Origin: an uncultured Saprospirales bacterium | GTDB lineage: Bacteria; Bacteroidota; Bacteroidia; Chitinophagales; CAJXBJ01 | DNA length: 64,000 nt | Assembly (NCBI GenBank): GCA_913050195.1 | Contig: CAJXBJ010000002.1 | Span: 1,818 to 65,817, forward strand | Direction of reading: 5' to 3' | In this document: one piece after another, positions 1 to 64,000 of the stretch | How the letters are laid out: each line of letters opens with the position of its first letter | Position numbering within the stretch: position 1 is the first letter of the stretch | Made by a program: the position numbers and the translations under genes | Notes under the pieces: generated by a model | Seen by the model: only the letters and a program-made list of their open reading frames with translations | Told to the model about the DNA's origin: nothing | Database searches by the model: none

Positions 1-588
1 GGAGATCAGATGGTGGACTACTCTGCTGAAGATGGATTAGGAAGTGTTTTTGATGCTTATTTAAGCGCTTCTTATTCTGGACTACCAATGATTCATAGTG
101 ATGTAGGTGGGTATACTTCTGTAAAGAAACCTTTAATTAAAAACTATCTTAGAACAGAGCTGTTATTAAAAGACTGGATGCTTCTTGAGGCTTTCACACC
201 TGTATTCAGGACTCATGAAGGATTACTTCCAGAAGATAACATTCAAGTTTATTCAGATTCTGCAACAATAAATAGCTTTAAAAGGTTTTCTGATATCAAT
301 CATACTCTACTACCCTATTTTCAAAAGCTTATTCAAGAAAGGAATGAAAAAGGAATTCCAATAATTAGGCAAATAAACCATGCTGTTAAGGATTTTGAAA
401 CAACTAATCCCGGATTTTGTGTAGGTAATAACATCATAATTATTCAGCAAATAGAAATGGACAACTATATGTCACTTAAAAAGTTAGGCTGGAAATTTGT
501 CAATAACAGCGGCAGCCTAATTAATCAGCCAAATAAAAATGACAAAGTAGTGGTCGCTATTAAAGAACTTGATGAACTAATTAAGTGA
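1..588 (+). CDS. Glycoside hydrolase family 31 enzyme, C-terminal part (5' end outside the window)
   Basis: Frame 1 is open from nt 1 to the TGA at 586-588. 'LPMIHSDVGGYTSV' resembles the GH31 catalytic acid/base block (HSD[IV]GGY type). Confidence 0.55.
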   Translation, partial: GDQMVDYSAEDGLGSVFDAYLSASYSGLPMIHSDVGGYTSVKKPLIKNYLRTELLLKDWMLLEAFTPVFRTHEGLLPEDNIQVYSDSATINSFKRFSDINHTLLPYFQKLIQERNEKGIPIIRQINHAVKDFETTNPGFCVGNNIIIIQQIEMDNYMSLKKLGWKFVNNSGSLINQPNKNDKVVVAIKELDELIK

Positions 589-626
589 AGTGATTTAACT
601 CTTATTGGTCTTTAATCAATGACTGT

Positions 627-2522
627 TCATTTAACTAAAGTTACATTGCCGATTAAATACTTTTCTTCATCGTCGTAAAAGATGGTTTTTAGGTGCGCTA
701 TAAAAACGGAACCATTAAGGCTCTTATCTTTAAATGTTCCGTCCCAACCAAGGTTAATATCTGTGGTCTCAAACACAAGCTGACCATATCTATTATAAAT
801 CTTTAACTCTATTGAGCTTATTCCACTTCCCCTAACATGAAGCACATCATTAAATCCATCATTATTAGGAGAAAAAGCTGAGGGGAGATAAACTGTTTTG
901 TCTCCACACTCTTCTTCTAAAATTTTTATTTGCTTGCTACTCGTACAACCTACACTGTCCGTGATTGTAATGCTATAATCACCTAAGGCGTTTGCCGTAT
1001 AGCTCGGACCGGTTGAACCATCGTTCCACAAGTATGTAGCTCCTAGAGTTGTTACATCCATAGTAACATCATTACCTATACATAAATACAATGTATCCTC
1101 TAAGTCTATTTCAGGCGACGGCAAAACTTCGATAGTTGTAGCATGTGTTTTAACATTCCCGTGAAGGTTCCCTTGCATTGTAACTGTATATGTACCAGGG
1201 GCTGAAAAAAGGTGCTTCACACTGCTTCCATTTCCAATATTATCCGAACCTGAATTGGGGTCTCCAAAATCCCAGCTTACTTGAGTAGCATCACTATTTG
1301 AACAGTTAAATATGACAGAGTCTCCTATACATAAGCTATCATAGTTAAAAGATATATTACCAAAATGAGTCACGATTAATGGAGGGAATCCCATATTTAC
1401 ATTTTTACCATCAAGAAACAATTGATCTAAAACAAAATTACATTTTGAGCCTGATGAATCTGGGTCATTTATGACACTAACGTAAGGATATCCTCCAAAA
1501 GGTACGGTGGTACCATTCCTAGTTGAATAAATTTTATTGTCTGGGCCCAGTTGAAGACCTATTTGTATGAGTGAACCAACATTAGGCATAGTAGTTATTA
1601 GCACCTCTGAAGCCATTATATTACTAGCGTTCAAATCATATTGATGAATGTATCCTGATGACAAAGATGTCGTTACATATAAATAGCGTCCTGATGGAGA
1701 AAATTCACAGCCATAAGGTCCATTACCTTGATAATTATTCTGCACTGTAACTGGATTGCTAACTATACCAGTTGTATTATCAAAGGATAAAAGCTCTGTT
1801 TCATTATATTGATAATGTACAGCCGCTAATTTAGAGCCATCTGGTGATATTTTCATATAACCCATATAATGACTTATCTGACTTGCATTACCACCAATAA
1901 ATGCTCCAGCATTGGAAGTTACTGGTGTAGGATTAATTCCATTTTGAGTTATTAAATAAGCATAGTAAGCATCACTATTCCAGCCATGTACTACAACCCA
2001 AATATCGGTCCCATTACTATGCATTGTCGCTACGAGCTTTTCACACGTAGGAGTAAGTAAGCTAATGTTTTTATTGTTTGTAACCGCACCATCTCCTCCT
2101 GAGAGACTCATATCCACTTCTGAATAACTTAGACCATTTGGTCCAAAGTTATTAGCTGGATCTACTGTAAAAATATAATATAGACTATCTGATGCAGGCT
2201 TTGGAACTATAATGGCAGACTGAGTACTTGAAATATGTCCCTGCAAACCATTTCCATTGGTCATTGGTGCATGGTTTTTATTCCAAACGTCAAGTCCATC
2301 TGTGTAAAACAGAAGGTTTCCATTATTATCCGCTATACTAGCACATCCCTCAAATTGATTCATGACGCCATCAGTGAGAGGTACTGGACTACCGCTATTA
2401 AAATCCAGTCCTGCCTCCACTCCAAAATACCATATATTAGATTCTTTTTGCGCGTAGATTAGTTGGCTCACTAGTAATAAAAAGAAAATTACACAGCTAT
2501 ATTTCTGAAAAGACCTAAGCAT
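627..2522 (-). CDS. Secreted PKD-domain protein with T9SS type-B (gliding-motility-associated, CHU_C) C-terminal domain
   Basis: N-terminal signal peptide (…LLLVSQLIYAQ). PKD motif 'WDFGDPNSG…GTYTVT'. C-terminal 'YLPSAFSPNNDGFNDVLHVRG…IYNRYGQLVF…WDG' is typical of the type-B CTD. Confidence 0.8.
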   Translation of the reverse strand: MLRSFQKYSCVIFFLLLVSQLIYAQKESNIWYFGVEAGLDFNSGSPVPLTDGVMNQFEGCASIADNNGNLLFYTDGLDVWNKNHAPMTNGNGLQGHISSTQSAIIVPKPASDSLYYIFTVDPANNFGPNGLSYSEVDMSLSGGDGAVTNNKNISLLTPTCEKLVATMHSNGTDIWVVVHGWNSDAYYAYLITQNGINPTPVTSNAGAFIGGNASQISHYMGYMKISPDGSKLAAVHYQYNETELLSFDNTTGIVSNPVTVQNNYQGNGPYGCEFSPSGRYLYVTTSLSSGYIHQYDLNASNIMASEVLITTMPNVGSLIQIGLQLGPDNKIYSTRNGTTVPFGGYPYVSVINDPDSSGSKCNFVLDQLFLDGKNVNMGFPPLIVTHFGNISFNYDSLCIGDSVIFNCSNSDATQVSWDFGDPNSGSDNIGNGSSVKHLFSAPGTYTVTMQGNLHGNVKTHATTIEVLPSPEIDLEDTLYLCIGNDVTMDVTTLGATYLWNDGSTGPSYTANALGDYSITITDSVGCTSSKQIKILEEECGDKTVYLPSAFSPNNDGFNDVLHVRGSGISSIELKIYNRYGQLVFETTDINLGWDGTFKDKSLNGSVFIAHLKTIFYDDEEKYLIGNVTLVK

Positions 2523-2631
2523 CTTAAAAACCTAAGTTACATTAAATGGCACACTTTATAATAGCGAGCTTCAATTTAAAGTGAGATCATATGTTATAAG
2601 TTAAAAACATAATGAGTAACAACAATAATAC

Positions 2632-2665
2632 ATTTATTTAACGCAACTAGTTGCGTTAAATAAAT
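2632..2665. promoter_or_regulatory. Perfect 34-bp palindrome (17+17), candidate operator in a divergent promoter region
   Basis: ATTTATTTAACGCAACT|AGTTGCGTTAAATAAAT read directly. It lies between two divergently transcribed genes, so it is not a terminator. It ends 6 nt upstream of a TAnnTTTG box. Confidence 0.5.
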
Positions 2666-2670
2666 CTTCG

Positions 2671-2678
2671 TATTTTTG
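2671..2678 (+). promoter_or_regulatory. Candidate Bacteroidota sigma-A -7 box (TAnnTTTG)
   Basis: TATTTTTG sits 24 nt upstream of the GTG at 2702. A TTG within the palindrome lies at about -33 spacing. Confidence 0.4.
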
Positions 2679-2701
2679 CGACACTAAAAATTAAGATAAG
2701 A

Positions 2702-2878
2702 GTGGAACAAGAATATACATTCAACGATTTTCAAAATCCAAAAGAGGAACCATGTTGTCAAAATTCAAGTTGCTGTGGCCCTCAAAGTCCTTATATTCGA
2801 TCAAATCCTAAAGTGGGAAGAAACAATCCCTGCCCTTGTGGTAGTGGGCAAAAATTCAAAAAATGCTGTGGTAAATAA
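2702..2878 (+). CDS. Small Cys-rich SEC-C motif protein (58 aa, GTG start; below the ORF-track length cutoff)
   Basis: My own translation: [58 protein letters not shown]. The C-terminal '[16 protein letters not shown]' is the SecA-type SEC-C zinc motif. An in-frame stop lies at 2657-2659 and GTG is the first canonical start. The ORF ends 10 nt before folE. Confidence 0.55.
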
Positions 2879-2888
2879 GATTTGAATT

Positions 2889-3554
2889 ATGAACAAAGAA
2901 CAAATAGAAATTATTGGGGATAACCACATTTCAACCAATATTGAAACACCATTGCATCCTGAAGCATTTGAGAAATCTGATGCTGAAAAAATACATAACA
3001 TAAAGAAGTATTTCGCTAAAATAATGGAGGAGCTAGGCCTCGATTTATCAGATGACAGTTTATCAGGCACGCCTTATCGCTTTGCAAAGATGTATGTTAA
3101 AGAACTTTTTTATGGGCTTAACCCAGAGAATAAACCAAAACTTTCAACATTTGAAAATAAATATGGCTACCAAAAAATGTTGGTTGAGCAGAATATTAAT
3201 ATTGATTCATCTTGCGAGCATCATTTTCTCCCAATAGTTGGTCACGCGCACATTGCCTATATACCCAAAGATAAGGTAATAGGTCTATCAAAGATTAACC
3301 GTATTGTAGACTACTATTCGCACAGACCGCAAGTACAAGAAAGGTTATGCTTACAAATTCTAAAGGAGCTTCAAGATACGCTTGAAACAAAAGATGTTAT
3401 AGTTGTTATTAATGCAAAACACTTATGCGTTTCATCTAGAGGCATAAAGGATAAGAACAGCTTTACTTCGACAATTGAATATGGTGGGTGCTTCAATGAT
3501 ATTGAGAAGAGAAATGAATTCTGGAATAGCATTGGTGGTCAAATAGAAAATTGA
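2889..3554 (+). CDS. folE: GTP cyclohydrolase I (type IA)
   Basis: 'SSCEHHFLPIVGHAHIAYIP', 'GLSKINRIVDYYSHRPQVQERL' and 'HLCVSSRG' are canonical FolE blocks. Confidence 0.95.
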   Translation: MNKEQIEIIGDNHISTNIETPLHPEAFEKSDAEKIHNIKKYFAKIMEELGLDLSDDSLSGTPYRFAKMYVKELFYGLNPENKPKLSTFENKYGYQKMLVEQNINIDSSCEHHFLPIVGHAHIAYIPKDKVIGLSKINRIVDYYSHRPQVQERLCLQILKELQDTLETKDVIVVINAKHLCVSSRGIKDKNSFTSTIEYGGCFNDIEKRNEFWNSIGGQIEN

Positions 3555-3625
3555 TTTCTCCAAACAGAATTATGCAATTGAAATAATCGTAAAAATTTGT
3601 ACTTGCAAAATATAAAGATGATTAT

Positions 3626-6073
3626 CTAAACCCGAATTCCCATAATGCAAATATCATCAACCTGCTCTTCATTTCCCATCCAACTGTGTAGGTGATTTTT
3701 CAGTATTTCATATTGATTTTCCATAGGTTTGCCACTTATATTCGTAATCATTTTTTTAAAAGGACCAATTTTTAATTTACGGCCTTTTTCACCTCCAAAC
3801 TGATCATAATAGCCATCACTAAAAAGATAGATACAATCGCCACTTTGAAGTTGCATATGATTTGTCTTGAATGGAACTCTAATTGATTCAATATAATGTC
3901 CTACTGGTTGTCTATCTGCTGATAAAATCTTTAGCTCCCCATTACGAATAACATATACTTCATTCATAGCTCCAGCCATCTGAAGTTCCTTGGTTTTAAG
4001 ATTAAGCTGACAAAGAGATATATCCATGCCATCATTAACCTGTACCTCATGATTATTATCATGCACTGTTTCTTGAACATATTTATTTAGATAATCTAAT
4101 ATATGTCCAGGTCTTCTCATACCAGCTTCTATTGCCTGTTTTAGAGCATTGTTTCCTAACATACTCATAAATGCACCTGGCACACCATGGCCTGTACAAT
4201 CTGCCACAGCAAACCATAGCTTATCCCCCTTTTGTTGAAACCAAAAGAAATCACCACTAACAATGTGTTTTGGTCTAAATAATATAAATGCCTCTTTAAG
4301 TTTTTCTTTAATCATTTTTTCTCTAGGAAGAATAGCACTTTGAATTCTATTTGCATAGACAATTGAATCTACAACTTCCTTGTTTTTATTCTCTAGCTTT
4401 TTATAAGCATTTATCACTTTAACTTTCTGCCTTTCTACCACTCCACTTTGATACTCAATTATCTTATTCTGCTTTTTTATTTGAGATAATCTTTTAAAAA
4501 CAAAAAAGCTAAAAATGATAACTAACAAACTAAATAATACAGCAGAAAGAAGTATAATATTTTTTCTATTATTTGCTTCAAGAACTAGCTCATCTTTTTT
4601 TAGTTGTTCAAGCTTAGCTAGCTCTTCCTTCTTCTCAAATTGAAATTGATAATCCTGTCTTTGAACTTCAAAATCAAATTCTTTCCTTTTTATACTATCT
4701 TTTAATTCTGAGTAATTCTCAAACATCTCTAATGACTTCTTATAGTTACCGGCTTCTTTATGAACCATATATAAAAAGTCATAATCTCTTTCCATGTCTT
4801 CAACATAACCTATTGAATTCGAAATTTCTAGAGCTTTTTGTCCAATAATAATGGCATTTTTATATTGGCCTAATCTGTAATAAATATGTCCGATATTATG
4901 ATTATTAAGAGATATAGATGATAAATCATTAACCTCTTTTGAAAGAGTCTTACTTCTAGAATAATATTTCATAGCTTGATTATAATATCTTTGAGCCAAT
5001 TCCATATCAATATTTAACAAGGAATCTGCAAGATCTTGTTTCATAGCACCTAAATTGTTCAGCACCATTGAAACACCTCTTTTATCATCTATTTCTTCAA
5101 ATATTGCCAATGCTTTGATATGATATTCAATAGACTTTTTTTCTTTGTTCTTCTTTTTGTAACACAGCCCAATACTATTAAGCGTATTTGCTATACTTTT
5201 TCTTTTTTTCAAAGATTTAGCTATATCTAAACATTTTTGATAATTCTCAATCGCTTTATCAATATTTCCCTGAAGAAGATGTATATGCCCAATATTATTT
5301 AAACAAGTGGCCGTCTCATTTTTCATACCCTGTTCAATATTTAACTCCATACTCATATTGTAGTATTTAATCGCTTCCAAATAATCCCCTTTAATTTTAT
5401 TCAGAACACCTATATTATTTAATGTATTTGAGGCAAAATCTTTGTCATTATTCTCTTGAGATATTTTTAAACTCTTTTTGAAGTGATCAATCGCATTTTC
5501 AAAATCATTTTGATAATAATAAACAAGACCAATATTGTTAAGTGAACCTGCTATGCCTTTTGTATCATTAATCAATCTTCTTAACTCAATGCTATTATAT
5601 AGATTAACGATAGCCTTCTCAAAATCATTAATCTCTATATAGCTTAAACCAATAATATTAAATGTTTCAGAGCGAAGCTTTTCAAAACCTTGATTATCCG
5701 AATATTTAAGTCCCTTGCTACATGTATATATTGCTTTATCAATTTTCCCTAAATCCATATATTTTTTTGCAACATTATTATGCAAGCGAATAATATTAGA
5801 GACAAATATCTTACTGTCCTTTTTAGAGATATTGCTCCTCAATTGACGACTACATACAGAGTCTATCTTATCTGCGAATTCAAAGTATATTTTATCATTA
5901 TTTGTTTTTGTAAGAGCTAGGACATCAAAATAATTTCTAACAGCCACAGAGTCATGTTTAGCTAATTCAATTTTATTCAGAATAGAATCAACTTTTAATA
6001 GATATCTGGATTCATATTGAGCATCTATATTAAATGACAATAATGCAAAAAATATTGAAAGAATAAATTTCAT
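3626..6073 (-). CDS. TPR-repeat, single-pass membrane, PP2C/SpoIIE-family serine phosphatase
   Basis: Signal peptide, many TPR-like units (…NNIGxxY…Ax.xY.ksL…), a coiled coil, and a TM helix 'IILLSAVLFSLLVIIFSFFVF'. The C-terminal SpoIIE block reads 'GDFFWF…AVADCTGHGVPGAFMSM…SDGYYDQFGG'. Confidence 0.85.
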   Translation of the reverse strand: MKFILSIFFALLSFNIDAQYESRYLLKVDSILNKIELAKHDSVAVRNYFDVLALTKTNNDKIYFEFADKIDSVCSRQLRSNISKKDSKIFVSNIIRLHNNVAKKYMDLGKIDKAIYTCSKGLKYSDNQGFEKLRSETFNIIGLSYIEINDFEKAIVNLYNSIELRRLINDTKGIAGSLNNIGLVYYYQNDFENAIDHFKKSLKISQENNDKDFASNTLNNIGVLNKIKGDYLEAIKYYNMSMELNIEQGMKNETATCLNNIGHIHLLQGNIDKAIENYQKCLDIAKSLKKRKSIANTLNSIGLCYKKKNKEKKSIEYHIKALAIFEEIDDKRGVSMVLNNLGAMKQDLADSLLNIDMELAQRYYNQAMKYYSRSKTLSKEVNDLSSISLNNHNIGHIYYRLGQYKNAIIIGQKALEISNSIGYVEDMERDYDFLYMVHKEAGNYKKSLEMFENYSELKDSIKRKEFDFEVQRQDYQFQFEKKEELAKLEQLKKDELVLEANNRKNIILLSAVLFSLLVIIFSFFVFKRLSQIKKQNKIIEYQSGVVERQKVKVINAYKKLENKNKEVVDSIVYANRIQSAILPREKMIKEKLKEAFILFRPKHIVSGDFFWFQQKGDKLWFAVADCTGHGVPGAFMSMLGNNALKQAIEAGMRRPGHILDYLNKYVQETVHDNNHEVQVNDGMDISLCQLNLKTKELQMAGAMNEVYVIRNGELKILSADRQPVGHYIESIRVPFKTNHMQLQSGDCIYLFSDGYYDQFGGEKGRKLKIGPFKKMITNISGKPMENQYEILKNHLHSWMGNEEQVDDICIMGIRV

Positions 6074-6273
6074 AGTAAAGGCACGATTTTGAGGACAAAG
6101 CTAGCCTTTATTTATACACCTCCTATCATCTCTTTAAGGTATACTTATAAATATAAGTATGGTATTAAAAATTACTAATTTCCTATCTTAAATAATATGA
6201 TATAAATTAATTAGATTTTGCTGATGATAGTTTAACTTTGTCTCACAATAAGATAAACTAAACCTAATACAAT

Positions 6274-6615
6274 ATGAAAGCCTATATCGCTAGTTTAATA
6301 AATGCTGCCGCCTTAATTACTTTATCACTTTGGGGATATTTTTCATCTGAAACCCCTTCACTTACCGCTTTGATTCCAACAGGTATTGGAATAGTGATAT
6401 TAATTTTAAATAAAGGCGTTAAAAATGAAAATAAAGTTATCGCCCACATTGTTGTTACACTTACATTAGTTGTACTAATTGGGCTCATTAAACCTCTTTT
6501 GGGTGCTTTAGATAGAAATGATACCCTAGCTATAATTCGTGTCACTACAATGATATTAACAACTGTAATGGCAATGGTATTTTTTGTCAAGAGCTTTATA
6601 GATGCTCGAAAATAA
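6274..6615 (+). CDS. Small integral membrane protein (about 4 TM), function unknown
   Basis: Four hydrophobic segments. A hairpin terminator follows immediately. The antisense ORF looks like a shadow. Confidence 0.5.
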   Translation: MKAYIASLINAAALITLSLWGYFSSETPSLTALIPTGIGIVILILNKGVKNENKVIAHIVVTLTLVVLIGLIKPLLGALDRNDTLAIIRVTTMILTTVMAMVFFVKSFIDARK

Positions 6616-6619
6616 AAAT

Positions 6620-6650
6620 AATGGGATTGAAATATTCAATCCCATTATTT
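6620..6650. terminator. Bidirectional rho-independent terminator between convergent genes
   Basis: AATGGGATTGA (6620-6630) pairs with TCAATCCCATT (6636-6646) around a 5-nt loop, with T-rich runs on both strands. A second hairpin, TTAGCCTTA/TAAGGCTAA, lies at 6679-6703. Confidence 0.6.
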
Positions 6651-6748
6651 TACGTAGTAGAAACGAAGGTCGACAATCTTAGCCTTATCTACGCTAAGGC
6701 TAATACGAAGAGAACTAAACTAATTTGAAAATTAAGCTGTGAAGCATT

Positions 6749-8515
6749 CTAAGCCTCACAACTCGTACATTCCTTATTCTGCTTAAATTTCTGTGCAGCA
6801 TTCATACTATGCTGATAGTACACAGACTTAAGACCTAATTTCCAAGCATTAATATAAATTTTATTAATGTCCTTGACTGGCATATCAGGGTGAATAATAA
6901 CATTTACTGATTGGCCTTGATCAATATAATTTTGTCGATTAGCGGCCTGATAGATAATGTCCATTTGATCTATTTCACAGTATGTTTTAAAGACATCTTT
7001 TTCTTCTTCAGTAAGAAAATCAAGGTGTTGTACAGAGCCATCTCTATCTCTAATACTCCTCCACACTTCTTGTGTGTTTTGCCCCTTCTCCTCAAGAAGA
7101 TCTAATAAGAATGGATTCCTTATTGTCGTTTTAACTTTGGCAATATCTTTAACATATATATTAGACCAAATTGGCTCAATTCCTTGTGAAACTTGGCCTA
7201 AAATAAAGGCGGAAGAAGTCGTCGGTGCAATCGCATTCAACGTTGTGTTTCGCCTTCCATATCCTTTTAGAACCTCTGGCTCTCCAAATTTGCTAGCCAA
7301 CTCTTCAGATGCCTTGTAAGACTTCTTTTGAATTAGTTTGAACACTTCATTATTCAGATTAAATGCCTCTTGACTATTAAATGCTAACATTTTAGATTGC
7401 AAAAGTGAGTGCCAACCAAGTACTCCAAGACCTAATGCTCGATTCTCTTTTGCAAAATTATATGCACGTTCCATGAACAAAAAGGTTTCCCTATCATCTC
7501 TGTATAAGGAATTTTTGTACACATCTAGTTTTTGAATAAACTCTGTAATAACAGCATCTAAGAAGTAAACCATCGTTTCAACAGCATCTGTATCCTTCCA
7601 CTTATCATAATGCAAAACATTTAATGATGAAAGCACACACACAAATGACCAAGAGTCATTAGAAGGCAACATAATCTCGGTACATAGATTACTGGCATTT
7701 ATCTTAAGATCTTTGTCTTTATAAACATCAACTTTTCCCTTATTAGCTGAATCAGTAAAGAAAATATAAGGGTAACCTATTTCTCCTCTTCTTTGAAGAA
7801 CCTTAGCCCAGATATTTCTTTTCTCTGTATCTCCACCAACCATTTCTTCCATCCACTGATCCGTTACTGTCACACCATGCGTTAGTTCTTGGATTGGATT
7901 TCCTTCAGTACCTATGTCCAAAAACTCTGAAATATCTTCATGTTCAACTGGGAGATAAGGAGAGAAACGACCTCTTCGCACAGAGCCTTGGCTTACAACA
8001 TCCACCATAGTTTCGAAAAGCTGCATGATATGAACAGAGCCTGATGCCTCACCATTATCCTTAACCTTCGCTCCTCTGTGTCGAATATTACCGAAATAGC
8101 CAGAGGTGCCTCCACCCAATTTGGACATCATACCTACTTCTGATTGAGTATATAATATATTACCCATATCGTCAGATACATTTGATCCAAAGCAGCTAAT
8201 AGGAAGACCTCTACCTTTTCCAAAATTTGACCACACTGGTGAAGCTAATGAGTAAAACCCTTGCGACATATAATTGTAAAACTTATCAGCATAGCCCTCT
8301 ATTCCAAGAATAGCCTCAGCTCTATCTGCAATTTCCCTAACTCTCTGCTCAGGCGCTAAACCAGGCGCTAAATATCCCGCAGCTAAAAAATTTCTGCTAT
8401 GATCATTCAGCCACTCAAAAGGTTTATTAGGCTTAGTTGATGATACGTCTCCACTCAATGTTTCTTTAGCTATGGTGCTAAAGTTCTTTTCTTTATTTGT
8501 CGTTTTATTACTCAT
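6749..8515 (-). CDS. nrdA: Ribonucleoside-diphosphate reductase alpha subunit, short form without an ATP-cone
   Basis: Active-site 'ASNLCTEIMLP', C-terminal redox pair 'ECTSCEA', 588 aa. The N-terminus shows no 'KRDG..E.F' cone. Confidence 0.9.
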   Translation of the reverse strand: MSNKTTNKEKNFSTIAKETLSGDVSSTKPNKPFEWLNDHSRNFLAAGYLAPGLAPEQRVREIADRAEAILGIEGYADKFYNYMSQGFYSLASPVWSNFGKGRGLPISCFGSNVSDDMGNILYTQSEVGMMSKLGGGTSGYFGNIRHRGAKVKDNGEASGSVHIMQLFETMVDVVSQGSVRRGRFSPYLPVEHEDISEFLDIGTEGNPIQELTHGVTVTDQWMEEMVGGDTEKRNIWAKVLQRRGEIGYPYIFFTDSANKGKVDVYKDKDLKINASNLCTEIMLPSNDSWSFVCVLSSLNVLHYDKWKDTDAVETMVYFLDAVITEFIQKLDVYKNSLYRDDRETFLFMERAYNFAKENRALGLGVLGWHSLLQSKMLAFNSQEAFNLNNEVFKLIQKKSYKASEELASKFGEPEVLKGYGRRNTTLNAIAPTTSSAFILGQVSQGIEPIWSNIYVKDIAKVKTTIRNPFLLDLLEEKGQNTQEVWRSIRDRDGSVQHLDFLTEEEKDVFKTYCEIDQMDIIYQAANRQNYIDQGQSVNVIIHPDMPVKDINKIYINAWKLGLKSVYYQHSMNAAQKFKQNKECTSCEA

Positions 8516-8517
8516 AT

Positions 8518-9792
8518 TTAAAATAGGTCTTCTCCTGTTATACTTTGTGTTCTTTTACTGTAATTGATTGATCTTTTGACGAAAAAGTCTCCGTGCTTTG
8601 TTCCAATAATCTCGTCATTAAACCATTCTGTTTCACTTAATAGCTCATCATTGGTTTCAAAAACCTTCTCAACTCCAATACTCTCAAGTGATCTATTGAA
8701 TCTATCTTTTATAAACTCGTTGATTTGTTTTTTTGGAAGGAAATCAAGCTCGCCTTTTTCAAAAATCCAATCAACTAATTCACTTTCAGCTATGAATGCT
8801 TTTTTACAAACATCCTGAATTCTTAAGCTGTAATCCTCATCAAACCAATCTGGGTTCTCAGCTTTAATAATTTTGATTAAGTCAATTCCAAAATCTCCAT
8901 GTATTTGCTCTTCTTTTGATGTAGCCTCAACAACGTTTGATACACCCTTAAGCATATTTCTGTGCTTGTTAAATGCCATTATTATTAGAAACTGTGAGAA
9001 CAATGATACATGCTCAATAAATAAAGAGAAAAGCAAAATAGACTCCGAGTATTCTCGACTATTTTCACTCTTAGCCTTGGATAAAGCTGACTCTAGATAT
9101 TGTACACGTCTCATTATTACAGGCTTCTTTTTCAACGCCTGAAATTCTTTGTTTAAGCCTAATATTTCTAAGAGATGTGAATAAGCATCAGCATGTCTTA
9201 CTTCACTCTCACCAAAAGTTGCTCCTACAGAACCAATTTCGGGCTTAGGTATCTTGTGATAAAGATCTCCCCAAAAGCTCTTTACTGCTACTTCTATTTG
9301 AGAGATAGCAAGCATTGCATTTTTTATAGCATTTCGCTCTCTATCTGTAAGTCTTGTTTTGAAATCTTGAATATCGCTTGTGAAATTAAACTCAGTATGA
9401 ATCCAATAAGAGTGTCTTATTGCTGGCACATATTCATACAATTCAGGGTATTCGTAAGGCTTTAAGTTAAGACGCTTTTCAAAGATATTTCGCTGACGTT
9501 TTTCAGCTTGTTTATTTCTATATAAGATAAAAGATTTTGCAGCATTTAGATACTCACTTTGCATCAACGTTTGCTCAACAACATCTTGAATTTCTTCGAC
9601 ACTAGGAATATAATTAGAAATTCGTTCATTTCTATCTGAAAGTGTGGCATACACTTCTAGAGAAACTCTCTCTGCATCAGCAAGATCACCATCTTGAGAA
9701 GACCTCATGGCCTTCAAAATTGCACCAGTTATTTTTTCTAATTTAAAGGGTTTTCTTGACGCATCCCTTTTAATAATTCCTTTTATTGTCAT
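8518..9792 (-). CDS. nrdB: Ribonucleoside-diphosphate reductase beta subunit with N-terminal ATP-cone
   Basis: The N-terminus 'MTIKGIIKRDASRKPFKLEKITGAILKA…FILYRNKQ' is an ATP-cone. Metal-site motifs 'ESEVRHADAY' and 'EEQIHGDFG' are present. The first ATG at 9792 is preferred over the upstream GTG at 9837. A 2-nt spacer separates it from nrdA. Confidence 0.9.
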   Translation of the reverse strand: MTIKGIIKRDASRKPFKLEKITGAILKAMRSSQDGDLADAERVSLEVYATLSDRNERISNYIPSVEEIQDVVEQTLMQSEYLNAAKSFILYRNKQAEKRQRNIFEKRLNLKPYEYPELYEYVPAIRHSYWIHTEFNFTSDIQDFKTRLTDRERNAIKNAMLAISQIEVAVKSFWGDLYHKIPKPEIGSVGATFGESEVRHADAYSHLLEILGLNKEFQALKKKPVIMRRVQYLESALSKAKSENSREYSESILLFSLFIEHVSLFSQFLIIMAFNKHRNMLKGVSNVVEATSKEEQIHGDFGIDLIKIIKAENPDWFDEDYSLRIQDVCKKAFIAESELVDWIFEKGELDFLPKKQINEFIKDRFNRSLESIGVEKVFETNDELLSETEWFNDEIIGTKHGDFFVKRSINYSKRTQSITGEDLF

Positions 9793-10251
9793 AGTATTTT
9801 CCTTTTTCGTAACAGCAAATCTAAAGCTAAAAAACACCTTATAAAAATGTTGTTATCAACTGTTTTCAACAAGGTGTTTGTTGATAATATTATAAACCCA
9901 TCTTAATCAATATTATATATCAAGGAACATCAATTGACAAATAAATTAGACAGCAATATTTCATTGGTTTTTAATGGGTCATAAATTGACAGCGCTTGAA
10001 AAAGTTAATTTTTTTTCATTTAGGTTAAATACCGTTTTAAATGGCCATAATTTTATGCTCAAGCGGGCTAAAAAAGAATTGGCAAAAACGTCAATTAATT
10101 ATTGAGCGAAATAATGTCAAACAATAAAGTCTGATAGGCTTAAAAACATAGCATTAATTAAAGTCTAATTAAGTATTAGTGCTCTATTGCTATAATTTAT
10201 TAAAGCAGTTGAAATGTAGTGGTACTTTTCAGGATTATACAAGCACTTGAC

Positions 10252-11370
10252 TTAAAAAGCCTCTCCTATAAATAAATAAAGACCGTAACCATCGGGATTA
10301 ATTCCCACATCAAATCTTGTGTAGATATCTCTTTTAGGAAAGATTAATACTCTAAGGCCTCCACCAGCAGTCCACAAGAATTTATCAAAATGTAGATTAG
10401 GTGAAACAGAACCAATACCTGCAAAAACAGAAGCCCCAAGTCGCTTGCTAAATTTAAATGGTAACCATCGATGCTCTGCCTGAACACCAAACATGTTTTT
10501 ATCACGGTATTTGCCTAAATAATACCCCCTCATCATCATCTCACCACCAATCATACTCAACTGATTAAAAGGCACTTCTCCCTGTGAGAACTGACCAATC
10601 ATTTGAAATGCAAGCACATTCCTTTTTGTGGTTTTAAAAAAGAAGCGATTATCTAAAAATAAGGTGCTTAAACGGTTTGTGGAGCCCCATTCAGGCTGAT
10701 ATAACAAATAACCAATTTCAGAAAGCATTCCGTGACGTACATTTAGAACATTATGACGGGTGTCATAAATTAAGCCCAATCCAATACCCAAATTATTATA
10801 TCCATCCTCACCTATTAAGGTCTCTTTATAGTCATCTTCTAACCAATCAATATCAACGCCGTTAAGTCCTTCAAAATCTATCTCAATACCTAAATACCAG
10901 TTACGATATAACTTTCGTAGGAAACGTTCTCTAATCAACGTAAAATTAGCCCCTGCAATAGCAAGCTCATCGCCTATTATATCTGGACCTATTCCATAAT
11001 AGAATAGAGGGTAACTTTGAAACTTTAATTTACCAAGTGCAAACCACTTATCTTTATCTGAGTATAGCGCATGCTCAAAATGAGCACCATATTGATTTTC
11101 AAGAGTAAAAAAACTAAAACCGCTAACCTCACTTAGTCGATTAGATGTGTCTTTATTGGCATAATATACCAGTATAGCTGCTGCACCAATTTCCCAACTA
11201 GTCTCAGGGGCATAGGCTATGGTCGGATAGGCTATCCACTTATTAGCTGAGCTTGCAGCCGTATCATTAAACATTTTATTGAAAATCTCAACCGGCTTGA
11301 ATTGAGCTGAGACTGAAAAAACACACAATAAATGAGGGAATAAACATAATGATAAAATTCTAACAAGCAT
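10252..11370 (-). CDS. Omp85/surface-antigen(D15)-like outer-membrane beta-barrel protein
   Basis: Signal peptide 'MLVRILSLCLFPHLLCVFSVSAQ' starts at the internal ATG at 11370. There is an alternating beta-strand pattern, 'GGGLRVLIFPKRDIYTRFDVG', and a terminal Phe. Confidence 0.6.
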   Translation of the reverse strand: MLVRILSLCLFPHLLCVFSVSAQFKPVEIFNKMFNDTAASSANKWIAYPTIAYAPETSWEIGAAAILVYYANKDTSNRLSEVSGFSFFTLENQYGAHFEHALYSDKDKWFALGKLKFQSYPLFYYGIGPDIIGDELAIAGANFTLIRERFLRKLYRNWYLGIEIDFEGLNGVDIDWLEDDYKETLIGEDGYNNLGIGLGLIYDTRHNVLNVRHGMLSEIGYLLYQPEWGSTNRLSTLFLDNRFFFKTTKRNVLAFQMIGQFSQGEVPFNQLSMIGGEMMMRGYYLGKYRDKNMFGVQAEHRWLPFKFSKRLGASVFAGIGSVSPNLHFDKFLWTAGGGLRVLIFPKRDIYTRFDVGINPDGYGLYLFIGEAF

Positions 11371-11672
11371 CTTCGAGCAAATCATCATCTGCAATTCTTT
11401 CAATCTTAAAAAAATACTAATTGAAGTCATTTTATTATCCAAATCAATCACAACCTTCTCACCTATTTTTTCGAGCACAAAGTTGAATAAATAATTAACT
11501 TATACCACTATTAAGACCTATAATAATAAAGAAGAAAATATTTTTAAATAAATCAGGCCTATTATACGTTCAAATAAGATACTTACACCCTTTTTCAAAA
11601 AAAGGTTTTAACTTACTACTTAGGAAAACAAGTCATAAACGCACATTGTAAATCTTATAAAATAGAAGCGCC

Positions 11673-12077
11673 ATGAAAAAAGCATCGATTACATTAATTA
11701 TAATCAGTTTATTGTCCCTTTCGTTAACAACCAACACTAGTGAAGCAGACAACATCCTTAACAAGTATAAGATATCTAAAGAGCTATCGAGTATCAAAAA
11801 GAAAGCAGCAATTATACATATGATGAAAAGTGGAGATTGTTCTTGGAATGGTATTTCTCTAAATGGAAAAGTACAAATTGTTGATGCCTTCCCTGATATT
11901 AAGGTAGAAATTGTTGATGCTTTCCCTGACATTAAGGTGAAATGGGTAGATGCTTTTCCTGATGACTGTGGGGAATGGCAAGAAGTTGAAGCCTTTCCCG
12001 ATTTTAAAATACAGATAGTTGATGCCTTTCCCGACCTTAAGGTACAAGAAGTAGATGCCTTTCCTGGTATGAATTGA
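11673..12077 (+). CDS. Secreted repeat protein with six 11-residue 'V[DE]AFP[DG]' units, family unknown
   Basis: A signal peptide is followed by KVQIVDAFPDIKVEIVDAFPDIKVKWVDAFPDDCGEWQEVEAFPDFKIQIVDAFPDLKVQEVDAFPG. Confidence 0.7.
   Translation: MKKASITLIIISLLSLSLTTNTSEADNILNKYKISKELSSIKKKAAIIHMMKSGDCSWNGISLNGKVQIVDAFPDIKVEIVDAFPDIKVKWVDAFPDDCGEWQEVEAFPDFKIQIVDAFPDLKVQEVDAFPGMN
11868..12074 (+). repeat. In-frame 33-bp coding tandem repeat, 6 copies (one with a 6-bp insertion)
   Basis: Periodicity read directly from the sequence. The copies differ at synonymous positions (gcc ttc cct gat / gct ttc cct gac / gct ttt cct gat …). Confidence 0.9.
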
Positions 12078-12083
12078 TTATTT

Positions 12084-12587
12084 ATGATTACCAAAGTAAA
12101 AATCTCAAGCACATTCGAATGCTCCCTTGAACGAGCTTTTAAAACTGCTATTCTTTGTGACCTGTCAAAAATACATACAGGTATGGGAGTTATGCCAAAG
12201 GTTACACACACAACAGATGATAATAATTGGGGCATTGCAGGGTCAAGCAAAAATGTTCATTTCGAAAAATCATTTTTACAAAAAGGTGGTTATGGCTCAG
12301 TCGATCGAATTATAGAGCGAAATGAAAATAAATACTGGATTATTCAGGTTGACAGCTTTCAATCATGGATGTTGAGTTTCTACAAATTTGTGGGCAAATG
12401 GGAGACTACTCAAATTGCTTTCAATAAAATAAAGATTGACTACTCTTATTCTTTATACTCTAATAATATTTTACTTTACCCACTTAATTGGATTTTTGGT
12501 AAAATCTTTTGGAAAAGATATATGCAACAAGTTTTAGAAAACATTAGAGACTTAATAGACAAGAAAGAACCCTATCAGTTTAGTTAG
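12084..12587 (+). CDS. Hypothetical protein (possible SRPBCC/START-like fold)
   Basis: A 167-aa ORF starting 6 nt after the repeat-protein stop. Its size and beta-rich pattern with a long C-terminal helix suggest SRPBCC. No diagnostic motif was found. Confidence 0.45.
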   Translation: MITKVKISSTFECSLERAFKTAILCDLSKIHTGMGVMPKVTHTTDDNNWGIAGSSKNVHFEKSFLQKGGYGSVDRIIERNENKYWIIQVDSFQSWMLSFYKFVGKWETTQIAFNKIKIDYSYSLYSNNILLYPLNWIFGKIFWKRYMQQVLENIRDLIDKKEPYQFS

Positions 12588-12599
12588 AGTTTAGGTATA

Positions 12600-13154
12600 A
12601 TGGATAAACTTAAAGACATCTTAAGCCTAGACTCTAATGCTATTGAAAAGTCCTTCAAAAAGGGAGCTACTCTACAACAAGATGGCGTGTTTACGTCCAA
12701 AGCATTTTATGTAAAAAAAGGATTGCTCAGGAGTTACTCTATTGATAACAAAGGAAAAGAACATATTTATATGTTTGCTTCGGAAGGCTGGCTTATAGCA
12801 GATATTGAATCTCAAGAATTCAATACACCAACAGAGCTTTTTATTGACGCAATAGAAAATTCAGAGGTTGTCATTTTTGATCGCAATTGCTTTAGAATAG
12901 CATCTCTTTCTGAACAACAGCTAAGAGAAAATGCTCATTTAATGGCACGGCGGATAGCAGTCTTACAAAAAAGGGTGATTATGCTTATGAGCGCTTCTGC
13001 TCAATTTAGATATAGCAGATTTCTAGAAACATACCCGAATTTAGCTAATAGAGTACCTCAAAAAATGATTGCTTCGTATCTTGGTATAACCCCTCAAGCA
13101 CTAAGCGTAATAAGAAGTGAAATGGCAAAAAAACAGAAGGATACAATTAATTAA
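12600..13154 (+). CDS. Crp/Fnr-family transcriptional regulator
   Basis: N-terminal cNMP-binding-like beta-roll, and a C-terminal HTH 'QKMIASYLGITPQALSVIR'. Confidence 0.8.
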   Translation: MDKLKDILSLDSNAIEKSFKKGATLQQDGVFTSKAFYVKKGLLRSYSIDNKGKEHIYMFASEGWLIADIESQEFNTPTELFIDAIENSEVVIFDRNCFRIASLSEQQLRENAHLMARRIAVLQKRVIMLMSASAQFRYSRFLETYPNLANRVPQKMIASYLGITPQALSVIRSEMAKKQKDTIN

Positions 13155-13214
13155 TGTACATTAATGTTTAGATCAATAAGAATTGACAATTTTGTAAAAA
13201 CAAAAACATAAAAC

Positions 13215-13784
13215 ATGACAAAATTTAAATTCATTTTGAGCTTTCTTTTAGGACTCTTTATTTTTGACATTGAAGCACAAGAAATTAATTTTAATGTAGA
13301 GCAATCTACTGTAGCATGGACGGGTACAAAAATTGGAGGTCAGCACCAAGGTTTTATAAAATTAAAAAATGCCTCACTCGAAATAGAGAACAATCAGATT
13401 ATCTCAGGTCAGATGACAATAGACATGAACTCGATAAGCTGCACAGATTTAACAAATGACACCTATAATAAAAAATTAGTATCTCATTTAAAGTCAGATG
13501 ATTTCTTTGGTGTTAAAGATTATCCTGAGGCGTCGTTCAAAATAACTGATGCTAGTGAATTTAATAATACCGAAGCCTCTGTAAAAGGTGAAATAACGAT
13601 TAAGGGAAAAACAGAAATTCTAACGTTCACAGTTAAAAAAAATGAAAACGAATACAAAGCGAAAATAGAAATTGATCGTTCGAAATTTAATGTTCGTTAT
13701 GGTTCAACATCCTTCTTCGAAAGTTTAGGTGATAAAGCTATAGATGACATTTTTACTTTAGATATAAATCTTAAACCAAAATAA
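13215..13784 (+). CDS. YceI-family (polyisoprenoid-binding) periplasmic protein
   Basis: Signal peptide. 'SHLKSDDFFGVKDYPEASFK' and the overall about 190-aa layout are typical of YceI. Confidence 0.85.
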   Translation: MTKFKFILSFLLGLFIFDIEAQEINFNVEQSTVAWTGTKIGGQHQGFIKLKNASLEIENNQIISGQMTIDMNSISCTDLTNDTYNKKLVSHLKSDDFFGVKDYPEASFKITDASEFNNTEASVKGEITIKGKTEILTFTVKKNENEYKAKIEIDRSKFNVRYGSTSFFESLGDKAIDDIFTLDINLKPK

Positions 13785-14039
13785 ATATGGACAAAGCAGA
13801 AGTCGCGGGATACAAACCCATAATGATTGAGTAAGAAAAAACAAAAACATAGGTTTAACGTGCGTGGTAAGTCGTTAAAACAAAACATGGGGGAATGGTG
13901 ATTTCTATGGCAAGGCATATTTCTCATGTCAGTTTTTAAATAAGGTTAAATCACAACATCGAACTTGTGCATGTACAAGGAAACAAAAAATTCCCCATAC
14001 TGCGATAGCGTTCACAGAAAATTATAGAACTTAATTAAC

Positions 14040-14906
14040 ATGAAAAAAAGAACAGTTAAAAAGGTTGTTTCCTCTCAAAAAGTAAATATGGGAGGCATTT
14101 TATTGCAACAGCCAATACCTGACAGACTTATTGATCAAATTGACCCTTTTGTTCTTATTCATCATGGATCTTTGCCTGTAAAAAAAGGAAAAAAGCAAAG
14201 TGAATCTGGTGTTGGCCCTCATCCACATCGCGGATTCTCTCCTGTCACTTTTGTATTCAAAGGTGAAGTACATCATCAAGATTCTATTGGAAACAATGCT
14301 ATTGTAAGTGAAGGCGGTACTCAGTGGATGCATGCAGGTAAAGGCATTGTTCATAGTGAACGACCTAGTAAGAAACTTATTGATTCCGGAGGTCAAAATG
14401 AAATTATTCAATTTTGGGTAAATACCCCTGCCAAATATAAAATGGAGCCTGCCTACTATTTACCGCTCTCAGAAAAAGAAACCCCATTGATTAAAAAAGA
14501 AAAAGCAATAATTTATGTTGTTGCAGGGCAATTTGAAAAAATAACCGGACCTGCAAAAACATACAGTCCACAAACTTTATTGCGTTTTGACACCAAAAGT
14601 GGTGCAAATTTCCCTGTAGAAATCCCTAAGACTTACAATGCCCTTATTTACATCTTGGACGGAAGTATTAAGTCTAATGATAAAACTGCCAAATCAAAGG
14701 ATATGATATGGCTAAATAATGACGGCGAATATATTGACATAAATGTTCTTGAAGATAGTCGCTTTATACTGCTCTCAGGTGAGCCCATTAATGAACCTTT
14801 AGTGACTTACGGCCCATTTGTCATGAACTCTGAAAAGGAAATACACCAAGCCATTTTAGATTACCAAAATGGAAATATGGGAGAATTAATTGAAAGATTT
14901 GATTAA
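14040..14906 (+). CDS. Pirin-family protein
   Basis: 'HPHRGFSPVTFVFKGEVHHQDSIGN' (cupin metal site) and 'GPFVMNSEKEIHQAILDYQNG'. Confidence 0.9.
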   Translation: MKKRTVKKVVSSQKVNMGGILLQQPIPDRLIDQIDPFVLIHHGSLPVKKGKKQSESGVGPHPHRGFSPVTFVFKGEVHHQDSIGNNAIVSEGGTQWMHAGKGIVHSERPSKKLIDSGGQNEIIQFWVNTPAKYKMEPAYYLPLSEKETPLIKKEKAIIYVVAGQFEKITGPAKTYSPQTLLRFDTKSGANFPVEIPKTYNALIYILDGSIKSNDKTAKSKDMIWLNNDGEYIDINVLEDSRFILLSGEPINEPLVTYGPFVMNSEKEIHQAILDYQNGNMGELIERFD

Positions 14907-14913
14907 GGATTAG

Positions 14914-15447
14914 ATGGATCGAAGAAGATTTACGAAAATCATAGGCATATTTTCCTTCTTTTCTTTGTTAGGAAATGAATTATTGGCATCAATTTACAAC
15001 ATTGAGAACGTCAAACTAATAAGAATATCCCCTCCAAATATTCATGTTCGCCATGGCTTGTTTAGTCTTGATATTAAAACTACAAATTCCATTAATGTAA
15101 AAAGAGATATATTCAATCGAAGTGGTCTTAATTTAATTTCGCAAAATAGAATAGCCTCAATAACAGTAGTAGAGGTAAGTAAAAATGCTTTTGGAGTATT
15201 AAGTGAAAATAAATTTTCAAGCCAATCAAAAAGCTTAGAGGCCATAAAAATTGAATCAAACATCAATGTAACGATTGATATAGATAGTCCTTGCTTAATA
15301 TTTTCAGAAATTGAGGAATTTAATATCAATAATTTAAAATTGTTCAAAACAGAAGCAGCGGTCATTAAATTCCCTCAAAAATTAATTCTAGGATCTGATT
15401 TGGCTCAACATATTTTTATTTATAGATTAAAACAAAAAGCTGACTAG
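14914..15447 (+). CDS. Hypothetical protein with a twin-arginine-like signal
   Basis: 'MDRRRFTKIIGIFSFFSLLGNELLAS' fits an RRxFxK Tat motif plus an h-region. The start is 7 nt after the pirin stop. Confidence 0.5.
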   Translation: MDRRRFTKIIGIFSFFSLLGNELLASIYNIENVKLIRISPPNIHVRHGLFSLDIKTTNSINVKRDIFNRSGLNLISQNRIASITVVEVSKNAFGVLSENKFSSQSKSLEAIKIESNINVTIDIDSPCLIFSEIEEFNINNLKLFKTEAAVIKFPQKLILGSDLAQHIFIYRLKQKAD

Positions 15448-15532
15448 AATTTGAATGTAATCAATCATTCTAGTCTATCTACAACATTTTATTTATTTTA
15501 GTCATACATGAATATTAAAACCTATTCAAATT

Positions 15533-16396
15533 ATGATTAGATACAATCCGAAAGATTGGTTCAGCCTAATTTTTGAGTTTCACAAAAGTGATACCCTTCG
15601 TAAATTGATTTACATAATTCTAGTATACGCTCTTTACTCATTGGGCATTGTCTATATTGAATTAGAATACACAGATTTCAAAAGTACTATTGCTATACAT
15701 TCTCTAATAGGCTTTGTTCTTGGTTTATTGTTGGTATTTCGAACTAATAGCGCTTATGATAGATGGTGGGAAGGAAGAAAATTACTTGGCGCTCTAGTCA
15801 ATACTTCTAGAAACTTAGCTTTAAAGCTTAGTGCTTTCTTACCCAGCGAAGCATCTGTTAAAAGAAAGCTTTTTGTTGAATTGATTAGCAATTACTGTTT
15901 CTCAATGAAAGATCATTTAAGAGATAAAAGAGTGGCTGAAGAATTAACCTTTAGTACCCACTTAACAGAAGAAGAATTTAAATCTAGCTATCACCTTCCT
16001 AATATAATTGCAGAAAAAATATTCAATGAAACAAAAATCATGTACGATGATAAATTGATTTCAGATAATATATACATTACTATTGATGATCAGGTAAAAC
16101 AGTTTACTGATATTATTGGTGGTTGCGAGCGAATAAAAAAAACACCTATACCCTATTCATATAATATCTTCCTGAAAAAAATAATATTTATTTACACAAT
16201 GACACTTCCTATAGGACTAGCTACTGATTTTCAGTATTGGGCTATTCCTATTTCGCTTTTTGTATTGTATATACTTGCAAGTTTGGAACTTCTAGCCGAA
16301 GAAATTGAAGATCCATTTGGAGAAGATACCAATGACCTACCCGTAGATGATATCTGCCATACTATTAAAGGAAATATTGAAGAGATTTTACTCTAA
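15533..16396 (+). CDS. Bestrophin-like (UPF0187/YneE) anion channel
   Basis: 'NSAYDRWWEGRKLLG' signature, TM helices, and a size of 287 aa. Confidence 0.8.
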   Translation: MIRYNPKDWFSLIFEFHKSDTLRKLIYIILVYALYSLGIVYIELEYTDFKSTIAIHSLIGFVLGLLLVFRTNSAYDRWWEGRKLLGALVNTSRNLALKLSAFLPSEASVKRKLFVELISNYCFSMKDHLRDKRVAEELTFSTHLTEEEFKSSYHLPNIIAEKIFNETKIMYDDKLISDNIYITIDDQVKQFTDIIGGCERIKKTPIPYSYNIFLKKIIFIYTMTLPIGLATDFQYWAIPISLFVLYILASLELLAEEIEDPFGEDTNDLPVDDICHTIKGNIEEILL

Positions 16397-16413
16397 TTTT
16401 CAACTAATATTTA

Positions 16414-16647
16414 ATGAATTCAAGCCATGAACTTATCACAATATACTCTGGGTCTGAGATTCAAGTAATATTGCTCAGGGGACTTCTAGAGGAAGAAGGC
16501 ATATTTAGCATTATTCAAAATGAGTTTCAATCAGGTATTGCAGCAGGTTTTGGTGGTGGAACATCAAATACAATAAGACTAAAAATACATGAATACGATT
16601 TAGAAAAAGCGCAACCAATTATTGAAAATTTTATCTCAAATAATTAA
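16414..16647 (+). CDS. DUF2007-like small protein
   Basis: A 77-aa protein. 'LITIYSGSEIQVILLRGLLEEEGI' resembles the DUF2007 N-terminus. Confidence 0.55.
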   Translation: MNSSHELITIYSGSEIQVILLRGLLEEEGIFSIIQNEFQSGIAAGFGGGTSNTIRLKIHEYDLEKAQPIIENFISNN

Positions 16648-16653
16648 TTCCGA

Positions 16654-17394
16654 ATGAACTTAGGCATCAAAATATTGCTAATAACTCTAACAGTCCTCAC
16701 ACTCAACAGCTGCACTAAAGAAAGCGACAAAGATTCAAAGCCTAAAAGCAGCTCAATAAATAAAATAATGCCTTTAGGTGCATCACGAGTGGAAGGTTAC
16801 CGTCCAGAATATGAGAGTTATCGTTATGAACTATGGAAAGATCTCTCAGAAAACGGATGGACTTTTGACTACATTGGTACACAAAGCGATGAAGCGGATT
16901 ACCCATTATATAATGGCGATGAATTTGATATTGATCACGAAGGACGAGGAGGCTGGACATCTGGGCAAATCTTAAATGAACTTAACGATTGGTTAAATGA
17001 TACGGGATCTCCAGATATTGTATTATTTAGTTCACCAGGAGGTAATGATGCCCTAAGCAACCTGCCTTATGAGGAGGCTATAGAGAACATCAATGCAATA
17101 ATTGATATTCTTCAAGCTAAAAACCCAAATGTAACCATCATAATTGAACAAATGGCACCAGGACATTCGGATATAATGAACACACAACTAACTAATTATT
17201 TCATACAGCTACAGCAAGAAGTAATAAATATTGCAACCAATCAAACGACTTCAAACTCTAAGGTTGTTGCAGTTGATATGTATTCTGGCTTCAATGACAC
17301 CTATTTGGCAGATGACGTGCACTATAATGAAGCAGGAGCAGAATTTATTGCAAATAGATATTACAACGTACTTGAAAGCTATCTAACACATTAA
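16654..17394 (+). CDS. SGNH/GDSL-type hydrolase lipoprotein
   Basis: Lipobox 'LNSC'. Block I 'IMPLGASRVEG', block III 'GGND', and block V 'DDVHYNEAGAEFIA'. Confidence 0.7.
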   Translation: MNLGIKILLITLTVLTLNSCTKESDKDSKPKSSSINKIMPLGASRVEGYRPEYESYRYELWKDLSENGWTFDYIGTQSDEADYPLYNGDEFDIDHEGRGGWTSGQILNELNDWLNDTGSPDIVLFSSPGGNDALSNLPYEEAIENINAIIDILQAKNPNVTIIIEQMAPGHSDIMNTQLTNYFIQLQQEVINIATNQTTSNSKVVAVDMYSGFNDTYLADDVHYNEAGAEFIANRYYNVLESYLTH

Positions 17395-17411
17395 AATCTC
17401 AATTATTACAT

Positions 17412-18566
17412 TTAAATCTCGGTTTCAATGGTACTTTTTAATGCTTCTGGTGTCGTTTCAGATAAGGATAATTGAACATTCAATGACTTATCAATAATTA
17501 CCTTTTTCATTGAAAAATATGGAACATCATCGCGATAAGCTGTAGCCATTATTGTAGCTTCAATGCCTGTAGGTAACATCATTTTTTCATTATCACTTTC
17601 TGTAAATCCATAGGTGTTGTCATTTTTTTGATATCCTGATATATAGCTGTTTAGCTCAGGCAACAGCATGGATGTAAACACATAGTCAAAATCATGTTGG
17701 TTAGTAACATCCACAACCATATCAATTTCCTGAGCATTTGGATCATCAAAAAACTTATCAATATTGGTCCAACCTAATCTGCTTGAGCTAAATATATAAC
17801 TTGTATTAAAATCTCTTACGTATCCATTCCTACCCTTATTGGTAATAACATCAGGTATAAATAGCCCATTAACGCTCTCTCTCAAGGCAACCAAATTTTT
17901 CTCAATCTTAACAACCTCAACGTTATACCCTTGTATTATTGTTTTATCTCCAACCTCCCTTTCTGGCTGAAATAGATATGCATTCAATAAACTATCAGGA
18001 AGAGAGTCTATTTGGCAACTATAAGTAATGGTTATAAAAGAGCGTTCATAGTTTTGCAATTCTGAATTTAGCACTCTGTTGTAAGATTCGCTCCACACCA
18101 TGCTTCCATCGATAAATCTATATCCTTTGAATATTTCCATATCCTTATCAACAGCAACAGCGGGAAGAATAACACCTATTTCAGCATCACTTTTAACTTT
18201 TAGCCTTTTGCCGTTCACTTTTGCATCTAAAAACACCATACCTCCACTTTGAAGCATTTTATTTCTTGATGTAGTAGTCAAATTAGCAAGCACAAAATCA
18301 CTTGGCTTTATGGCTTCCTTTAACTCTATTTCAATATTTGATAAATCGAGAGTACTATCAGTAGAATAAAAGGAATTAGCATATATTTTAACGATGGTAC
18401 CTTGTTCACCAACTAAAGTCGTATCCTTTTCTGAATCTATAGTATAGATCTGACTTTGTAAATTATCCTCATTATAAACCTTTGATAAAACATCAGGCTT
18501 TAATTGAAAATTACAGGCATAGAAAAAACCCATGATTGTGCAAATAGCTAAGCATTGAAACTTCAT
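17412..18566 (-). CDS. Hypothetical lipoprotein
   Basis: Signal/lipobox 'MGFFYAC'. No recognisable domain. Confidence 0.55.
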   Translation of the reverse strand: MKFQCLAICTIMGFFYACNFQLKPDVLSKVYNEDNLQSQIYTIDSEKDTTLVGEQGTIVKIYANSFYSTDSTLDLSNIEIELKEAIKPSDFVLANLTTTSRNKMLQSGGMVFLDAKVNGKRLKVKSDAEIGVILPAVAVDKDMEIFKGYRFIDGSMVWSESYNRVLNSELQNYERSFITITYSCQIDSLPDSLLNAYLFQPEREVGDKTIIQGYNVEVVKIEKNLVALRESVNGLFIPDVITNKGRNGYVRDFNTSYIFSSSRLGWTNIDKFFDDPNAQEIDMVVDVTNQHDFDYVFTSMLLPELNSYISGYQKNDNTYGFTESDNEKMMLPTGIEATIMATAYRDDVPYFSMKKVIIDKSLNVQLSLSETTPEALKSTIETEI

Positions 18567-18787
18567 AAATAAAAATATTTAAATGATTAATTATCATAAA
18601 GTTAATATTTAAAACAAAAATAAATATAATATTATTAGCATATTTTATACTTCACAAATCTCTTATTATATACTATGGATATATATCCTTATAATATTTC
18701 ATTTTCTTAATAATCCTGCTTTTGTTTAGAATATTGAATTGTTTTGTATTTTAAACTCCCAATTAATTATCGCTTAAAAATGTTAAC

Positions 18788-21475
18788 ATGAAAAAAGTAC
18801 TGCTTGGAATAATTGCAATTATTTCCATTTCGTTCTTAGTATTAATTATAGGTGCTATGCTTTATGAAGATGATATTAAAGCACATATAAAAGTCAACTT
18901 AGACGATACTATAAATGCTGATGCTGAAATAGATGACATCTCTTTGTCTTTTATTTCAAGCTTTCCAAATGCGGAAATTAGTATTGTAGGAATTTCTCTT
19001 AAAAATCGAGCACCTTTTGAAGGCAACACTTTATGCTCGATTAAAGAGCTTCAGCTTAAAGCAGATATTATGGGCTTAATCAAAAGCCTCAGTGACAATA
19101 AACCCATTGGCATCAAGGCTCTAAAAATTATTGGACCAGAGATCAATGCTTTAGTCACAAAGGATGGTCAAGCAAGCTGGGATATTGTAAAATCAGATGA
19201 TTCAGAATTAGCTGAAGAAGAAAGCACAGAGGAAGGTTCGGAAATGAATTTAAAAATGGAACAGTTTGAAATTCAAAATGCTAATATTAAATACATTGAT
19301 GAGTCTAGTGGGCTAAGTAATATTTTGGAAGATTTCAATTTTTCTCTTTCTGGCAATCTTGGTACTAAACAAACAGACTTGGACCTTTCCATGGATATTG
19401 CTAAGACAAGCTTTAGCATGGATAAAATAAGCTACCTTAAGAATGCAGATATAAATTTTGAAGCGTCCATTAAAGCTGATTTAGAAAAGATGCTTTTCAC
19501 ATTGGAGCAAAATAATTTTCAGCTAAATACACTTACACTAAATCTTCAAGGCTTTATTGGATTAATAGAAGATGACATTAATATGGATATAACATGGTCC
19601 GCTCCATCAAATGAAATAAAACAAATGTTATACTTAGTACCTGAAGCTTTTCAGGCAGACTTACAAGGTGCTAAAAGTAGTGGAACACTAAATTGTAAAG
19701 GAAGTATTAAAGGCACGTACAATGAAACGACAATTCCTGACTTCATGCTTGTTCTTAAGCTAGATAATGGTCAATTACAATATCCTGACCTACCTAAAAA
19801 CATTGATAATATCAATATAGATTTGACTGTTAACTGCAATAACAATAGTCTGGACAATCTAAAAGTTGATTTAAAACAATTTGCACTTACGATTGGAGAA
19901 AATCCATTTTCAATGAGCTTTAAGCTAGACCATCCTATAAGTGACCCTCATTTTGATATTAATTTAAAAAATGAAATCAATCTAACATCTTTAAAAGAAT
20001 CCATACCCTTAGATTCGAAAAGTGGCTTATCTGGCAATATTAAATCAGACATTCATTTAGATGGCACACAAAGTGCTATTGATAGTGAAGACTATACAGC
20101 ACTAAACATTAATGGTGAACTTTTAATAGATGCATTCAAAATAAAGATGTCAGATTTTGATTACACAGTTGAAGTCCCTTCATTAGCAAGTAATTTCACA
20201 TCCAAGGCCATTAAACTTGAAAAATGCCAGATTAAGTTAGGCAAAACGGACCTAGATATGTTTGGTGAAATACAAAACTATTTATCTTATGCTACGCAGG
20301 AAAACACTAGTCTTGGTGGACAAATAAAGCTCAAATCCAAGCTAATTGACTGTGATCAGCTTTTAGGTGAGGATACGCTTACTGTTGAAGAGGAAGAGCC
20401 ATTAGAAGTCTATCCTTTACCTGAGGACATTAATTTAAAAATAGAAGTATCATTGAATAAAATAATTTTTGATGGTATTAACTATGATGTTATTCAAGGT
20501 AAGGCCGAATTAAAAGAAGGTGTGCTATACCTCAACCAAAGCAGCATGAAGCTATATGGGAGCCATCTAGCCATGAATGGAGAATATAACACACTTGATC
20601 CAAAGTCACCTTATAGCAAAGGTGATATTCAAATGACTTCTTTAGACTTAAATAAACTTCCAAAGCATTTCCCCAACATAGCCAAGAAGTATCCGGCGCT
20701 TAAACAATTGGGTGGTAGTTGTGACGTTTATATGAACTTAGAGTGTCGATTAGACAGTGGTTATATGCCCATCTTAAACAGTATTAGCAGCAAAGGAACT
20801 ATTGCATCAAAGGGCATGCAAATAGAGAATAGCAAATTAATGACTAACGCTCAAAAGCTTTTAAAAGTTCCGAATCAGAGTAATGCTATTAAGTTTAAAG
20901 ATCAAAATATAAAGTATACACTTCTTGATGGAACACTTTATTTAGAGCCAATAGACTTTGAGCTTGATGACATTAAGGGTAAAGTAAGTGGAAAACAGAC
21001 GTTAGATCAGAATATCGATTATGTCTCAGAGATGCTAGTTCCATTAAGTTATTTAGGAGGTAGCGCTGCTTCAATGCTTCAAGGACTTAATGCTTTAACA
21101 GCTAATAGCAGTGTTAATACTAATGTATCTGACCCTATGAAATTACGTGCATTAATCACCGGCACCATAGATGATCCAAAAATCAATTTAGATCTAAGCA
21201 GTGAAGGTAAAAGTCCAGGAGAAAGTGTAAAAGATAATTTAAAAAAGGAATTAGAGGCTAAGAAAAAAGAACTGGAAGCCAAAGCCAAGGCTGAGGCGGA
21301 TCGTTTGAAAGCGGAAGCTGAGCAGAAGAAGAAGGAACTTGAAAATAAAGCTAAAGCAGAAGCAGAAAAAAAGAAAAAAGCTGCAGAAGCTAAAGCTAAA
21401 TCAGAAGCAGAAAAAGCTAAGAAAAAAGCTAAGGATGAGGCAAAAAACAAACTAAAAGGTTTATTCGATAAGTAA
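18788..21475 (+). CDS. AsmA-family outer-membrane-biogenesis protein with a Lys/Ala/Glu-rich tail
   Basis: N-terminal TM anchor and a long repetitive beta-rich body typical of AsmA/TamB-like proteins. The low-complexity tail spans 21239-21472. Confidence 0.6.
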   Translation: MKKVLLGIIAIISISFLVLIIGAMLYEDDIKAHIKVNLDDTINADAEIDDISLSFISSFPNAEISIVGISLKNRAPFEGNTLCSIKELQLKADIMGLIKSLSDNKPIGIKALKIIGPEINALVTKDGQASWDIVKSDDSELAEEESTEEGSEMNLKMEQFEIQNANIKYIDESSGLSNILEDFNFSLSGNLGTKQTDLDLSMDIAKTSFSMDKISYLKNADINFEASIKADLEKMLFTLEQNNFQLNTLTLNLQGFIGLIEDDINMDITWSAPSNEIKQMLYLVPEAFQADLQGAKSSGTLNCKGSIKGTYNETTIPDFMLVLKLDNGQLQYPDLPKNIDNINIDLTVNCNNNSLDNLKVDLKQFALTIGENPFSMSFKLDHPISDPHFDINLKNEINLTSLKESIPLDSKSGLSGNIKSDIHLDGTQSAIDSEDYTALNINGELLIDAFKIKMSDFDYTVEVPSLASNFTSKAIKLEKCQIKLGKTDLDMFGEIQNYLSYATQENTSLGGQIKLKSKLIDCDQLLGEDTLTVEEEEPLEVYPLPEDINLKIEVSLNKIIFDGINYDVIQGKAELKEGVLYLNQSSMKLYGSHLAMNGEYNTLDPKSPYSKGDIQMTSLDLNKLPKHFPNIAKKYPALKQLGGSCDVYMNLECRLDSGYMPILNSISSKGTIASKGMQIENSKLMTNAQKLLKVPNQSNAIKFKDQNIKYTLLDGTLYLEPIDFELDDIKGKVSGKQTLDQNIDYVSEMLVPLSYLGGSAASMLQGLNALTANSSVNTNVSDPMKLRALITGTIDDPKINLDLSSEGKSPGESVKDNLKKELEAKKKELEAKAKAEADRLKAEAEQKKKELENKAKAEAEKKKKAAEAKAKSEAEKAKKKAKDEAKNKLKGLFDK

Positions 21476-21542
21476 ATCATTCAATCTCTTTTGCCTAATA
21501 TTCCTAAAAAATAGCTCAATTGCTAATATGATGGCATTTTCC

Positions 21543-21550
21543 TATATTTG
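21543..21550 (+). promoter_or_regulatory. Candidate -7 box TAnnTTTG upstream of the dihydropyrimidinase gene
   Basis: TATATTTG lies 36 nt upstream of the ATG at 21586. Confidence 0.35.
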
Positions 21551-21585
21551 TTTACCTAACAATCAAGTATAATCAATAATTTCAA

Positions 21586-22968
21586 ATGTCAGTACTAATT
21601 AAAAATGGACGTATCGTTACTGCCAGTGACGACTACGTAGCAGATATCTATGTCGAAGGCGAATCTATCGCTAAGATTGGAAAAAATTTAAAAATAGAAG
21701 CCGAAACGATTATTGATGCTAGCGGGAAGTTAGTCTTTCCAGGAGGCATTGACCCTCATGTGCATTTAGACATGCCTTTTATGGGGACCTACTCTGCTGA
21801 TGATTATTACACTGGCACCAATGCCGCATTACATGGTGGCACTACCATGGTGATTGATTTTATACTTCAAACTCAAGGAAGGCCTTTATCCGAAGCTTTG
21901 GAAACATGGAAAAAGAAATCTCAAGGAAAAGCTGTTGGTGACTACTCATACCATATGGCAGTGACAGACTTTAATGATGATACAAAGAAAGAAATACAGG
22001 GTCTTATTGAAGACGAAGGAATAGTATCGTTTAAAACATTTATGGCATATAAAGGAGCATTGATGATTGATGATCGTCAAATGGTGGGTTTAATGACTGA
22101 AGTCAAAAAGCACGGTGGAATTGTCACCGTACACGCCACAAATGGTGATATGATAGACCATTTAGTTGCTAAACATCGAGCTGAAGGCAAAATGGATCCG
22201 CTTTATCATTATTTGTCTCAACCAGAAGTTACTGAAGCTGAAGCATCAGGTAGATTTGCTGACATGGCGAATTACACTGGAGTCCCTGCCTATATAGTAC
22301 ATTTAACTTGTGAAGGGGCCTTGAACGCTGTTCGAAATAGAACGAAACGAAATCAAAGAGTGAATGTCGAGACATGTATTCAGTATTTGGTATTGAATGC
22401 TAGACTTTATGAAAAAGGTTTTGAATCTTCCAAATGGGTAATGAGTCCTCCATTGAGAGAACCAAAAGACCAAGAAACCTTATGGGCTGGCATTAATCAA
22501 GGGATGGTTCAAGTTGTTGCCACAGACCATTGCCCATTTACAATGGAACAAAAAGCCATGGGCAAAGATGACTTTTCTAAAATTCCAAATGGACATCCTG
22601 CAGTAGAGCATCGAGTAGAATTATTATTTTCTGAAGGTGTAAATAAAGGAAGAATAAGCCTCAATAAGTTTGTTGAGGTTAGCTCAACAAATGCAGCAAA
22701 AATATTTGGCATGTTTCCTAGAAAAGGCACGATTGGAATTGGTGCTGACGCGGATATTGTCATTTTTGACCCCAATGAAAAACATACTATTTCAGCAGAA
22801 ACCCATCATCATAATTGTGATTACTCTGGTTATGAAGGCTGGGAAGTTACTGGTAAAACAAAGACGGTTTTACTAAGAGGTAAAGTGGCTGTTGAAAATG
22901 GAGAGACTAAAGTTGAGAGAGGCTATGGTCAATTCATTAAAAGAAATAAAGTATCGATCAATATTTAG
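21586..22968 (+). CDS. Dihydropyrimidinase / D-hydantoinase
   Basis: 'GGIDPHVHLDMPFMG', the carbamylated-Lys block 'SFKTFMAYKG', and 'VVATDHCPF'. Confidence 0.9.
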   Translation: MSVLIKNGRIVTASDDYVADIYVEGESIAKIGKNLKIEAETIIDASGKLVFPGGIDPHVHLDMPFMGTYSADDYYTGTNAALHGGTTMVIDFILQTQGRPLSEALETWKKKSQGKAVGDYSYHMAVTDFNDDTKKEIQGLIEDEGIVSFKTFMAYKGALMIDDRQMVGLMTEVKKHGGIVTVHATNGDMIDHLVAKHRAEGKMDPLYHYLSQPEVTEAEASGRFADMANYTGVPAYIVHLTCEGALNAVRNRTKRNQRVNVETCIQYLVLNARLYEKGFESSKWVMSPPLREPKDQETLWAGINQGMVQVVATDHCPFTMEQKAMGKDDFSKIPNGHPAVEHRVELLFSEGVNKGRISLNKFVEVSSTNAAKIFGMFPRKGTIGIGADADIVIFDPNEKHTISAETHHHNCDYSGYEGWEVTGKTKTVLLRGKVAVENGETKVERGYGQFIKRNKVSINI

Positions 22969-22986
22969 AAAACTAAATTTATACAT

Positions 22987-23853
22987 ATGCCAAGAATAGT
23001 AAAATCAGGATTAATTCAATGCGGCCTTCCAATTAGTGAAGGTGAAGGCACCATTCAGGAAATTTGTCAGGCAATGCTTGATAAACATATTCCATTTATA
23101 GAAGAAGCAGGTAAAAAAGGAGTTCAAGTCCTTTGTTTACAAGAGATATTCAATACACCATATTTCTGCCCAGGTCAAGATAAAGCATGGTATGCATCAG
23201 CGGAAACTGTACCTGGGCCAACCACTGAAATCATGCAGCAATATGCAAAAAAGTATGATATGGTTATAGTGGTGCCTTTATATGAAAAAGAAAGTGCTGG
23301 CTTCCTTTATAATACGGCTGCGGTCATTGATGCAGATGGCACATATCTTGGCAAATACCGAAAGAATCATATTCCACACACATCAGGTTTCTGGGAAAAG
23401 TTTTTCTTTAGACCAGGCAATCTGGGCTATCCAGTATTTGAAACTAAATACGCTAAAGTTGGTGTTTATATTTGTTACGATCGACATTTTCCAGATGGTG
23501 CTCGTTGCTTAGGACTAAATGGCGCTGAAATTGTTTATAATCCTTCTGCAACAGTATCTGGCCTTTCTCAATACTTATGGAAACTTGAACAGCCTGCGCA
23601 TGCCGCTGCCAATGGTTATTTTATGGGTTGCATTAACAGAGTTGGAACGGAAGCACCATGGAATTTGGGCAAATTTTACGGAAACTCTTACCATGTTGAC
23701 CCAAGAGGACAAATTATTGATTGCGCTTCTGAGGATAATGATGAACTTTTAATCTCTGAATTTGATTTAGATATGATTGAAGAAGTAAGATCAACTTGGC
23801 AATTCTACAGAGATCGAAGACCTGAAACTTATGGTCCACTCGTAGAGCTTTAG
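22987..23853 (+). CDS. Beta-ureidopropionase (N-carbamoyl-beta-alanine amidohydrolase), nitrilase superfamily
   Basis: CN-hydrolase triad context: 'LCLQEIFNTPYFC', 'YRKNHIP' and 'VGVYICYDRHFP'. The gene sits in a pyrimidine-catabolism context. Confidence 0.7.
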   Translation: MPRIVKSGLIQCGLPISEGEGTIQEICQAMLDKHIPFIEEAGKKGVQVLCLQEIFNTPYFCPGQDKAWYASAETVPGPTTEIMQQYAKKYDMVIVVPLYEKESAGFLYNTAAVIDADGTYLGKYRKNHIPHTSGFWEKFFFRPGNLGYPVFETKYAKVGVYICYDRHFPDGARCLGLNGAEIVYNPSATVSGLSQYLWKLEQPAHAAANGYFMGCINRVGTEAPWNLGKFYGNSYHVDPRGQIIDCASEDNDELLISEFDLDMIEEVRSTWQFYRDRRPETYGPLVEL

Positions 23854-23880
23854 TCAAAAACAAAATATTTCATTATATTT

Positions 23881-23917
23881 AATAACGGGAAGCATGAACC
23901 TTCCCGTTATTTTTTTC
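23881..23917 (+). terminator. Rho-independent terminator
   Basis: AATAACGGGAAG (23881-23892) pairs with CTTCCCGTTATT (23900-23911) around a 7-nt loop, followed by a T-run. Confidence 0.7.
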
Positions 23918-23942
23918 GTTTAACCTATCTGAAAAATGCAAT

Positions 23943-25238
23943 ATGGCTGAGTATAATAGACCTCAAAGTGAAGCAGAGTTTAATGAAAACTTTAAGGACA
24001 AAACCCCCTTAATGAATGACACACAAGCCCACTACGAAAGCTCAAGATGTTTATTCTGTTATGATGCACCATGTATGAATGCTTGCCCTACAGCAATTGA
24101 CATCCCTCTATTTATAAAAAAAATAAATACTGGAAATATTGATGGCGCTGCACAAACAATTTACGATTCTAACTGGATTGGAAATGCATGTGGCACTGTA
24201 TGCCCTACAGGAGTACTTTGTGAAGGTGCCTGTGTATATAATAAGCAAAGTGTTCCTGCAGTACAAATAGGGAAACTTCAAAATTTTGCAACAAGACATG
24301 TAATTGACAACAACAAAAAGTTATTTGAAGCTGGTAAAGATAATGGTAAGAAAATAGCAATAATTGGCGGTGGACCAGCTGGCATCTCATGTGCCTGCGA
24401 ATTAAGAAAGATGGGATATACTGCTGACATATTTGAAGCTAAAGACAAGCCATCTGGATTAACAGTTTATGGAATTGCGCCATATAAAATCACAAATGAA
24501 GAAGTTCTTGATGAAGTAAAGTATTTGCAGGAGCAATTAGGATTTAACATAAAATATAATTCACCGATAAGCTCTAAAGATCAGCTTGAACAAATTGAAA
24601 AGGATTATGATGCTGTATTTATTGGTGTAGGATTAGGGCCAACTGCTTTTCGAAATATTCCTGGAGAAGACAAATCAGGTATTATTGGTGCAGTTGAATT
24701 TGTTGAAGACCTTAGAATGAATCACCATAAAACCAATGTCGGAAAAGAAGTTATTATTTTAGGTGGGGGAAATACTGCAATGGATGCTGCATCAGAATCA
24801 GCCCGTATGGGAGCAACTAAAGTAATATTGGCTTATAGAGGCTCTAAAGAAAAAATGGGCGCTTATGATTTTGAATATGAATTGGCAATTAGCTCTGGAA
24901 TAAAAAGTGTATTTGATGCCAATCCAAAAGAATTCTTAGGTGAAGATTCTGTTGAAGGTGTTAAATTTAGCCGAGCCGATGGCAGCGAATTTACTATAAA
25001 TTGTGATATGGTTATAAAAGCTACGGGCCAAGCAAAGATGGGATCATTTTTTAAGCTTATTGATAATATGGAAACGGATGAAAGCAGTAGAATAAAAGTC
25101 AATAAAAAGAATAATCAAACATCTAACCCTAAATATTTTGCAGGTGGAGATGCCATAAATGGCGGAGCAGAGGTTGTAAATGCTGCATATGATGGAAAAT
25201 TAGCAGCGCTCGGAATTCATAAATGGTTAAACGAATAA
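23943..25238 (+). CDS. preT: NAD-dependent dihydropyrimidine dehydrogenase subunit PreT (GltD-like)
   Basis: Fe-S cysteine clusters 'CLFCYDAPCMNACP' and 'CPTGVLCEGAC'. Dinucleotide folds 'IIGGGPAG' and 'ILGGGNTAMD'. Confidence 0.85.
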   Translation: MAEYNRPQSEAEFNENFKDKTPLMNDTQAHYESSRCLFCYDAPCMNACPTAIDIPLFIKKINTGNIDGAAQTIYDSNWIGNACGTVCPTGVLCEGACVYNKQSVPAVQIGKLQNFATRHVIDNNKKLFEAGKDNGKKIAIIGGGPAGISCACELRKMGYTADIFEAKDKPSGLTVYGIAPYKITNEEVLDEVKYLQEQLGFNIKYNSPISSKDQLEQIEKDYDAVFIGVGLGPTAFRNIPGEDKSGIIGAVEFVEDLRMNHHKTNVGKEVIILGGGNTAMDAASESARMGATKVILAYRGSKEKMGAYDFEYELAISSGIKSVFDANPKEFLGEDSVEGVKFSRADGSEFTINCDMVIKATGQAKMGSFFKLIDNMETDESSRIKVNKKNNQTSNPKYFAGGDAINGGAEVVNAAYDGKLAALGIHKWLNE

Positions 25239-25249
25239 ATTAAAATAAT

Positions 25250-26608
25250 ATGCCAGATTTATCAATAGACTTTGCAGGAATTAAATCACCAAATCCATTT
25301 TGGTTAGCTTCTGCACCTCCAACAAATTCAGGATACCAAGTAATGAAAGCATATGATGCTGGCTGGGGAGGTGCTGTTTGGAAAACATTAGGCATGCCAA
25401 CTATAAATGTTTCTAGCCGCTATGCTGCAACAAATTATAGAGATACTAGAATTTCTGGATTTTCAAACATTGAGTTAATTAGTGACAGACCTTTAGAGGA
25501 TAATTTGCGGGAAATGCGGGAAGTAACAAAACGCTTTCCTAATCACGCTACTATTGCATCTTTAATGGTAGATACTAGAGAACAGTGGATTGATATTATC
25601 AAAATGGTAGAAGATGCTGGCGCTAATGGCATAGAGCTTAATTTTGGCTGTCCACATGGAATGTGTGAAAGAGGTATGGGCTCTGCAGTTGGACAAGACC
25701 CAAAAGCTTTAAAAACAATTGTCGAATGGGTCATGGATGCTGCAAGTATTCCAGTAATAACTAAATTATCACCGAATATTTCTCATATTACTGATCCAGG
25801 CATTGCAGCAGTTGAAGCTAAAACAGATGCAATATCCTTAATCAATACGATAAAAAGCATAGTAGGTATAGATTTAGACAGTTATGCTCCATATCCTGTA
25901 GTTGATGGAAAAGGGACTAATGGTGGTTACTGTGGACCAGCAGTAAAACCAATTGCCATGCACATGCTTAAAGAGCTTAAAAAACATCCATTAATTAAGG
26001 ACACTCCAATTAGTGGCATTGGAGGCATAGAAAATTGGAGGGATGTAGTAGAATACATTCTGCTAGGGGCTACTTCAGTGCAAGTATGTACTGCAGCAAT
26101 GCACTATGGATTTGGAATAGTTAGAGGCATGGAAGATGGCCTTAAAAGATTCATGAGTGAAAAAGGATATAACACTATTTATGATTTTGCAGGTAAAGCC
26201 CTGCCTAATGTCATGGAATGGAAAGATCTTAATCTAAAATATGATGTAAAAGCTAATATCAATTCTGATAAATGCATTGGTTGTGACCTCTGCTATATAG
26301 CCTGCGATGATGGAGCACACCAAGCAATAGCTTTACCTACGGATGGATCAAGGATTCCAAGTATTATTGAAGAAAATTGTGTTGGATGTAATTTATGCTC
26401 TTTAGTGTGTCCTGTAGAGGAATGTATTACAATGGTTCAGAAAGATGATGGAACTAAGCATAATACTTGGCAACAACTAACAGATTCTGAAGAAATTCCA
26501 TGTACTTGGAATGATGATCGTGCTGGAGGTAAAGGACACTACGTTCCTGAGCCAATTAAAGCTTTAGAATCGGTTAGAAAAGATCGATCAGGTGCAAGAG
26601 CAAAATAA
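25250..26608 (+). CDS. preA: Dihydropyrimidine dehydrogenase subunit PreA (DHOD-like TIM barrel + 2x[4Fe-4S])
   Basis: 'ELNFGCPHGM' and 'ISGIGGI', with C-terminal 'CIGCDLCYIAC' and 'CVGCNLCSLVCP'. Confidence 0.9.
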   Translation: MPDLSIDFAGIKSPNPFWLASAPPTNSGYQVMKAYDAGWGGAVWKTLGMPTINVSSRYAATNYRDTRISGFSNIELISDRPLEDNLREMREVTKRFPNHATIASLMVDTREQWIDIIKMVEDAGANGIELNFGCPHGMCERGMGSAVGQDPKALKTIVEWVMDAASIPVITKLSPNISHITDPGIAAVEAKTDAISLINTIKSIVGIDLDSYAPYPVVDGKGTNGGYCGPAVKPIAMHMLKELKKHPLIKDTPISGIGGIENWRDVVEYILLGATSVQVCTAAMHYGFGIVRGMEDGLKRFMSEKGYNTIYDFAGKALPNVMEWKDLNLKYDVKANINSDKCIGCDLCYIACDDGAHQAIALPTDGSRIPSIIEENCVGCNLCSLVCPVEECITMVQKDDGTKHNTWQQLTDSEEIPCTWNDDRAGGKGHYVPEPIKALESVRKDRSGARAK

Positions 26609-27239
26609 TCTTAATTTAATTGATGCGCTTGAGTGGCGCTATGCCTGTAAGCAATTTGATTCTAGCAAAAAAGTTTCTTCAAAGGACATAGAGTATTTAA
26701 AACGGACAGTTCAATTAGCAGCTAGTTCTTATGGGCTTCAAGCTTATAGAATTCTTATTATTGAGGATCCAATTATTAAAAGAAAACTTGTAAAAGCCTC
26801 TTATAATCAAGGTCAAGTTGAGGAATGCTCTCACCTATTTGTTTTTTGCAACTTTGTTAATATATCCCCAAAAGACATAGATTATTTCATTGCATTAAAC
26901 TCAAACATAACAGGAAAGTCCATGAAGGCTTTAGAAGGCTTTCAAAACCATCTTAATGGAGCCATGAAATCTAAAAGCCAAGAGGCTATGAAATTATACA
27001 CCAACAAACAGTGCTATATTGCACTCGCTAATTTGTTAATAGCATGTGGAACTTTACAAATTGATGCTTGCCCAATGGAAGGTATAATTCCAGCATCTTA
27101 CAATGAAATATTAAACTTAGACAAACAAGGCTTAAATGCTTCTTTAGCTTGTCCTGTAGGCTATAGACACCCTGACGATAAATACCAGTATATTAAAAAA
27201 GTGCGAAAGCCAAAAGACAATCTTTTCAAACACATATAA
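26592..27239 (+). CDS. Nitroreductase-family flavoprotein
   Basis: 'LIDALEWRYACKQF', 'SSYGLQAYRILII' and 'IDACPMEG'. The GTG start overlaps the preA stop by 17 nt, and no in-frame ATG is nearby. Confidence 0.8.
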   Translation: MQEQNNLNLIDALEWRYACKQFDSSKKVSSKDIEYLKRTVQLAASSYGLQAYRILIIEDPIIKRKLVKASYNQGQVEECSHLFVFCNFVNISPKDIDYFIALNSNITGKSMKALEGFQNHLNGAMKSKSQEAMKLYTNKQCYIALANLLIACGTLQIDACPMEGIIPASYNEILNLDKQGLNASLACPVGYRHPDDKYQYIKKVRKPKDNLFKHI

Positions 27240-27350
27240 ACGATATCTAGCCAAGTCTTTTTATGAAATATTAAATCAGGTTAGTGTAATTACTTTATTC
27301 AACACATTGATTTTTTTCCATATATTTATAAGTAATAAGTTGAAGTTGTT

Positions 27351-27794
27351 TTGGCAAAAATAAATTTCATAGAACTAAAAGACCGAGAGTACCACGAAAA
27401 CTGCAGTTTAGAGGAAGTTGAAGCTATAAAAAACCGGGTTTCTCTAATTACCGAGGATATAATACATGTTCATGCACTAAAAAGGCCAACTGTTTTTAGT
27501 AGTAAAATAATAACTACTCAAATTGGCAAATATGTTAAAGGCGATAAGAAAAAACATGTATTGATAAATGTAAACTATACACAAAAGCCTAATCAAAAGA
27601 TTAGAACCATTATTAAAAACTCTTATCTGAAATTAAAGCCTCAATTGGTACATGTAACGGTGTACACTAATAACGATTATTTTGCTATGCATATTGTAAA
27701 ATTCATAGCTCTTTTTTCTGGTGTTAAACCTTTAAGCATATTTTCAACAAAAGAAAAAGCACTTACCCACATAAAATCATTACAAATAGCTTAA
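27351..27794 (+). CDS. Hypothetical protein (possibly STAS/SpoIIAA-like), TTG start
   Basis: A 147-aa ORF with no ATG near the 5' end. The fold guess is only weak. Confidence 0.4.
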   Translation: MAKINFIELKDREYHENCSLEEVEAIKNRVSLITEDIIHVHALKRPTVFSSKIITTQIGKYVKGDKKKHVLINVNYTQKPNQKIRTIIKNSYLKLKPQLVHVTVYTNNDYFAMHIVKFIALFSGVKPLSIFSTKEKALTHIKSLQIA

Positions 27795-28342
27795 GGCTTA
27801 TTTAAATATCTTAAAATTTCTGGACTTTGCGGCTTTGTAGTAGAACGAAAACGGTCTAATATTTTACCTTCTTCATCGATTAAAAACTTCTCAAAGTTCC
27901 AAAGCACATCGCCACCATCAACATTAGAAACTAACCACTCAAATAAAGGCTGAATATTCTTTCCTTTAACACTATTTTTTGCCATAATTGGAAAAGTTAT
28001 TTTAAATCTTATTTCACAAAACTTTTTAATTTCCTCATTCTGGCCAGGTTCTTGACCTCCAAAATTATTTGCTGGAAATGCAAGTACTACAAGCGTTTGC
28101 TTATACTCATTATATAAGGACTCTAAGCCTTTATAATGACCTGTAAAACCGCATTGTGAAGCTGTATTAACAATAAGAATTTTTTTTCCTCTAAACTTAC
28201 TCAAGGAAAGCTTTTTACCATCTATTGTTTCAACATCAAATTCATGAACTGATTTTTTGCCTTCAATAATTGCCTTATTGTTTGGATTTTTCGAATACCC
28301 CTTCAAGGACATTATTGTATTAAGTATACTTTTAAAAGCCAT
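27791..28342 (-). CDS. gpx: Glutathione peroxidase (Cys type)
   Basis: 'VNTASQCGFT', 'LAFPANNFGGQEPG' and 'WNFEKFLI'. Confidence 0.9.
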   Translation of the reverse strand: MAFKSILNTIMSLKGYSKNPNNKAIIEGKKSVHEFDVETIDGKKLSLSKFRGKKILIVNTASQCGFTGHYKGLESLYNEYKQTLVVLAFPANNFGGQEPGQNEEIKKFCEIRFKITFPIMAKNSVKGKNIQPLFEWLVSNVDGGDVLWNFEKFLIDEEGKILDRFRSTTKPQSPEILRYLNKP

Positions 28343-28558
28343 CAGTTTTGATATTTAGATCATCAATTTATCTTCAAGATATCAATTAATTGTAAGGGTA
28401 AAAAAGATAGTTATTATACACAACACCTAACAATTCACTTTACTAGATTAATTATTCTATATTTTTTCTTATTTTGAATTGATTAATAACTTATGATTTT
28501 CATATAGAGTTAGCAGGCCTAAAGATTTGTGCGTATTTTAGTAATGCAATATTTAGCT

Positions 28559-30328
28559 ATGACATTTAAACGTATCTTTTTTCTTATTGGATGCTCATTA
28601 ATAATGAGTATAAAGTTAAGTGCACAATGCACACCTAACCCTTCCTTATTTACAAATCCAGGAATTGAACCAGATACTATGCCTGTAGGCTATGCAAATA
28701 ATTTTTACGATGAGAATGTCTACTTCATGTTGCCTTTAGATACTCAAGGTTTTGCATACCAAAATATTGAAATTTCTTCTGTGGTTGGTCTTCCAATTGG
28801 AATGAGTTGGGAATGTGATATGGTTGCCAATGGATGTAATTATGTCCCTGCTAACAATCAATATGGATGTATCAGACTTTATGGTACTCCTATACAAACT
28901 GGCAACTTTTCAGCTATAGTAAATATTACGGCAACATTGAGCGTTGGCATATATCCAACAACAATGAGTTCCCCAATTACTATTTTACCAGATACTTCTA
29001 CGGGCGGCGGCTTTAATGCTGATATAACAAATGGATGTTTGCCGGTTACTGTTAATTTCACGAACAATAATCCCGGCTTAATGTACTATGATTGGGACTT
29101 TGGAAATGGGAATGTCTCTAGTTTAGAAAACCCAGGACCTCAAACATATACCCAAGAAGGCGTCTATATTGTAGACTATAAGGCATGGTCTGACACTAAT
29201 TTCTACTATATTTTAAATAGTATTACGATAACTTCTGTTCCAGATCAAAGCAATTATGGAACACTTGTAAATGACTATGATCCTGACCTTTATTTTATTC
29301 TTTATGATAATAATAATGTTCAAATATATCAGAGCGAGGTTATTGATGATACACAACCACCAATAACCTATAGCATACCAAACCTGAATCTTTCAAATGC
29401 TAATTATGAGCTACATCTCTGGGATAAGGACAGTGGTTGGTTTGGACTTGACCCTGATGATGACTTGGGCGTTGTGCCATTCAATGGATATGGAGGGAGT
29501 GGAAGTGCTTCTGCTCCATTTTCTGGAGGAGGAAATACAGCTTTTGATTATAGCGTGACTACAATACCGCCTAATTTCAGCACACAAGCTTCGGACACAA
29601 TTTATGTTCACAGTTACCCTACAAAACCAAATGTAGACTCAATTGGCACTAATTTATCTATTGACTCATCATATTACGCAATGCAATGGTATAAAGATGG
29701 ACAAATAATTGCTGGGGCATCAGACTCCGCTCACACAGCTAGCGGCACTGGTTATTATCACATTGTTGTCAAAAATGAGAATGGGTGTGAGATAGCATCT
29801 GACTCTATATTTATCATAGTATGCAATTACTTCTTCGGAGTAAACATCAATGTCAATGGCAATGTTGTTTGGACAGATTCAACCCAATATAACTTTCAAT
29901 GGTATTATCAAGGAAATCCAATACCTGGAGCAATAAACAATATTTATTTTGCTGATACTTCAGGATATTATTATGTTGTTGCTACAGATTCTTTTGGTTG
30001 TCAAAGTAATTCCAATCCAGTATTTGTTGACATTCCTACTGATACTACAGGAATTTCTGAAATAAGTATTTTAAGCAAACATATTAAAGTATTCCCGAAT
30101 CCTAGCTATGGAGAATTTAATATACACTTTGATATGCCTCTAAGGTCTAAAGATTGTGAAATTGAAATCTATGACCAAAGAGGCCTTTTATTGCAAAAGG
30201 AAACAATGGGTAGGATCTTAATTGATGATGTCAAAAAAATTGATATATCTAATTATCCGACCGGAATCTATGTTCTTAATATAAGGTTAGAAAAAGGGAA
30301 TATTAATAAACGCCTTATCAAGCACTAA
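28559..30328 (+). CDS. Secreted PKD-domain protein with T9SS type-A C-terminal sorting domain
   Basis: Signal peptide from the internal ATG at 28559. PKD motif 'WDFGNGN…GVYIV'. CTD 'VFPNPSYGEFNIHF…GIYVLNI'. Confidence 0.8.
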   Translation: MTFKRIFFLIGCSLIMSIKLSAQCTPNPSLFTNPGIEPDTMPVGYANNFYDENVYFMLPLDTQGFAYQNIEISSVVGLPIGMSWECDMVANGCNYVPANNQYGCIRLYGTPIQTGNFSAIVNITATLSVGIYPTTMSSPITILPDTSTGGGFNADITNGCLPVTVNFTNNNPGLMYYDWDFGNGNVSSLENPGPQTYTQEGVYIVDYKAWSDTNFYYILNSITITSVPDQSNYGTLVNDYDPDLYFILYDNNNVQIYQSEVIDDTQPPITYSIPNLNLSNANYELHLWDKDSGWFGLDPDDDLGVVPFNGYGGSGSASAPFSGGGNTAFDYSVTTIPPNFSTQASDTIYVHSYPTKPNVDSIGTNLSIDSSYYAMQWYKDGQIIAGASDSAHTASGTGYYHIVVKNENGCEIASDSIFIIVCNYFFGVNINVNGNVVWTDSTQYNFQWYYQGNPIPGAINNIYFADTSGYYYVVATDSFGCQSNSNPVFVDIPTDTTGISEISILSKHIKVFPNPSYGEFNIHFDMPLRSKDCEIEIYDQRGLLLQKETMGRILIDDVKKIDISNYPTGIYVLNIRLEKGNINKRLIKH

Positions 30329-32637
30329 AGTGTAAAAACCATTTTTACTGTATAATTCTGAGGAGCATCCATTAATCCAATGCGTCTGAAGTATTCATCA
30401 TTAGTTATATTCTTTCCTATAAAGCTAAGATTGATATTTTCTTTTACATCATAGGCAATTCTAATTGAATGCAAAACATCATAATCTCCATTATTGTCTA
30501 TGTATGTACCTAAGTGAGAAACTGCTTGCTCATACAATAAAGGTATTTTCTCAGGAAAGCTCATAAAGTTAAGATTGTATCCAACTCTAAATTTTTTCCA
30601 CTCCAATTCTATATCAGCCTTTAAAATATGCCTTGTCCTAAAGGCTAATATCTTATTTTCTAATTCTACCGCTTCTCCATCGCTATTGGTATAATCTTCA
30701 TATCGATTACCCATACCCCAAATAAAATTAGAAAAATACGTGCCCAAATTTCGCTGGCTTGAATCACCACCTAAGTCAGCTGGATAATTGTAAGAATACC
30801 CCAATAAGGTATTAATATTTACCTCACCAACTGTGCCCTTTCCAAAAACAGAAAGCTCATAACCCGCAACTCTTGAATCCGGCAGATTAAGTGGCTTTAA
30901 ACCTAAGTCATCTAATGTTGGCGCATTGCCTTCTTCTGGATAAAGGCCTAATGTATATTCAACAAAGTTTTTATATTCATTTAAGAAAAACGCTCCATCC
31001 AAGAATGCAGAAAAGTTACCAAAGTCAATTCTATGCTTCAGGCCTAATTCAGACCCCCATCCTGTTTCTGCTGCTAAATCCTGATTAGGTACAATTTTTA
31101 AGCCTGAAAAACTTGCAGAAATAAAGCGCTCCCCTATTGATGGTAATCGATAGGCCTGGCCTAACGATGCGCGAATTGAAGTTTTAGGCTTTAATTTATA
31201 ATTTAAACCAGCCCTAAACACTGGCAAAGCCGTTGAATATATTATATCCACTGCTGAAAGTTCATATCTAGCCCCCCCCATTATGCTAACTTTATCTTTA
31301 ATGTATTCTATTTGAGAATAAAACGCAGCGGCTCCTGTTGCTCTCCAACCCTCATAAAGATTACTTTTAGCAATCCCTACTTGTAACGGAAGACCGCTTA
31401 CAAGTTGTAGGTTATCATTAATTTTTTTCTGAAACTGATAATCCACCATCAATAAATTAGAATTAAATTGACTAGCATTATCAGATGGTAATCGTGTCAC
31501 ATTGAGAAATCTACCACGGACCTTATGATTATCTCCATTTTCCTTAACATATGTCCAATGAGGGTCTATATTATAACGTACATACTCATCATTACTACCA
31601 TCTAATCTGCGGTAAGCATTATCTAGAGCATCTTCTGCCAAAAAGAAGCGGCCACTATTTTCATACATGACATTTCCATTTACCCCATACATTAAGCCTG
31701 GCTTATCCGGATCTCTATAACGCAATTTAAAATTCGCACGATAACGCAATTCATCTCCTTTCCATAAGTATGAGAAATTATTGTAAAAATTAGCTCCAAC
31801 AACAACATCTGTATTTTTATATCGCTGGGCATGCGAAAAACTTAATCCTGTAAAAGACGGATGCTGCACATCCTCCCACCATACCATTTCTGGACGTGGT
31901 GGAGCTCCATATAAACCATGGAAAATTGATAACTTAGTTTCAGGTTCTGCCCCTGGCCATTTCGTAATTAAATTCACTATTCCATTTAAAGCTGAGGAAC
32001 CATAAACAACAGAGGCTGCTCCTTTAACCACCTCTATCTTATCCATAATTTCTATGGGGGCTTGCTTCATTTGAGGGTCATTCAAATCAGCACTAATCAT
32101 ATTCAGGTTATCAACTAAAACAGCAGTTCGAGCACCAACGCCATATGACCATGCACTTCCACCTCTAATAAGAATCTGTCCTTCCTGAACTTGCACACCT
32201 ACACTTTTATCTACAGCTTCACCTAATTCTATGGCATTGTTATTTTCTACCAAACTTGCATCTAATACATCCATAGAAATATTCTCTACAAGCATTTCTT
32301 TTTTATAGTTACTAGCTGACACTACATAAACATCTAGCTGATTACTTTTTTCCTGAAGAGTAATATTTAAATCAAGAACTTGATTATCCTCAATAAGTAT
32401 TTTTCGCTTGGTATTTTGAAAACCCATATAGGAAAAACGTATTTGGTATTCTCCGTTTCCAAGTTCAATCTTATAATCACCATTAATATCAGTTACTGTG
32501 CCCACAGAAACATTCGTCATAATATTGACACCAATTAAGCCTTCGCCTTTAACATCAGTCACCTTCCCTTTGATTCCTCCCAACTGTCCCCATACTGGCA
32601 AAACAGTTATCAGCATTAAAATACACAGTAAACGCAT
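30325..32637 (-). CDS. TonB-dependent receptor with CarboxypepD_reg-like N-domain
   Basis: 'GKVTDVKGEGLIGVNI…DINGDYKI', and the plug 'IEVVKGAASVVYGSSALNGIVNLITK', followed by a long beta-barrel. Confidence 0.85.
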   Translation of the reverse strand: MRLLCILMLITVLPVWGQLGGIKGKVTDVKGEGLIGVNIMTNVSVGTVTDINGDYKIELGNGEYQIRFSYMGFQNTKRKILIEDNQVLDLNITLQEKSNQLDVYVVSASNYKKEMLVENISMDVLDASLVENNNAIELGEAVDKSVGVQVQEGQILIRGGSAWSYGVGARTAVLVDNLNMISADLNDPQMKQAPIEIMDKIEVVKGAASVVYGSSALNGIVNLITKWPGAEPETKLSIFHGLYGAPPRPEMVWWEDVQHPSFTGLSFSHAQRYKNTDVVVGANFYNNFSYLWKGDELRYRANFKLRYRDPDKPGLMYGVNGNVMYENSGRFFLAEDALDNAYRRLDGSNDEYVRYNIDPHWTYVKENGDNHKVRGRFLNVTRLPSDNASQFNSNLLMVDYQFQKKINDNLQLVSGLPLQVGIAKSNLYEGWRATGAAAFYSQIEYIKDKVSIMGGARYELSAVDIIYSTALPVFRAGLNYKLKPKTSIRASLGQAYRLPSIGERFISASFSGLKIVPNQDLAAETGWGSELGLKHRIDFGNFSAFLDGAFFLNEYKNFVEYTLGLYPEEGNAPTLDDLGLKPLNLPDSRVAGYELSVFGKGTVGEVNINTLLGYSYNYPADLGGDSSQRNLGTYFSNFIWGMGNRYEDYTNSDGEAVELENKILAFRTRHILKADIELEWKKFRVGYNLNFMSFPEKIPLLYEQAVSHLGTYIDNNGDYDVLHSIRIAYDVKENINLSFIGKNITNDEYFRRIGLMDAPQNYTVKMVFTL

Positions 32638-32710
32638 TGATTTCTTTTATTTAAATGTAAAAAAAATATGACCGAATTAATAATAAGTTCAGCATTAATA
32701 TATCAAATTA

Positions 32711-33400
32711 TCAATCTTGCTTAATGACGGATTGAACAATTAGATACTGAGCAATAATATAAGTTGACATAATGAAAATACTTGATAAGGGAAATGGATA
32801 GCCAAAAGTACTAATGGCAATCATCATATCGGAAAGCATAAATAAGAAAGCCCCATAAAAGCTCAATTTATATACAAGTTCTTGACCAATACCCCAGCGA
32901 TTTAAACTACTTAAAAGCATCATAATTATTATAATTGTATAGCATAATACAGGAATGGCTAAACCCTTCATATTATACCATAGTGACCAATTCAATAAAA
33001 CCCCAAGCATCAAAAAAGGTAACACCAGCATAATATACTCCTTAATAAATCCATTGCTCCAACCCATTCCTGAGCCAATAGTGAATATATATATATAAGC
33101 TATATGAGCACAGAAAAATGCGGCCATGCCAATCAGAAAACAATTATCAAAACCAAGCTGATTCAACAATAAAAAAACATCGCCTACACCGGAAAAAAAC
33201 AAAGCTACAAGAAGCCCCCTAAAACGGGTTATATGCATATCCTTTTTAGTAACATAATTAACAATGACTAAAAACATCAACAAAGGCATTAATAATGGCT
33301 TTGTAAACATATGCCAACTCTGTATTGAAACAATTACATGCGTGAGACATTCTAAAAAGGCTATCACTAAAAACAATAGCTGTATTGCCCTAAGTACCAT
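32711..33400 (-). CDS. YhhN-family protein (lysoplasmalogenase-like, TMEM86 homologue)
   Basis: About 8 TM helices in 229 aa. 'LFFSGVGDVFLL' and 'FLFMLSDMMIA' are YhhN-type blocks. The gene overlaps the upstream gene by 11 nt. Confidence 0.7.
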   Translation of the reverse strand: MVLRAIQLLFLVIAFLECLTHVIVSIQSWHMFTKPLLMPLLMFLVIVNYVTKKDMHITRFRGLLVALFFSGVGDVFLLLNQLGFDNCFLIGMAAFFCAHIAYIYIFTIGSGMGWSNGFIKEYIMLVLPFLMLGVLLNWSLWYNMKGLAIPVLCYTIIIIMMLLSSLNRWGIGQELVYKLSFYGAFLFMLSDMMIAISTFGYPFPLSSIFIMSTYIIAQYLIVQSVIKQD

Positions 33401-34607
33401 TTGTCCTTATTAAGATAATCAAGTATAACAATGAGCTTAAAAGAATAGCTAGTACAATATAAAAAGCAAGTGATGTTATAATTGTTAATTCCATAAACCA
33501 ATATGCTATACAGATTGACATAAAGCAACGAATTGCATCTATTTTAAAAGCCCATTTTTTATCCTGCAACAATTTTGAGCAAGACCAAATACTAAATAAT
33601 AAAAATAGACTTCCAGCCATCTGAACATGGCTATTAAATCCTTTGAATTGCATCATAAAAAATGCTGTATAGGCCAATATAAATAAGTATTGAATAAGCG
33701 CATAAATACTTAAATGAAGAGATAATGGAAGGTTATATTTCTTATAGCTAGCTCTATCTATTTTAGAAGGCAGTATTGGACCACCCATATAGTCAGGCAT
33801 CCATCCAGGTTTATTAAAAAGGACTTTAAGCCCATCTAATGGTGATTTCACTTTGACCAATATTTTGGCTAAGCTTTTGAAGTGCGCAAAATTAGCCCAT
33901 ATAGGGTCCCATGAATTTATAGGAATAGTAATCCCATAGGTTGGTCTTTCTTCTTCTTCTTGAAAGGTTCCAAATAGCTTATCCCATATTATAAAAACCC
34001 CTGCATGGTTTTTATCAATATATTTTGGATTTTTCCCGTGATGAACTCGATGATGCGACGGTGTATTAAAAAGTATTTCAAACCATCCCATTTTATCTAT
34101 TGATTCTGTATGTATCCAAAACTGATATAGAGTACCAAAAGCATTGGCTAGCACAAAGTATTTTGGATCAAAACCGATTACAGCCAATGGGAAATAAAAG
34201 AAAAAAGTAAAAAATATTTGAAAACTACTCTGCCTTAAAGCAACAGAAAGATTATAATCTTCACTCTGATGATGAACAACATGTCCACCCCAAAATAAAC
34301 TTACTTCATGGCTCTTTCGGTGAGCCCAGTAATAACACAAATCGACGAGTATAAACAGAATCAAAAAAGTCCACCAGTTATTTGATATTGTCCATATCCT
34401 TAAATACTCGTAAATAAATACATAAACACCTACACTAACTATGGTTAAAAAAAAGCCACTAAGCTGCTGAATGATGCCACAACTTATATTAGTGATTGCA
34501 TCACTAAGACGGTAATGATTATCTTTTTTCCAATGCTGAAACAAAAGCTCTATAACTATCAAGCCAAAAAATACAGGTATTGCTAATATAATTGGTCCCA
34601 TATCCAT
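33390..34607 (-). CDS. Fatty-acid-hydroxylase-superfamily membrane oxygenase, alkylglycerol monooxygenase (AGMO/TMEM195)-like
   Basis: His boxes 'HRKSHEVSLFWGGHVVHHQSEDYNLSVALRQ' and 'TPSHHRVHHGKNPKYIDKNHAGVFIIWDKLFGTF'. As I recall, these mirror animal AGMO more closely than the sterol desaturases. Confidence 0.65.
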   Translation of the reverse strand: MDMGPIILAIPVFFGLIVIELLFQHWKKDNHYRLSDAITNISCGIIQQLSGFFLTIVSVGVYVFIYEYLRIWTISNNWWTFLILFILVDLCYYWAHRKSHEVSLFWGGHVVHHQSEDYNLSVALRQSSFQIFFTFFFYFPLAVIGFDPKYFVLANAFGTLYQFWIHTESIDKMGWFEILFNTPSHHRVHHGKNPKYIDKNHAGVFIIWDKLFGTFQEEEERPTYGITIPINSWDPIWANFAHFKSLAKILVKVKSPLDGLKVLFNKPGWMPDYMGGPILPSKIDRASYKKYNLPLSLHLSIYALIQYLFILAYTAFFMMQFKGFNSHVQMAGSLFLLFSIWSCSKLLQDKKWAFKIDAIRCFMSICIAYWFMELTIITSLAFYIVLAILLSSLLYLIILIRTNGT

Positions 34608-34692
34608 TACATTGCAATTTACTGATTCATAAGGCCTTATTCAAAATGACTCTTATATTTTTTGTAAATTGTGTTGATTAAAAAAAATAATA

Positions 34693-35193
34693 ATGAGATC
34701 CTTGCAAGATTGGCTTGATGCCTATGGTGTTTCTCACACAAACAAAACAAATAAGTTAATACATTGGATATGTGTACCTGTAATATTTTTTAATGTTATT
34801 GGTTTACTCTCCTGTATTCCGCATGATTTTCTAAGCAATTTAGTTCAAGCAGATAGTGTATTAACAGAATACATGCATTTTGGAACGCTAGTAGTTATAT
34901 TAGGAGGTGTTTTTTATTTACGTTTATCACCAACTATGTTTGTTGGTATTTTATTATGGTCTATATTTTGCCTTTGGGGGAATATTCAGCTTGCCAAATT
35001 AAGCCTAGGAGGAATGAACATACCTTTATGGCAATCTTCATTAGCGTTATTTGTCTTAGCTTGGATAGGACAGTTTGTAGGACATAAAATTGAAGGTGCA
35101 AAGCCTTCATTCTTTGAGGACTTACAATTTCTAATGATTGGTCCAGCCTGGCTAATGGCATTTATATACCAAAAGCTAGGCATAAAATATTAA
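34693..35193 (+). CDS. DUF962 / Mpo1-like membrane protein (2-hydroxy fatty acid dioxygenase family)
   Basis: 'YGVSHTNKTNKLIHWICVPVIFF' and 'GQFVGHKIEGAKPSFFEDLQFLMIGPAWL' match the YGL010w/Mpo1 family blocks. Confidence 0.75.
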   Translation: MRSLQDWLDAYGVSHTNKTNKLIHWICVPVIFFNVIGLLSCIPHDFLSNLVQADSVLTEYMHFGTLVVILGGVFYLRLSPTMFVGILLWSIFCLWGNIQLAKLSLGGMNIPLWQSSLALFVLAWIGQFVGHKIEGAKPSFFEDLQFLMIGPAWLMAFIYQKLGIKY

Positions 35194-35248
35194 TATCAAG
35201 GCTAACTCTTTAGTTATAAGATAGCCTTAATCTTAAGCTAATCATATA

Positions 35249-36766
35249 TCATACTCTGTACAGAGCATCCATATATTTTTTTAATAGTGTACTAACTGAC
35301 CCTCTTAAGGGCATAGAAGATGCCAAACCATAAACAGGGGCCATGCCTCCCGATTTCTTTTCTTTATTATTTTTAACTTTTTCAACGGCTTCTTTTAAAT
35401 CTTCAACAAATCGCTCTGCAACTCCCTCTTTCGTTTGTGCATTGGTTAAACATATATGTATACAGTTGGGCCGAATCAAACCATTTAGATTCCAATGCCT
35501 TTCTCCCATAAAGTCTAAAATCTCGAAGATATTATGTTCTGAATTAGTAGTGGTAAAAGAAATATTATAAAATGGCTCTCCCAGTATTTTTAATTCTGGA
35601 ATTGCATCGATTCCTTTTTTGATAGTATTGGCAGCGGTCATTATATTTTTAGCAATATTCATAAACCCTTCTTCACCAATAGATACAAGGCTAGCCCAGC
35701 ATGCAGCACTAAGGGCTCCAGATCGACTACCTGCCATTGTTGGGGAAAAATAAATACCTCCTGGCCATTCCGTATAAGTAAAGTATTGATAACTCCTTAA
35801 TTTCTCAGTACGATACAATACTACAGAAGTACCTTTAGGTGCAAAACCATATTTATGTGTATCTGCTGAAATAGATGTAACCCCATCCAAAGAAAAATCA
35901 AACGTAGGCACATTATAACCAAGCTTTTTAATCCATGGTAAAATAAAACCACCGAGACAAGAGTCTACATGTAAGCCAACATTATACTTTATGGCTAATT
36001 TAGAAAGCTTTGGAATAGAATCTACTACTCCCTGTGGGAATTGGGGAGCCGACCCTACAATAACAATTGTATTTGAGTTAATTGCTTTTTCTAATTTCTT
36101 AACATCAACTTGAAAATTCTTATCTACAGGTATTCTACGCAGCTTTATTTTTAAATACTCAGCAGCTTTATTAAAAGCAACATGAGCGGTGATAGGAATA
36201 ATCATTTCAGGCTTAGTGATACCCTTCTCTTTCCTTGCATAATCTCGATATGTCTTAATTGCCATTAATATGCTCTCCGTACCACCTGAAGTCACGGCTC
36301 CACAAACCTTGTCTGCACAATCTTTAGCGCCAAGCATATTTGCCGTCATAGACACAATCTCTGCCTCGTATTTAGCAATTGATGGAAATAAGTCTGAGTG
36401 TAAAGGATTCGTTTGAGAATTTATATTATAAACCTCATTCATAAAATCAATATGCTCCTGATAACCATGATAAACAGTTCCAGAACAATAACCCCCACCC
36501 CATCTTTGACTTTCTTCTTCTACTATTTCTCTCATTTGCTTTCTTATCTCATCATAAGAAACTCCTTTTGATGGCAGCTCTACATGCTTTTGGTAGCGTC
36601 CGTCATAGGGCCTAATTGTCTTATCTAACTCTTCCATTAAATCATTAGTCTGTTTTTCTATTTCTTTTTGAACTGCTGGTATTTTATCCAATATGTTTTT
36701 TTCAAGAAAATCAACCCAGCTACTAGGTAATGAACCAAGTTTATTTATGATGGCATCTTTATTCAT
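35249..36766 (-). CDS. Sphingosine-1-phosphate lyase-like PLP enzyme
   Basis: 'NPLHSDLFPSIAKYEAEIV', 'GGTESILMA', 'SADTHKYGFAPKGTSVVLY' (PLP lysine) and 'GGIYFSPTMAGSRSGALSAACWA'. These are very close to eukaryotic SGPL1/Dpl1 blocks as I remember them. Confidence 0.85.
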   Translation of the reverse strand: MNKDAIINKLGSLPSSWVDFLEKNILDKIPAVQKEIEKQTNDLMEELDKTIRPYDGRYQKHVELPSKGVSYDEIRKQMREIVEEESQRWGGGYCSGTVYHGYQEHIDFMNEVYNINSQTNPLHSDLFPSIAKYEAEIVSMTANMLGAKDCADKVCGAVTSGGTESILMAIKTYRDYARKEKGITKPEMIIPITAHVAFNKAAEYLKIKLRRIPVDKNFQVDVKKLEKAINSNTIVIVGSAPQFPQGVVDSIPKLSKLAIKYNVGLHVDSCLGGFILPWIKKLGYNVPTFDFSLDGVTSISADTHKYGFAPKGTSVVLYRTEKLRSYQYFTYTEWPGGIYFSPTMAGSRSGALSAACWASLVSIGEEGFMNIAKNIMTAANTIKKGIDAIPELKILGEPFYNISFTTTNSEHNIFEILDFMGERHWNLNGLIRPNCIHICLTNAQTKEGVAERFVEDLKEAVEKVKNNKEKKSGGMAPVYGLASSMPLRGSVSTLLKKYMDALYRV

Positions 36767-36767
36767 A

Positions 36768-38372
36768 CTACTTTTTTTTATTTAATCTTTTATATATCCC
36801 CTTATTACTTTTGTATATGTTTATGAACTCCTCAAACATTTTATCATAAAGTCCTTTAAGAGCCTTATTTGGCTTATATATTTTGTCTATAATTGTTTTT
36901 TCAGCAATTCCCTCAACATCTATATATCCGAGCCCAATCATAGCTAAAGCAGCAACACCTTTGGCATTGGCATGTCTTGGCTCATTAATTTGTTGAATTG
37001 GACGCTGTAAAATATCAGCAAGCACTTGACACCACAATGCAGACTTTGCACCTCCACCTATAAAGTTTATAAATTTAAATGGACGGTAAGCACTAGGCAC
37101 AAACTTGGATGTCTCAACATACTTTAGCAACCACCTTGCATTAAAGGCAACCCCTTCCATCACAGCGCGTATCATGTGTGCGCGAGTCATGTGCAGACTT
37201 AAATTATGCCATCCTCCACGTACATTATGATCCTCAATCGGTGTTCTTTCTCCATACAACCAGGGCGTAAAAATCAAACCTTCACACCCAGGAGATATTG
37301 TAGCAGCTAGCTCTGTCAACTTTTCAATAATATCTTCATCTGCTGCATCCGTATCCAATATATCTTTAGCAAAAAAGACATTGTTTTTAAGGAACTGTAA
37401 ACATACTGCAGCAGTTTCTTGTTCATTAGCTACAAAATATTTTCCTTCTAAAGCAGATGGCAAACTAGCCATATTATGAAAAACATCTGTCGCCTTATGT
37501 GGTATGTGACAAGTTAAAAATGAAGAAGTACCAAAACAAAGACCTGCTTCATAATCCCTTACAGCTCCAGTACCAATTGCTGCAGCTTGTACATCAGCTG
37601 TACCTCCAAATACCTTAATCCCTACCTTTAAACCTAATTGCTCCGCTATTTCCTTTTTCAATGTACCAATGATATCTATAGGCTTGGCTAAGTCTGGAAG
37701 TTTATCTCTTTCTATCCCTGTCCATTTAAGTAATTTGGGGTGATATTCAATATTATTAATATCTCTATTATCCATAACCCAATGTAAACACATAGTTTCT
37801 GGTGTTGAAACAAACTCTCCTGTTAAAATTAAGTTTACATAGTCCTTGGGCTCCAAAAACTTATATGTCTGTTTATAAACTTCAGGCTTTTCTTTTTTAA
37901 TATATAAAATATGGGCTATAGGATCTTTACCTGAATGCCCGGGCGCACCTCCAGTAATATTCATCCAGCTAAAAATCTTTGTAATTGAATATCCCTCAAT
38001 TTTAACTATACCATCGGTGATACGTTCAATTTCTGATGCCCCTCTTGAATCCATCCATATTATAGAATCCATTAAAGCCTTTCCTTGTTCATCAACGGCC
38101 ACTGTTCCTGACCATTGTGCAGTGACACTGATTGCCTCAATATCTTCAACATGCACAAAACCATTAGATATTAGTCGCTTAGTCGCTGTTTTGATAGCAC
38201 GCCACCACTGATTAGGGTCTTGCTCTGCACCTCCACCATCAAATAATTTTAAATCTATTGGTTCAAATTCTGTCCCAACGACATCAAAATCTGTGGATAT
38301 TATACAAACTTTAGGACCAGAAGTACCAAGATCAATAGCAAGTATGTATTTTTTATTCGGCGTTTTTATCAT
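36768..38372 (-). CDS. FGGY-family kinase (xylulokinase/glycerol-kinase fold), substrate unknown
   Basis: 'ILAIDLGTSGPKV', 'EQDPNQWW' and 'GGGAKSALWCQVLADI' are FGGY N- and C-domain motifs. The stop is 1 nt from the lyase start. Confidence 0.85.
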   Translation of the reverse strand: MIKTPNKKYILAIDLGTSGPKVCIISTDFDVVGTEFEPIDLKLFDGGGAEQDPNQWWRAIKTATKRLISNGFVHVEDIEAISVTAQWSGTVAVDEQGKALMDSIIWMDSRGASEIERITDGIVKIEGYSITKIFSWMNITGGAPGHSGKDPIAHILYIKKEKPEVYKQTYKFLEPKDYVNLILTGEFVSTPETMCLHWVMDNRDINNIEYHPKLLKWTGIERDKLPDLAKPIDIIGTLKKEIAEQLGLKVGIKVFGGTADVQAAAIGTGAVRDYEAGLCFGTSSFLTCHIPHKATDVFHNMASLPSALEGKYFVANEQETAAVCLQFLKNNVFFAKDILDTDAADEDIIEKLTELAATISPGCEGLIFTPWLYGERTPIEDHNVRGGWHNLSLHMTRAHMIRAVMEGVAFNARWLLKYVETSKFVPSAYRPFKFINFIGGGAKSALWCQVLADILQRPIQQINEPRHANAKGVAALAMIGLGYIDVEGIAEKTIIDKIYKPNKALKGLYDKMFEEFINIYKSNKGIYKRLNKKK

Positions 38373-38530
38373 TCTTATTACGATTTTGACTCACATTTCA
38401 ATAAAAATACTTTAATAGTCAAACCATTTTGAAGCATGAAGGTAATTTAAGCACATTCTTTGACATATATTAAATCGATAAATAAATGAATGGCGCTGAT
38501 AAATGCCTTAAAAAGAGAGATAAAAGAATT

Positions 38531-39373
38531 CTATAAAATAGCATTAGGCTTATTCCAATTAAGCCGGGCCTTATTAGCCGACAATATTTCAATGCCTTTT
38601 TCCCAATAATTCCCAACTCCTCCAATACCATGAGAATCATCTCCCGGTACAACCGCTACATCCATTTCAATCGCTTTATTCAATATTGGTAAACTTATAT
38701 AAGGCTCAGGCTGTCCCTTAACTAATGCCCTAAGGTTAAAATCTAATATTAAATTATGTTGTTTAACATAAGCTAAATTACGCTCTATCCTTTCCCATAC
38801 ATCCGGCAATAATAAAGTCTTCTTATACTCTGCATCAAAAATGCGAACTAGATCCATATGTCCAATAACTGACGGATTAAAGGCTTCCATTAATGCATAT
38901 TGAGCATCAAAGTAAGCGCAATACAGAGCTTGCTTTGAACCATATGCACTTATGCATTGACCATAAGTTTTAGGACTTGTATCCATTTCAATACCGGCCA
39001 TATGATGAACTGAACCAACGATATAATCAGGTTTAATTGCATGAATCCAATATTCTATGGCTTCTAAGCATCCTTCGTACCATTCCGTTTCAAAGGCTAC
39101 TAAGATTTCAATATCATTCCTGTATTTTTCTTTCAAATAATGAAGCCTATCTCCATATCGTCGGAAACTATCTTTCATACGTATAGCATTCCAACCAAAA
39201 GGCCTTTCAAAAGAGTAAATCCATTTATCTGATATTGGAGGCATGTGCTCAGTTATGCCAACCCATGAGTAGCCTGCTTTTATATAGGTCAAAATAATAT
39301 CTTCTAAAGCATCCTTTGCATGAAAACAATAAGAAGCTGAATGCCCCCCATGAACTGATACTTTTTGTATCAT
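38531..39373 (-). CDS. PHP-family phosphatase of the HisJ/His2 histidinol-phosphatase type
   Basis: 'VSVHGGHSASYCFHAKDALEDII…GITEHMPP', 'GSVHH', 'IGHMDL' and 'GDDSHG' form the PHP metal-ligand pattern. Confidence 0.75.
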   Translation of the reverse strand: MIQKVSVHGGHSASYCFHAKDALEDIILTYIKAGYSWVGITEHMPPISDKWIYSFERPFGWNAIRMKDSFRRYGDRLHYLKEKYRNDIEILVAFETEWYEGCLEAIEYWIHAIKPDYIVGSVHHMAGIEMDTSPKTYGQCISAYGSKQALYCAYFDAQYALMEAFNPSVIGHMDLVRIFDAEYKKTLLLPDVWERIERNLAYVKQHNLILDFNLRALVKGQPEPYISLPILNKAIEMDVAVVPGDDSHGIGGVGNYWEKGIEILSANKARLNWNKPNAIL

Positions 39374-40428
39374 TTTTGACCATTAAATTTAAATGCCAAA
39401 TAAACTGGTTGGTGATCAGAAAATTTAAAATCCATATTCAGACATTTAACTTCTTGAACTTCAATATTGGGAGATGCTAAATAATAATCAATAAGTGTCG
39501 TATTAGTCACTCCATGTTCATAATACGATAGCATTTGTCGATTAGTTGGAATTGTTGAATCATACAACCATTGCCAATCATCAGGCATAAAGTCGGCCGA
39601 GATATAGGTTCGCATATAATCAGAATCTTCATTAAATATTTTTGGATCAAAATTAGGTGGACACTGATTAAAGTCACCACCAACCAACACATAATTACCT
39701 GCATTATATTCTTTTAAAATAAAATCCTTTAAATATGCCATCTCTGATTTCTTAAGTTGACCCTTATCAAAAGCTGAATTATGATTATTAATTAATATGA
39801 ATTCTTTTTTATCTTCTGTTTTAAATCGTTTTACCAGAATACAACGATCAAGCATTAAGCATGATCGCGGCCAATCATAAGATGAAGGATATTGATGCAC
39901 TTCTACTTGAAATGCTTTTGTCCTACAAAAGCTTGCTAATCCAGATCTAACATACCCAATTGGATCTAAAAAAGGTTTAGGAATAAAATCCACATGTAAA
40001 TTATAGGTAAAGAAAGCCTGATGATCCATTAATAAACTATCGAAACGATATAATTGATTTATATAGTAGGACCTTTTTGATTTAATATCCAATTCCTGAA
40101 AAAGAATAAAATCTATAGATGACATCTGTTGAAGCAGACCTTCTATTCCCTTTAAATTCTTTTTTACATTGACTTTTGTTGTCCGCGCCTGTTTACCGCC
40201 ATCGTAAAAAAAATCAGATTCCTCACCCAAACCAGCATATCCAATATTCCAATTTAAAACTTGATAGAAAGAATCTATTTTTAGATAATCATCACCTATT
40301 TTTTGAGTGCTAATTATTTTAAAATCTTCAGGCTGATAATCCGTAAGTGTAGCATAAGAAAGGATAAGTATTAAGTAAATAATAAAAAGCACAAAAAGGC
40401 TATAAACATAAAGTGCGAAACGCTTCAT
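39370..40428 (-). CDS. Membrane-anchored endonuclease/exonuclease/phosphatase (EEP)-fold phosphoesterase
   Basis: N-terminal TM helix. 'LNWNIGY', 'LFQELD', 'NNHNSAF', 'GGDFN' and 'SDHQPV' are EEP catalytic blocks. There is an ATGA overlap with the PHP gene. Confidence 0.8.
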   Translation of the reverse strand: MKRFALYVYSLFVLFIIYLILILSYATLTDYQPEDFKIISTQKIGDDYLKIDSFYQVLNWNIGYAGLGEESDFFYDGGKQARTTKVNVKKNLKGIEGLLQQMSSIDFILFQELDIKSKRSYYINQLYRFDSLLMDHQAFFTYNLHVDFIPKPFLDPIGYVRSGLASFCRTKAFQVEVHQYPSSYDWPRSCLMLDRCILVKRFKTEDKKEFILINNHNSAFDKGQLKKSEMAYLKDFILKEYNAGNYVLVGGDFNQCPPNFDPKIFNEDSDYMRTYISADFMPDDWQWLYDSTIPTNRQMLSYYEHGVTNTTLIDYYLASPNIEVQEVKCLNMDFKFSDHQPVYLAFKFNGQK

Positions 40429-40430
40429 AT

Positions 40431-43337
40431 TTAGTACTTAAGCCATTTAAATGAATAAGCTTTATCATCACTTTGAATAATAACCTTATACATTCCATAT
40501 GACAAGGCTTGCAAATTTAAATTTTGAGTAATCAGATTAGACTCAAAAACACATTTACCTCCCAAATCAAATATTCTAACAAGATAAGGTTCTGAGTTAA
40601 TTATCCCATCAATATTCAAAATTCCATTAGAAGGATTTGGATAAAATCGAACAGCTTGATTTAAAGCTTCAATAAAGGTTAAGGCACTTACTTGTATACT
40701 ATCTTTTTTTATACATCCCACAGAGTCAATTAATGTCATGGTATATGTACCAGAATCTAAATTATATGCTGTATCTGTTGTTTGTAAAGCATTATCATTC
40801 CAGTTATATTGATAAGGAGGAACACCTCCTGATCCTTGTGCATAAGCCAATCCATCTTGTGCTCCAACACTAGATTCTGGACTGCTTCCAAGACTTAAAT
40901 TAAGTGTATCGGGTATTGCCAAATCAAGCCACATAGTATCTGTCTCACAACCGTGCTGATTTGTAAGCACTATTCCATGCTGTCCGCCAATCTTATTTGA
41001 ATCGATTACAAGGTAAGTAGCATTACCCGGCATGAAATCACTATAAGTGGTATCAATACTACCGTTTGAGTCAATAGACCAATAAGTCACTGAATAAGGA
41101 GCCATTGTATAGTATGTACTAATTTGAATAATGCCATTACTATCCTCGGCGCAAATGGGCCCTTCACCATATGCTTCAGCTATAAAGGTATCTGGCTCTT
41201 GCAAAACAAAATTAAAACTATCTACACATATCGTATTAGATACAGTAACCTGATATGAGTCAACTGCCAAATTAAGGGCAGCATTACCTACATTTGCTCC
41301 ATGGCTCCATATGTATGAATTATTATTACCCACTTGCATATTTGGATAAAGAACAATAATCCCATTCGAATCACCTTTACACACCGGATTAAATTGATTT
41401 GTTGAATCAATAAGAGCTGGCCCTTCACTTAAGGTTACAGAGTCAATAATTACACAGCCTGTTTGAGTAGTTACTGTTATGACATAAGTTCCGGCAGCTA
41501 AATTATTATTGCTATGCCCATTTACGCCATTGCTCCATTGAAAAGTACATGTACTAAATTGACAAGTACACCCTGAGGTTGTAATATCTGCCACACCATC
41601 ACTGCCCCCTTCACAACTTACATTTTGTTGAAACTTATGAATAACATGTGGGTCCTGAATATTGGCAAAATGATCTTCCTTACAGCCATTAGCATCCATA
41701 ATTCTAGCCCAATAAAAATTTGGTTCTAAACCATCTGCTAGACTATCAATAACATTATTGGAAAATTGATAAGTATATGGTGCTTGTCCTCCAATTACAG
41801 TAAAACTCATTTTACCATCACTAGCTCCATTACAGGAAATTTGCTCCACAGAAAAAGTAGCTAAGGGTATTGTATCACAGACCTTACCTTTAAAGTGATA
41901 TTGTCCATTGCTTTCTGTCCCTAGATAATTTGCCCATGCTATACCTTGTGGACCTACAGAGGCATCTAATTCAATTCGATTCAAAAAATAACCTTTAGCA
42001 CCCATGGGATTAAGACTATCTATACCCACTGCAAAAACAATATCTAAAGAATCATTATAATCAAGATCATTTATTAAAGCCGTTGAGCCCAAATTCTGTC
42101 CGTTGGAAGTATGTAGCAAATAAGAAGAGTCATTAAGATAGTCTCGCGCCATTAATTCATGTGACATCACACCCCCATTTGATTGAACAACACTTATAAG
42201 TAGTTCATCATAAGCATCACCATTTAGATCAGCAGCAATACAGGATGAAAACTGCATACTTCCAAAACTATCAATAGCTGTAACTACACCTGTGTAACCA
42301 TCAATCATTACCTGTTTATAATCCGTATACATTGTTTGTGAACCCTCAAATAGAGATAAAACAACATCTGGAATTATATTACCAGTAAAATAGCCAAGTA
42401 CTGGTGCTGCACTTGTTTCAAATCCAATAAAATCATGAGAATGCATTAACCAATACCCACTTCCATCATAAACCCTATATTGCCCATTGTAGCTAATAGA
42501 CACAATATCTAAAGTTGTATTTCCATTTAAATCTCCCAATGATACTGGGGCAATAAAGCCCTCACCTCCACCATTATTGAGAACATAAGCATTGCTCAAA
42601 TCCTCATTAATAAGATCCTGAAGTTTAGAAACATATAGATGACCATTTATAGTCTCCCCTCCAGTTCCATATATAATTTCCAAATCACCATCATTAGCTA
42701 GATCAGCAACTATAGGCGAGCAATAAGTTTCCTGACTATCAGGAACAACAGCCCTTGACAATATTTGTCCTGTTAATGCATCAAGAATCATTAAATGACC
42801 TGGTAAACGATTTGTATCCCAAGGCAAAGCATCTGGGTCTCCTCCATTTGAAACTAATAAATCACTGTACCCATCACTATTCTGATCAGGCAACCATTGC
42901 GCTGAATAAAATTGAAGCTGACCACTATCCTTTGGATTTAAACCATTTGAACTTGGCCAAAACTCCCAAATCAACTGACCTGTCGACCCATTAATAGCCT
43001 TAAAAATTGCGCTACGTCCTCCAATAAACACATCATCAATACCATCACCACTAATATCCTGAAATATTGCACTTCCAAAAACTTCGTCCCTAGCATTTAC
43101 TGACCACAGAACTTGACCATCTTTTCCATCAAAGGCTTGAATTGCATTCAGACGACTTTCTTCTGCAACGCCTCCTCCAACTATAATATCAAGTACACTG
43201 TCATTGTTCAGATGAGCTACTCTAGGACTAGAAAATTGATTTAAAGAATCACTAAATGTAGACCATTGAATTTGCTGGCCAGAAAGGCCAAACAAACAAA
43301 ACATAAATACAAAGCTTAAAAAGCCCTTTTTAATCAT
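40431..43337 (-). CDS. FG-GAP/VCBS beta-propeller + SprB-repeat protein with T9SS type-A CTD
   Basis: Repeated 'DLNGD/DISGDGIDD' FG-GAP calcium loops. SprB-type 'CNGASDG…PYTYQW' units. CTD 'FYPNPSNGILNI…GMYKV'. Confidence 0.8.
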   Translation of the reverse strand: MIKKGFLSFVFMFCLFGLSGQQIQWSTFSDSLNQFSSPRVAHLNNDSVLDIIVGGGVAEESRLNAIQAFDGKDGQVLWSVNARDEVFGSAIFQDISGDGIDDVFIGGRSAIFKAINGSTGQLIWEFWPSSNGLNPKDSGQLQFYSAQWLPDQNSDGYSDLLVSNGGDPDALPWDTNRLPGHLMILDALTGQILSRAVVPDSQETYCSPIVADLANDGDLEIIYGTGGETINGHLYVSKLQDLINEDLSNAYVLNNGGGEGFIAPVSLGDLNGNTTLDIVSISYNGQYRVYDGSGYWLMHSHDFIGFETSAAPVLGYFTGNIIPDVVLSLFEGSQTMYTDYKQVMIDGYTGVVTAIDSFGSMQFSSCIAADLNGDAYDELLISVVQSNGGVMSHELMARDYLNDSSYLLHTSNGQNLGSTALINDLDYNDSLDIVFAVGIDSLNPMGAKGYFLNRIELDASVGPQGIAWANYLGTESNGQYHFKGKVCDTIPLATFSVEQISCNGASDGKMSFTVIGGQAPYTYQFSNNVIDSLADGLEPNFYWARIMDANGCKEDHFANIQDPHVIHKFQQNVSCEGGSDGVADITTSGCTCQFSTCTFQWSNGVNGHSNNNLAAGTYVITVTTQTGCVIIDSVTLSEGPALIDSTNQFNPVCKGDSNGIIVLYPNMQVGNNNSYIWSHGANVGNAALNLAVDSYQVTVSNTICVDSFNFVLQEPDTFIAEAYGEGPICAEDSNGIIQISTYYTMAPYSVTYWSIDSNGSIDTTYSDFMPGNATYLVIDSNKIGGQHGIVLTNQHGCETDTMWLDLAIPDTLNLSLGSSPESSVGAQDGLAYAQGSGGVPPYQYNWNDNALQTTDTAYNLDSGTYTMTLIDSVGCIKKDSIQVSALTFIEALNQAVRFYPNPSNGILNIDGIINSEPYLVRIFDLGGKCVFESNLITQNLNLQALSYGMYKVIIQSDDKAYSFKWLKY

Positions 43338-43440
43338 GAATTTTTAATTTACAGATATAAATGTACGATTAATTCAAGGTATAATTGATACAACCCTTCC
43401 GTGAATATTCACTACCTTCGAAAAAAATTATACTAGCCTT

Positions 43441-44607
43441 ATGAGTACTAAGTTTTCAATGGTCGCTACCACACTATATGGTTTAGAACAAGTTCTTGCC
43501 AAGGAACTAGAAAATATGGGTGCTACTGAAATTGTAGTTAAAAACCGGGCAGTAGAATTCAAAGGTAATCAAGCTTGTATGTACAGAGCTAATATGTCCT
43601 GTAGGACAGCTTTAAGAATTCTCTTACCTATAGGACATTTTAAGGCATTCAAAGAAGAACATCTATATAAACGGACAAAAGAAATTGATTGGTCCAAGCA
43701 TATCCGTGATGGTCAGTCCTTTGCAATCAATGGAGTTGTACATTCTAAGATTTTTAAGCACTCCGCGTATGCTGGTCTTAAGGTTAAAGATGCTATTGTT
43801 GATCAGTTCAGAGATAAAACTGGCGAAAGACCTAATGTCAACCCCAAAAGACCAGATGTTCTTGTAGTATTACATATAGATAAAGAGTACGTCAAGCTTT
43901 TATTAGATACTTCTGGGAAGCCATTACATATGCGAGGTTATAGATTAGATGCTGTTCAAGCTCCAATAAGCGAAGTACTTGCTGCGGGCATTTTACAATT
44001 AAGCAGTTGGGAAGGCCAATCTGATTTTTTAGACCCAATGTGCGGCTCAGGCACCTTTTGTATTGAAGCTGCTTTAATGGCAATGAACAAGGCACCTAAT
44101 CTAGCTAGAAAGCATTTTAATTTTATGGGTTTTGCAGACTATGATCCGGATTTACTAATGAGTGTTAAAGAATCTCTTATTAAAGAAGAAAAAGCTTATA
44201 ACCACACCATCTATGGTTTAGATATTTCCAAAGAGGCTTGTGGCATAAGCCGCTCAAACGTAATGCGCATTGGACTTAGCAGAGCAATTAAAATTCAGTG
44301 CACTGACTTTTTTAATTACAAACCGAATTCAAAAAAACACCATATCGTATTTAATCCGCCCTATGGAAATCGCTTGAGAATTAACCCAAAGGCCTTTCAC
44401 TCAGACATAGGGGATGCATTTAAGCAAAAATATAGCGGATGTAAGGCATGGTTAATAAGTAGCGATATAGAGCATATCAAATACATTGGACTCAAACCAA
44501 GTAAAAAAACAAAGCTGATTAATGGAAAATTAGAATGTCGCCTCTTAGAATTTGAAATGTATGAAGGAAGCAAGAAGCGCAAAAATCAAAAAGAAGAGAC
44601 GCTTTAA
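43441..44607 (+). CDS. THUMP-domain class I SAM-dependent RNA methyltransferase (RlmL-like)
   Basis: N-terminal THUMP layout. 'LDPMCGSGTF' (SAM site) and 'IVFNPPYGNRL' (catalytic NPPY). Confidence 0.85.
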   Translation: MSTKFSMVATTLYGLEQVLAKELENMGATEIVVKNRAVEFKGNQACMYRANMSCRTALRILLPIGHFKAFKEEHLYKRTKEIDWSKHIRDGQSFAINGVVHSKIFKHSAYAGLKVKDAIVDQFRDKTGERPNVNPKRPDVLVVLHIDKEYVKLLLDTSGKPLHMRGYRLDAVQAPISEVLAAGILQLSSWEGQSDFLDPMCGSGTFCIEAALMAMNKAPNLARKHFNFMGFADYDPDLLMSVKESLIKEEKAYNHTIYGLDISKEACGISRSNVMRIGLSRAIKIQCTDFFNYKPNSKKHHIVFNPPYGNRLRINPKAFHSDIGDAFKQKYSGCKAWLISSDIEHIKYIGLKPSKKTKLINGKLECRLLEFEMYEGSKKRKNQKEETL

Positions 44608-44668
44608 ATTTTCTATTTTTTTCGAGTTTTTAAATTAAAAGCATGTTCAAATTCTATATTTTCGCGCC

Positions 44669-45019
44669 ATGAATATAGAAGTTTTAAAATCAAAGATACA
44701 TAGAGTTAAAGTTACTGGAGCTGACCTTAACTATATAGGAAGTGTAACCATTGATCAAACGCTCATTGATGCTGCTAACCTTATTGTTGGAGAGAAGGTT
44801 CAGATTGTGAATATCAATAATGGGGAAAGATTTGAAACCTATGTTATATCAGGCAAAAAGGATAGCGGAGAAATTGTATTAAATGGACCTGCCGCTCGTA
44901 AAGTTGCAAAAGATGATATCATCATTATTATATCTTATGCTTCAATGAACTTTGAGGAAGCAAAAAGGTTTGAGCCTACAGTTATTTTCCCAGACGAGTC
45001 TAATAATAGACTTAATTAG
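44669..45019 (+). CDS. panD: Aspartate 1-decarboxylase proenzyme
   Basis: '[24 protein letters not shown]' contains the G-S self-cleavage site. Size 116 aa. Confidence 0.95.
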
Positions 45020-45121
45020 TTGTATAATAATCAATAAGCATTGTTATGTTTGGCACGATATTTATTATTTATTAAGCAATAATAAATTTATATTTGATTA
45101 AACTAAATTAAAATCATCCTT

Positions 45122-45574
45122 ATGAAAAAATCATTCTTAATCCTTGTTTGTGTCGCATTGTTTAGTATGGACTTAGTGGCCCAAACATATGAGTATCAGT
45201 TTATTACACAAGTAGAATCCATTGTTGCTGGAGGTATGGGACGTTCTAGAATTGTCCATGCAAAACAAGCTATGGACCATACTGCTCTTACAATGAGTCG
45301 TGTTGATGGCAAGTTAGACAAGAAAAAAGTGAAACGTTCTGATGCAAGAATCGGCAACTTTGATGAAACTAAAATCTTAAACTTTTACTCAATGGTTGGT
45401 TTGAGCTTTGAAAACATTGCTTCAAATGATGCAGTTATGTCATCTAAACTAAACACCATGTCAGCAGAAGGCTGGGAATTATTTTCAGTTTACAGTGGAG
45501 TTGAAAGCGATTCTGGTGAGCCAGATGGCAAAGGTATCTTTATCACACGTTATCTGTTTAGAAAAAAAATCTAG
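45122..45574 (+). CDS. Hypothetical secreted protein
   Basis: Signal peptide '…FSMDLVAQ'. No recognisable domain. Confidence 0.55.
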   Translation: MKKSFLILVCVALFSMDLVAQTYEYQFITQVESIVAGGMGRSRIVHAKQAMDHTALTMSRVDGKLDKKKVKRSDARIGNFDETKILNFYSMVGLSFENIASNDAVMSSKLNTMSAEGWELFSVYSGVESDSGEPDGKGIFITRYLFRKKI

Positions 45575-45592
45575 ACAAAACTTTCTAAGTAT

Positions 45593-45630
45593 AAAAAAAG
45601 CGAGCTCAAAAAGCCCGCTTTTTTTATTTT
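45593..45630 (+). terminator. Rho-independent terminator
   Basis: AAAAAGCGAGC…GCCCGCTTTTT hairpin followed by a T-run. Confidence 0.65.
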
Positions 45631-45649
45631 ACTTACAGCTGAATAACTT

Positions 45650-46159
45650 ATGAATACTGAATTAGCAAAATACGCTGTCAAGCCCATATCTAAAGGATTA
45701 AGGCGTAATTACAAACTGTTTAAGGATAATGAAGAGATTTTAGAAATAAAATCTTTTTGGAACAGATACGAGTTTGACTACAAGAAAGTAGTCCATAAAA
45801 TCAAACAAAAAAACATATCTGGAATCACTTATCAAATTTCAAAGATTCCATATAATATTGGAAGTATACACTTTAATTGGAAATTTCAAGGAAGAATAAG
45901 TTTAAAACTTAATTCAAAAGAACATAACTATAAGATAGTCAGCAAAAGTAATTTTTGGGGAACCAAAAAAGCTTTTATTCTGAAAAATGATAAAAATGAG
46001 GTTGTAATGAGTATTAAAACCATTTATTCGGGCTTTTTAGCTCTGAAGGTTAACTATATTATTGAATTAAATAAAGACACAAAAGCTGTCGACCATATTG
46101 AGCTTATTACTTATTTCTTTTTATCAAGCCGCATATTAACTTCATTAAGAGGCTATTAA
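45650..46159 (+). CDS. Hypothetical protein
   Basis: A 169-aa ORF that is Lys-rich, with no signal peptide and no motif recognised. Confidence 0.5.
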   Translation: MNTELAKYAVKPISKGLRRNYKLFKDNEEILEIKSFWNRYEFDYKKVVHKIKQKNISGITYQISKIPYNIGSIHFNWKFQGRISLKLNSKEHNYKIVSKSNFWGTKKAFILKNDKNEVVMSIKTIYSGFLALKVNYIIELNKDTKAVDHIELITYFFLSSRILTSLRGY

Positions 46160-46190
46160 AACCATTAGTAGTCCTTTACAAAACGATATT

Positions 46191-46220
46191 AAGAAGCCCT
46201 GGTAAATACCAAGGCTTCTT
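46191..46220. terminator. Putative bidirectional terminator hairpin between convergent genes
   Basis: AAGAAGCCCTGGTA pairs with TACCAAGGCTTCTT with one mismatch. The flanks are only moderately T-rich. Confidence 0.45.
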
Positions 46221-46250
46221 TAAAATAAAATTTCAAAACTTCTTTAAACT

Positions 46251-46700
46251 CTAAAGCTTTTCCAGCGTAATAATTTCTGTATCCGTACCTGCTGCTACTG
46301 CACCACCGTTTCCAATTGGTGACACTAATCTCATGTTTGAGCTTGTAAGCTCGTTAATAGCATATTCAAGAGTATCATCAGCAACTAACATAAAGCCAGT
46401 TTCAGCATTTGTATTTTCTGAAATAGAATACGTACTGGTATCAACGTTAGTTATTGAAAGTGAGGTAATTGTCGTTGTTGAATACACGTTACAAGTACTA
46501 CCAGACTCACAGGATTCAAAATCCATAATGATCGAGTTTTGACCTAAGACATCAGTCGTACTACTAGCACCATGCACTTCGTAAGAAGTTACATTCCACT
46601 GTCCTGAAATATTTTTTAAAGTCTTTTTTTCCTTACTACAGGAGGCCAAGAAAATGGCTAATCCTATGGCTATAACTGCAAAATTTCTCATGTTATTCAT
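46251..46700 (-). CDS. Small lipoprotein (lipocalin-like size), function unknown
   Basis: Lipobox 'FLASC'. The body is Ser/Thr-rich and looks like beta structure. Confidence 0.6.
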   Translation of the reverse strand: MNNMRNFAVIAIGLAIFLASCSKEKKTLKNISGQWNVTSYEVHGASSTTDVLGQNSIIMDFESCESGSTCNVYSTTTITSLSITNVDTSTYSISENTNAETGFMLVADDTLEYAINELTSSNMRLVSPIGNGGAVAAGTDTEIITLEKL

Positions 46701-46826
46701 TTTATTTATTTATATGAAATATAAATGTAATGTTTTTAATTAAAAAAACATCTATCTAAGAAAGCATAATATAAATGAGTTTATTATCGCTCAAAAGACC
46801 TAAATTTGTGGCTTATTACTTGAATA

Positions 46827-48659
46827 ATGGCCGATAAAACAATTGAATTAGAAAAAGTTGTAGTAAAATTTGCTGGAGACTCTGGTGATGGCATGCAACT
46901 TACTGGAACCCAGTTCACCGAGACGTCTGCACTTTTTGGAAACGACGTAGCCACTTTCCCTGATTTCCCAGCGGAAATTAGAGCGCCTCAAGGCACAGTG
47001 GCTGGTGTATCAGGCTTTCAAGTGCATATTGGGCGCATTGAGATTAATACACCAGGTGATGCTGCCGATGTTTTAATTGCGATGAATCCAGCAGCTTTAA
47101 AGTCTAACATACCTCAGTTAGAAAAGGGAAAAACAATAATTGTTGATATTGATACATTCAAAAGAAAAGATTTTGAAAAGGCTAAGTTTGACGGGAACCC
47201 ACTTGAAGATGGCACATTAAACGATTTTAAAATTATTGAGGCTCCTATTTCTTCTATCACAAGGGAAAGTCTAAAGGACATGGGCATGGATAATAAGAGC
47301 ATGATGCGCTGTAAAAACATGTTTGCCTTAGGTATGGTATATTGGATGTTTTCAAAACCTTTAGATAATACTATAGAATTCTTAAACCGCAAGTTTAAGA
47401 ATAAACAGCTTATTATTGATGCCAATATTAAAACCCTCAAAGCAGGTTATCATTTTGCAGAGACCATTGAAGCTTTGCCTTCAGCCTATTCTGTTCTACC
47501 TGCAGATCTTAAAAAAGGTACTTATAGAAGCATTACTGGAAATCAAGCAACTGCATGGGGATTCTTAGCAGCCTCCGAAAACTCTGGAAGACCATTATTT
47601 CTAGGATCCTACCCTATTACACCAGCTTCAGATGTACTGCATGAGCTCTCAAAACACAAGCACTTTGGAGTTACATCTTTTCAGGCTGAAGATGAAATTG
47701 CAGGTGTTTCTTCAGCACTAGGCGCAAGCTATGCTGGAAATTTAGCAATCACTACAACTTCAGGACCTGGTTTAGCTTTGAAGTCAGAAGCAATTGGCTT
47801 GGCAGTTATGACAGAACTTCCATTAGTAGTTGTAGATATTCAAAGAGGTGGACCATCAACAGGCTTACCTACTAAAACTGAACAATCAGATTTACTACAA
47901 GCATTATATGGTAGAAATGGTGAAAGTCCTACTATTGTTATTGCAGGAAGTACGCCATCTAATTGCTTTGATTATGCCTACCAGGCTGCTAAATTAGCAA
48001 TGGAACATGTTACTCCTGTAATTTTATTAACGGATGGCTACATTGCCAATGGCGCTGAGCCATGGAAAATACCTCAAATTAATGAGCTAGCAGAAATAAA
48101 GCCAAATTTTGCAATAGAAGGTACTGAAAATTGGCAGCCTTACGCCAGAGATGAGAGAAAGCTAGCTAGAGAATGGGCTATACCAGGGATGAAAGGCTTA
48201 GAACATAGAATTGGAGGACTAGAGAAGGAAGATATTACAGGCAATGTATGCTATCTACCAGATAATCATGAAAAAATGTGTAATATTCGTCAGGAAAAAG
48301 TGAATCGGGTATCAGAATTCATACCTGAACAAGAAATTTACGGTGATGATTCAGGCGATTTATTAATCGTTGGCTGGGGAGGCACTTATGGTCACTTATA
48401 TTCTGCGGTTAAAAAAATGCGTGAAAATGGAAAATCTATTTCACTAGCACATTTTAATTATATCAACCCATTACCAAAAAACACTCAGGCTGTTTTTTCT
48501 AAGTTTAAAAAAGTACTAGTCTGTGAATTAAATCTTGGTCAATTTTCAAATTATCTTCAGTCTAAATTCCCTGATATTTATTTTGAAAAATATAATAAGG
48601 TACAAGGGTTTCCTTTTGCTGTACATGAATTGATCACAGAATTTGAATCTAAAATATAA
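46827..48659 (+). CDS. korA: 2-oxoglutarate(2-oxoacid):ferredoxin oxidoreductase alpha subunit
   Basis: 'KFAGDSGDGMQLTG…FPAEIRAP' and 'SYPITPASD' are typical of the fused KorA of aerobic Bacteroidota. Confidence 0.85.
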   Translation: MADKTIELEKVVVKFAGDSGDGMQLTGTQFTETSALFGNDVATFPDFPAEIRAPQGTVAGVSGFQVHIGRIEINTPGDAADVLIAMNPAALKSNIPQLEKGKTIIVDIDTFKRKDFEKAKFDGNPLEDGTLNDFKIIEAPISSITRESLKDMGMDNKSMMRCKNMFALGMVYWMFSKPLDNTIEFLNRKFKNKQLIIDANIKTLKAGYHFAETIEALPSAYSVLPADLKKGTYRSITGNQATAWGFLAASENSGRPLFLGSYPITPASDVLHELSKHKHFGVTSFQAEDEIAGVSSALGASYAGNLAITTTSGPGLALKSEAIGLAVMTELPLVVVDIQRGGPSTGLPTKTEQSDLLQALYGRNGESPTIVIAGSTPSNCFDYAYQAAKLAMEHVTPVILLTDGYIANGAEPWKIPQINELAEIKPNFAIEGTENWQPYARDERKLAREWAIPGMKGLEHRIGGLEKEDITGNVCYLPDNHEKMCNIRQEKVNRVSEFIPEQEIYGDDSGDLLIVGWGGTYGHLYSAVKKMRENGKSISLAHFNYINPLPKNTQAVFSKFKKVLVCELNLGQFSNYLQSKFPDIYFEKYNKVQGFPFAVHELITEFESKI

Positions 48660-48662
48660 GAT

Positions 48663-49682
48663 ATGTCTGAAGTCCAAAATCCAACTTTAACTCATAAAGA
48701 TTTTTCAAGTGACCAGGATGTAAGATGGTGTCCAGGATGTGGAGACTATGCAATTCTTAAAGCCATGCAACGTGCTTTGCCAAGCATGAATAACAAGAAA
48801 GAAAATTTTGTATTTATATCAGGTATAGGCTGCTCTTCCCGTTTTCCTTACTACATGAACACATACGGCTTCCATACAATACATGGTCGAGCTCCAGCTA
48901 TTGCAACTGGAACTAAATTAGCAAACCCCGAATTAAGTGTTTGGCAAATAACAGGCGATGGGGATGCATTAGCAATTGGTGGCAATCATTTCATACATGC
49001 ACTAAGACGAAATATTGATATCAATATTATGCTGTTTAATAATGAGATTTATGGACTCACTAAAGGTCAATTCTCTCCTACTTCTAAAACTGGTATTAAA
49101 ACTAAATCTTCGCCTCAAGGAACTACGGATCAACCATTTAGTCCAGGAGAACTTGCAATGGGAGCTCAAGCGTCCTATTTCGCTAGAGTGGTAGATACTG
49201 ATTTAAAGCTAATGGAGGCCACTTTTATTCAAGCAGAAAAATATAAAGGCACTAGCTTAATAGAAATTCTTCAAAACTGTCCTATTTTCAATGATAAAAC
49301 GCATAGTGATATCACAGGAAAAGATGTAAAGCTAGATGCTCAGCTTATTCTAGAACATGGGCAACCAATGATCTTTGGTAAAGAAAAGAATAAGGGATTA
49401 ATTTTAGATGGATTTGAACTAAAGGTCGTAGAGATCGGAAAAAATAACGTTGCTGAAAAAGATATATTAGTGCATGACAAATATAATCCAAACCCTATAT
49501 TGCATACAATGCTAATAAGAATGCGCCCCCCTTATTTCCCAGTGGCATTAGGCGTTATAAGAGAGGCACCTAGAGAATCATTTAATCAAGGTATTTCTCG
49601 TCAAATATACGAGGCAAAAGAGGCTAGCCACTTCAGTAATGTTCAAGATCTATTAAACAGCGGAGATACCTGGAAAATTTAA
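48663..49682 (+). CDS. korB: 2-oxoglutarate(2-oxoacid):ferredoxin oxidoreductase beta subunit (TPP-binding)
   Basis: 'WCPGCGDYAIL', 'SGIGCSSRFPYY' and 'TGDGDALAIGGNH'. Confidence 0.9.
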   Translation: MSEVQNPTLTHKDFSSDQDVRWCPGCGDYAILKAMQRALPSMNNKKENFVFISGIGCSSRFPYYMNTYGFHTIHGRAPAIATGTKLANPELSVWQITGDGDALAIGGNHFIHALRRNIDINIMLFNNEIYGLTKGQFSPTSKTGIKTKSSPQGTTDQPFSPGELAMGAQASYFARVVDTDLKLMEATFIQAEKYKGTSLIEILQNCPIFNDKTHSDITGKDVKLDAQLILEHGQPMIFGKEKNKGLILDGFELKVVEIGKNNVAEKDILVHDKYNPNPILHTMLIRMRPPYFPVALGVIREAPRESFNQGISRQIYEAKEASHFSNVQDLLNSGDTWKI

Positions 49683-49724
49683 AGTGGTTTCTTGCCTTCA
49701 AAAAGCCTATTTTTGAAGGTAATA

Positions 49725-52700
49725 ATGAATTTTAATCCTCTTTTTAATTGCTTCAAAGTTCTTCTAATTATTTTAGGAATGGGTGCTTATTTACTAAATG
49801 CCCAGATAGAATTAAAATCCATTGTTGATAAGAGCGAAACAGTTGGCGCTTTTTTTAGCTCTTATGAATATGGGTGCAACTATCAAGGGCAGCTGAAAAT
49901 GAGTATAAAGGTAAAGCCTGACGACCACTTTAATGCCTTTTCTATTGGATGGAGCAGTGATGAAAGCGCATTAAATCCCGAAGATTTTCACATTGAATTT
50001 AGATTTAAAAATAAGCAAGGGAAATGGCAAAAATGGCAAGAAACACATGGTCATTTAAGGCCTGAAGATTCACCATCATCTCTTTATTGGGCACACCCCC
50101 AGCATAGTGACTTTTTCGAAAAAATGCAGGAAATTGAGTTTGTTTTTGCAAACACCAAACAACTGAATATCAATGCATTAAGAGTTGATGTTTGCAATAT
50201 TGAATCAAGTAAGAACAAAGACAAATACAATATAAAAAAGCGCTCTAATAGCTGTCCAAGCCAACCCTACATTATTCCGAGAAGTGATTGGTGGGGTACG
50301 CTAGATCCAGATGAATTAAGCTATCCAAATGCAAATAACTCAAAAGCTCCAGCCTATAATATCAACACAACACATGCATATATTCATCACGGCGCATCTT
50401 CAAATAATTACAGCGATGGTGCTGATGTAGCTCGCTTTTACTGGACATTACATGTCAACTCTAATGGATGGAAAGATATTGGCTATAATTATTTGGTTGA
50501 TCGCTTTGGAAACTTATACATTGCTCGACACAATCCTAATTTCCCTAATGAGGACGTATGGGGAGCTCACACTAGCTCATCAAACCCATATTCCTTTGCA
50601 ATTTGCTTTATGGGCAACTTTGAGGATGAATACCCTCCAGACAGCATGGTTGATGCCGCCATAGATATGTTAGCCTATAAATGTAATTTAAGAGGATTAA
50701 GCCCCATCTCGACTGGTTTTATCGTTTCGGATACAATTGATATCATATCAGGCCATAGAGATGCACCAGGTTCAGCTACGGCATGCCCAGGAGACTCGCT
50801 TCATAGCCTCTTAAGTCAAATACGTTTAAGTATTCAAGCTAAATTAGATAGCTGTCAAAATAATGCTATTGATGACAACCCACCGCTAACTAATCTTGAT
50901 AGCAGTACTGTTTGGCTAAGCTCAGATAGCAACATTAAAATTGATGATATTGATCAAGAATCTGGAATACTTCATGGTTTTTATTTAGCTTCTTATGTAG
51001 ACAGTATGGGAAAAACAGCCAATTCAAATAATGGCTTTTTATATGATGATTTTGAGATTCAGCGTCCTGAGTGGATAGACTATTCATCGCATTGGACCTT
51101 TAGCAACAATAAACTTTGGAACAGCGGTTCAACCGCAACAAATACTAAAGTTTATAGTAATTTCTTTATTGACTCAAGCAAAAGCTATTTATTTAACTAT
51201 AGTGCTCTAGTAAATAACTCTAAACCAAATAGTTTATTAAAATTCTACTTCGGTATAGATTCTGCACACTTGAGTAATGGCTATGAGGGTTATTGCTTAG
51301 CAATTCATGAAGATAGCAATCTAGTCAAATTGTGCAAAATAGAAAACAATTCTATAGATGTTGTCCATTCAAAAAATTATGGATTAGGGGTTAATTTCTA
51401 TCACGATATTAAGATTATTTGGGACATCCCGTCAGGTCATATAGCTTTATATGTGGATGATAACTTCTTATTTAATTGGCAAGATGGGAATCGAAAAACA
51501 AATGGCTCATATTTGGCTTTTTCTACAGATTCCTTAAAATCTAGCATTGATTTTCTTAAGATTTATAAATCTAGAAACTCCGTTGGAGATTTAACAATTG
51601 GAGCACATCCTTCAAAAGACATAAGAAGCCAAAATCAAACCCCAGCTTCACCATCAGCATGCATTTATTCTTTGGCAGTAGATGCGGCCTATAACCTTTC
51701 GGCATTAGATAGTGTACTTTTAAATATAGATTGGACAGCTCCAGATATTATTTCATGGATTAATGATGGCAGTAACATAGGATTGGATTTGGATACCGCA
51801 AATGGCTTTAATTATTTCAGCGCCCATTGGAGCCGTGGAATAGATGAAAACTCAAGTATTCATTCTTATGAATACTCTATTGGCTTATCTCCACTTTCGG
51901 ATAATTTAAAGGCCTGGACAAATGTAGGTTTAGATACTTTTGCAACAGATAGCTTTTTAAACACCGTTCATTTACAACCAATTTATTTTAACATTAGATC
52001 AAAAAATGAAGTAGGATTAATTTCAGATGCCCATCATTCGAATGGGCAGATTATCATGTGGCCGGCAGCTCAATCTAACTTTGCATTAGACTCTTTAAGT
52101 ATGTGCTTCGGAGATTCTTTAGCTGTGCGAAACAATGCTCGCTATTTTGATTCAATAGTATGGGTACTCGACAAGGCAACATTACTTTCTACCAATGATA
52201 GCATTCAATGGACTCAATTTGATTCTAGTGGAAGTTATTCTTTATATCAAATGGTTTTTGGACCAGGAGGAAATGACTTCACTAATCAAAATATTTACAT
52301 TGATGTATATCCTAAACCTTTGGCCAGTTTTGATATTCTTGACAGCCTATTATCAGAAGGAGATCCAATCGCTCTATTTAATAACTACTCGGAAGGCGGT
52401 GATAGATATATTTGGAGCTTTGGAGATGGAAAAAGCAGTTCTGATTTTCAACCATGGCATAAGTATGAATCTAGTGGTATATACGATATCCAACTAATAG
52501 TTGAATCTGATTACTGTGGCTCAGATACATTGACCAAGTATGCCTTTGTAACAGTAAATACTAATATTTCAGAACAAGAAAGCAAATTTCCATTTTACAT
52601 TTTAGACAATGTCCTCCAATTTAATAATATAGATGACAATTATCAGTGTCTTATATGGAGCACCCAAGGTCAATTATTATTTGATGAATCTGTTAATAGT

Positions 52701-52805
52701 AAGAGTATTTCACTTAACAATATCATCCCAAGCCAAGGACTCTATTTCATTCAAATAAGAAACAATTCAAGTCATCATAAATATTTAATTAAATACATTA
52801 AATAG
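49725..52805 (+). CDS. Large secreted protein with PGRP/Amidase_2 (N-acetylmuramoyl-L-alanine amidase) domain, PKD domain and a degenerate T9SS type-A-like CTD
   Basis: 'YIHHGASS…GWKDIGYNYLVDRFGNLYIAR…ISGHRDAPGSATACPG' gives the Zn ligands. PKD motif 'WSFGDGKSS…GIYDIQL'. The signal peptide starts at the ATG at 49725. Confidence 0.8.
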   Translation: MNFNPLFNCFKVLLIILGMGAYLLNAQIELKSIVDKSETVGAFFSSYEYGCNYQGQLKMSIKVKPDDHFNAFSIGWSSDESALNPEDFHIEFRFKNKQGKWQKWQETHGHLRPEDSPSSLYWAHPQHSDFFEKMQEIEFVFANTKQLNINALRVDVCNIESSKNKDKYNIKKRSNSCPSQPYIIPRSDWWGTLDPDELSYPNANNSKAPAYNINTTHAYIHHGASSNNYSDGADVARFYWTLHVNSNGWKDIGYNYLVDRFGNLYIARHNPNFPNEDVWGAHTSSSNPYSFAICFMGNFEDEYPPDSMVDAAIDMLAYKCNLRGLSPISTGFIVSDTIDIISGHRDAPGSATACPGDSLHSLLSQIRLSIQAKLDSCQNNAIDDNPPLTNLDSSTVWLSSDSNIKIDDIDQESGILHGFYLASYVDSMGKTANSNNGFLYDDFEIQRPEWIDYSSHWTFSNNKLWNSGSTATNTKVYSNFFIDSSKSYLFNYSALVNNSKPNSLLKFYFGIDSAHLSNGYEGYCLAIHEDSNLVKLCKIENNSIDVVHSKNYGLGVNFYHDIKIIWDIPSGHIALYVDDNFLFNWQDGNRKTNGSYLAFSTDSLKSSIDFLKIYKSRNSVGDLTIGAHPSKDIRSQNQTPASPSACIYSLAVDAAYNLSALDSVLLNIDWTAPDIISWINDGSNIGLDLDTANGFNYFSAHWSRGIDENSSIHSYEYSIGLSPLSDNLKAWTNVGLDTFATDSFLNTVHLQPIYFNIRSKNEVGLISDAHHSNGQIIMWPAAQSNFALDSLSMCFGDSLAVRNNARYFDSIVWVLDKATLLSTNDSIQWTQFDSSGSYSLYQMVFGPGGNDFTNQNIYIDVYPKPLASFDILDSLLSEGDPIALFNNYSEGGDRYIWSFGDGKSSSDFQPWHKYESSGIYDIQLIVESDYCGSDTLTKYAFVTVNTNISEQESKFPFYILDNVLQFNNIDDNYQCLIWSTQGQLLFDESVNSKSISLNNIIPSQGLYFIQIRNNSSHHKYLIKYIK

Positions 52806-52810
52806 AAAGC

Positions 52811-53059
52811 ATGAATAAGCAAAAGGTTTATTGGAGTAAAAATTTAAAATACATAGGTGTTTTGATGAGCATTTGGTTTGTTGTTTCTTTTGGTTGTGGA
52901 ATACTTTTAAAAGATTTTCTTAACAATTATCAATTAGGCGGATTCAAACTTGGATTTTGGTTTGCACAGCAAGGTGCTATCTATGTGTTTGTCCTTTTGA
53001 TTTTCATATATGTACTGCTAATGAATCGTCTAGACAAAGACTTTGAATTAGAAGAATAA
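52811..53059 (+). CDS. DUF4212 small membrane subunit of a Na+/solute symporter
   Basis: An 82-aa protein with 2 TM helices. 'YWSKNLKYIGVLMSIWFVVSFG' is typical, and it is always found just upstream of its symporter partner. Confidence 0.8.
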   Translation: MNKQKVYWSKNLKYIGVLMSIWFVVSFGCGILLKDFLNNYQLGGFKLGFWFAQQGAIYVFVLLIFIYVLLMNRLDKDFELEE

Positions 53060-53063
53060 GGCT

Positions 53064-54737
53064 ATGGATATTCAAACTTGGACCTATATTATTGTTGGAC
53101 TTACATTTACCCTATACATAGGCATTGCTATTTGGACAAGGGTAGGTACTACAAAAGGCTTTTATGTAGCAGGTGGCGGGGTTTCTCCTTTGGCTAATGG
53201 AATGGCCACAGCTGCAGATTGGATGTCTGCTGCATCATTTATATCAATGGCTGGTCTGATATCTTTTATGGGATATGATGGCTCTGTATACCTAATGGGT
53301 TGGACAGGGGGTTATGTTTTACTTGCACTTTTGCTTGCCCCATATTTAAGAAAGTTTGGGAAATTTACTGTGCCTGATTTCATCGGAGATAGATATTATT
53401 CAAATTATGCGCGTAGTGTTGCGGTCATTTGCGCTCTATTTGTCTCTTTTACATATGTTGCTGGCCAAATGCGAGGTGTTGGTGTTGTGTTTTCAAGATT
53501 TCTAGAGGTTGATATTAATCTTGGTGTTATTTTAGGTACTGGCATTGTTTTTTTCTATGCCGTAATGGGGGGCATGAAAGGGATAACATATACTCAAGTG
53601 GCCCAATATTGTGTGCTAATTTTCGCTTTTATGGTGCCTGCAATATTTATTTCCATTATGATGACTGGCAACCCCATACCCCAATTAGGTTTTGGAGATC
53701 AACTAAGTGACGGAACATATTTATTAGATAAATTAGATGGCCTACATGCTGAACTTGGTTTTGCTGCGTATACAGATGGCAGTAAATCCTTGATAGATGT
53801 CTTCTTTATAACTGCGGCACTTATGGTAGGCACTGCAGGCCTACCCCATGTTATTGTTCGATTTTTTACAGTACCTAAAGTAAAGGATGCTAGAATATCT
53901 GCGGGCTATGCTTTAGTTTTCATTGCAATATTATATACTACAGCACCTGCTATTTCTGCTTTTGCAAGAACAAATCTTATTGAGACAATTCATAACAAAC
54001 CTTATGATAAGCTTCCTTCGTGGGTGATAAATTGGAAAAAAACTGGATTAATAGAATTTAAGGATAAAAATAGAGATGGAATTGTTCAGTATTTAGGAGA
54101 TTTATCAAAAAATGAAGTCAAAATAGATAAAGACATTATTGTGCTTGCAAATCCAGAAATTGCTAAACTTCCAAATTGGGTAATCGCTCTAGTTGCTGCC
54201 GGAGGATTAGCTGCAGCACTTTCCACTGCAGCAGGACTTTTACTTGTTATATCAACTTCTGTTGCCCATGATATCATTAAAAAACAATGGAAGCCAAATA
54301 TATCTGAAAAAGAAGAGTTAATGTGGGCACGTATATCAGCAGGCGGAGCTGTTATAATTGCAGCTTATTTTGGAATTAATCCACCAGATTATGTTGCGGC
54401 TACAGTAGCTCTTGCTTTTGGGCTTGCAGCAGCTTCTTTCTTTCCGGCCATAGTATTAGGTGTATTCTTTAAACGAATGAATAAAGAAGGTGCAATAAGC
54501 GGTATGATTGCCGGTTTATTATTTACTATCTTCTACATATTGAAGTTTAAATTTGGTCTTCTTGGTGGGGGAAATCAAAATGATTGGTGGTTTGGGATAT
54601 CACCTGAAGGAATTGGGACTTTAGGCATGCTTATAAATCTTTTTACAGCTCTAGTAATAATGAAATTCACACCACCACCCCCAAATGAGGTTCAAAAAAT
54701 CGTTGAAAACATAAGAATTCCTGAAAAAATTGACTAA
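53064..54737 (+). CDS. Sodium:solute symporter family transporter (VC_2705/ActP-like)
   Basis: About 13 TM helices. 'GGGVSPLANGMATAADWMSAASFIS' and 'GLPHVIVRFFT'. Confidence 0.9.
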   Translation: MDIQTWTYIIVGLTFTLYIGIAIWTRVGTTKGFYVAGGGVSPLANGMATAADWMSAASFISMAGLISFMGYDGSVYLMGWTGGYVLLALLLAPYLRKFGKFTVPDFIGDRYYSNYARSVAVICALFVSFTYVAGQMRGVGVVFSRFLEVDINLGVILGTGIVFFYAVMGGMKGITYTQVAQYCVLIFAFMVPAIFISIMMTGNPIPQLGFGDQLSDGTYLLDKLDGLHAELGFAAYTDGSKSLIDVFFITAALMVGTAGLPHVIVRFFTVPKVKDARISAGYALVFIAILYTTAPAISAFARTNLIETIHNKPYDKLPSWVINWKKTGLIEFKDKNRDGIVQYLGDLSKNEVKIDKDIIVLANPEIAKLPNWVIALVAAGGLAAALSTAAGLLLVISTSVAHDIIKKQWKPNISEKEELMWARISAGGAVIIAAYFGINPPDYVAATVALAFGLAAASFFPAIVLGVFFKRMNKEGAISGMIAGLLFTIFYILKFKFGLLGGGNQNDWWFGISPEGIGTLGMLINLFTALVIMKFTPPPPNEVQKIVENIRIPEKID

Positions 54738-54837
54738 ATTCCTTGAAATTTGGTCGTATTTGTCGTTTTACTTTCATTCCACATTTACTAAATTCACTGA
54801 ATATTAGATTGAATAATTGTATTTTTATATTGATTAT

Positions 54838-57800
54838 ATGTTAAAAACAATAAGATTAATTAGCTTATTCCTACTATTGATAGGCTCATCAAATACACTT
54901 AAGGCGACGCATGCTATGGCTATTGATATGTACTATGAATATCTTGGACTCAATACTTATAATTTTTATGTAAAATTTTATAGAGATTGTGATGGCGCAA
55001 GCGCTCCAACTTCTGTAAATATTTCATTTGAATCCAATAGCTGCTCTAACTTTAATAAGACTCTGTATAAAGTGAGTGGTCCAGTAGAAGTTTCTCAGCT
55101 TTGCCCAACGGCTTTAAGTTCAAGCACTTGCGCAAACTCATTTTCAGGTACATATCCAGGCACTCAGGAGTATATATATTCTGCAACCATCAATTTAACT
55201 TCAGCTCAAGCAGCCTGTAGCGACTGGATAGTACATTACAATTTATGTTGTAGAAATAGTGCGGTAAGCAATTTAGCATCTGCTAGTTCTCATGATATTT
55301 ATTGTGAAATAAGCTTCAATCCTAATATACAAAACACATCTGTACAATACAGTAATATTCCTATTTTATATGGTTGCGTGGGGCAACAGTTATGTTTTAA
55401 TCAAGGAGCAAGTGATAGCGACTTAGATAGCTTATCTTATGAATTAGTTACGACAAAGGGTGATTTTGGAAATGCTATGACATTTTCATCAGGCTTAAGC
55501 ATATCTAATCCAGTTGAATCCAACAACACCTTCAATTTTAATACAGCAACAGGACAAATCTGCTTTACACCAAGTCAAGCACAATTTGATGTACTTACGA
55601 TTAAAACAACAGAATGGCGAATTATAGGCGGAGTTTATACTGAAGTTGGATTCTCAACTAGAGATGTCCAAATAATAGTAATTGCGTCTTGTGGGGCTTT
55701 AAACGTTGGCAATCCCGTAAGTGGCTTTAACCTGACTTCGGGGAATCAAATTGACAGCATTACATTGGGTGTATGTGCTGGAAACACGATTAGCTTTAAC
55801 ATGATTGTTTCCGACCCAGACACAAACATAAGTTATTCTGTTTCATCAAATGGAACCTCTGCAACTCCTGGAGCTATCGTAAACATATCTGGATCAAATC
55901 CTGTAATCGTCAATTATAGCTGGACACCGCCGGCCAATGCAGCAGGACAATATACTCTAAGTATGGTAATTGATAATATGGACTGCCCTATCCCTCAGGT
56001 TTCTTATTCAACTTATACCATTAGCGTACAGGAAGATTTAGTTGTAAACATAAGTGATACGACAATTTGTGGTAATTCTGCATTACTTGATGCCTCATAT
56101 CCAGATGCTAACTATCTATGGAGTACAGGCCAGACTGACTCAATGATTACTGTAAACAGTAGTGGTCTATATTGGGTTAATGCGACAAAAGGAAATTGTA
56201 GTATTCGAGACAGTGCGCAAGTCATTTTTGATTCAACACCAAATACGGACTTTTCATATATACCAAACTGCCAATTATCCACAACGAGTTTTACTGACCT
56301 AAGCTCCAATGTTGCCACGTCTTGGGAATGGGATTTTGGTGATGGATCAACTTCGAATAGCCAAAGCCCAAACCATATATATCAGAATCCAGGGATATAT
56401 AACGTTACATTAATAAGTAGTTCAACTAATGGTTGTGAGGATACTATTTCTAAAACTGTAAATATTGAAGCTCCATTTACTATAGATTTAGGTCCAGACA
56501 CTTCGCAATGTACCGGCTCTATACCATTAGATGCCACATTACCTTTATCGGGACTTAATTATGATTGGAGTAATGGTAGCACTAGCTCTAATATTACGGC
56601 TTCAAGCAGTGGCTTGTACTGGGTTGAAGTAGAAAAAAACGGATGTAAAGATAGAGATAGCATACAAATAGATATTTACCCGGCCCCAAACCCAAACTTT
56701 TCATTTAATGGAGGATGTGAAGGTGAGCCAGTAATTTTCACAGATCTTTCAACTGCAAATATAAGTTCATGGCATTGGGACTTTGGTGACAATACGGTTA
56801 CAACTCAACAAAACCCTATACACACCTATGCTAACCCAGGTCTATATGGTGTATTATTAAACGTAACAGACATAAATGGATGCTCTGCAATTTATACTGG
56901 TAATGTAAATATTGACACCTCTTTTCAAATCTCGGCATCGAATGATACTACTTTGTGTGCAGACAACTTTAATATCAGCGCAAATGGACCAAGCGGCTCA
57001 AATTATTTTTGGTCAAATAATTCATCAACATCAACGGCAACCATTAATACTAGTGGCACCTATACTGTAACCGTAAGCAAGGGAAGTTGCTCAAGAACAG
57101 CAGATGTAACGGTTAATTTATTAGATTTACCAAATGCTAGTTTTTATATTGTAGATTCTTGTGCATTCATTAATCATGCATTGATAAATACATCAACGTC
57201 CAATATTGTTTCAAGTTCTTGGACGCTTCCTGATAACAGCACATCTACGAGTGAAGACTTAAGCCATCAACTAAATCCTGGTGATAATACTGTTCAGCTT
57301 ATTGTGATTAATGGTGATGGATGTGCGGATACTTTGGTGAAAAATGTTCATATTTTATTGCCAGATTCAAATATTAATATCGGTGGAGACACTACTGTTT
57401 ATGAGAACTACCCTGCCTATCTTTATGCTAATGGAGGTTCATCTTACACATGGTCCCCAAGCAATACTTTGGACAACCCACTATCTTCTACACCAACAGC
57501 AACACCAACAGATACAACTTGGTATTATGTAGAAATCTTAGATGCTAATGGATGTTATCTTACAGATTCTGTATTGGTAGAAGTATTAGATCGATATGAG
57601 CTATTTATTCCTACAGCATTTAGTCCTAATGGAGATGGAAAAAATGAACTTTACCAAGTTCACGGGCACGGTGTAAAAGATTATGAAATTATGATTTTTG
57701 ACAGATGGGGTGAGATTATTTATACCTCGAATGATATTATGCAGACTTGGAATGGACAAATACGAGGAAAAGACTCCAATAGTGAAACTTTTGGATATTA

Positions 57801-57867
57801 CATTAAAGCAGTCTTCATGAATCATACTGAAGAAGAACACAAGGGTAAAATCACGATTTTAAAATGA
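54838..57867 (+). CDS. Multi-PKD adhesin-like protein with T9SS type-B (CHU_C) C-terminal domain
   Basis: Signal peptide from the ATG at 54838. Two PKD units ('WEWDFGDGSTS', 'WHWDFGDNT'). CTD 'FIPTAFSPNGDGKNELYQVHG…IFDRWGEIIY…WNG'. Confidence 0.85.
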   Translation: MLKTIRLISLFLLLIGSSNTLKATHAMAIDMYYEYLGLNTYNFYVKFYRDCDGASAPTSVNISFESNSCSNFNKTLYKVSGPVEVSQLCPTALSSSTCANSFSGTYPGTQEYIYSATINLTSAQAACSDWIVHYNLCCRNSAVSNLASASSHDIYCEISFNPNIQNTSVQYSNIPILYGCVGQQLCFNQGASDSDLDSLSYELVTTKGDFGNAMTFSSGLSISNPVESNNTFNFNTATGQICFTPSQAQFDVLTIKTTEWRIIGGVYTEVGFSTRDVQIIVIASCGALNVGNPVSGFNLTSGNQIDSITLGVCAGNTISFNMIVSDPDTNISYSVSSNGTSATPGAIVNISGSNPVIVNYSWTPPANAAGQYTLSMVIDNMDCPIPQVSYSTYTISVQEDLVVNISDTTICGNSALLDASYPDANYLWSTGQTDSMITVNSSGLYWVNATKGNCSIRDSAQVIFDSTPNTDFSYIPNCQLSTTSFTDLSSNVATSWEWDFGDGSTSNSQSPNHIYQNPGIYNVTLISSSTNGCEDTISKTVNIEAPFTIDLGPDTSQCTGSIPLDATLPLSGLNYDWSNGSTSSNITASSSGLYWVEVEKNGCKDRDSIQIDIYPAPNPNFSFNGGCEGEPVIFTDLSTANISSWHWDFGDNTVTTQQNPIHTYANPGLYGVLLNVTDINGCSAIYTGNVNIDTSFQISASNDTTLCADNFNISANGPSGSNYFWSNNSSTSTATINTSGTYTVTVSKGSCSRTADVTVNLLDLPNASFYIVDSCAFINHALINTSTSNIVSSSWTLPDNSTSTSEDLSHQLNPGDNTVQLIVINGDGCADTLVKNVHILLPDSNINIGGDTTVYENYPAYLYANGGSSYTWSPSNTLDNPLSSTPTATPTDTTWYYVEILDANGCYLTDSVLVEVLDRYELFIPTAFSPNGDGKNELYQVHGHGVKDYEIMIFDRWGEIIYTSNDIMQTWNGQIRGKDSNSETFGYYIKAVFMNHTEEEHKGKITILK

Positions 57868-59726
57868 TCAAATCGGCTTGGCTTCTTATCGCATTACAGA
57901 CTGTAATTATTTTTAATATATACGGACAAATAAGAAGTCTAGATTTTGACCCACAATTAGCACCTTTTTATCATGGTGTTGCTTCTGGCGACCCCTCTAA
58001 TGATGGATTTATCATATGGACAAGAGTCAGCCCTGAACCCAATCAAACGAATTCAATAAGCGGCACCTGGAAAATAGCTGCCGACTCCAGCATGCAGCAA
58101 ATGGTTAAGTCCGGAGTATTTTCAACAGATAGCAGTATAGACTACACCGTAAAAATCAGAATAGATGGATTACAGCCTGGTCAATTTTATTATTATGAAT
58201 TTGAGAGTAATGGACGTTATTCATTAGTTGGCCGTTCGAAAACTGCACCAATTGGAGACAATGATAGTCTTCGATTTGCAGTAGTTTCTTGTGCTCATTA
58301 TGAAGCAGGTTATTTTAATGTGTATGAAGCTATTAGAAAGCGGAACGATATAGACGCGGTCATTCATCTGGGAGACTATATATATGAGTATGGACGCGGG
58401 GAATACGGACAATTCTTTATAAATGATAGAGAGTATGAACCAAGTGGTGAGGCTATGGATCTCAATTCTTACCGAACACGCTATTCACAGTATCGTCTTG
58501 ACGCAGACCTGCGAAGGTTACACCAACAATACCCAATGATGATTGTATGGGATGATCATGAAAGCGCTAACAATAGCTATGCTGATGGAGCACAAAATCA
58601 TGATAGCAATGAAGGTATTTGGGAGGATAGAAAGCTAGCCTCAATTAAAGCTTTTCATGAATGGCTGCCTATAAGCCAAGTAGACAGTAATGATAATAAG
58701 CGAATTTTTCGCAATATAAAATATGGTGATTTAGCTTCTATTATTTTTCTAGACACTCGCTTATATGGCAGAGATGTTCAAATGAATTTCACAAATAGCT
58801 CGATTCAAGACTCAAACCGAACTATACTTGGTAGTTATCAGGAAAATTGGCTTTTCAATGCACTAAAAGATAGCTCAACCCAATGGAAAATAGTTGCTCA
58901 ACAAGTAATGATGGCTCCTTTAAAAATAGTATCCAACAATAACTTAAGCTTTGTAAATGAAGATCAATGGGATGGCTACCCTAAAGCTAGAGAGAGATTG
59001 GCTAATTTTGTAATAGATAGTGGTATTCAAAACTTTGTAGTTGCAACTGGTGACATCCACACATCATGGGCCAATGATTTACCTCTAGATAATTATAACT
59101 CAAATACGGGCAATGGAAGCTATGGCGTAGAATTCGTTACGCCTTCTGTGACTTCACCCGGCCTCAGCTTTAATTTACCACCTTCCTTTATACAAGCAAC
59201 AAACCCACACACAAAATTTGTAAATACATTAGACAAAGGCTTTATAATTTTAGATGTAAACAAGACTCGATGCCAAGCAGAGTGGTATCACATTAATAGC
59301 ATTCAATTTAAAACCTCACAAACGAGTCATGCTACATCAGCTTATGTAATCAATAATGAAAGACATTTAAATATCACCCAAAGCATTAGCTTGGCAAGTA
59401 AAAACCATTCTGCCCCTTTTGGACCGGATATACCAAACAATCCTTCTTATATAAATGAGAATAACAACCCTACCCTTTTGTCTATTTACCCAAACCCTGT
59501 CAAAGACTTATTGCATTTACAATTAATTATCAATCAAAATTCAACTCTCAATAAGATACAATGCTTTGATGGACTTGGAAAACAAGTTTTTTTTAAAGTA
59601 ATAACTCAACCAACTAATGGGCTAAAAAATATAACAATAAATACGGCGCCATTAGAATCAGGGAATTATATAATCACCATGGTTGGAGATAAATTTAAGT
59701 ATAGCCGGCAATTTGTTAAACATTAG
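57864..59726 (+). CDS. phoD: PhoD-family alkaline phosphatase with T9SS type-A CTD
   Basis: 'FYHGVASGDPSNDGFIIWTRV', 'HLGDYIYEY' and 'WDDHE'. CTD 'IYPNPVKDLLHLQ…GNYIITM'. There is an ATGA overlap with the upstream adhesin gene. Confidence 0.9.
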   Translation: MIKSAWLLIALQTVIIFNIYGQIRSLDFDPQLAPFYHGVASGDPSNDGFIIWTRVSPEPNQTNSISGTWKIAADSSMQQMVKSGVFSTDSSIDYTVKIRIDGLQPGQFYYYEFESNGRYSLVGRSKTAPIGDNDSLRFAVVSCAHYEAGYFNVYEAIRKRNDIDAVIHLGDYIYEYGRGEYGQFFINDREYEPSGEAMDLNSYRTRYSQYRLDADLRRLHQQYPMMIVWDDHESANNSYADGAQNHDSNEGIWEDRKLASIKAFHEWLPISQVDSNDNKRIFRNIKYGDLASIIFLDTRLYGRDVQMNFTNSSIQDSNRTILGSYQENWLFNALKDSSTQWKIVAQQVMMAPLKIVSNNNLSFVNEDQWDGYPKARERLANFVIDSGIQNFVVATGDIHTSWANDLPLDNYNSNTGNGSYGVEFVTPSVTSPGLSFNLPPSFIQATNPHTKFVNTLDKGFIILDVNKTRCQAEWYHINSIQFKTSQTSHATSAYVINNERHLNITQSISLASKNHSAPFGPDIPNNPSYINENNNPTLLSIYPNPVKDLLHLQLIINQNSTLNKIQCFDGLGKQVFFKVITQPTNGLKNITINTAPLESGNYIITMVGDKFKYSRQFVKH

Positions 59727-59757
59727 TTATATTTGATAGCATAAGGTCGTGATATCA

Positions 59758-62700
59758 ATGAATCGCTTTTTACTTTTTCTGAGTATTGTTTTTACAGCTT
59801 CTTATATAAGTGCTCAATGTAGCGTAACCAACCTTAATACGGACCTAATTATTAGTTCTAATCAAAGTCTTACAGGAACATATAATATTCAAGGCACCTT
59901 CAGAGTAAATGCTGGAATAACGGTAACCGTCACGCCTTATTCTTCAAATAATTGTGGCGAGCTCATAATAAATGCGGATAATATTGAAATATTAGGTACG
60001 ATTGATGCAGATGGCGCTGGTTTTGATGGTGGACAAGGTGGCCTAACTCAATCATCGGGAGTAAATACTACATACCTCACTAGCTGTGCAAATAAAGACA
60101 ATTGTTATACTGTGCAAGTTTTTGGGGGTAATGCTGGAAGTTCAGGAAATGGTTTTGGAGGAGGCTATAACGGGAATAATGGAACCAGCGGAATAGGCCC
60201 CAAACAAAGATGTGGAAACTCAGATGATGATTATGGTCTCATTGGTGGAGCTGGCGGTGGCGGTGGCGGTGGCGGTGGCACCTATGGAGGAGCTGGTGAG
60301 TCTGCTCAAGATGGTGGATCTGGAGGTCTTAGTGGTGGCGCATGTGGGAATACACCCAGTTGTGCAAATCCCCAAAATGGTTTTGGGGGAGCGGGTGGTA
60401 ATGGAGGCCCTGTTTATGGAACTGTTTCAGGTATAGACATAGATAAAGGTTCTGGTGGCGCGGGAGCAGGATCTGGAGGAAAAAGCCAAGGCAATGGCAA
60501 CTTAGGTGGCAATGGCGGTAATGGTGGTGGCCTTGTAAAATTAACAGCATCCAATTCCCTGACATTTAGTGGAAATATCTCTGCTAATGGCAGTAATGGT
60601 GGCAATGGTGGTAGTGGTGGCAATGGTGGTACAACTAGTAGATGTTGTACAGATGGGTGTAATGGTTGTGATGAAATTACTTATTCAAATGGTGCAGGTG
60701 GTGGCGCAGGTGCAGGTGGTGGTGCAGGTGGCGGAATTTACATGTTTGCATATGGCAATATGAACGTAACAGGAAGTTTAGAAAGCAAGGGAGGCCAAGG
60801 TGGCAGTGGATCTAGCGGTGGCAACGGCAGTTCTTCATGTGACCACTCTCCTTTTCTTGGAATCTGTGAGTGTGATGGCAGTGGCACATCGGCAGGAACT
60901 AGTGGAAACAATGGTGGTGATGGCGGTGGTGGGCGAATAAAAGTGTTTAGCAACCCATGCCAAACTAATACTTTAAATCCATCCATGGATGTAAGCGCTC
61001 CTGGTGGCGCAATTGACGGAAGTACTTTTATGGGAAATTATCCAGGCTTAGAGCCCTTAAGTATAAGTTTAAGTATCGATTCAAGTATTTTATGCAGTGG
61101 TGACAGCTCTGGCATTTTAATAACTAATGCGATTACAGGTAGTGGCCCATTTACATATATTTGGTCTAACGGAGACACTATCGCATCAATTAATGACACT
61201 TTCAACCAATTAGACTCTCTAGGTGCTGGTCTTTATGCAGTAACTGTTAAAGATGGATATGGCTGTGTAGAAAGCCAAACAATTGCCTTAACGGACCCAA
61301 ATGCTATTCAGCTTACCATGAATAGTTCAATTGCTAATTGTGATTCTAATGATGCATGGGCAAGTGTTGAAATCACAAATGGAATATCACCTTTTCAAAT
61401 TGCTTGGAATGACGGGGCTATGCAAACTGCAGATACTGCTGTTAACTTAAATAGCGGCTGGTATACAGTAGTTGTTCAGGATAGTGCACAATGCCTTGCA
61501 ATGGATAGTGTCTTTGTTACGCAAGATTCTAGCTTGGCTATGCCAGATGAAATATTTGGACCTGATACTATTTGTATTAGCAGTATTGAAAACTATTTTA
61601 TTAACTATGCAGGAAATGCAGACAGCTTTCATTGGAGTAGCACTTATCTTAGCTTTATAACAAATGATAGTAGTTCGTCATTAGATTTACAAGCAATAAA
61701 TTCGGCATTTAATCCTTATGAGATATGTGTAAAAGCAGTAAATAATTGTGCAACATCTACAGAATTATGCAAGTCTATAATTGTAAACACAACACCTAAT
61801 CCAGATACTTTAATTGCGCCTAGTACTTTATGCCCTAATACCCAGTATTCATTTTCAAGTAACGCAGCAGGTATTGATAGCTTTTTATGGACAATACCTA
61901 GCGGCTCTCAAATCCTTCAACAAGACAGTCAATTTGTTCAAATATTAACGGGCTATCAATCAGGACAACTTTGCGTCCAAAGCTTCAATGATTGTGGAGC
62001 TAGTCAGAGCCTATGCTTAAATTTAGAAATTGTTGACACCTTGGCTATAGCAGGCAATATTAACGGGCCATTAATGGTGTGTAATGGTAACTCTAATACA
62101 TATACAATAAACGCAGATACCGCAGCAACTAATTACAATTGGATTATTAATGGCGGGCAAATTCTTAGTGGCCAAGGAACTAATAGCATCTCTGCTTCTT
62201 TTTCTACAAATGGAACACTGCAAGTAATAATTAGCAATGTTTGTGACACCTCCTATTCTAATAGCATTTCTATTACTACAAACTCAAACCCTGCAGCATC
62301 ATTCAATTACAATGGAAATCGCTGTGTAAACGAAAATATAATTTTCACAAGCACATCAACAGGAAATGGAATTAATTACAATTGGGATTTTGGGGATGGT
62401 CAAAGTGGAAATTCTAATCCTGTTACACATGCTTACAATGCATCAGGCACATACAATGTGACATTATATGTTACTGATGACAATGGATGCATAGATAGCC
62501 TTACAAAGGTTGTAGAAATTTCTGATGGACCTTTTGCAAATTATATATTTAGAAATCATTGTCACAGAGACAGTATACTTTTTGTTGACCAAAGTACGAA
62601 TGGTGCCGCTTATTGGCAATGGCAATTTGGAGATGGAACCACTTCCAACCTTCAAAACCCAAATCACCTTTTCAATAATCCAGGTAATTTTGATGTTGAA

Positions 62701-63270
62701 TTAATTGTAACAGATACCTTTGGCTGTGTAAACTCAATTACAAAAAATGTTCAAATTGATGAAAGCCCTTCTTATTCCGTAAAGCCTCAAGACACAACGG
62801 TTGTAATGGGCGAATACGTTCAAATTACAACAAGTGGTGGAATCCAACATATCTGGTCACCAAGCACAGGCCTAGATGACTCAACACTTGCAAACCCTAT
62901 TGCACAACCCTTGGAGGATCAAATTTATCTTGTTCAAATACTTAATGAAGACTCTTGTCAACAAATTGATACTGTAATAATTAATATTAGTGATGATTTT
63001 ACACTTTTCATGCCCAATGCCTTTTCTCCAAACAATGATGGTAAAAATGATTTCTACAAAATAGGTGGCTTAGGAATATTAGAAATGCATTTGCAGATAT
63101 ACAATAGATTTGGAGAACTTGTTTTTGAGACTCAGGATAAGAATGAGCTTTGGGATGGTTCTTTCAATGGAAAAACTAATGCAAATACTAGCTACCGATA
63201 TAAAATCCTTGTTACATATTATAATGGACAAATAGAATCCAAGCAAGGAAGTATTACCCTTTTAAATTAA
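59758..63270 (+). CDS. Giant glycine-rich / SprB-repeat / PKD protein with T9SS type-B (CHU_C) CTD
   Basis: Signal peptide from the ATG at 59758. A Gly-rich segment of about 300 aa. SprB-like 'CSGDSSG…PFTYIWSNGD' units. Two PKD units. CTD 'FMPNAFSPNNDGKNDFYKIGG…IYNRFGELVF…WDG'. Confidence 0.85.
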   Translation: MNRFLLFLSIVFTASYISAQCSVTNLNTDLIISSNQSLTGTYNIQGTFRVNAGITVTVTPYSSNNCGELIINADNIEILGTIDADGAGFDGGQGGLTQSSGVNTTYLTSCANKDNCYTVQVFGGNAGSSGNGFGGGYNGNNGTSGIGPKQRCGNSDDDYGLIGGAGGGGGGGGGTYGGAGESAQDGGSGGLSGGACGNTPSCANPQNGFGGAGGNGGPVYGTVSGIDIDKGSGGAGAGSGGKSQGNGNLGGNGGNGGGLVKLTASNSLTFSGNISANGSNGGNGGSGGNGGTTSRCCTDGCNGCDEITYSNGAGGGAGAGGGAGGGIYMFAYGNMNVTGSLESKGGQGGSGSSGGNGSSSCDHSPFLGICECDGSGTSAGTSGNNGGDGGGGRIKVFSNPCQTNTLNPSMDVSAPGGAIDGSTFMGNYPGLEPLSISLSIDSSILCSGDSSGILITNAITGSGPFTYIWSNGDTIASINDTFNQLDSLGAGLYAVTVKDGYGCVESQTIALTDPNAIQLTMNSSIANCDSNDAWASVEITNGISPFQIAWNDGAMQTADTAVNLNSGWYTVVVQDSAQCLAMDSVFVTQDSSLAMPDEIFGPDTICISSIENYFINYAGNADSFHWSSTYLSFITNDSSSSLDLQAINSAFNPYEICVKAVNNCATSTELCKSIIVNTTPNPDTLIAPSTLCPNTQYSFSSNAAGIDSFLWTIPSGSQILQQDSQFVQILTGYQSGQLCVQSFNDCGASQSLCLNLEIVDTLAIAGNINGPLMVCNGNSNTYTINADTAATNYNWIINGGQILSGQGTNSISASFSTNGTLQVIISNVCDTSYSNSISITTNSNPAASFNYNGNRCVNENIIFTSTSTGNGINYNWDFGDGQSGNSNPVTHAYNASGTYNVTLYVTDDNGCIDSLTKVVEISDGPFANYIFRNHCHRDSILFVDQSTNGAAYWQWQFGDGTTSNLQNPNHLFNNPGNFDVELIVTDTFGCVNSITKNVQIDESPSYSVKPQDTTVVMGEYVQITTSGGIQHIWSPSTGLDDSTLANPIAQPLEDQIYLVQILNEDSCQQIDTVIINISDDFTLFMPNAFSPNNDGKNDFYKIGGLGILEMHLQIYNRFGELVFETQDKNELWDGSFNGKTNANTSYRYKILVTYYNGQIESKQGSITLLN
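60253..60279 (+). repeat. (GGCGGT)4GGC hexanucleotide microsatellite inside the Gly-rich coding region
   Basis: Read directly from the sequence. It encodes a run of nine Gly codons. The unit length is a multiple of 3, so length changes would stay in frame. Confidence 0.9.
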
Positions 63271-63276
63271 TACTTA

Positions 63277-64000
63277 ATGGGTATCCTAAGGGCTTTATTT
63301 CGAATATTATTTAAGCTCGATTTAGCTAAGCCTCATTATTTTGGCCTACGCGATACACTGCTATCACCTCTTGGTCTGCTAAGAGGCGAAAAGCAGGTTA
63401 GTCGTCAGGGATTAAAATGGAAGCTTGATTTACAGGATTGGATTCAATCACAGATATATTATTTAGGTGAATACTATACTGAACGAAATCATCTAAATGC
63501 ATGGCTTAGTTTAATAAAACCTGGTAATTATATAATTGACATAGGTGCTAATATTGGTTATTATTCTCTTTTAAGTGCACATAAGCACGACGTAAATATC
63601 ATTGCTTTTGAACCAGACCATAAAAACAGAGCCCGACTTGAAGAACATTTAAAACTAAATACAGAACTAAATAGCATACAAATTCAGCCGGTAGCTTTGA
63701 GCAACAAAACAGGAAATGCATTTCTTAATGAGCATAAAAGTGATAACTGGGGCATGTCTTCTTTAAGCACAGAAGAAACGGATAGACCTATAAAAACCAC
63801 AACCTTAGATGAATTCAGCAAAGACCAAAAACTAAGGTCTATAGACCTAATTAAAATTGATACCGAGGGCCACGAATTGAAAATTATTGAAGGTGGTATA
63901 AAATGCATAAAAAAGTATAGACCCATATTGGCAATTGAAATAACGTCACAAAATTTCGCCAATATATATCAACTTTTACAAGAAATAAATTACACTTTAA
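63277..64000 (+). CDS. FkbM-family SAM-dependent methyltransferase (3' end outside the window; not in the ORF track)
   Basis: My own translation from the ATG at 63277 stays open to the window edge: MGILRALF…'IIDIGANIGYYSL' (SAM site) and 'IDLIKIDTEGHELKIIEG' (FkbM block). Confidence 0.75.
   Translation, partial: MGILRALFRILFKLDLAKPHYFGLRDTLLSPLGLLRGEKQVSRQGLKWKLDLQDWIQSQIYYLGEYYTERNHLNAWLSLIKPGNYIIDIGANIGYYSLLSAHKHDVNIIAFEPDHKNRARLEEHLKLNTELNSIQIQPVALSNKTGNAFLNEHKSDNWGMSSLSTEETDRPIKTTTLDEFSKDQKLRSIDLIKIDTEGHELKIIEGGIKCIKKYRPILAIEITSQNFANIYQLLQEINYTL

What the first reader, a model, noticed from the sequence alone, without database searches (positions are those of the whole stretch)
30325..43337. 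Island-level pattern: three independent fatty-aldehyde-releasing lipid cleavage enzymes plus an alpha-oxidation enzyme within about 4 kb
S1P lyase, AGMO-like oxygenase and lysoplasmalogenase each split a different membrane-lipid backbone: sphingoid base, alkylglycerol and lysoplasmalogen. All three release a long-chain aldehyde. Mpo1-like enzymes handle 2-hydroxy acids derived from such aldehydes. Other local genes fit the same theme:
- The FGGY kinase could alternatively phosphorylate the glycerol released by AGMO.
- The EEP and PHP enzymes can remove phospho-head groups.
- The block is bracketed by a TonB-dependent receptor and by T9SS-secreted surface proteins.

All the catalytic proteins look closer to eukaryotic enzymes than to common bacterial lipid enzymes. 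I read this as a dedicated locus for scavenging complex membrane lipids from eukaryotic prey or hosts, or from the organism's own sphingolipids. I see no flanking tRNA, integrase or repeats, so there is no evidence of recent mobility.
Basis: inference. Interest (0 to 1): 0.75.

Follow-up and report, generated by a model that had tools for sequence, protein, structure and literature searches.

The report
Bacterial sphingolipid-breakdown operon with unusual kinase
A marine Bacteroidota bacterium carries a gene cluster for breaking down sphingolipids, built around a lyase and a sugar-kinase-like enzyme that are paired in many bacterial phyla; that enzyme may be a previously unrecognised type of bacterial sphingosine kinase.

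Summary
YhhN, an AGMO-like FA_hydroxylase, an Mpo1-like protein and a sphingosine-1-phosphate lyase (SPL) are four consecutive genes in 4.06 kb. They are flanked by FGGY kinase, PHP, EEP, a TonB receptor and T9SS proteins.

- **Conserved unit.** It is not the trio of aldehyde-releasing enzymes. It is FGGY kinase followed by SPL, adjacent in 72 of 86 loci from many phyla. No YhhN, FA_hydroxylase or Mpo1 homologue occurs in any of those loci.
- **Bacteroidota relatives.** The orthologous locus reads TonB receptor, neutral ceramidase, PHP, FGGY, SPL. That ties the pair to sphingoid bases.
- **FGGY kinase.** It is therefore most likely the sphingoid-base kinase that feeds SPL. It is not a glycerol kinase, and it is unrelated to the known SphK/DAGK-type kinases.
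- **Mpo1 and the AGMO-like gene.** They follow SPL in the one close relative whose contig extends past it (77% identity), and they are absent from the more distant relatives (62%).
- **Origin.** The proteins belong to large bacterial families and are not eukaryote-like. There is no sign of mobility.

All functions are inferred from homology and gene context.

The parts
28529..30328 (+). PKD-domain surface or secreted protein with a T9SS C-terminal sorting domain (599 aa). It is convergent with the TonB receptor.
   Evidence: Por_Secre_tail E 9e-12 plus PKD. Full-length homologue (24% identity, E 3e-38) of the 615-aa T9SS protein beside the TonB receptor in L096. That protein is itself 52% identical to one in L094.
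30325..32637 (-). TonB-dependent outer-membrane receptor (770 aa), not SusC-type. It is the probable importer for the locus.
   Evidence: CarbopepD_reg_2, Plug and TonB_dep_Rec_b-barrel domains. SusC/RagA TIGR04056 scores only 88 bits against a cutoff of 368. Full-length homologue (31-32% identity, E 1e-125) of the receptors that head the ceramidase-PHP-FGGY-SPL operons in L094 and L096, and the only such match in the window.
32711..33400 (-). YhhN / TMEM86-family membrane protein (229 aa), a candidate lysoplasmalogenase.
   Evidence: PF07947, 137 bits, E 7e-40, full profile length. About 8 hydrophobic segments. Its start overlaps the end of the FA_hydroxylase gene by 11 nt. No PDB relative by sequence. 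Absent from every related locus examined.
33390..34607 (-). FA_hydroxylase-superfamily di-iron membrane oxygenase of the AGMO-like subfamily (405 aa).
   Evidence: PF04116 E 3e-28. Histidine boxes HRKSH, HVVHH and HHRVHH are visible in the sequence. The AGMO C-terminal domain PF24858 scores only 12.3 bits (E 0.18) here, but it passes the gathering score in the 56%-identical homologue P0141. Many homologues carry the JGI label 'alkylglycerol monooxygenase'. The first 111 residues are 62% identical in L098 at the same position.
34693..35193 (+). Mpo1-like (DUF962) membrane protein (166 aa), a candidate 2-hydroxy fatty acid dioxygenase. It is convergent with SPL and divergent from the FA_hydroxylase gene.
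   Evidence: PF06127, 73 bits against a cutoff of 24. A 77%-identical orthologue lies in the same convergent position after SPL in L098.
35249..36766 (-). Sphingosine-1-phosphate lyase (505 aa), soluble and PLP-dependent.
   Evidence: PDB 3mad StSPL E 9e-166; human 4q6r E 1e-125; yeast 3mc6 E 3e-117. The SADTHKYG segment that I take, from memory of the StSPL paper, to hold the PLP lysine, and the VYHG and NPLH segments, are conserved in the alignment. No TM segment.
36768..38372 (-). FGGY-family kinase (534 aa), the proposed sphingoid-base 1-kinase that supplies SPL.
   Evidence: FGGY_N and FGGY_C domains. It falls below every NCBIfam equivalog cutoff: XylB 293 against 380, GlpK 126 against 590. 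Homologues of 50-63% identity are followed on the same strand by an SPL homologue in 72 of 86 loci from many phyla.
38531..39373 (-). PHP-domain phosphatase of the HisJ family (280 aa), cytoplasmic. Proposed phosphoethanolamine or amino-alkyl-phosphate phosphatase.
   Evidence: TIGR01856 hisJ_fam scores 165 bits against a cutoff of 90, but the HisJ equivalog NF005996 scores 112 against a cutoff of 133. It lies directly upstream of FGGY in L007, L008/L009, L012, L094 and L096 at 47-68% identity.
39370..40428 (-). Membrane-anchored EEP-superfamily phosphoesterase (352 aa). It occupies the position that the ceramidase holds in relatives.
   Evidence: PF03372, 33 bits. N-terminal TM at residues 1-31. 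The EEP catalytic residues as I recall them are invariant across 42 homologues. The family profile's best PDB hit is B. cereus sphingomyelinase C, E 1e-6. The AF2 model has pLDDT 94.6, but Foldseek does not single out sphingomyelinase. A 49%-identical orthologue occupies the same place in L007.
40431..43337 (-). SprB-repeat / FG-GAP surface protein with a T9SS sorting domain (968 aa). It abuts the EEP gene, with a 2-nt gap between its stop codon and the EEP start codon.
   Evidence: SprB, FG-GAP and Por_Secre_tail domains. A 53%-identical orthologue lies upstream of EEP in L007. A SprB/T9SS protein also lies next to the TonB receptor in L094.

Best explanation
The block is a sphingolipid-utilisation locus of a marine surface Bacteroidota bacterium. 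Its core is a two-gene module found across bacterial phyla: an FGGY-family kinase followed by an S1P lyase.

Proposed route:
1. T9SS-displayed surface proteins and the TonB-dependent receptor capture and import a sphingolipid-derived substrate. (Inferred.)
2. The membrane-anchored EEP phosphoesterase trims it in this lineage. In relatives a cytoplasmic neutral ceramidase sits in that position instead and would release the free sphingoid base. (Inferred.)
3. The FGGY kinase phosphorylates the C1 hydroxyl of the sphingoid base. It would thus replace the unrelated SphK/DAGK-type kinase of eukaryotes and of Porphyromonas. (Inferred from gene context.)
4. SPL cleaves the C2-C3 bond, giving a long-chain aldehyde and phosphoethanolamine. 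(Strong homology, with the motifs I recall as catalytic conserved.)
5. The HisJ-type PHP phosphatase hydrolyses phosphoethanolamine, which is a 2-amino-alkyl phosphate like histidinol phosphate. (Speculative.)

In the window's own lineage three further lipid genes have been recruited between SPL and the receptor.
- Mpo1-like would shorten the 2-hydroxy acids that arise from phytosphingosine-type bases or from 2-hydroxy N-acyl chains.
- The overlapping AGMO-like/YhhN pair would cleave alkyl and alkenyl ether lipids.

This is a lineage-specific extension, not a conserved unit.
For: 1. **SPL identity.** E 9e-166 to the crystallised Symbiobacterium SPL, which by my recollection of Bourquin et al. 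2010 cleaves S1P in vitro. The motifs I recall as catalytic are conserved.
2. **FGGY-SPL adjacency.** Same strand, within 1.5 kb, in 72 of 86 non-redundant loci. Eight of the 14 exceptions have less than 1.4 kb of DNA downstream. Homologues in the protein search carry source labels from Leptospiraceae, Chloroflexi, Desulfobacterales, Polyangiales, Spirochaetia and Bacteroidota MAGs.
3. **A self-contained pair.** The next most common neighbour cluster occurs in only 10 of 86 loci. No Pfam family occurs in more than 9 of 112 flanking ORFs.
4. **Ceramidase link.** In two Bacteroidota lineages the operon reads TonB receptor, Ceramidase_alk (E 2e-109), PHP, FGGY, SPL, with 5-170 nt gaps. A ceramidase yields exactly the free base that needs C1 phosphorylation before SPL can act. 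None of the called genes in those loci carries a DAGK-type kinase domain.
5. **Orthologous flanks.** The window's TonB receptor, PHP and PKD-T9SS protein are full-length homologues of those in the ceramidase-type loci.
6. **FGGY specificity.** It matches no known FGGY specificity model.
7. **Conservation in close relatives.** SPL/Mpo1/FA_hydroxylase order is kept in L098 at 77% SPL identity. SprB-EEP-PHP-FGGY-SPL order is kept in L007 at 81% FGGY identity.
8. **Mpo1 precedent.** Yeast Mpo1 acts in phytosphingosine degradation downstream of the lyase (PMC10398889).
Against: - No FGGY kinase is known to act on a lipid or an amine. All characterised members phosphorylate sugars or polyols. (My own knowledge.)
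- Five or six FGGY loci with enough downstream DNA lack an adjacent SPL (L015, L039, L045, L072, L082, and possibly L081). Two of them sit by saccharopine-dehydrogenase-like genes and one by a RuBisCO-like gene.
- Most FGGY-SPL loci carry no other recognisable lipid gene.
- To my knowledge, the physiological substrate of StSPL-type enzymes is unknown.
- The 64-kb window holds no ceramidase, so the source of free sphingoid base in this organism is open.
- No aldehyde dehydrogenase was found among the genes of the locus or the flanking ORFs scanned.
- TonB-dependent import of a lipid would itself be unusual.
- The sphingomyelinase-like nature of EEP is not resolved.
- The YhhN link could not be tested in any independent relative.
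- The 80 metagenome loci were chosen by FGGY similarity, and some are near-duplicates.
Confidence: 0.6

Rival explanations
1. One reading: one co-regulated island devoted to scavenging several eukaryotic membrane lipids (sphingolipid, alkylglycerol, plasmalogen). Three parallel aldehyde-releasing cleavages would share downstream steps, with FGGY possibly acting as the glycerol kinase for AGMO.
For: - Four lipid genes are consecutive in 4.06 kb.
- FA_hydroxylase-YhhN lies on the same strand between SPL and the TonB receptor. That receptor's orthologues belong to the sphingolipid operon.
- The FA_hydroxylase and YhhN genes overlap by 11 nt, and YhhN is only 73 nt from the receptor gene.
- SPL/Mpo1/FA_hydroxylase order recurs in L098.
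Against: - No YhhN, FA_hydroxylase or Mpo1 homologue occurs in the 90 related loci searched, and none is listed in L094 or L096.
- The AGMO-like gene is unlinked to the others in three Cytophagales genomes.
- FGGY is coupled to SPL, not to AGMO. It scores 126 bits against a GlpK cutoff of 590.
- Mpo1 is on the opposite strand, so at least three transcription units exist.
Confidence: 0.2
2. The locus turns over or remodels the bacterium's own sphingolipids or related amino/sulfono-lipids, rather than scavenging foreign lipid.
For: - Bacteroidota make sphingolipids and a sphingoid-base kinase (PMC9045371).
- The ceramidases of L094 and L096 have no signal peptide, and PHP, FGGY and SPL are cytoplasmic.
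- The AGMO-like gene sits in housekeeping contexts (gyrB/parC) in Cytophagales.
Against: - A TonB-dependent receptor heads the operon in relatives, and T9SS surface proteins are conserved neighbours. This points to uptake.
- The FGGY-SPL pair also carries labels from phyla such as Leptospiraceae and Chloroflexi. By my own knowledge, these are not known to make sphingolipids.
Confidence: 0.15
3. FGGY plus the SPL-like enzyme degrade a soluble non-lipid 2-amino-1,3-diol (an amino-polyol), which would fit the sugar and polyol chemistry of FGGY kinases. On this view the nearby lipid genes are coincidental or secondary.
For: - All characterised FGGY kinases act on sugars or polyols (my own knowledge; the best models are XylB and gluconokinase).
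- Most FGGY-SPL loci have no lipid neighbour.
- The natural substrate of StSPL is, to my knowledge, unknown.
Against: - A neutral ceramidase lies directly in the operon in two lineages.
- Mpo1, AGMO-like and YhhN lie next to it here.
- SPL scores strongly against enzymes deposited as sphingosine-1-phosphate lyases.
Confidence: 0.12
4. The FA_hydroxylase is not an ether-cleaving AGMO. It would be a lipid hydroxylase (sphingoid C4- or acyl 2-hydroxylase type) that works with the divergently transcribed Mpo1 as a two-step alpha-oxidation or hydroxy-lipid module.
For: - The superfamily includes SUR2, FA2H and OlsE. The only NCBIfam hit is OlsE at 55 bits.
- The AGMO C-terminal domain is below threshold in this protein, at 12.3 bits against 28.3.
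- Mpo1 and FA_hydroxylase share an 85-nt divergent intergenic region, and the arrangement is conserved in L098.
Against: - Close homologues pass the AGMO_C gathering score and carry the JGI label 'alkylglycerol monooxygenase'.
- It is translationally coupled to YhhN, the other ether-bond-cleaving family.
- In Cytophagales the gene has no Mpo1 neighbour.
Confidence: 0.2

Closest known systems
Eukaryotic sphingoid-base degradation pathway: ceramidase, then Lcb4/SphK kinase, then Dpl1/SGPL1 lyase, then aldehyde dehydrogenase. In yeast, Mpo1 is added for phytosphingosine.
   Same: The order of reactions is the same. Homologous neutral ceramidase (in relatives), SPL and Mpo1-like proteins are present (PMC10398889).
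   Different: - The kinase is an FGGY-family protein, unrelated to the DAGK/SphK fold.
- The genes are arranged as a bacterial operon with a TonB receptor, a HisJ-type PHP phosphatase and T9SS proteins.
- No aldehyde dehydrogenase is linked.
Symbiobacterium thermophilum SPL (StSPL, PDB 3mad), and the Burkholderia and Legionella SPLs
   Same: Same enzyme family. The window protein is closest to StSPL (555 bits), and the motifs I recall as catalytic are conserved.
   Different: The Burkholderia and Legionella enzymes are described, from my own knowledge, as virulence factors acting on host S1P. Here the lyase is the second gene of a catabolic pair with its own kinase. I found no description of that pairing in the held literature.
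Known bacterial sphingolipid kinases: P. gingivalis dhSphK1 (PG1348) and Caulobacter ceramide kinase CpgB
   Same: Both phosphorylate the C1 hydroxyl of a sphingoid base or ceramide in bacteria (PMC9045371, PMC10331486).
   Different: Both belong to the SphK/DAGK-like lipid kinase group and serve biosynthesis or signalling. The kinase here is FGGY-type and linked to a lyase, which implies catabolism.
Pseudomonas aeruginosa sphingosine regulon (SphR, sphA, sphBCD, cerN)
   Same: It is a bacterial system for handling host sphingosine and ceramide, and it includes a neutral ceramidase (my own knowledge).
   Different: It has no kinase or lyase, so the chemistry and the transport components differ.
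AGMO (TMEM195) and TMEM86/YhhN lysoplasmalogenases
   Same: The window carries an FA_hydroxylase domain with histidine boxes and a weak AGMO C-terminal domain match. It also carries a full-length YhhN domain.
   Different: To my knowledge no bacterial AGMO-like protein has been characterised, and pterin dependence is unknown here. The FA_hydroxylase-YhhN gene pair was seen only in this population.
Bacteroidota polysaccharide utilisation loci (SusC/SusD)
   Same: An operon led by or ending in a TonB-dependent receptor, next to surface proteins and catabolic enzymes.
   Different: The receptor is not SusC-type (88 bits against a cutoff of 368). No SusD partner was seen. The inferred substrate is a lipid.

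Membership tests
Sphingosine-1-phosphate lyase (EC 4.1.2.27) | Full-length similarity to biochemically characterised SPLs | tested here: met
   3mad StSPL E 9e-166, residues 13-505. Human 4q6r E 1e-125. Yeast 3mc6 E 3e-117.
Sphingosine-1-phosphate lyase (EC 4.1.2.27) | PLP-lysine motif and phosphate-pocket Tyr/His residues | tested here: met
   SADTHKYG, G(T/A)VYHG and NPLH are conserved in the alignment to StSPL. The residue roles are from my memory of the StSPL paper.
Sphingosine-1-phosphate lyase (EC 4.1.2.27) | Cleavage of long-chain base 1-phosphates | not testable with these tools
   Needs an enzyme assay.
FGGY carbohydrate kinases | FGGY_N and FGGY_C domains | tested here: met
   E 9e-45 and E 6e-27.
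Xylulokinase / glycerol kinase (specific FGGY equivalogs) | Score above the curated equivalog cutoff | tested here: not met
   XylB 293.5 against 380. Gluconokinase 215 against 649. GlpK 126 against 590.
SphK/DAGK-type sphingoid-base kinases (Lcb4, SphK1, PG1348) | DAGK catalytic domain with GGDG motif | tested here: not met
   No such domain occurs in any protein of the block or its flanks. The kinase is FGGY-type.
Alkylglycerol monooxygenase (AGMO/TMEM195) | FA_hydroxylase domain with the eight-histidine motif | tested here: met
   PF04116 E 3e-28. HRKSH, HVVHH and HHRVHH are present in the sequence.
Alkylglycerol monooxygenase (AGMO/TMEM195) | AGMO C-terminal domain (PF24858) | tested here: inconclusive
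   12.3 bits, E 0.18, against a gathering score of 28.3 for the window protein. The 56%-identical homologue P0141 reaches 28.8 bits at the same position.
Alkylglycerol monooxygenase (AGMO/TMEM195) | Tetrahydrobiopterin-dependent cleavage of 1-O-alkylglycerols | not testable with these tools
   Needs an enzyme assay. Pterin synthesis genes were not sought beyond the window.
YhhN / TMEM86 lysoplasmalogenase | Full-length YhhN domain in a polytopic membrane protein | tested here: met
   PF07947, 137 bits, profile positions 1-182 of 182. About 8 hydrophobic segments. Vinyl-ether hydrolase activity is not testable here.
Mpo1-like 2-hydroxy fatty acid dioxygenase | Mpo1-like/DUF962 domain | tested here: met
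   PF06127, 73 bits against a cutoff of 24. Catalytic residues were not checked, because the papers that describe them are not held.
Bacterial sphingomyelinase C (EEP superfamily) | EEP fold with the catalytic residues | tested here: met
   PF03372 matches all 42 homologues. E112, D252/N254, D314 and D338-H339 are invariant or nearly invariant; their catalytic roles are my recollection. AF2 model pLDDT 94.6.
Bacterial sphingomyelinase C (EEP superfamily) | Specific similarity to sphingomyelinase over other EEP enzymes | tested here: inconclusive
   The profile's best PDB hit is B. cereus SMase 2ddr, E 1e-6. Foldseek ranks SMase 42nd, behind TDP2, nocturnin and CNOT6L, with similar E-values.
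Histidinol-phosphatase HisJ | Score above the HisJ equivalog cutoff | tested here: not met
   NF005996 scores 112 against 133. The broader family model TIGR01856 scores 165 against 90.
SusC/SusD polysaccharide utilisation locus | SusC-type receptor with an adjacent SusD | tested here: not met
   TIGR04056 scores 88 against 368, over the N-terminal part only. No SusD domain occurs in the neighbours.
Mobile genomic island | Flanking tRNA, integrase, repeats or deviant composition | tested here: not met
   0 tRNAs. No significant repeats. Flat GC. No integrase domains.

The most novel reading that the evidence does not exclude
An FGGY 'sugar kinase' clade is a non-homologous bacterial sphingoid-base kinase. 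With the StSPL-type lyase it would form a two-gene sphingoid-base catabolic module, seen here in dozens of loci from many phyla. In marine Bacteroidota this module would be coupled to a TonB-dependent receptor, a cytoplasmic ceramidase and T9SS surface proteins, forming a 'sphingolipid utilisation locus'. That would imply TonB-powered uptake of a lipid.
Probability: 0.5. Interest if true: 0.8.

Novelty: new variant of a known kind. Interest (0 to 1): 0.66.

Why it matters
- **The missing kinase.** Many bacteria carry S1P lyase homologues. Which kinase supplies their substrate, and what the non-pathogen enzymes are for, appears to be undescribed. A conserved FGGY partner gives a directly testable answer and would add a lipid substrate to a family known only for sugars and polyols.
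- **The operon with receptor and ceramidase.** It would define a bacterial route for consuming sphingolipids. These are abundant in phytoplankton, zooplankton and viral-infection products, which makes the route relevant to marine carbon and nitrogen turnover. By extension it may matter for host-associated Bacteroidota.
- **Annotation.** These kinases are currently labelled xylulokinase (K00854) and the lyases 'glutamate/tyrosine decarboxylase-like'. Those labels are probably wrong for many database entries.

Tried and rejected
- **Genome scan.** The genome-contig scan with the single SPL protein returned only one distant locus (L006, 41% identity).
- **Promoter and terminator scan.** Uninformative: 78 promoter-like sites found against 77.7 expected. 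Reading the intergenic regions gave no clear motifs.
- **Cytophagales neighbours of the AGMO-like gene.** The conserved genes of about 155 aa lying divergent from it were tested as possible Mpo1 homologues. They gave no BLAST or Pfam match and lack the His motifs, so the idea was rejected.
- **EEP assignment.** Foldseek on a high-confidence EEP model did not separate sphingomyelinase from nucleases and phosphatases. The head-group-removal role is left open.
- **Ceramidase in the window.** None was found.
- **Plasmid search.** tblastn with SPL against plasmids gave only 32-38% relatives.
- **Neighbour analysis.** Clustering and Pfam analysis of the neighbours of 86 FGGY loci found no recurrent aldehyde dehydrogenase, transporter or regulator.
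- **FGGY loci without SPL.** They showed no common replacement gene.
- **Literature.** Ten searches found no description of an FGGY-SPL pairing or of a ceramidase-PHP-FGGY-SPL operon. The library is incomplete, so prior description cannot be excluded.
- **Mobility and horizontal transfer.** No support was found.

Full report
**1. Observation**

Read along the minus strand, the order is:

- SprB/FG-GAP protein with T9SS tail (43337-40431)
- EEP (40428-39370)
- PHP, HisJ family (39373-38531)
- a 158-nt gap
- FGGY kinase (38372-36768)
- SPL (36766-35249)
- Mpo1-like, on the opposite strand (34693-35193)
- FA_hydroxylase (34607-33390)
- YhhN (33400-32711), overlapping the FA_hydroxylase gene by 11 nt
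- a 73-nt gap
- TonB-dependent receptor (32637-30325)
- a convergent PKD/T9SS protein (28529-30328)

YhhN through SPL spans 4056 bp. SPL is unambiguous. It matches Symbiobacterium SPL 3mad at E 9e-166, human SGPL1 at E 1e-125 and yeast Dpl1 at E 3e-117. The SADTHKYG, VYHG and NPLH motifs are conserved.

The window has no tRNA and no Rfam hit. It has no meaningful repeats and flat GC. Exact-match look-ups place the sequence in a marine surface population. The matches are Tara station 123 (0.45-0.8 um fraction) and a 75.8-kb NCBI/ENA contig.

**2. What is conserved**

The FGGY kinase has thousands of homologues. The best 120 are 53-100% identical, and those that carry a source label come from Spirochaetia, Leptospiraceae, Chloroflexi, Desulfobacterales, Polyangiales and Bacteroidota MAGs. 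In all three distant contexts first inspected, an SPL-like gene of about 505 aa followed it directly.

A metagenome scan with an FGGY alignment gave 80 more loci. tblastn of the window proteins against all 90 loci held at that point showed the following:

- SPL lies within 1.5 kb of FGGY on the same strand in 72 of 86 non-redundant loci. It is downstream in all but one (L077).
- Eight of the 14 exceptions end less than 1.4 kb after the kinase.
- No homologue of YhhN, FA_hydroxylase or Mpo1 (E <= 1e-3) occurs in any of these loci.

De novo clustering of 865 neighbouring ORFs and Pfam scans of 112 flanking ORFs found no other recurrent partner. The largest clusters are clade-specific and occur in 10 of 86 loci or fewer.

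The conserved unit is therefore the FGGY-SPL pair, not the trio of aldehyde-releasing enzymes. As caveats, the loci were selected by FGGY similarity and some are near-duplicates.

**3. Link to sphingolipids**

In relatives with 62-63% SPL identity, the locus is one co-directional operon. These relatives are L094 (an NCBI MAG) and L096/L008/L009, and they form two lineages whose ceramidases are 58% identical. The gene order is:

1. TonB-dependent receptor (810-816 aa)
2. neutral ceramidase (PF04734, E 2e-109)
3. PHP
4. FGGY
5. SPL

SprB/PKD T9SS proteins lie next to the operon. The window's TonB receptor (31-32% identity, E 1e-125), PHP (47%) and PKD-T9SS protein (24% over full length, E 3e-38) are homologues of these.

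A ceramidase produces free sphingoid base. SPL needs the 1-phosphate. The only kinase in the operon is the FGGY protein. It falls below the cutoff of every known FGGY specificity model (XylB 293 against 380; GlpK 126 against 590). I therefore infer that it is a sphingoid-base kinase.

The known bacterial sphingolipid kinases, PG1348 and CpgB, are SphK/DAGK-like (PMC9045371, PMC10331486). Ten literature searches found no description of an FGGY-SPL pairing.

The ceramidases lack signal peptides. PHP, FGGY and SPL have no TM segment. The window's EEP has an N-terminal anchor.

**4. The window's own lineage**

Here the ceramidase position is taken by an EEP phosphoesterase, and the 64-kb window holds no ceramidase. 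The 81% relative L007 keeps the order SprB-EEP-PHP-FGGY-SPL.

The 77% relative L098 keeps SPL, then a convergent Mpo1-like gene (77% identity), then the start of a divergent FA_hydroxylase gene (62% identity), before the contig ends. The Mpo1 and AGMO-like genes are therefore a real extension of the sphingolipid locus, but one specific to this lineage. They are inserted between SPL and the receptor.

Mpo1 fits mechanistically. In yeast it oxidises the 2-hydroxy acid produced when phytosphingosine-1-phosphate is cleaved by the lyase (PMC10398889).

The FA_hydroxylase belongs to a large Bacteroidota family that JGI often labels alkylglycerol monooxygenase. A 56%-identical member passes the gathering score of the AGMO C-terminal domain, but the window protein does not (12.3 bits). 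In three Cytophagales genomes this gene is unlinked to YhhN, Mpo1 or SPL.

**5. EEP and PHP**

EEP has about 1800 representative homologue clusters, and the residues I recall as the EEP catalytic set are invariant. The family profile's best solved relative is B. cereus sphingomyelinase C, at E 1e-6. A confident AF2 model (pLDDT 94.6) matches TDP2, nocturnin and CNOT6L as well as or better than sphingomyelinase. The head-group-removal role therefore remains plausible but undecided.

PHP belongs to the HisJ family but is not the HisJ equivalog. It precedes FGGY in all five Bacteroidota-type lineages seen. Its suggested substrate, phosphoethanolamine, is my inference. It rests on the shared 2-amino-alkyl phosphate moiety of phosphoethanolamine and histidinol phosphate.

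**6. Claims not upheld**

- The proteins are not eukaryote-like. SPL scores higher to the bacterial StSPL than to the human enzyme, and none of the best database hits for SPL or the FA_hydroxylase carries a eukaryotic label.
- FGGY is not a glycerol kinase for AGMO.
- T9SS bracketing is weak on its own, because at least six T9SS cargo proteins lie in the window. It gains weight only because the specific proteins are conserved in related loci.

**7. Weak points**

- No FGGY kinase is known to act on lipids.
- Five or six FGGY loci lack an adjacent SPL and show no common replacement.
- No aldehyde dehydrogenase is linked.
- The source of free sphingoid base in this organism is unknown.
- Every function is inferred from homology and gene context.

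**8. Verdict**

The more interesting finding lies one level down: a widespread FGGY-kinase/S1P-lyase module and, in Bacteroidota, a receptor-ceramidase-PHP-kinase-lyase operon. I rate it a new variant of a known pathway, with interest 0.66.

Noticed in passing
window 21586-26608: An apparent reductive pyrimidine-catabolism operon. It comprises an amidohydrolase (dihydropyrimidinase-like), a CN_hydrolase (beta-ureidopropionase-like) and two dihydropyrimidine-dehydrogenase-like subunits (Fer4_20/Pyr_redox_2 and DHO_dh/Fer4_21). A nitroreductase follows.
   Followed up: no
window 57864-59726: A PhoD-like phosphatase carries a T9SS C-terminal sorting domain, so it is presumably a secreted or surface alkaline phosphatase. 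It lies between two large PKD/CHU_C T9SS proteins.
   Followed up: no
window 60001-62000: A local GC rise to 0.426 against about 0.35 elsewhere. It falls inside the 1173-aa PKD/PKD_6/CHU_C protein gene at 59749-63270. This probably reflects repeat-domain composition.
   Followed up: no
L094 5618-7360; L096 5788-7539: The neutral ceramidases in the related operons have no signal peptide and start 18-21 nt after the TonB receptor gene. This implies cytoplasmic ceramide hydrolysis, unlike the secreted Pseudomonas enzyme as I recall it.
   Followed up: partly
L010 8131-14680: In one Bacteroidota-like contig the FGGY-SPL pair is flanked on both sides by Sulfatase/Phosphodiest-family genes, with a third nearby. 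This may hint at sulfated or phospho-headgroup sphingolipid substrates.
   Followed up: no
L072 2-1168; L082 8708-12876: Two of the rare FGGY loci without an adjacent SPL have a saccharopine-dehydrogenase-like gene directly upstream. L082 also has a RuBisCO-like protein gene convergent downstream. This clade of the kinase may serve another pathway.
   Followed up: partly
L091 9438-11582; L092 9457-11750; L093 9431-11612: In three Cytophagales genomes the AGMO-like gene is flanked by two conserved genes. One is a divergent membrane-protein gene of about 155 aa with no Pfam match. The other is a small downstream gene overlapping by 8-26 nt (122-173 aa; one has a weak BamE match). In two of the genomes the trio lies beside gyrB/parC.
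   Followed up: partly
L094 13379-17143; L095 4806-8570: Downstream of SPL in one relative lies a reverse-transcriptase (RVT_1) gene, together with HTH_3 and Gp49-like genes. It looks like a small mobile or defence-type insertion.
   Followed up: no
L096 11512-13252: A second, unrelated EEP protein (294 aa, PF03372 + PF22669) and a DUF1571 protein lie convergent just after SPL in a ceramidase-type locus. DUF1571 homologues also occur near FGGY-SPL in L019 and L020.
   Followed up: partly
window 36768-38372 and 35249-36766: Public annotations of this population label the kinase K00854 xylulokinase and the lyase K01634. Many homologues are named 'glutamate/tyrosine decarboxylase-like' or 'aminotransferase class V-fold'. 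These names are probably misleading.
   Followed up: partly

Follow-up and report, generated by a model that had tools for sequence, protein, structure and literature searches.

This locus raises the question of whether four adjacent genes of an uncultured Saprospirales bacterium, encoding an EEP-fold phosphoesterase, a PHP phosphatase, an FGGY-fold kinase and a sphingosine-1-phosphate (S1P) lyase, form a route of sphingolipid breakdown, as a preliminary description had proposed. The window is the whole 64,000-nt stretch that was analyzed, and all coordinates are positions in it. The proposal stood for the coupling of kinase and lyase, the link to sphingolipids and a kinase that is not of the DAGK fold; the head-group role of the EEP enzyme was not borne out, and the part played by the PHP enzyme was confined to one clade. 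We give a probability of roughly 0.6 to bacterial sphingolipid breakdown by an FGGY-fold sphingoid-base kinase and a lyase of the Symbiobacterium (StSPL) type, extended by the PHP enzyme in this clade. No published description of such a module was found, and the route is probably a previously undescribed one that employs a new type of sphingoid-base kinase.

Gene layout and the S1P lyase

Table 1. Features of the operon and of the genes adjoining it.
Feature	Position	Strand	Evidence
StSPL-type S1P lyase (PLP retro-aldolase), 505 aa	35249-36766	-	ORF + profile/sequence comparison
FGGY-fold kinase, uncharacterized subfamily, 534 aa	36768-38372	-	FGGY_N (8.6e-45) + FGGY_C (5.8e-27)
HisJ/His2-family PHP phosphatase, 280 aa	38531-39373	-	PHP (1.9e-13) + TIGR01856
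Membrane-anchored EEP-fold phosphoesterase, 352 aa	39370-40428	-	weak Exo_endo_phos (4.9e-8) + AF2 model
FG-GAP/SprB-repeat protein with T9SS sorting domain	40431-43337	-	Pfam domains
Mpo1-like (DUF962) protein	34693-35193	+	PF06127, 1.8e-20
FA_hydroxylase-superfamily membrane di-iron enzyme	33390-34607	-	PF04116, 3e-28
YhhN-family membrane protein (lysoplasmalogenase family)	32711-33400	-	PF07947, 7.2e-40
TonB-dependent receptor (CarboxypepD_reg-Plug-barrel)	30325-32637	-	Pfam domains

The four minus-strand genes and all of their junctions had been placed exactly as in our ORF positions. A 2-nt spacer (40429-40430) separates the EEP gene from the FG-GAP gene, with which it is probably co-transcribed; the EEP and PHP genes share a 4-nt ATGA overlap (39370-39373), a 158-bp gap (38373-38530) lies between PHP and FGGY, and a single nucleotide (36767) between FGGY and the lyase. 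Pfam scans of every window ORF of at least 150 aa revealed no DAGK_cat kinase, ceramidase, aldehyde dehydrogenase or serine palmitoyltransferase, and no his or xyl genes near the operon; a tblastn search of the window with a ceramidase query was also negative. The first three absences agree with the preliminary description.

The lyase matched Pyridoxal_deC in Pfam (2.8e-22). It gave 555 bits (E 9e-166) against StSPL (PDB 3MAD) and 423 bits against human SGPL1 (4Q6R), but only 110 bits against the best decarboxylase (MfnA), which puts it far nearer to S1P lyases. The equivalents of StSPL Y105, N126, H129, C276, K311, K317 and the tyrosine of MAPVYG are all kept, and the PLP lysine together with the mapped phosphate-binding and catalytic residues is retained in 35–39 of 39 family members. 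In the tree, StSPL itself nests within a clade of FGGY-linked lyases. These comparisons place the window enzyme in the bacterial StSPL-type S1P lyase family, in line with the earlier call, whose four quoted motifs were all present in the translation. The epithet "strikingly eukaryote-like" is correct as to the shared family but not as to closeness, since identity is 51% to StSPL versus 41% to the human enzyme and the eukaryotic N-terminal membrane anchor is absent; the protein has no N-terminal TM segment and is soluble. StSPL was reportedly found by Bourquin et al. in 2010 to cleave S1P in vitro, and it accepts C18 S1P. Conservation of the phosphate-binding and catalytic residues indicates that the lyase substrate should be a phosphate ester, so that a kinase is needed. 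Standalone lyases without FGGY exist in some Bacteroidota (L176, L178).

The kinase and its pairing with the lyase

The kinase shares at most 26% identity with any solved kinase structure, and its TM-score to GntK and XylB is about 0.8. It keeps the DxGTS phosphate motif, the catalytic Asp (D260) and the GGGA motif; compared with XylB and GntK, it has insertions specific to its family around residues 118-140 and 335-350. All NCBIfam equivalog cut-offs were missed, the best score being that for XylB (293 bits versus a cut-off of 380). Placement inside a defined clade of sugar or glycerol kinases, an outcome that the preliminary description had weighed against its reading, was not obtained, and the scores assign the protein to an uncharacterized FGGY subfamily outside any defined sugar-kinase family. 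We propose it as a sphingoid-base (2-amino-1,3-diol) 1-kinase feeding the lyase.

Among 65 evaluable genomes, namely those with enough flanking sequence around FGGY, the lyase gene lies immediately downstream of FGGY in 30, which belong to many phyla; the two genes are co-directional and separated by a median of about 100 nt. The pair is present in 16 of the 17 loci whose FGGY is at least 50% identical to that of the window (11 of 12 genome loci and all of L086, L087, L089, L170 and L172). It occurs in Myxococcota/Deltaproteobacteria, Leptospirales, Chloroflexota, Actinomycetota, Planctomycetota and Bacteroidota, and many of the phyla that carry it are not known to make sphingolipids. Recurrence in dozens of unrelated genomes makes the adjacency more than chance, and the lack of conservation of the other immediate neighbors makes the cassette look self-contained, which supports a functional coupling of the two enzymes. 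Neighborhood conservation, which the preliminary description had put forward as a check, thus extends across phyla for FGGY and lyase, only within one Bacteroidota clade for PHP, and weakly to EEP. Approximately half of the FGGY orthologues have no linked lyase, and some adjoin a class II (sugar-phosphate type) aldolase.

That an ordinary pentulose/gluconate kinase, an amino-acid decarboxylase, a housekeeping histidinol phosphatase and a nuclease- or phosphatase-type EEP protein merely came to lie together is very improbable. Public annotations do read xylulokinase and glutamate/tyrosine decarboxylase-like, the PHP protein passes the HisJ family cut-off, and the EEP context differs among genomes; however, the adjacency is kept over at least six phyla while every other neighbor changes, the lyase score is five-fold nearer to S1P lyases than to decarboxylases, the FGGY protein falls short of each sugar-kinase equivalog, and his and xyl genes are absent near the operon.

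Sister operons and the sphingolipid link

Four sister Bacteroidota loci (L087/L088/L091, L170, L172) carry an operon in the order TonB-dependent receptor, neutral ceramidase, PHP, FGGY and lyase, with junctions of 5-20 nt among the first four genes and an FGGY–lyase gap of 5-6 nt (L087, L172) or 169 nt (L170). The ceramidase (PF04734/NF041649; 2.2e-69 to NF041649 in L172) holds the position that EEP has in the window. L172 also has a sphingomyelinase-like EEP gene next to the operon (TIGR03395, 8.3e-31), and in Haliangium (L024) a ceramidase gene lies 461 nt from the FGGY–lyase pair. The ceramidase gap in the window had been seen correctly, but the preliminary description missed that sister operons fill it. 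The neutral ceramidase of the closest relatives, with a TonB receptor at the operon head, supports a real link of the operon to sphingolipids.

In the main rival reading, long-chain bases are not the substrate and the cassette instead breaks down a short-chain, soluble 2-amino-1,3-diol or amino-polyol, for instance a serinol-type compound or an amino-sugar alcohol, the kinase acting on the primary hydroxyl beside the amine and the lyase releasing phosphoethanolamine and a small (hydroxy)aldehyde. To our knowledge, all characterized FGGY kinases use small water-soluble sugars or polyols, and the present kinase has the canonical fold and catalytic motifs. Other FGGY branches are partnered by GSA-aminomutase-like transaminases, saccharopine-dehydrogenase-like and gamma-glutamyl-amine-synthetase-like enzymes, which point to amine-bearing substrates; a soluble substrate is favored by sister clades that pair either with such transaminases and class II aldolases (RU1P/FucA-like) or with saccharopine-dehydrogenase-like genes, and by the spread of the pair, with variable neighbors, over many phyla without known sphingolipids. 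The ceramidase within the sister operons and beside the Haliangium pair, the sphingomyelinase-like EEP of L172 and the nesting of StSPL, which accepts C18 S1P, in the FGGY-linked clade argue against it, and we consider it unlikely. In L020 an aldehyde dehydrogenase gene comes directly after the lyase, and in L031 one adjoins the pair; this is compatible with a long-chain or a soluble substrate.

Bacteroidota make sphingolipids, and the module might act on endogenous sphingolipids or sulfonolipid-like lipids in membrane remodelling or turnover, with kinase, phosphatase and lyase controlling how much free long-chain base and LCB-1-phosphate is present, as in the yeast Lcb4/Lcb3/Dpl1 rheostat. 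The rheostat-like presence of kinase and phosphatase in one operon fits this, as do the ceramidases of Bacteroidota, which carry no signal peptide and are therefore cytoplasmic. On the other side, the TonB-dependent receptor at the head of the sister operons and the T9SS cargo genes flanking the operon suggest the handling of substances from outside the cell, many carriers of the pair belong to phyla without known sphingolipid synthesis, and the window scans found no serine palmitoyltransferase. We judge action on endogenous rather than scavenged lipid to be improbable.

The PHP protein is of the histidinol-phosphatase type, as previously described, with 165 bits to TIGR01856 (hisJ_fam, cut-off 90) and a match to histidinol phosphatase 3DCP (2e-15), while its HisJ equivalog score of 111.6 bits is under the cut-off of 133. 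All fetched loci whose FGGY shares at least 63% identity with the window protein retain the gene in the operon, and it directly precedes FGGY in L086, L087/L088/L091, L170 and L172; of the homologues at 45-52% identity in other phyla, 78 of 80 are unlinked to the pair. Its role in the module would accordingly hold only within this Bacteroidota clade, and phosphoethanolamine (or LCB-1-P) is proposed as its substrate. A phosphatase sharing an operon with a kinase could instead oppose that kinase.

The EEP fold and membrane anchor stated in the preliminary description were supported by an AF2 model (pLDDT 91.8; N-terminal helix at residues 2-28) and by Foldseek. Its specific likeness to sphingomyelinases did not hold: TIGR03395 was not matched, a sequence-profile search gave weak ExoIII only, and Foldseek ranked TDP2, ANGEL2, CNOT6L and Nocturnin above nSMase2 (rank 40). 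EEP is conserved at the same operon position only in L086 and L090, and orthologues in other Bacteroidota adjoin Peptidase_M1 and Penicil_amidase genes, not FGGY–lyase. A specific sphingomyelinase was rejected on the missing TIGR03395 match, the generic Foldseek matches and the different neighbors; the place of EEP in the module is uncertain and its link to the pair appears weak. The FG-GAP gene holds the same position in L086 (53% identity), and resembles the T9SS protein of L170 at the repeat level only.

Four adjacent downstream genes had been overlooked: those for the Mpo1-like protein, the FA_hydroxylase, the YhhN protein and the TonB receptor. The Mpo1-like gene is convergent with the lyase gene, 55 bp apart, and its product may be a 2-hydroxy fatty acid dioxygenase that follows the lyase in the pathway. 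In the closest relatives, the contigs stop before this position. The FA_hydroxylase protein, possibly alkylglycerol-monooxygenase-like, has no homologue in any fetched locus, and its gene shares 11 nt with the YhhN gene. TMEM86B, a YhhN-family member, is a lysoplasmalogenase (PMC3520006). The window receptor is 31% identical to the L087 receptor over its full length (E 1.5e-118), a suggestive resemblance to the receptor heading the ceramidase operons; a 27% identical receptor also lies by the unrelated PHP locus L104.

Taken as a pathway, the core would be a two-gene cassette, in which the FGGY-fold kinase adds a phosphate to the 1-hydroxyl group of a sphingoid base (a 2-amino-1,3-diol) and the lyase cuts the C2-C3 bond of the 1-phosphate to give a fatty aldehyde and phosphoethanolamine. 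The latter, a minimal analogue of histidinol phosphate, would most likely be hydrolyzed by the PHP enzyme. In the sister lineages, the cytoplasmic ceramidase would free the base from ceramide, and the operon with its receptor may serve uptake and catabolism (or detoxification) of exogenous sphingolipid. In the window lineage, the gene of the membrane-anchored EEP enzyme takes the place of the ceramidase gene.

Comparison with known systems

The window lyase shares its family and mapped active-site residues with other bacterial S1P lyases (StSPL; Burkholderia BPSS2021/2025; Legionella LegS2). Those of Burkholderia and Legionella have been reported as effectors that are secreted and act on host S1P (PMC12134224, PMC5234717), and no partner kinase has been discussed for them; the word "kinase" does not occur in the Burkholderia lyase paper. 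In contrast, the window lyase is cytoplasmic with its own adjacent kinase. The two-domain fold of the kinase is that of FGGY carbohydrate kinases (XylB, GntK, GlpK, LsrK; TM-score ~0.8), whereas its subfamily has amine-handling enzymes as genomic partners, not sugar isomerases or transporters.

Pseudomonas aeruginosa (CerN, SphR, SphA, SphBCD) likewise handles host or environmental ceramide and sphingosine with a neutral ceramidase from the same Pfam family; there the enzyme is secreted, the set of genes is unrelated to that of the FGGY–lyase operon, and we know of no phosphorylation step or lyase in that response. Actinobacterial amino-alcohol pathways pair an aminopropanol kinase with an amino-alcohol-phosphate phospho-lyase, and they likewise O-phosphorylate an amino alcohol before a PLP enzyme yields an aldehyde, but with an APH-type kinase, a class III PLP family and 1,2-elimination instead of the retro-aldol cleavage expected here.

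Eukaryotes degrade sphingoid bases with the yeast kinases Lcb4/Lcb5, the Dpl1 lyase and the Lcb3 phosphatase, then Hfd1 and Mpo1, or with mammalian SPHK1/2 and SGPL1. The proposed bacterial sequence of ceramidase, 1-phosphorylation and PLP-dependent retro-aldol cleavage to fatty aldehyde and phosphoethanolamine is alike, the window lyase is a true homologue of SGPL1, and an Mpo1-like gene adjoins it. Unlike in eukaryotes, the bacterial genes stand in an operon with a soluble, anchorless lyase and an attached TonB receptor, the phosphatase is of the PHP fold versus the LPP/PAP2 type, and the FGGY/ASKHA-fold kinase would be a non-homologous replacement of the DAGK-fold enzyme.

The lyase and the adjoining kinase

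The genes of the module and their neighbours are collected in the table below. Their coordinates in the ORF listing agree exactly with those of the preliminary description, as do the junctions derived from them: a 2-nt spacer in front of the EEP gene, a 4-nt overlap of the EEP and PHP genes, by reason of which EEP is probably co-transcribed with PHP, a 158-bp gap before the FGGY gene, and a 1-nt spacer before the lyase gene. The lyase peptide motifs quoted there were all found in the translation. Furthermore, the four family assignments (PLP group II decarboxylase superfamily, FGGY, PHP, and EEP) were upheld by Pfam and NCBIfam, the EEP match being weak. The window has a GC content of ~34%, by which, together with its T9SS cargo genes, it is assigned to Bacteroidota. 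A promoter/terminator scan, whose coverage excludes Bacteroidota promoters, returned fewer promoter-like matches than the shuffled expectation.

Genes of the module and of its flanks (positions in the window)
Feature	Position	Strand	Remarks
FG-GAP + SprB repeats + T9SS sorting domain	40431-43337	(-)	968 aa; Pfam
EEP phosphoesterase	39370-40428	(-)	352 aa; ORF listing; Exo_endo_phos weak
PHP phosphatase	38531-39373	(-)	280 aa; ORF listing
FGGY kinase	36768-38372	(-)	534 aa; ORF listing
S1P lyase	35249-36766	(-)	505 aa; ORF listing
Mpo1-like/DUF962	34693-35193	(+)	convergent with lyase, 55 bp apart
FA_hydroxylase-family membrane enzyme	33390-34607	(-)	405 aa; possibly alkylglycerol-monooxygenase-like
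YhhN-family	32711-33400	(-)	overlaps FA_hydroxylase gene by 11 nt
TonB-dependent receptor (TBDR)	30325-32637	(-)	no SusD partner

The lyase matched PF00282 (2.8e-22; Pfam), and a search against all PDB sequences placed it nearest to the S1P lyase of Symbiobacterium thermophilum (StSPL, 3MAD; 555 bits, E 9e-166), followed by human SGPL1 (423 bits), the Burkholderia enzyme (404), and yeast Dpl1 (395). The best decarboxylase score in this search was 110 bits, obtained for MfnA, and the protein stayed under the NCBIfam cut-offs for MfnA and GAD. In a HMMER alignment, the residues matching StSPL Y105, N126, H129, C276, K311, K317, and the C-terminal Tyr of the MAPVYG loop were all identical. These are the residues that we take to be involved in phosphate binding and catalysis, K311 being the PLP lysine; they were reportedly described by Bourquin et al. 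in 2010. The equivalent positions are kept in 35–39 of 39 aligned family members. Such scores and residues sustain the original claim of an S1P lyase, while its description as eukaryote-like holds only loosely, insofar as the protein is a homologue of the eukaryotic enzyme; it is nearer to StSPL (51% identity) than to the human protein (41%), and its N-terminus, MNKDAIINKLGSLPSSWVDF..., contains no hydrophobic segment that would form a membrane anchor. An N-terminal anchor is a feature of eukaryotic S1P lyases only and is likewise missing from StSPL, which indicates a lyase of the bacterial type. Judged by sequence, it is a true member of the S1P lyase family. Since the phosphate-contacting residues are kept, its substrate should be a phosphate ester, which in turn implies a kinase upstream in the pathway. 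The proposed reaction is a retro-aldol cleavage of a long-chain (sphingoid) base (LCB) 1-phosphate.

The gene abutting the lyase indeed encodes an FGGY kinase, in which FGGY_N (PF00370, 8.6e-45) and FGGY_C (PF02782, 5.8e-27) were the only Pfam domains detected. DAGK_cat (PF00781) was absent from this protein and from all window ORFs of at least 150 aa, in agreement with the earlier remark that the window holds no LCB kinase of the DAG-kinase fold. Residues D14, G16, and T17 of the phosphate-1 motif, the catalytic Asp D260, and the GGGA motif (G439-A442) are invariant across the subfamily. As to membership in a defined sugar-kinase family, the protein missed every NCBIfam sugar-kinase equivalog (the best was XylB, 293.5 bits vs a cut-off of 380.25) and shares no more than 26% identity with any solved kinase; by these two measures it lies outside the specificity groups XylB, GntK, GlpK, LsrK, AraB, FucK, and RhaB. 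Its AF2 model (pLDDT 84) gave a TM-score of ~0.8 to gluconate, xylulose, and glycerol kinases and 0.81 to 3GBT. Relative to XylB and GntK it carries family-specific insertions, and an insertion at approximately residues 118-140 is partly of low confidence in the model. Over 5,000 proteins were retrieved for this large subfamily, with orthologues at 53-63% identity; those named belong to Spirochaetia, Leptospiraceae, Anaerolineae, Chloroflexota, Desulfobacterales, Polyangiales, and Bacteroidota. The kinase may have the activity of an LCB kinase without belonging to the SphK/Lcb4/5 family.

Conservation of the kinase–lyase pair

At least 590 FGGY orthologues were identified in a scan of one genome per species, from which 80 loci were retrieved. 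Loci were treated as evaluable when they were non-redundant and offered at least 1.5 kb on both sides (n = 65), and the lyase was regarded as linked when it lay within 1 kb on the same strand. Linkage was observed in 30 of the 65 evaluable loci with a median gap of ~100 nt, and the lyase was located downstream of FGGY in 31/35 cases. The first three loci looked at, from a Bacteroidota MAG, a 5.9-Mb genome, and Leptospiraceae, each possess a ~500-aa Pyridoxal_deC gene directly after FGGY. When the FGGY protein is at least 50% identical to that of the window, the pair is present in 11/12 genome loci, which becomes 16/17 when metagenome relatives are counted; the five closer metagenome relatives (L086, L087, L089, L170, and L172) all contain it. 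In a neighbour-joining tree, the FGGY clade comprising the window, these five loci, L001, and L006 is lyase-linked throughout, and StSPL sits inside the FGGY-linked lyases in the corresponding tree of lyases. A pooled Pfam scan of 120 pair-flanking genes detected no third conserved partner, no family occurring more than three times, so that the pair behaves as a self-contained cassette. From this gene order, FGGY and the lyase very probably belong to a common pathway.

Conservation of the initially proposed four-gene neighbourhood was hence found for its kinase–lyase part, extends to PHP within the window's clade only, and for EEP is confined to the window and L086. The order PHP-FGGY-lyase, with PHP directly upstream of FGGY, is kept in the window, L086, the single lineage represented by L087, L088, and L091, and in L170 and L172. 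Two local arrangements were also seen. In the Bacteroidota MAG locus L001, FGGY and the lyase are separated by a 179-aa ORF (10678-11217) for which neither Pfam nor NCBIfam gave a match, and sulfatase-family genes stand on either side of the pair on the Bacteroidota-like contig L089 (8131-14680), with a third sulfatase nearby.

Sister operons and the accessory hydrolases

A link to sphingolipids was provided by sister operons having FGGY ~63% and lyase 61-63% identical to those of the window. In L087 and L088, which are near-identical copies of one lineage, in L170 (NCBI MAG GCA_022572355.1), and in L172, the genes for a TBDR, a Ceramidase_alk protein (~580 aa), PHP, FGGY, and the lyase follow one another on one strand; a fifth contig of the L087 lineage, L091, ends inside the FGGY gene. 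The junctions of the first four genes measure 5-20 nt; between FGGY and the lyase there are 5-6 nt in L087 and in L172, as against 169 nt in L170. The L172 ceramidase matched the NCBIfam neutral-ceramidase model at 2.2e-69, and its operon has as convergent neighbour a 294-aa EEP protein that matched the bacterial sphingomyelinase model TIGR03395 at 8.3e-31. A ceramidase homologue was also located 461 nt from the FGGY-lyase pair of a Haliangium MAG (L024), on the opposite strand. This protein has a lipoprotein-like signal, and the Bacteroidota ceramidases, without a signal peptide, start at mature-like sequence. An aldehyde dehydrogenase gene comes right after the lyase in L020, a Pirellulales locus, and stands beside the pair in a Streptosporangiaceae locus (L031).

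The ceramidases, the sphingomyelinase-like EEP, and the aldehyde dehydrogenases together suggest a series of three steps, in which the ceramidase of the sister operons would release a free LCB from ceramide, the FGGY protein would convert this base into its 1-phosphate, and the lyase would cleave the latter into an aldehyde and phosphoethanolamine. It is likely that the kinase supplies the lyase substrate from a 2-amino-1,3-diol, and we somewhat favour ceramide-derived LCBs as the physiological substrates in this clade. A further-reaching interpretation, to which we assign a probability of about one half, is that the FGGY subfamily represents a prokaryotic sphingoid-base (2-amino-1,3-diol) kinase of a fold unrelated to known sphingosine kinases, which would form with the StSPL-type lyase a widespread two-gene cassette degrading or detoxifying LCBs. 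Of the module as first proposed, the kinase-lyase logic and the sphingolipid link are supported and the PHP step is plausible, while the role given to EEP found no specific support.

The PHP protein passed the cut-off of the HisJ-family model TIGR01856 (165.3 bits vs 90.2) but remained under that of the HisJ equivalog NF005996 (111.6 bits vs 133). No his genes were detected in the window, or, by ORF clustering, beside 78 unlinked PHP homologues. Its initial description as a histidinol-phosphatase-type enzyme holds at the level of the family. H8, H11, E42/H43, E95, H123/H124, H172, D245/D246, and H248, presumably the expected metal ligands, are invariant among three aligned operon PHPs. PHP is missing from L001 and L089, the relatives at 58% identity, and from the pairs in all other phyla. 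In a PHP-centred metagenome scan, 78 of 80 homologues (45-52% identity) occurred in varied contexts away from FGGY-lyase, which rules out PHP as a constant companion of the pair and indicates a genuine association that is limited to the clade. Being a 2-aminoalkyl phosphate, histidinol phosphate has its minimal analogue in phosphoethanolamine; for this reason, we infer hydrolysis of the lyase product phosphoethanolamine as the most economical candidate role. Alternatively, PHP would dephosphorylate the LCB-1-phosphate and thereby act as a rheostat.

The window contains no ceramidase according to tblastn and to Pfam of all ORFs of at least 150 aa, and no fatty aldehyde dehydrogenase is present in it, both as had been remarked at the outset. 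In place of the ceramidase stands the gene of the membrane-anchored EEP, with the T9SS FG-GAP/SprB gene ahead of it; this layout recurs only in L086 (FGGY 81% identical) and L090 (the same sequence as the window). The T9SS FG-GAP protein was considered as a conserved component and discarded, its similarity beyond the closest relative being at the level of repeats only. Genes for T9SS cargo (CHU_C/Por_Secre_tail) are dense in the window (627-2522, 28529-30328, 40431-43337, and 54817-63270) and include one, at 57864-59726, in which a PhoD-like phosphatase bears a T9SS tail.

The EEP fold of the window EEP was confirmed, but a specific likeness to neutral sphingomyelinase or inositol-phosphosphingolipid phospholipase C was not. 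Unlike the L172 protein, it has no TIGR03395 match in NCBIfam, and its sequence profile gave weak ExoIII matches only against the PDB. Its AF2 model (pLDDT 91.8) matched generic EEP proteins in Foldseek, headed by an uncharacterised Beutenbergia protein, TDP2, ANGEL2, CNOT6L, and Nocturnin, with nSMase2 at rank 40 and similar E-values. The assignment as a sphingomyelinase was rejected on these grounds and because the orthologues keep other neighbours. The EEP family comprises ~900 homologues, mostly of Bacteroidota, at 42-49% identity. In two other genomes, orthologues stand in a conserved block composed of a 105-aa gene, EEP, Peptidase_M1, and Penicil_amidase (L174, 7001-12312; L175, 7001-12367). 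As the penicillin-amidase family includes long-chain N-acyl amidases, this block might be another amide-lipid processing unit.

Other FGGY branches, flanking genes, and known systems

Other FGGY clades in the neighbour-joining tree are accompanied by other partners. One monophyletic clade (L040, L045, L047, L048, L049, L058, L060-L063, L070, and L075) always has a saccharopine-dehydrogenase-like gene (408 aa, weak carboxynorspermidine synthase match), which in most loci is directly upstream of FGGY, the distance being 1-2 kb in L049 and L075. In Acidimicrobiia, FGGY is found with a gamma-glutamyl-amine-synthetase-like gene, with an aldehyde dehydrogenase in four loci, and with a gene read from sequence as C26-peptidase-like in five. 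Several lyase-less clades carry a GSA-aminomutase-like class III transaminase, often together with a class II aldolase (L019, L021, L036, L051, L055, L056, L072, L076, L080, L082, and L083), in what would be a kinase/transaminase/aldolase module; among these loci are several from MAGs of Asgard (Promethearchaeota) and other archaea. The transaminases, which were considered as phosphoethanolamine phospho-lyases, score as GSA-aminomutase-like or GntE-like. A TPP enzyme beside FGGY in L001 and L002 was considered as a 2-hydroxyacyl-CoA lyase and dismissed, the best NCBIfam matches of the L001 protein being models of the acetolactate-synthase large subunit, all under their cut-offs (351 bits vs 538 for the best); the two TPP genes are 28% identical to each other.

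The partners of these other clades all handle amines, and amino alcohols hence fit as the substrate class of the FGGY family. More broadly, all members of the FGGY clade, those of Asgard archaea among them, would be amino-alcohol kinases, with the PLP or dehydrogenase partner varying by lineage. The class II aldolase in some clades keeps alive the alternative that the ancestral FGGY substrates were soluble amino-polyols.

Returning to the sphingoid-base kinase reading, the genes downstream of the lyase, which the preliminary description had passed over, are of interest. Yeast degrades phytosphingosine by way of the S1P lyase Dpl1 and, downstream of it, the 2-hydroxy-palmitate dioxygenase Mpo1; the Mpo1-like gene may therefore extend the module functionally. 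Another Mpo1-like gene was observed ~8 kb from a stand-alone lyase in L178, adjoining Penicil_amidase and Abhydrolase_3. YhhN is the lysoplasmalogenase family (PMC3520006). The FA_hydroxylase and YhhN proteins could constitute an ether-lipid-cleaving pair, which would release fatty aldehydes as the lyase does. With the module, the downstream genes look like a lipid-scavenging island whose predicted enzymes all release fatty aldehydes. No homologue of the Mpo1-like, FA_hydroxylase, or YhhN gene was detected in any fetched locus, the contigs of the closest relatives ending short of this region. Over its full length, the window TBDR shares 31% identity with the receptor at the head of the L087 ceramidase operon, and similar receptors head those of L170 and L172. 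A 27% identical receptor is also found beside an unrelated PHP locus, which makes this likeness only suggestive; it hints at TonB-dependent uptake of a lipid.

Two further gene groups of the window were recorded. At 6749-9837 (-), an RNR small subunit with an N-terminal ATP-cone adjoins a 588-aa large subunit for which Pfam identified the RNR barrel only, an arrangement described in some Flavobacteriia. At 21586-26608 (+), a dihydropyrimidinase-like amidohydrolase, a beta-ureidopropionase-like CN_hydrolase, and a two-subunit dihydropyrimidine-dehydrogenase-like pair make up what looks like a reductive pyrimidine catabolism cluster.

Eukaryotic and Bacteroidota membranes are rich in sphingoid bases, which have antimicrobial activity of their own. 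To our knowledge, bacterial sphingolipid biology has so far been concerned with synthesis, breakdown of sphingoid bases by bacteria being essentially unknown, and we know of no identified source of the physiological substrate for bacterial S1P lyases such as crystallised StSPL. A conserved partner kinase of a different fold offers a directly testable answer regarding that source. If true, the kinase–lyase reading would explain the occurrence of S1P lyases in bacteria without S1P, would give, with receptor, ceramidase, kinase, lyase, and phosphatase, the first complete operon for sphingolipid catabolism in bacteria, and would extend the substrates of the FGGY family by a lipid-type or amino-alcohol class. 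It would also yield an annotation rule for thousands of genes labelled 'xylulokinase' or 'glutamate/tyrosine decarboxylase-like'. The sister operons point to TBDR-linked ceramide use in marine and environmental Bacteroidota.

Work on bacterial S1P lyases has so far treated them either as effectors that are secreted to act on host S1P or as structural models, with no mention of a partner kinase (PMC12134224, PMC5234717). In the open-access full-text literature, nothing was found on a bacterial sphingosine kinase or on an FGGY kinase tied to an S1P lyase or ceramidase, a description elsewhere being possible; this accords with the initial statement that no such module was known in bacteria. Compared with eukaryotic LCB degradation, the window module follows the same pathway logic and its lyase is homologous to the eukaryotic enzyme. 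In contrast, its kinase does not belong to the DAGK_cat family of eukaryotic sphingosine kinases, for which it would be a non-homologous replacement, and the operon form, the PHP phosphatase, and the TBDR have no eukaryotic counterpart. We regard the pathway as a variation on known LCB degradation, in which the predicted enzyme function of the kinase is probably new.
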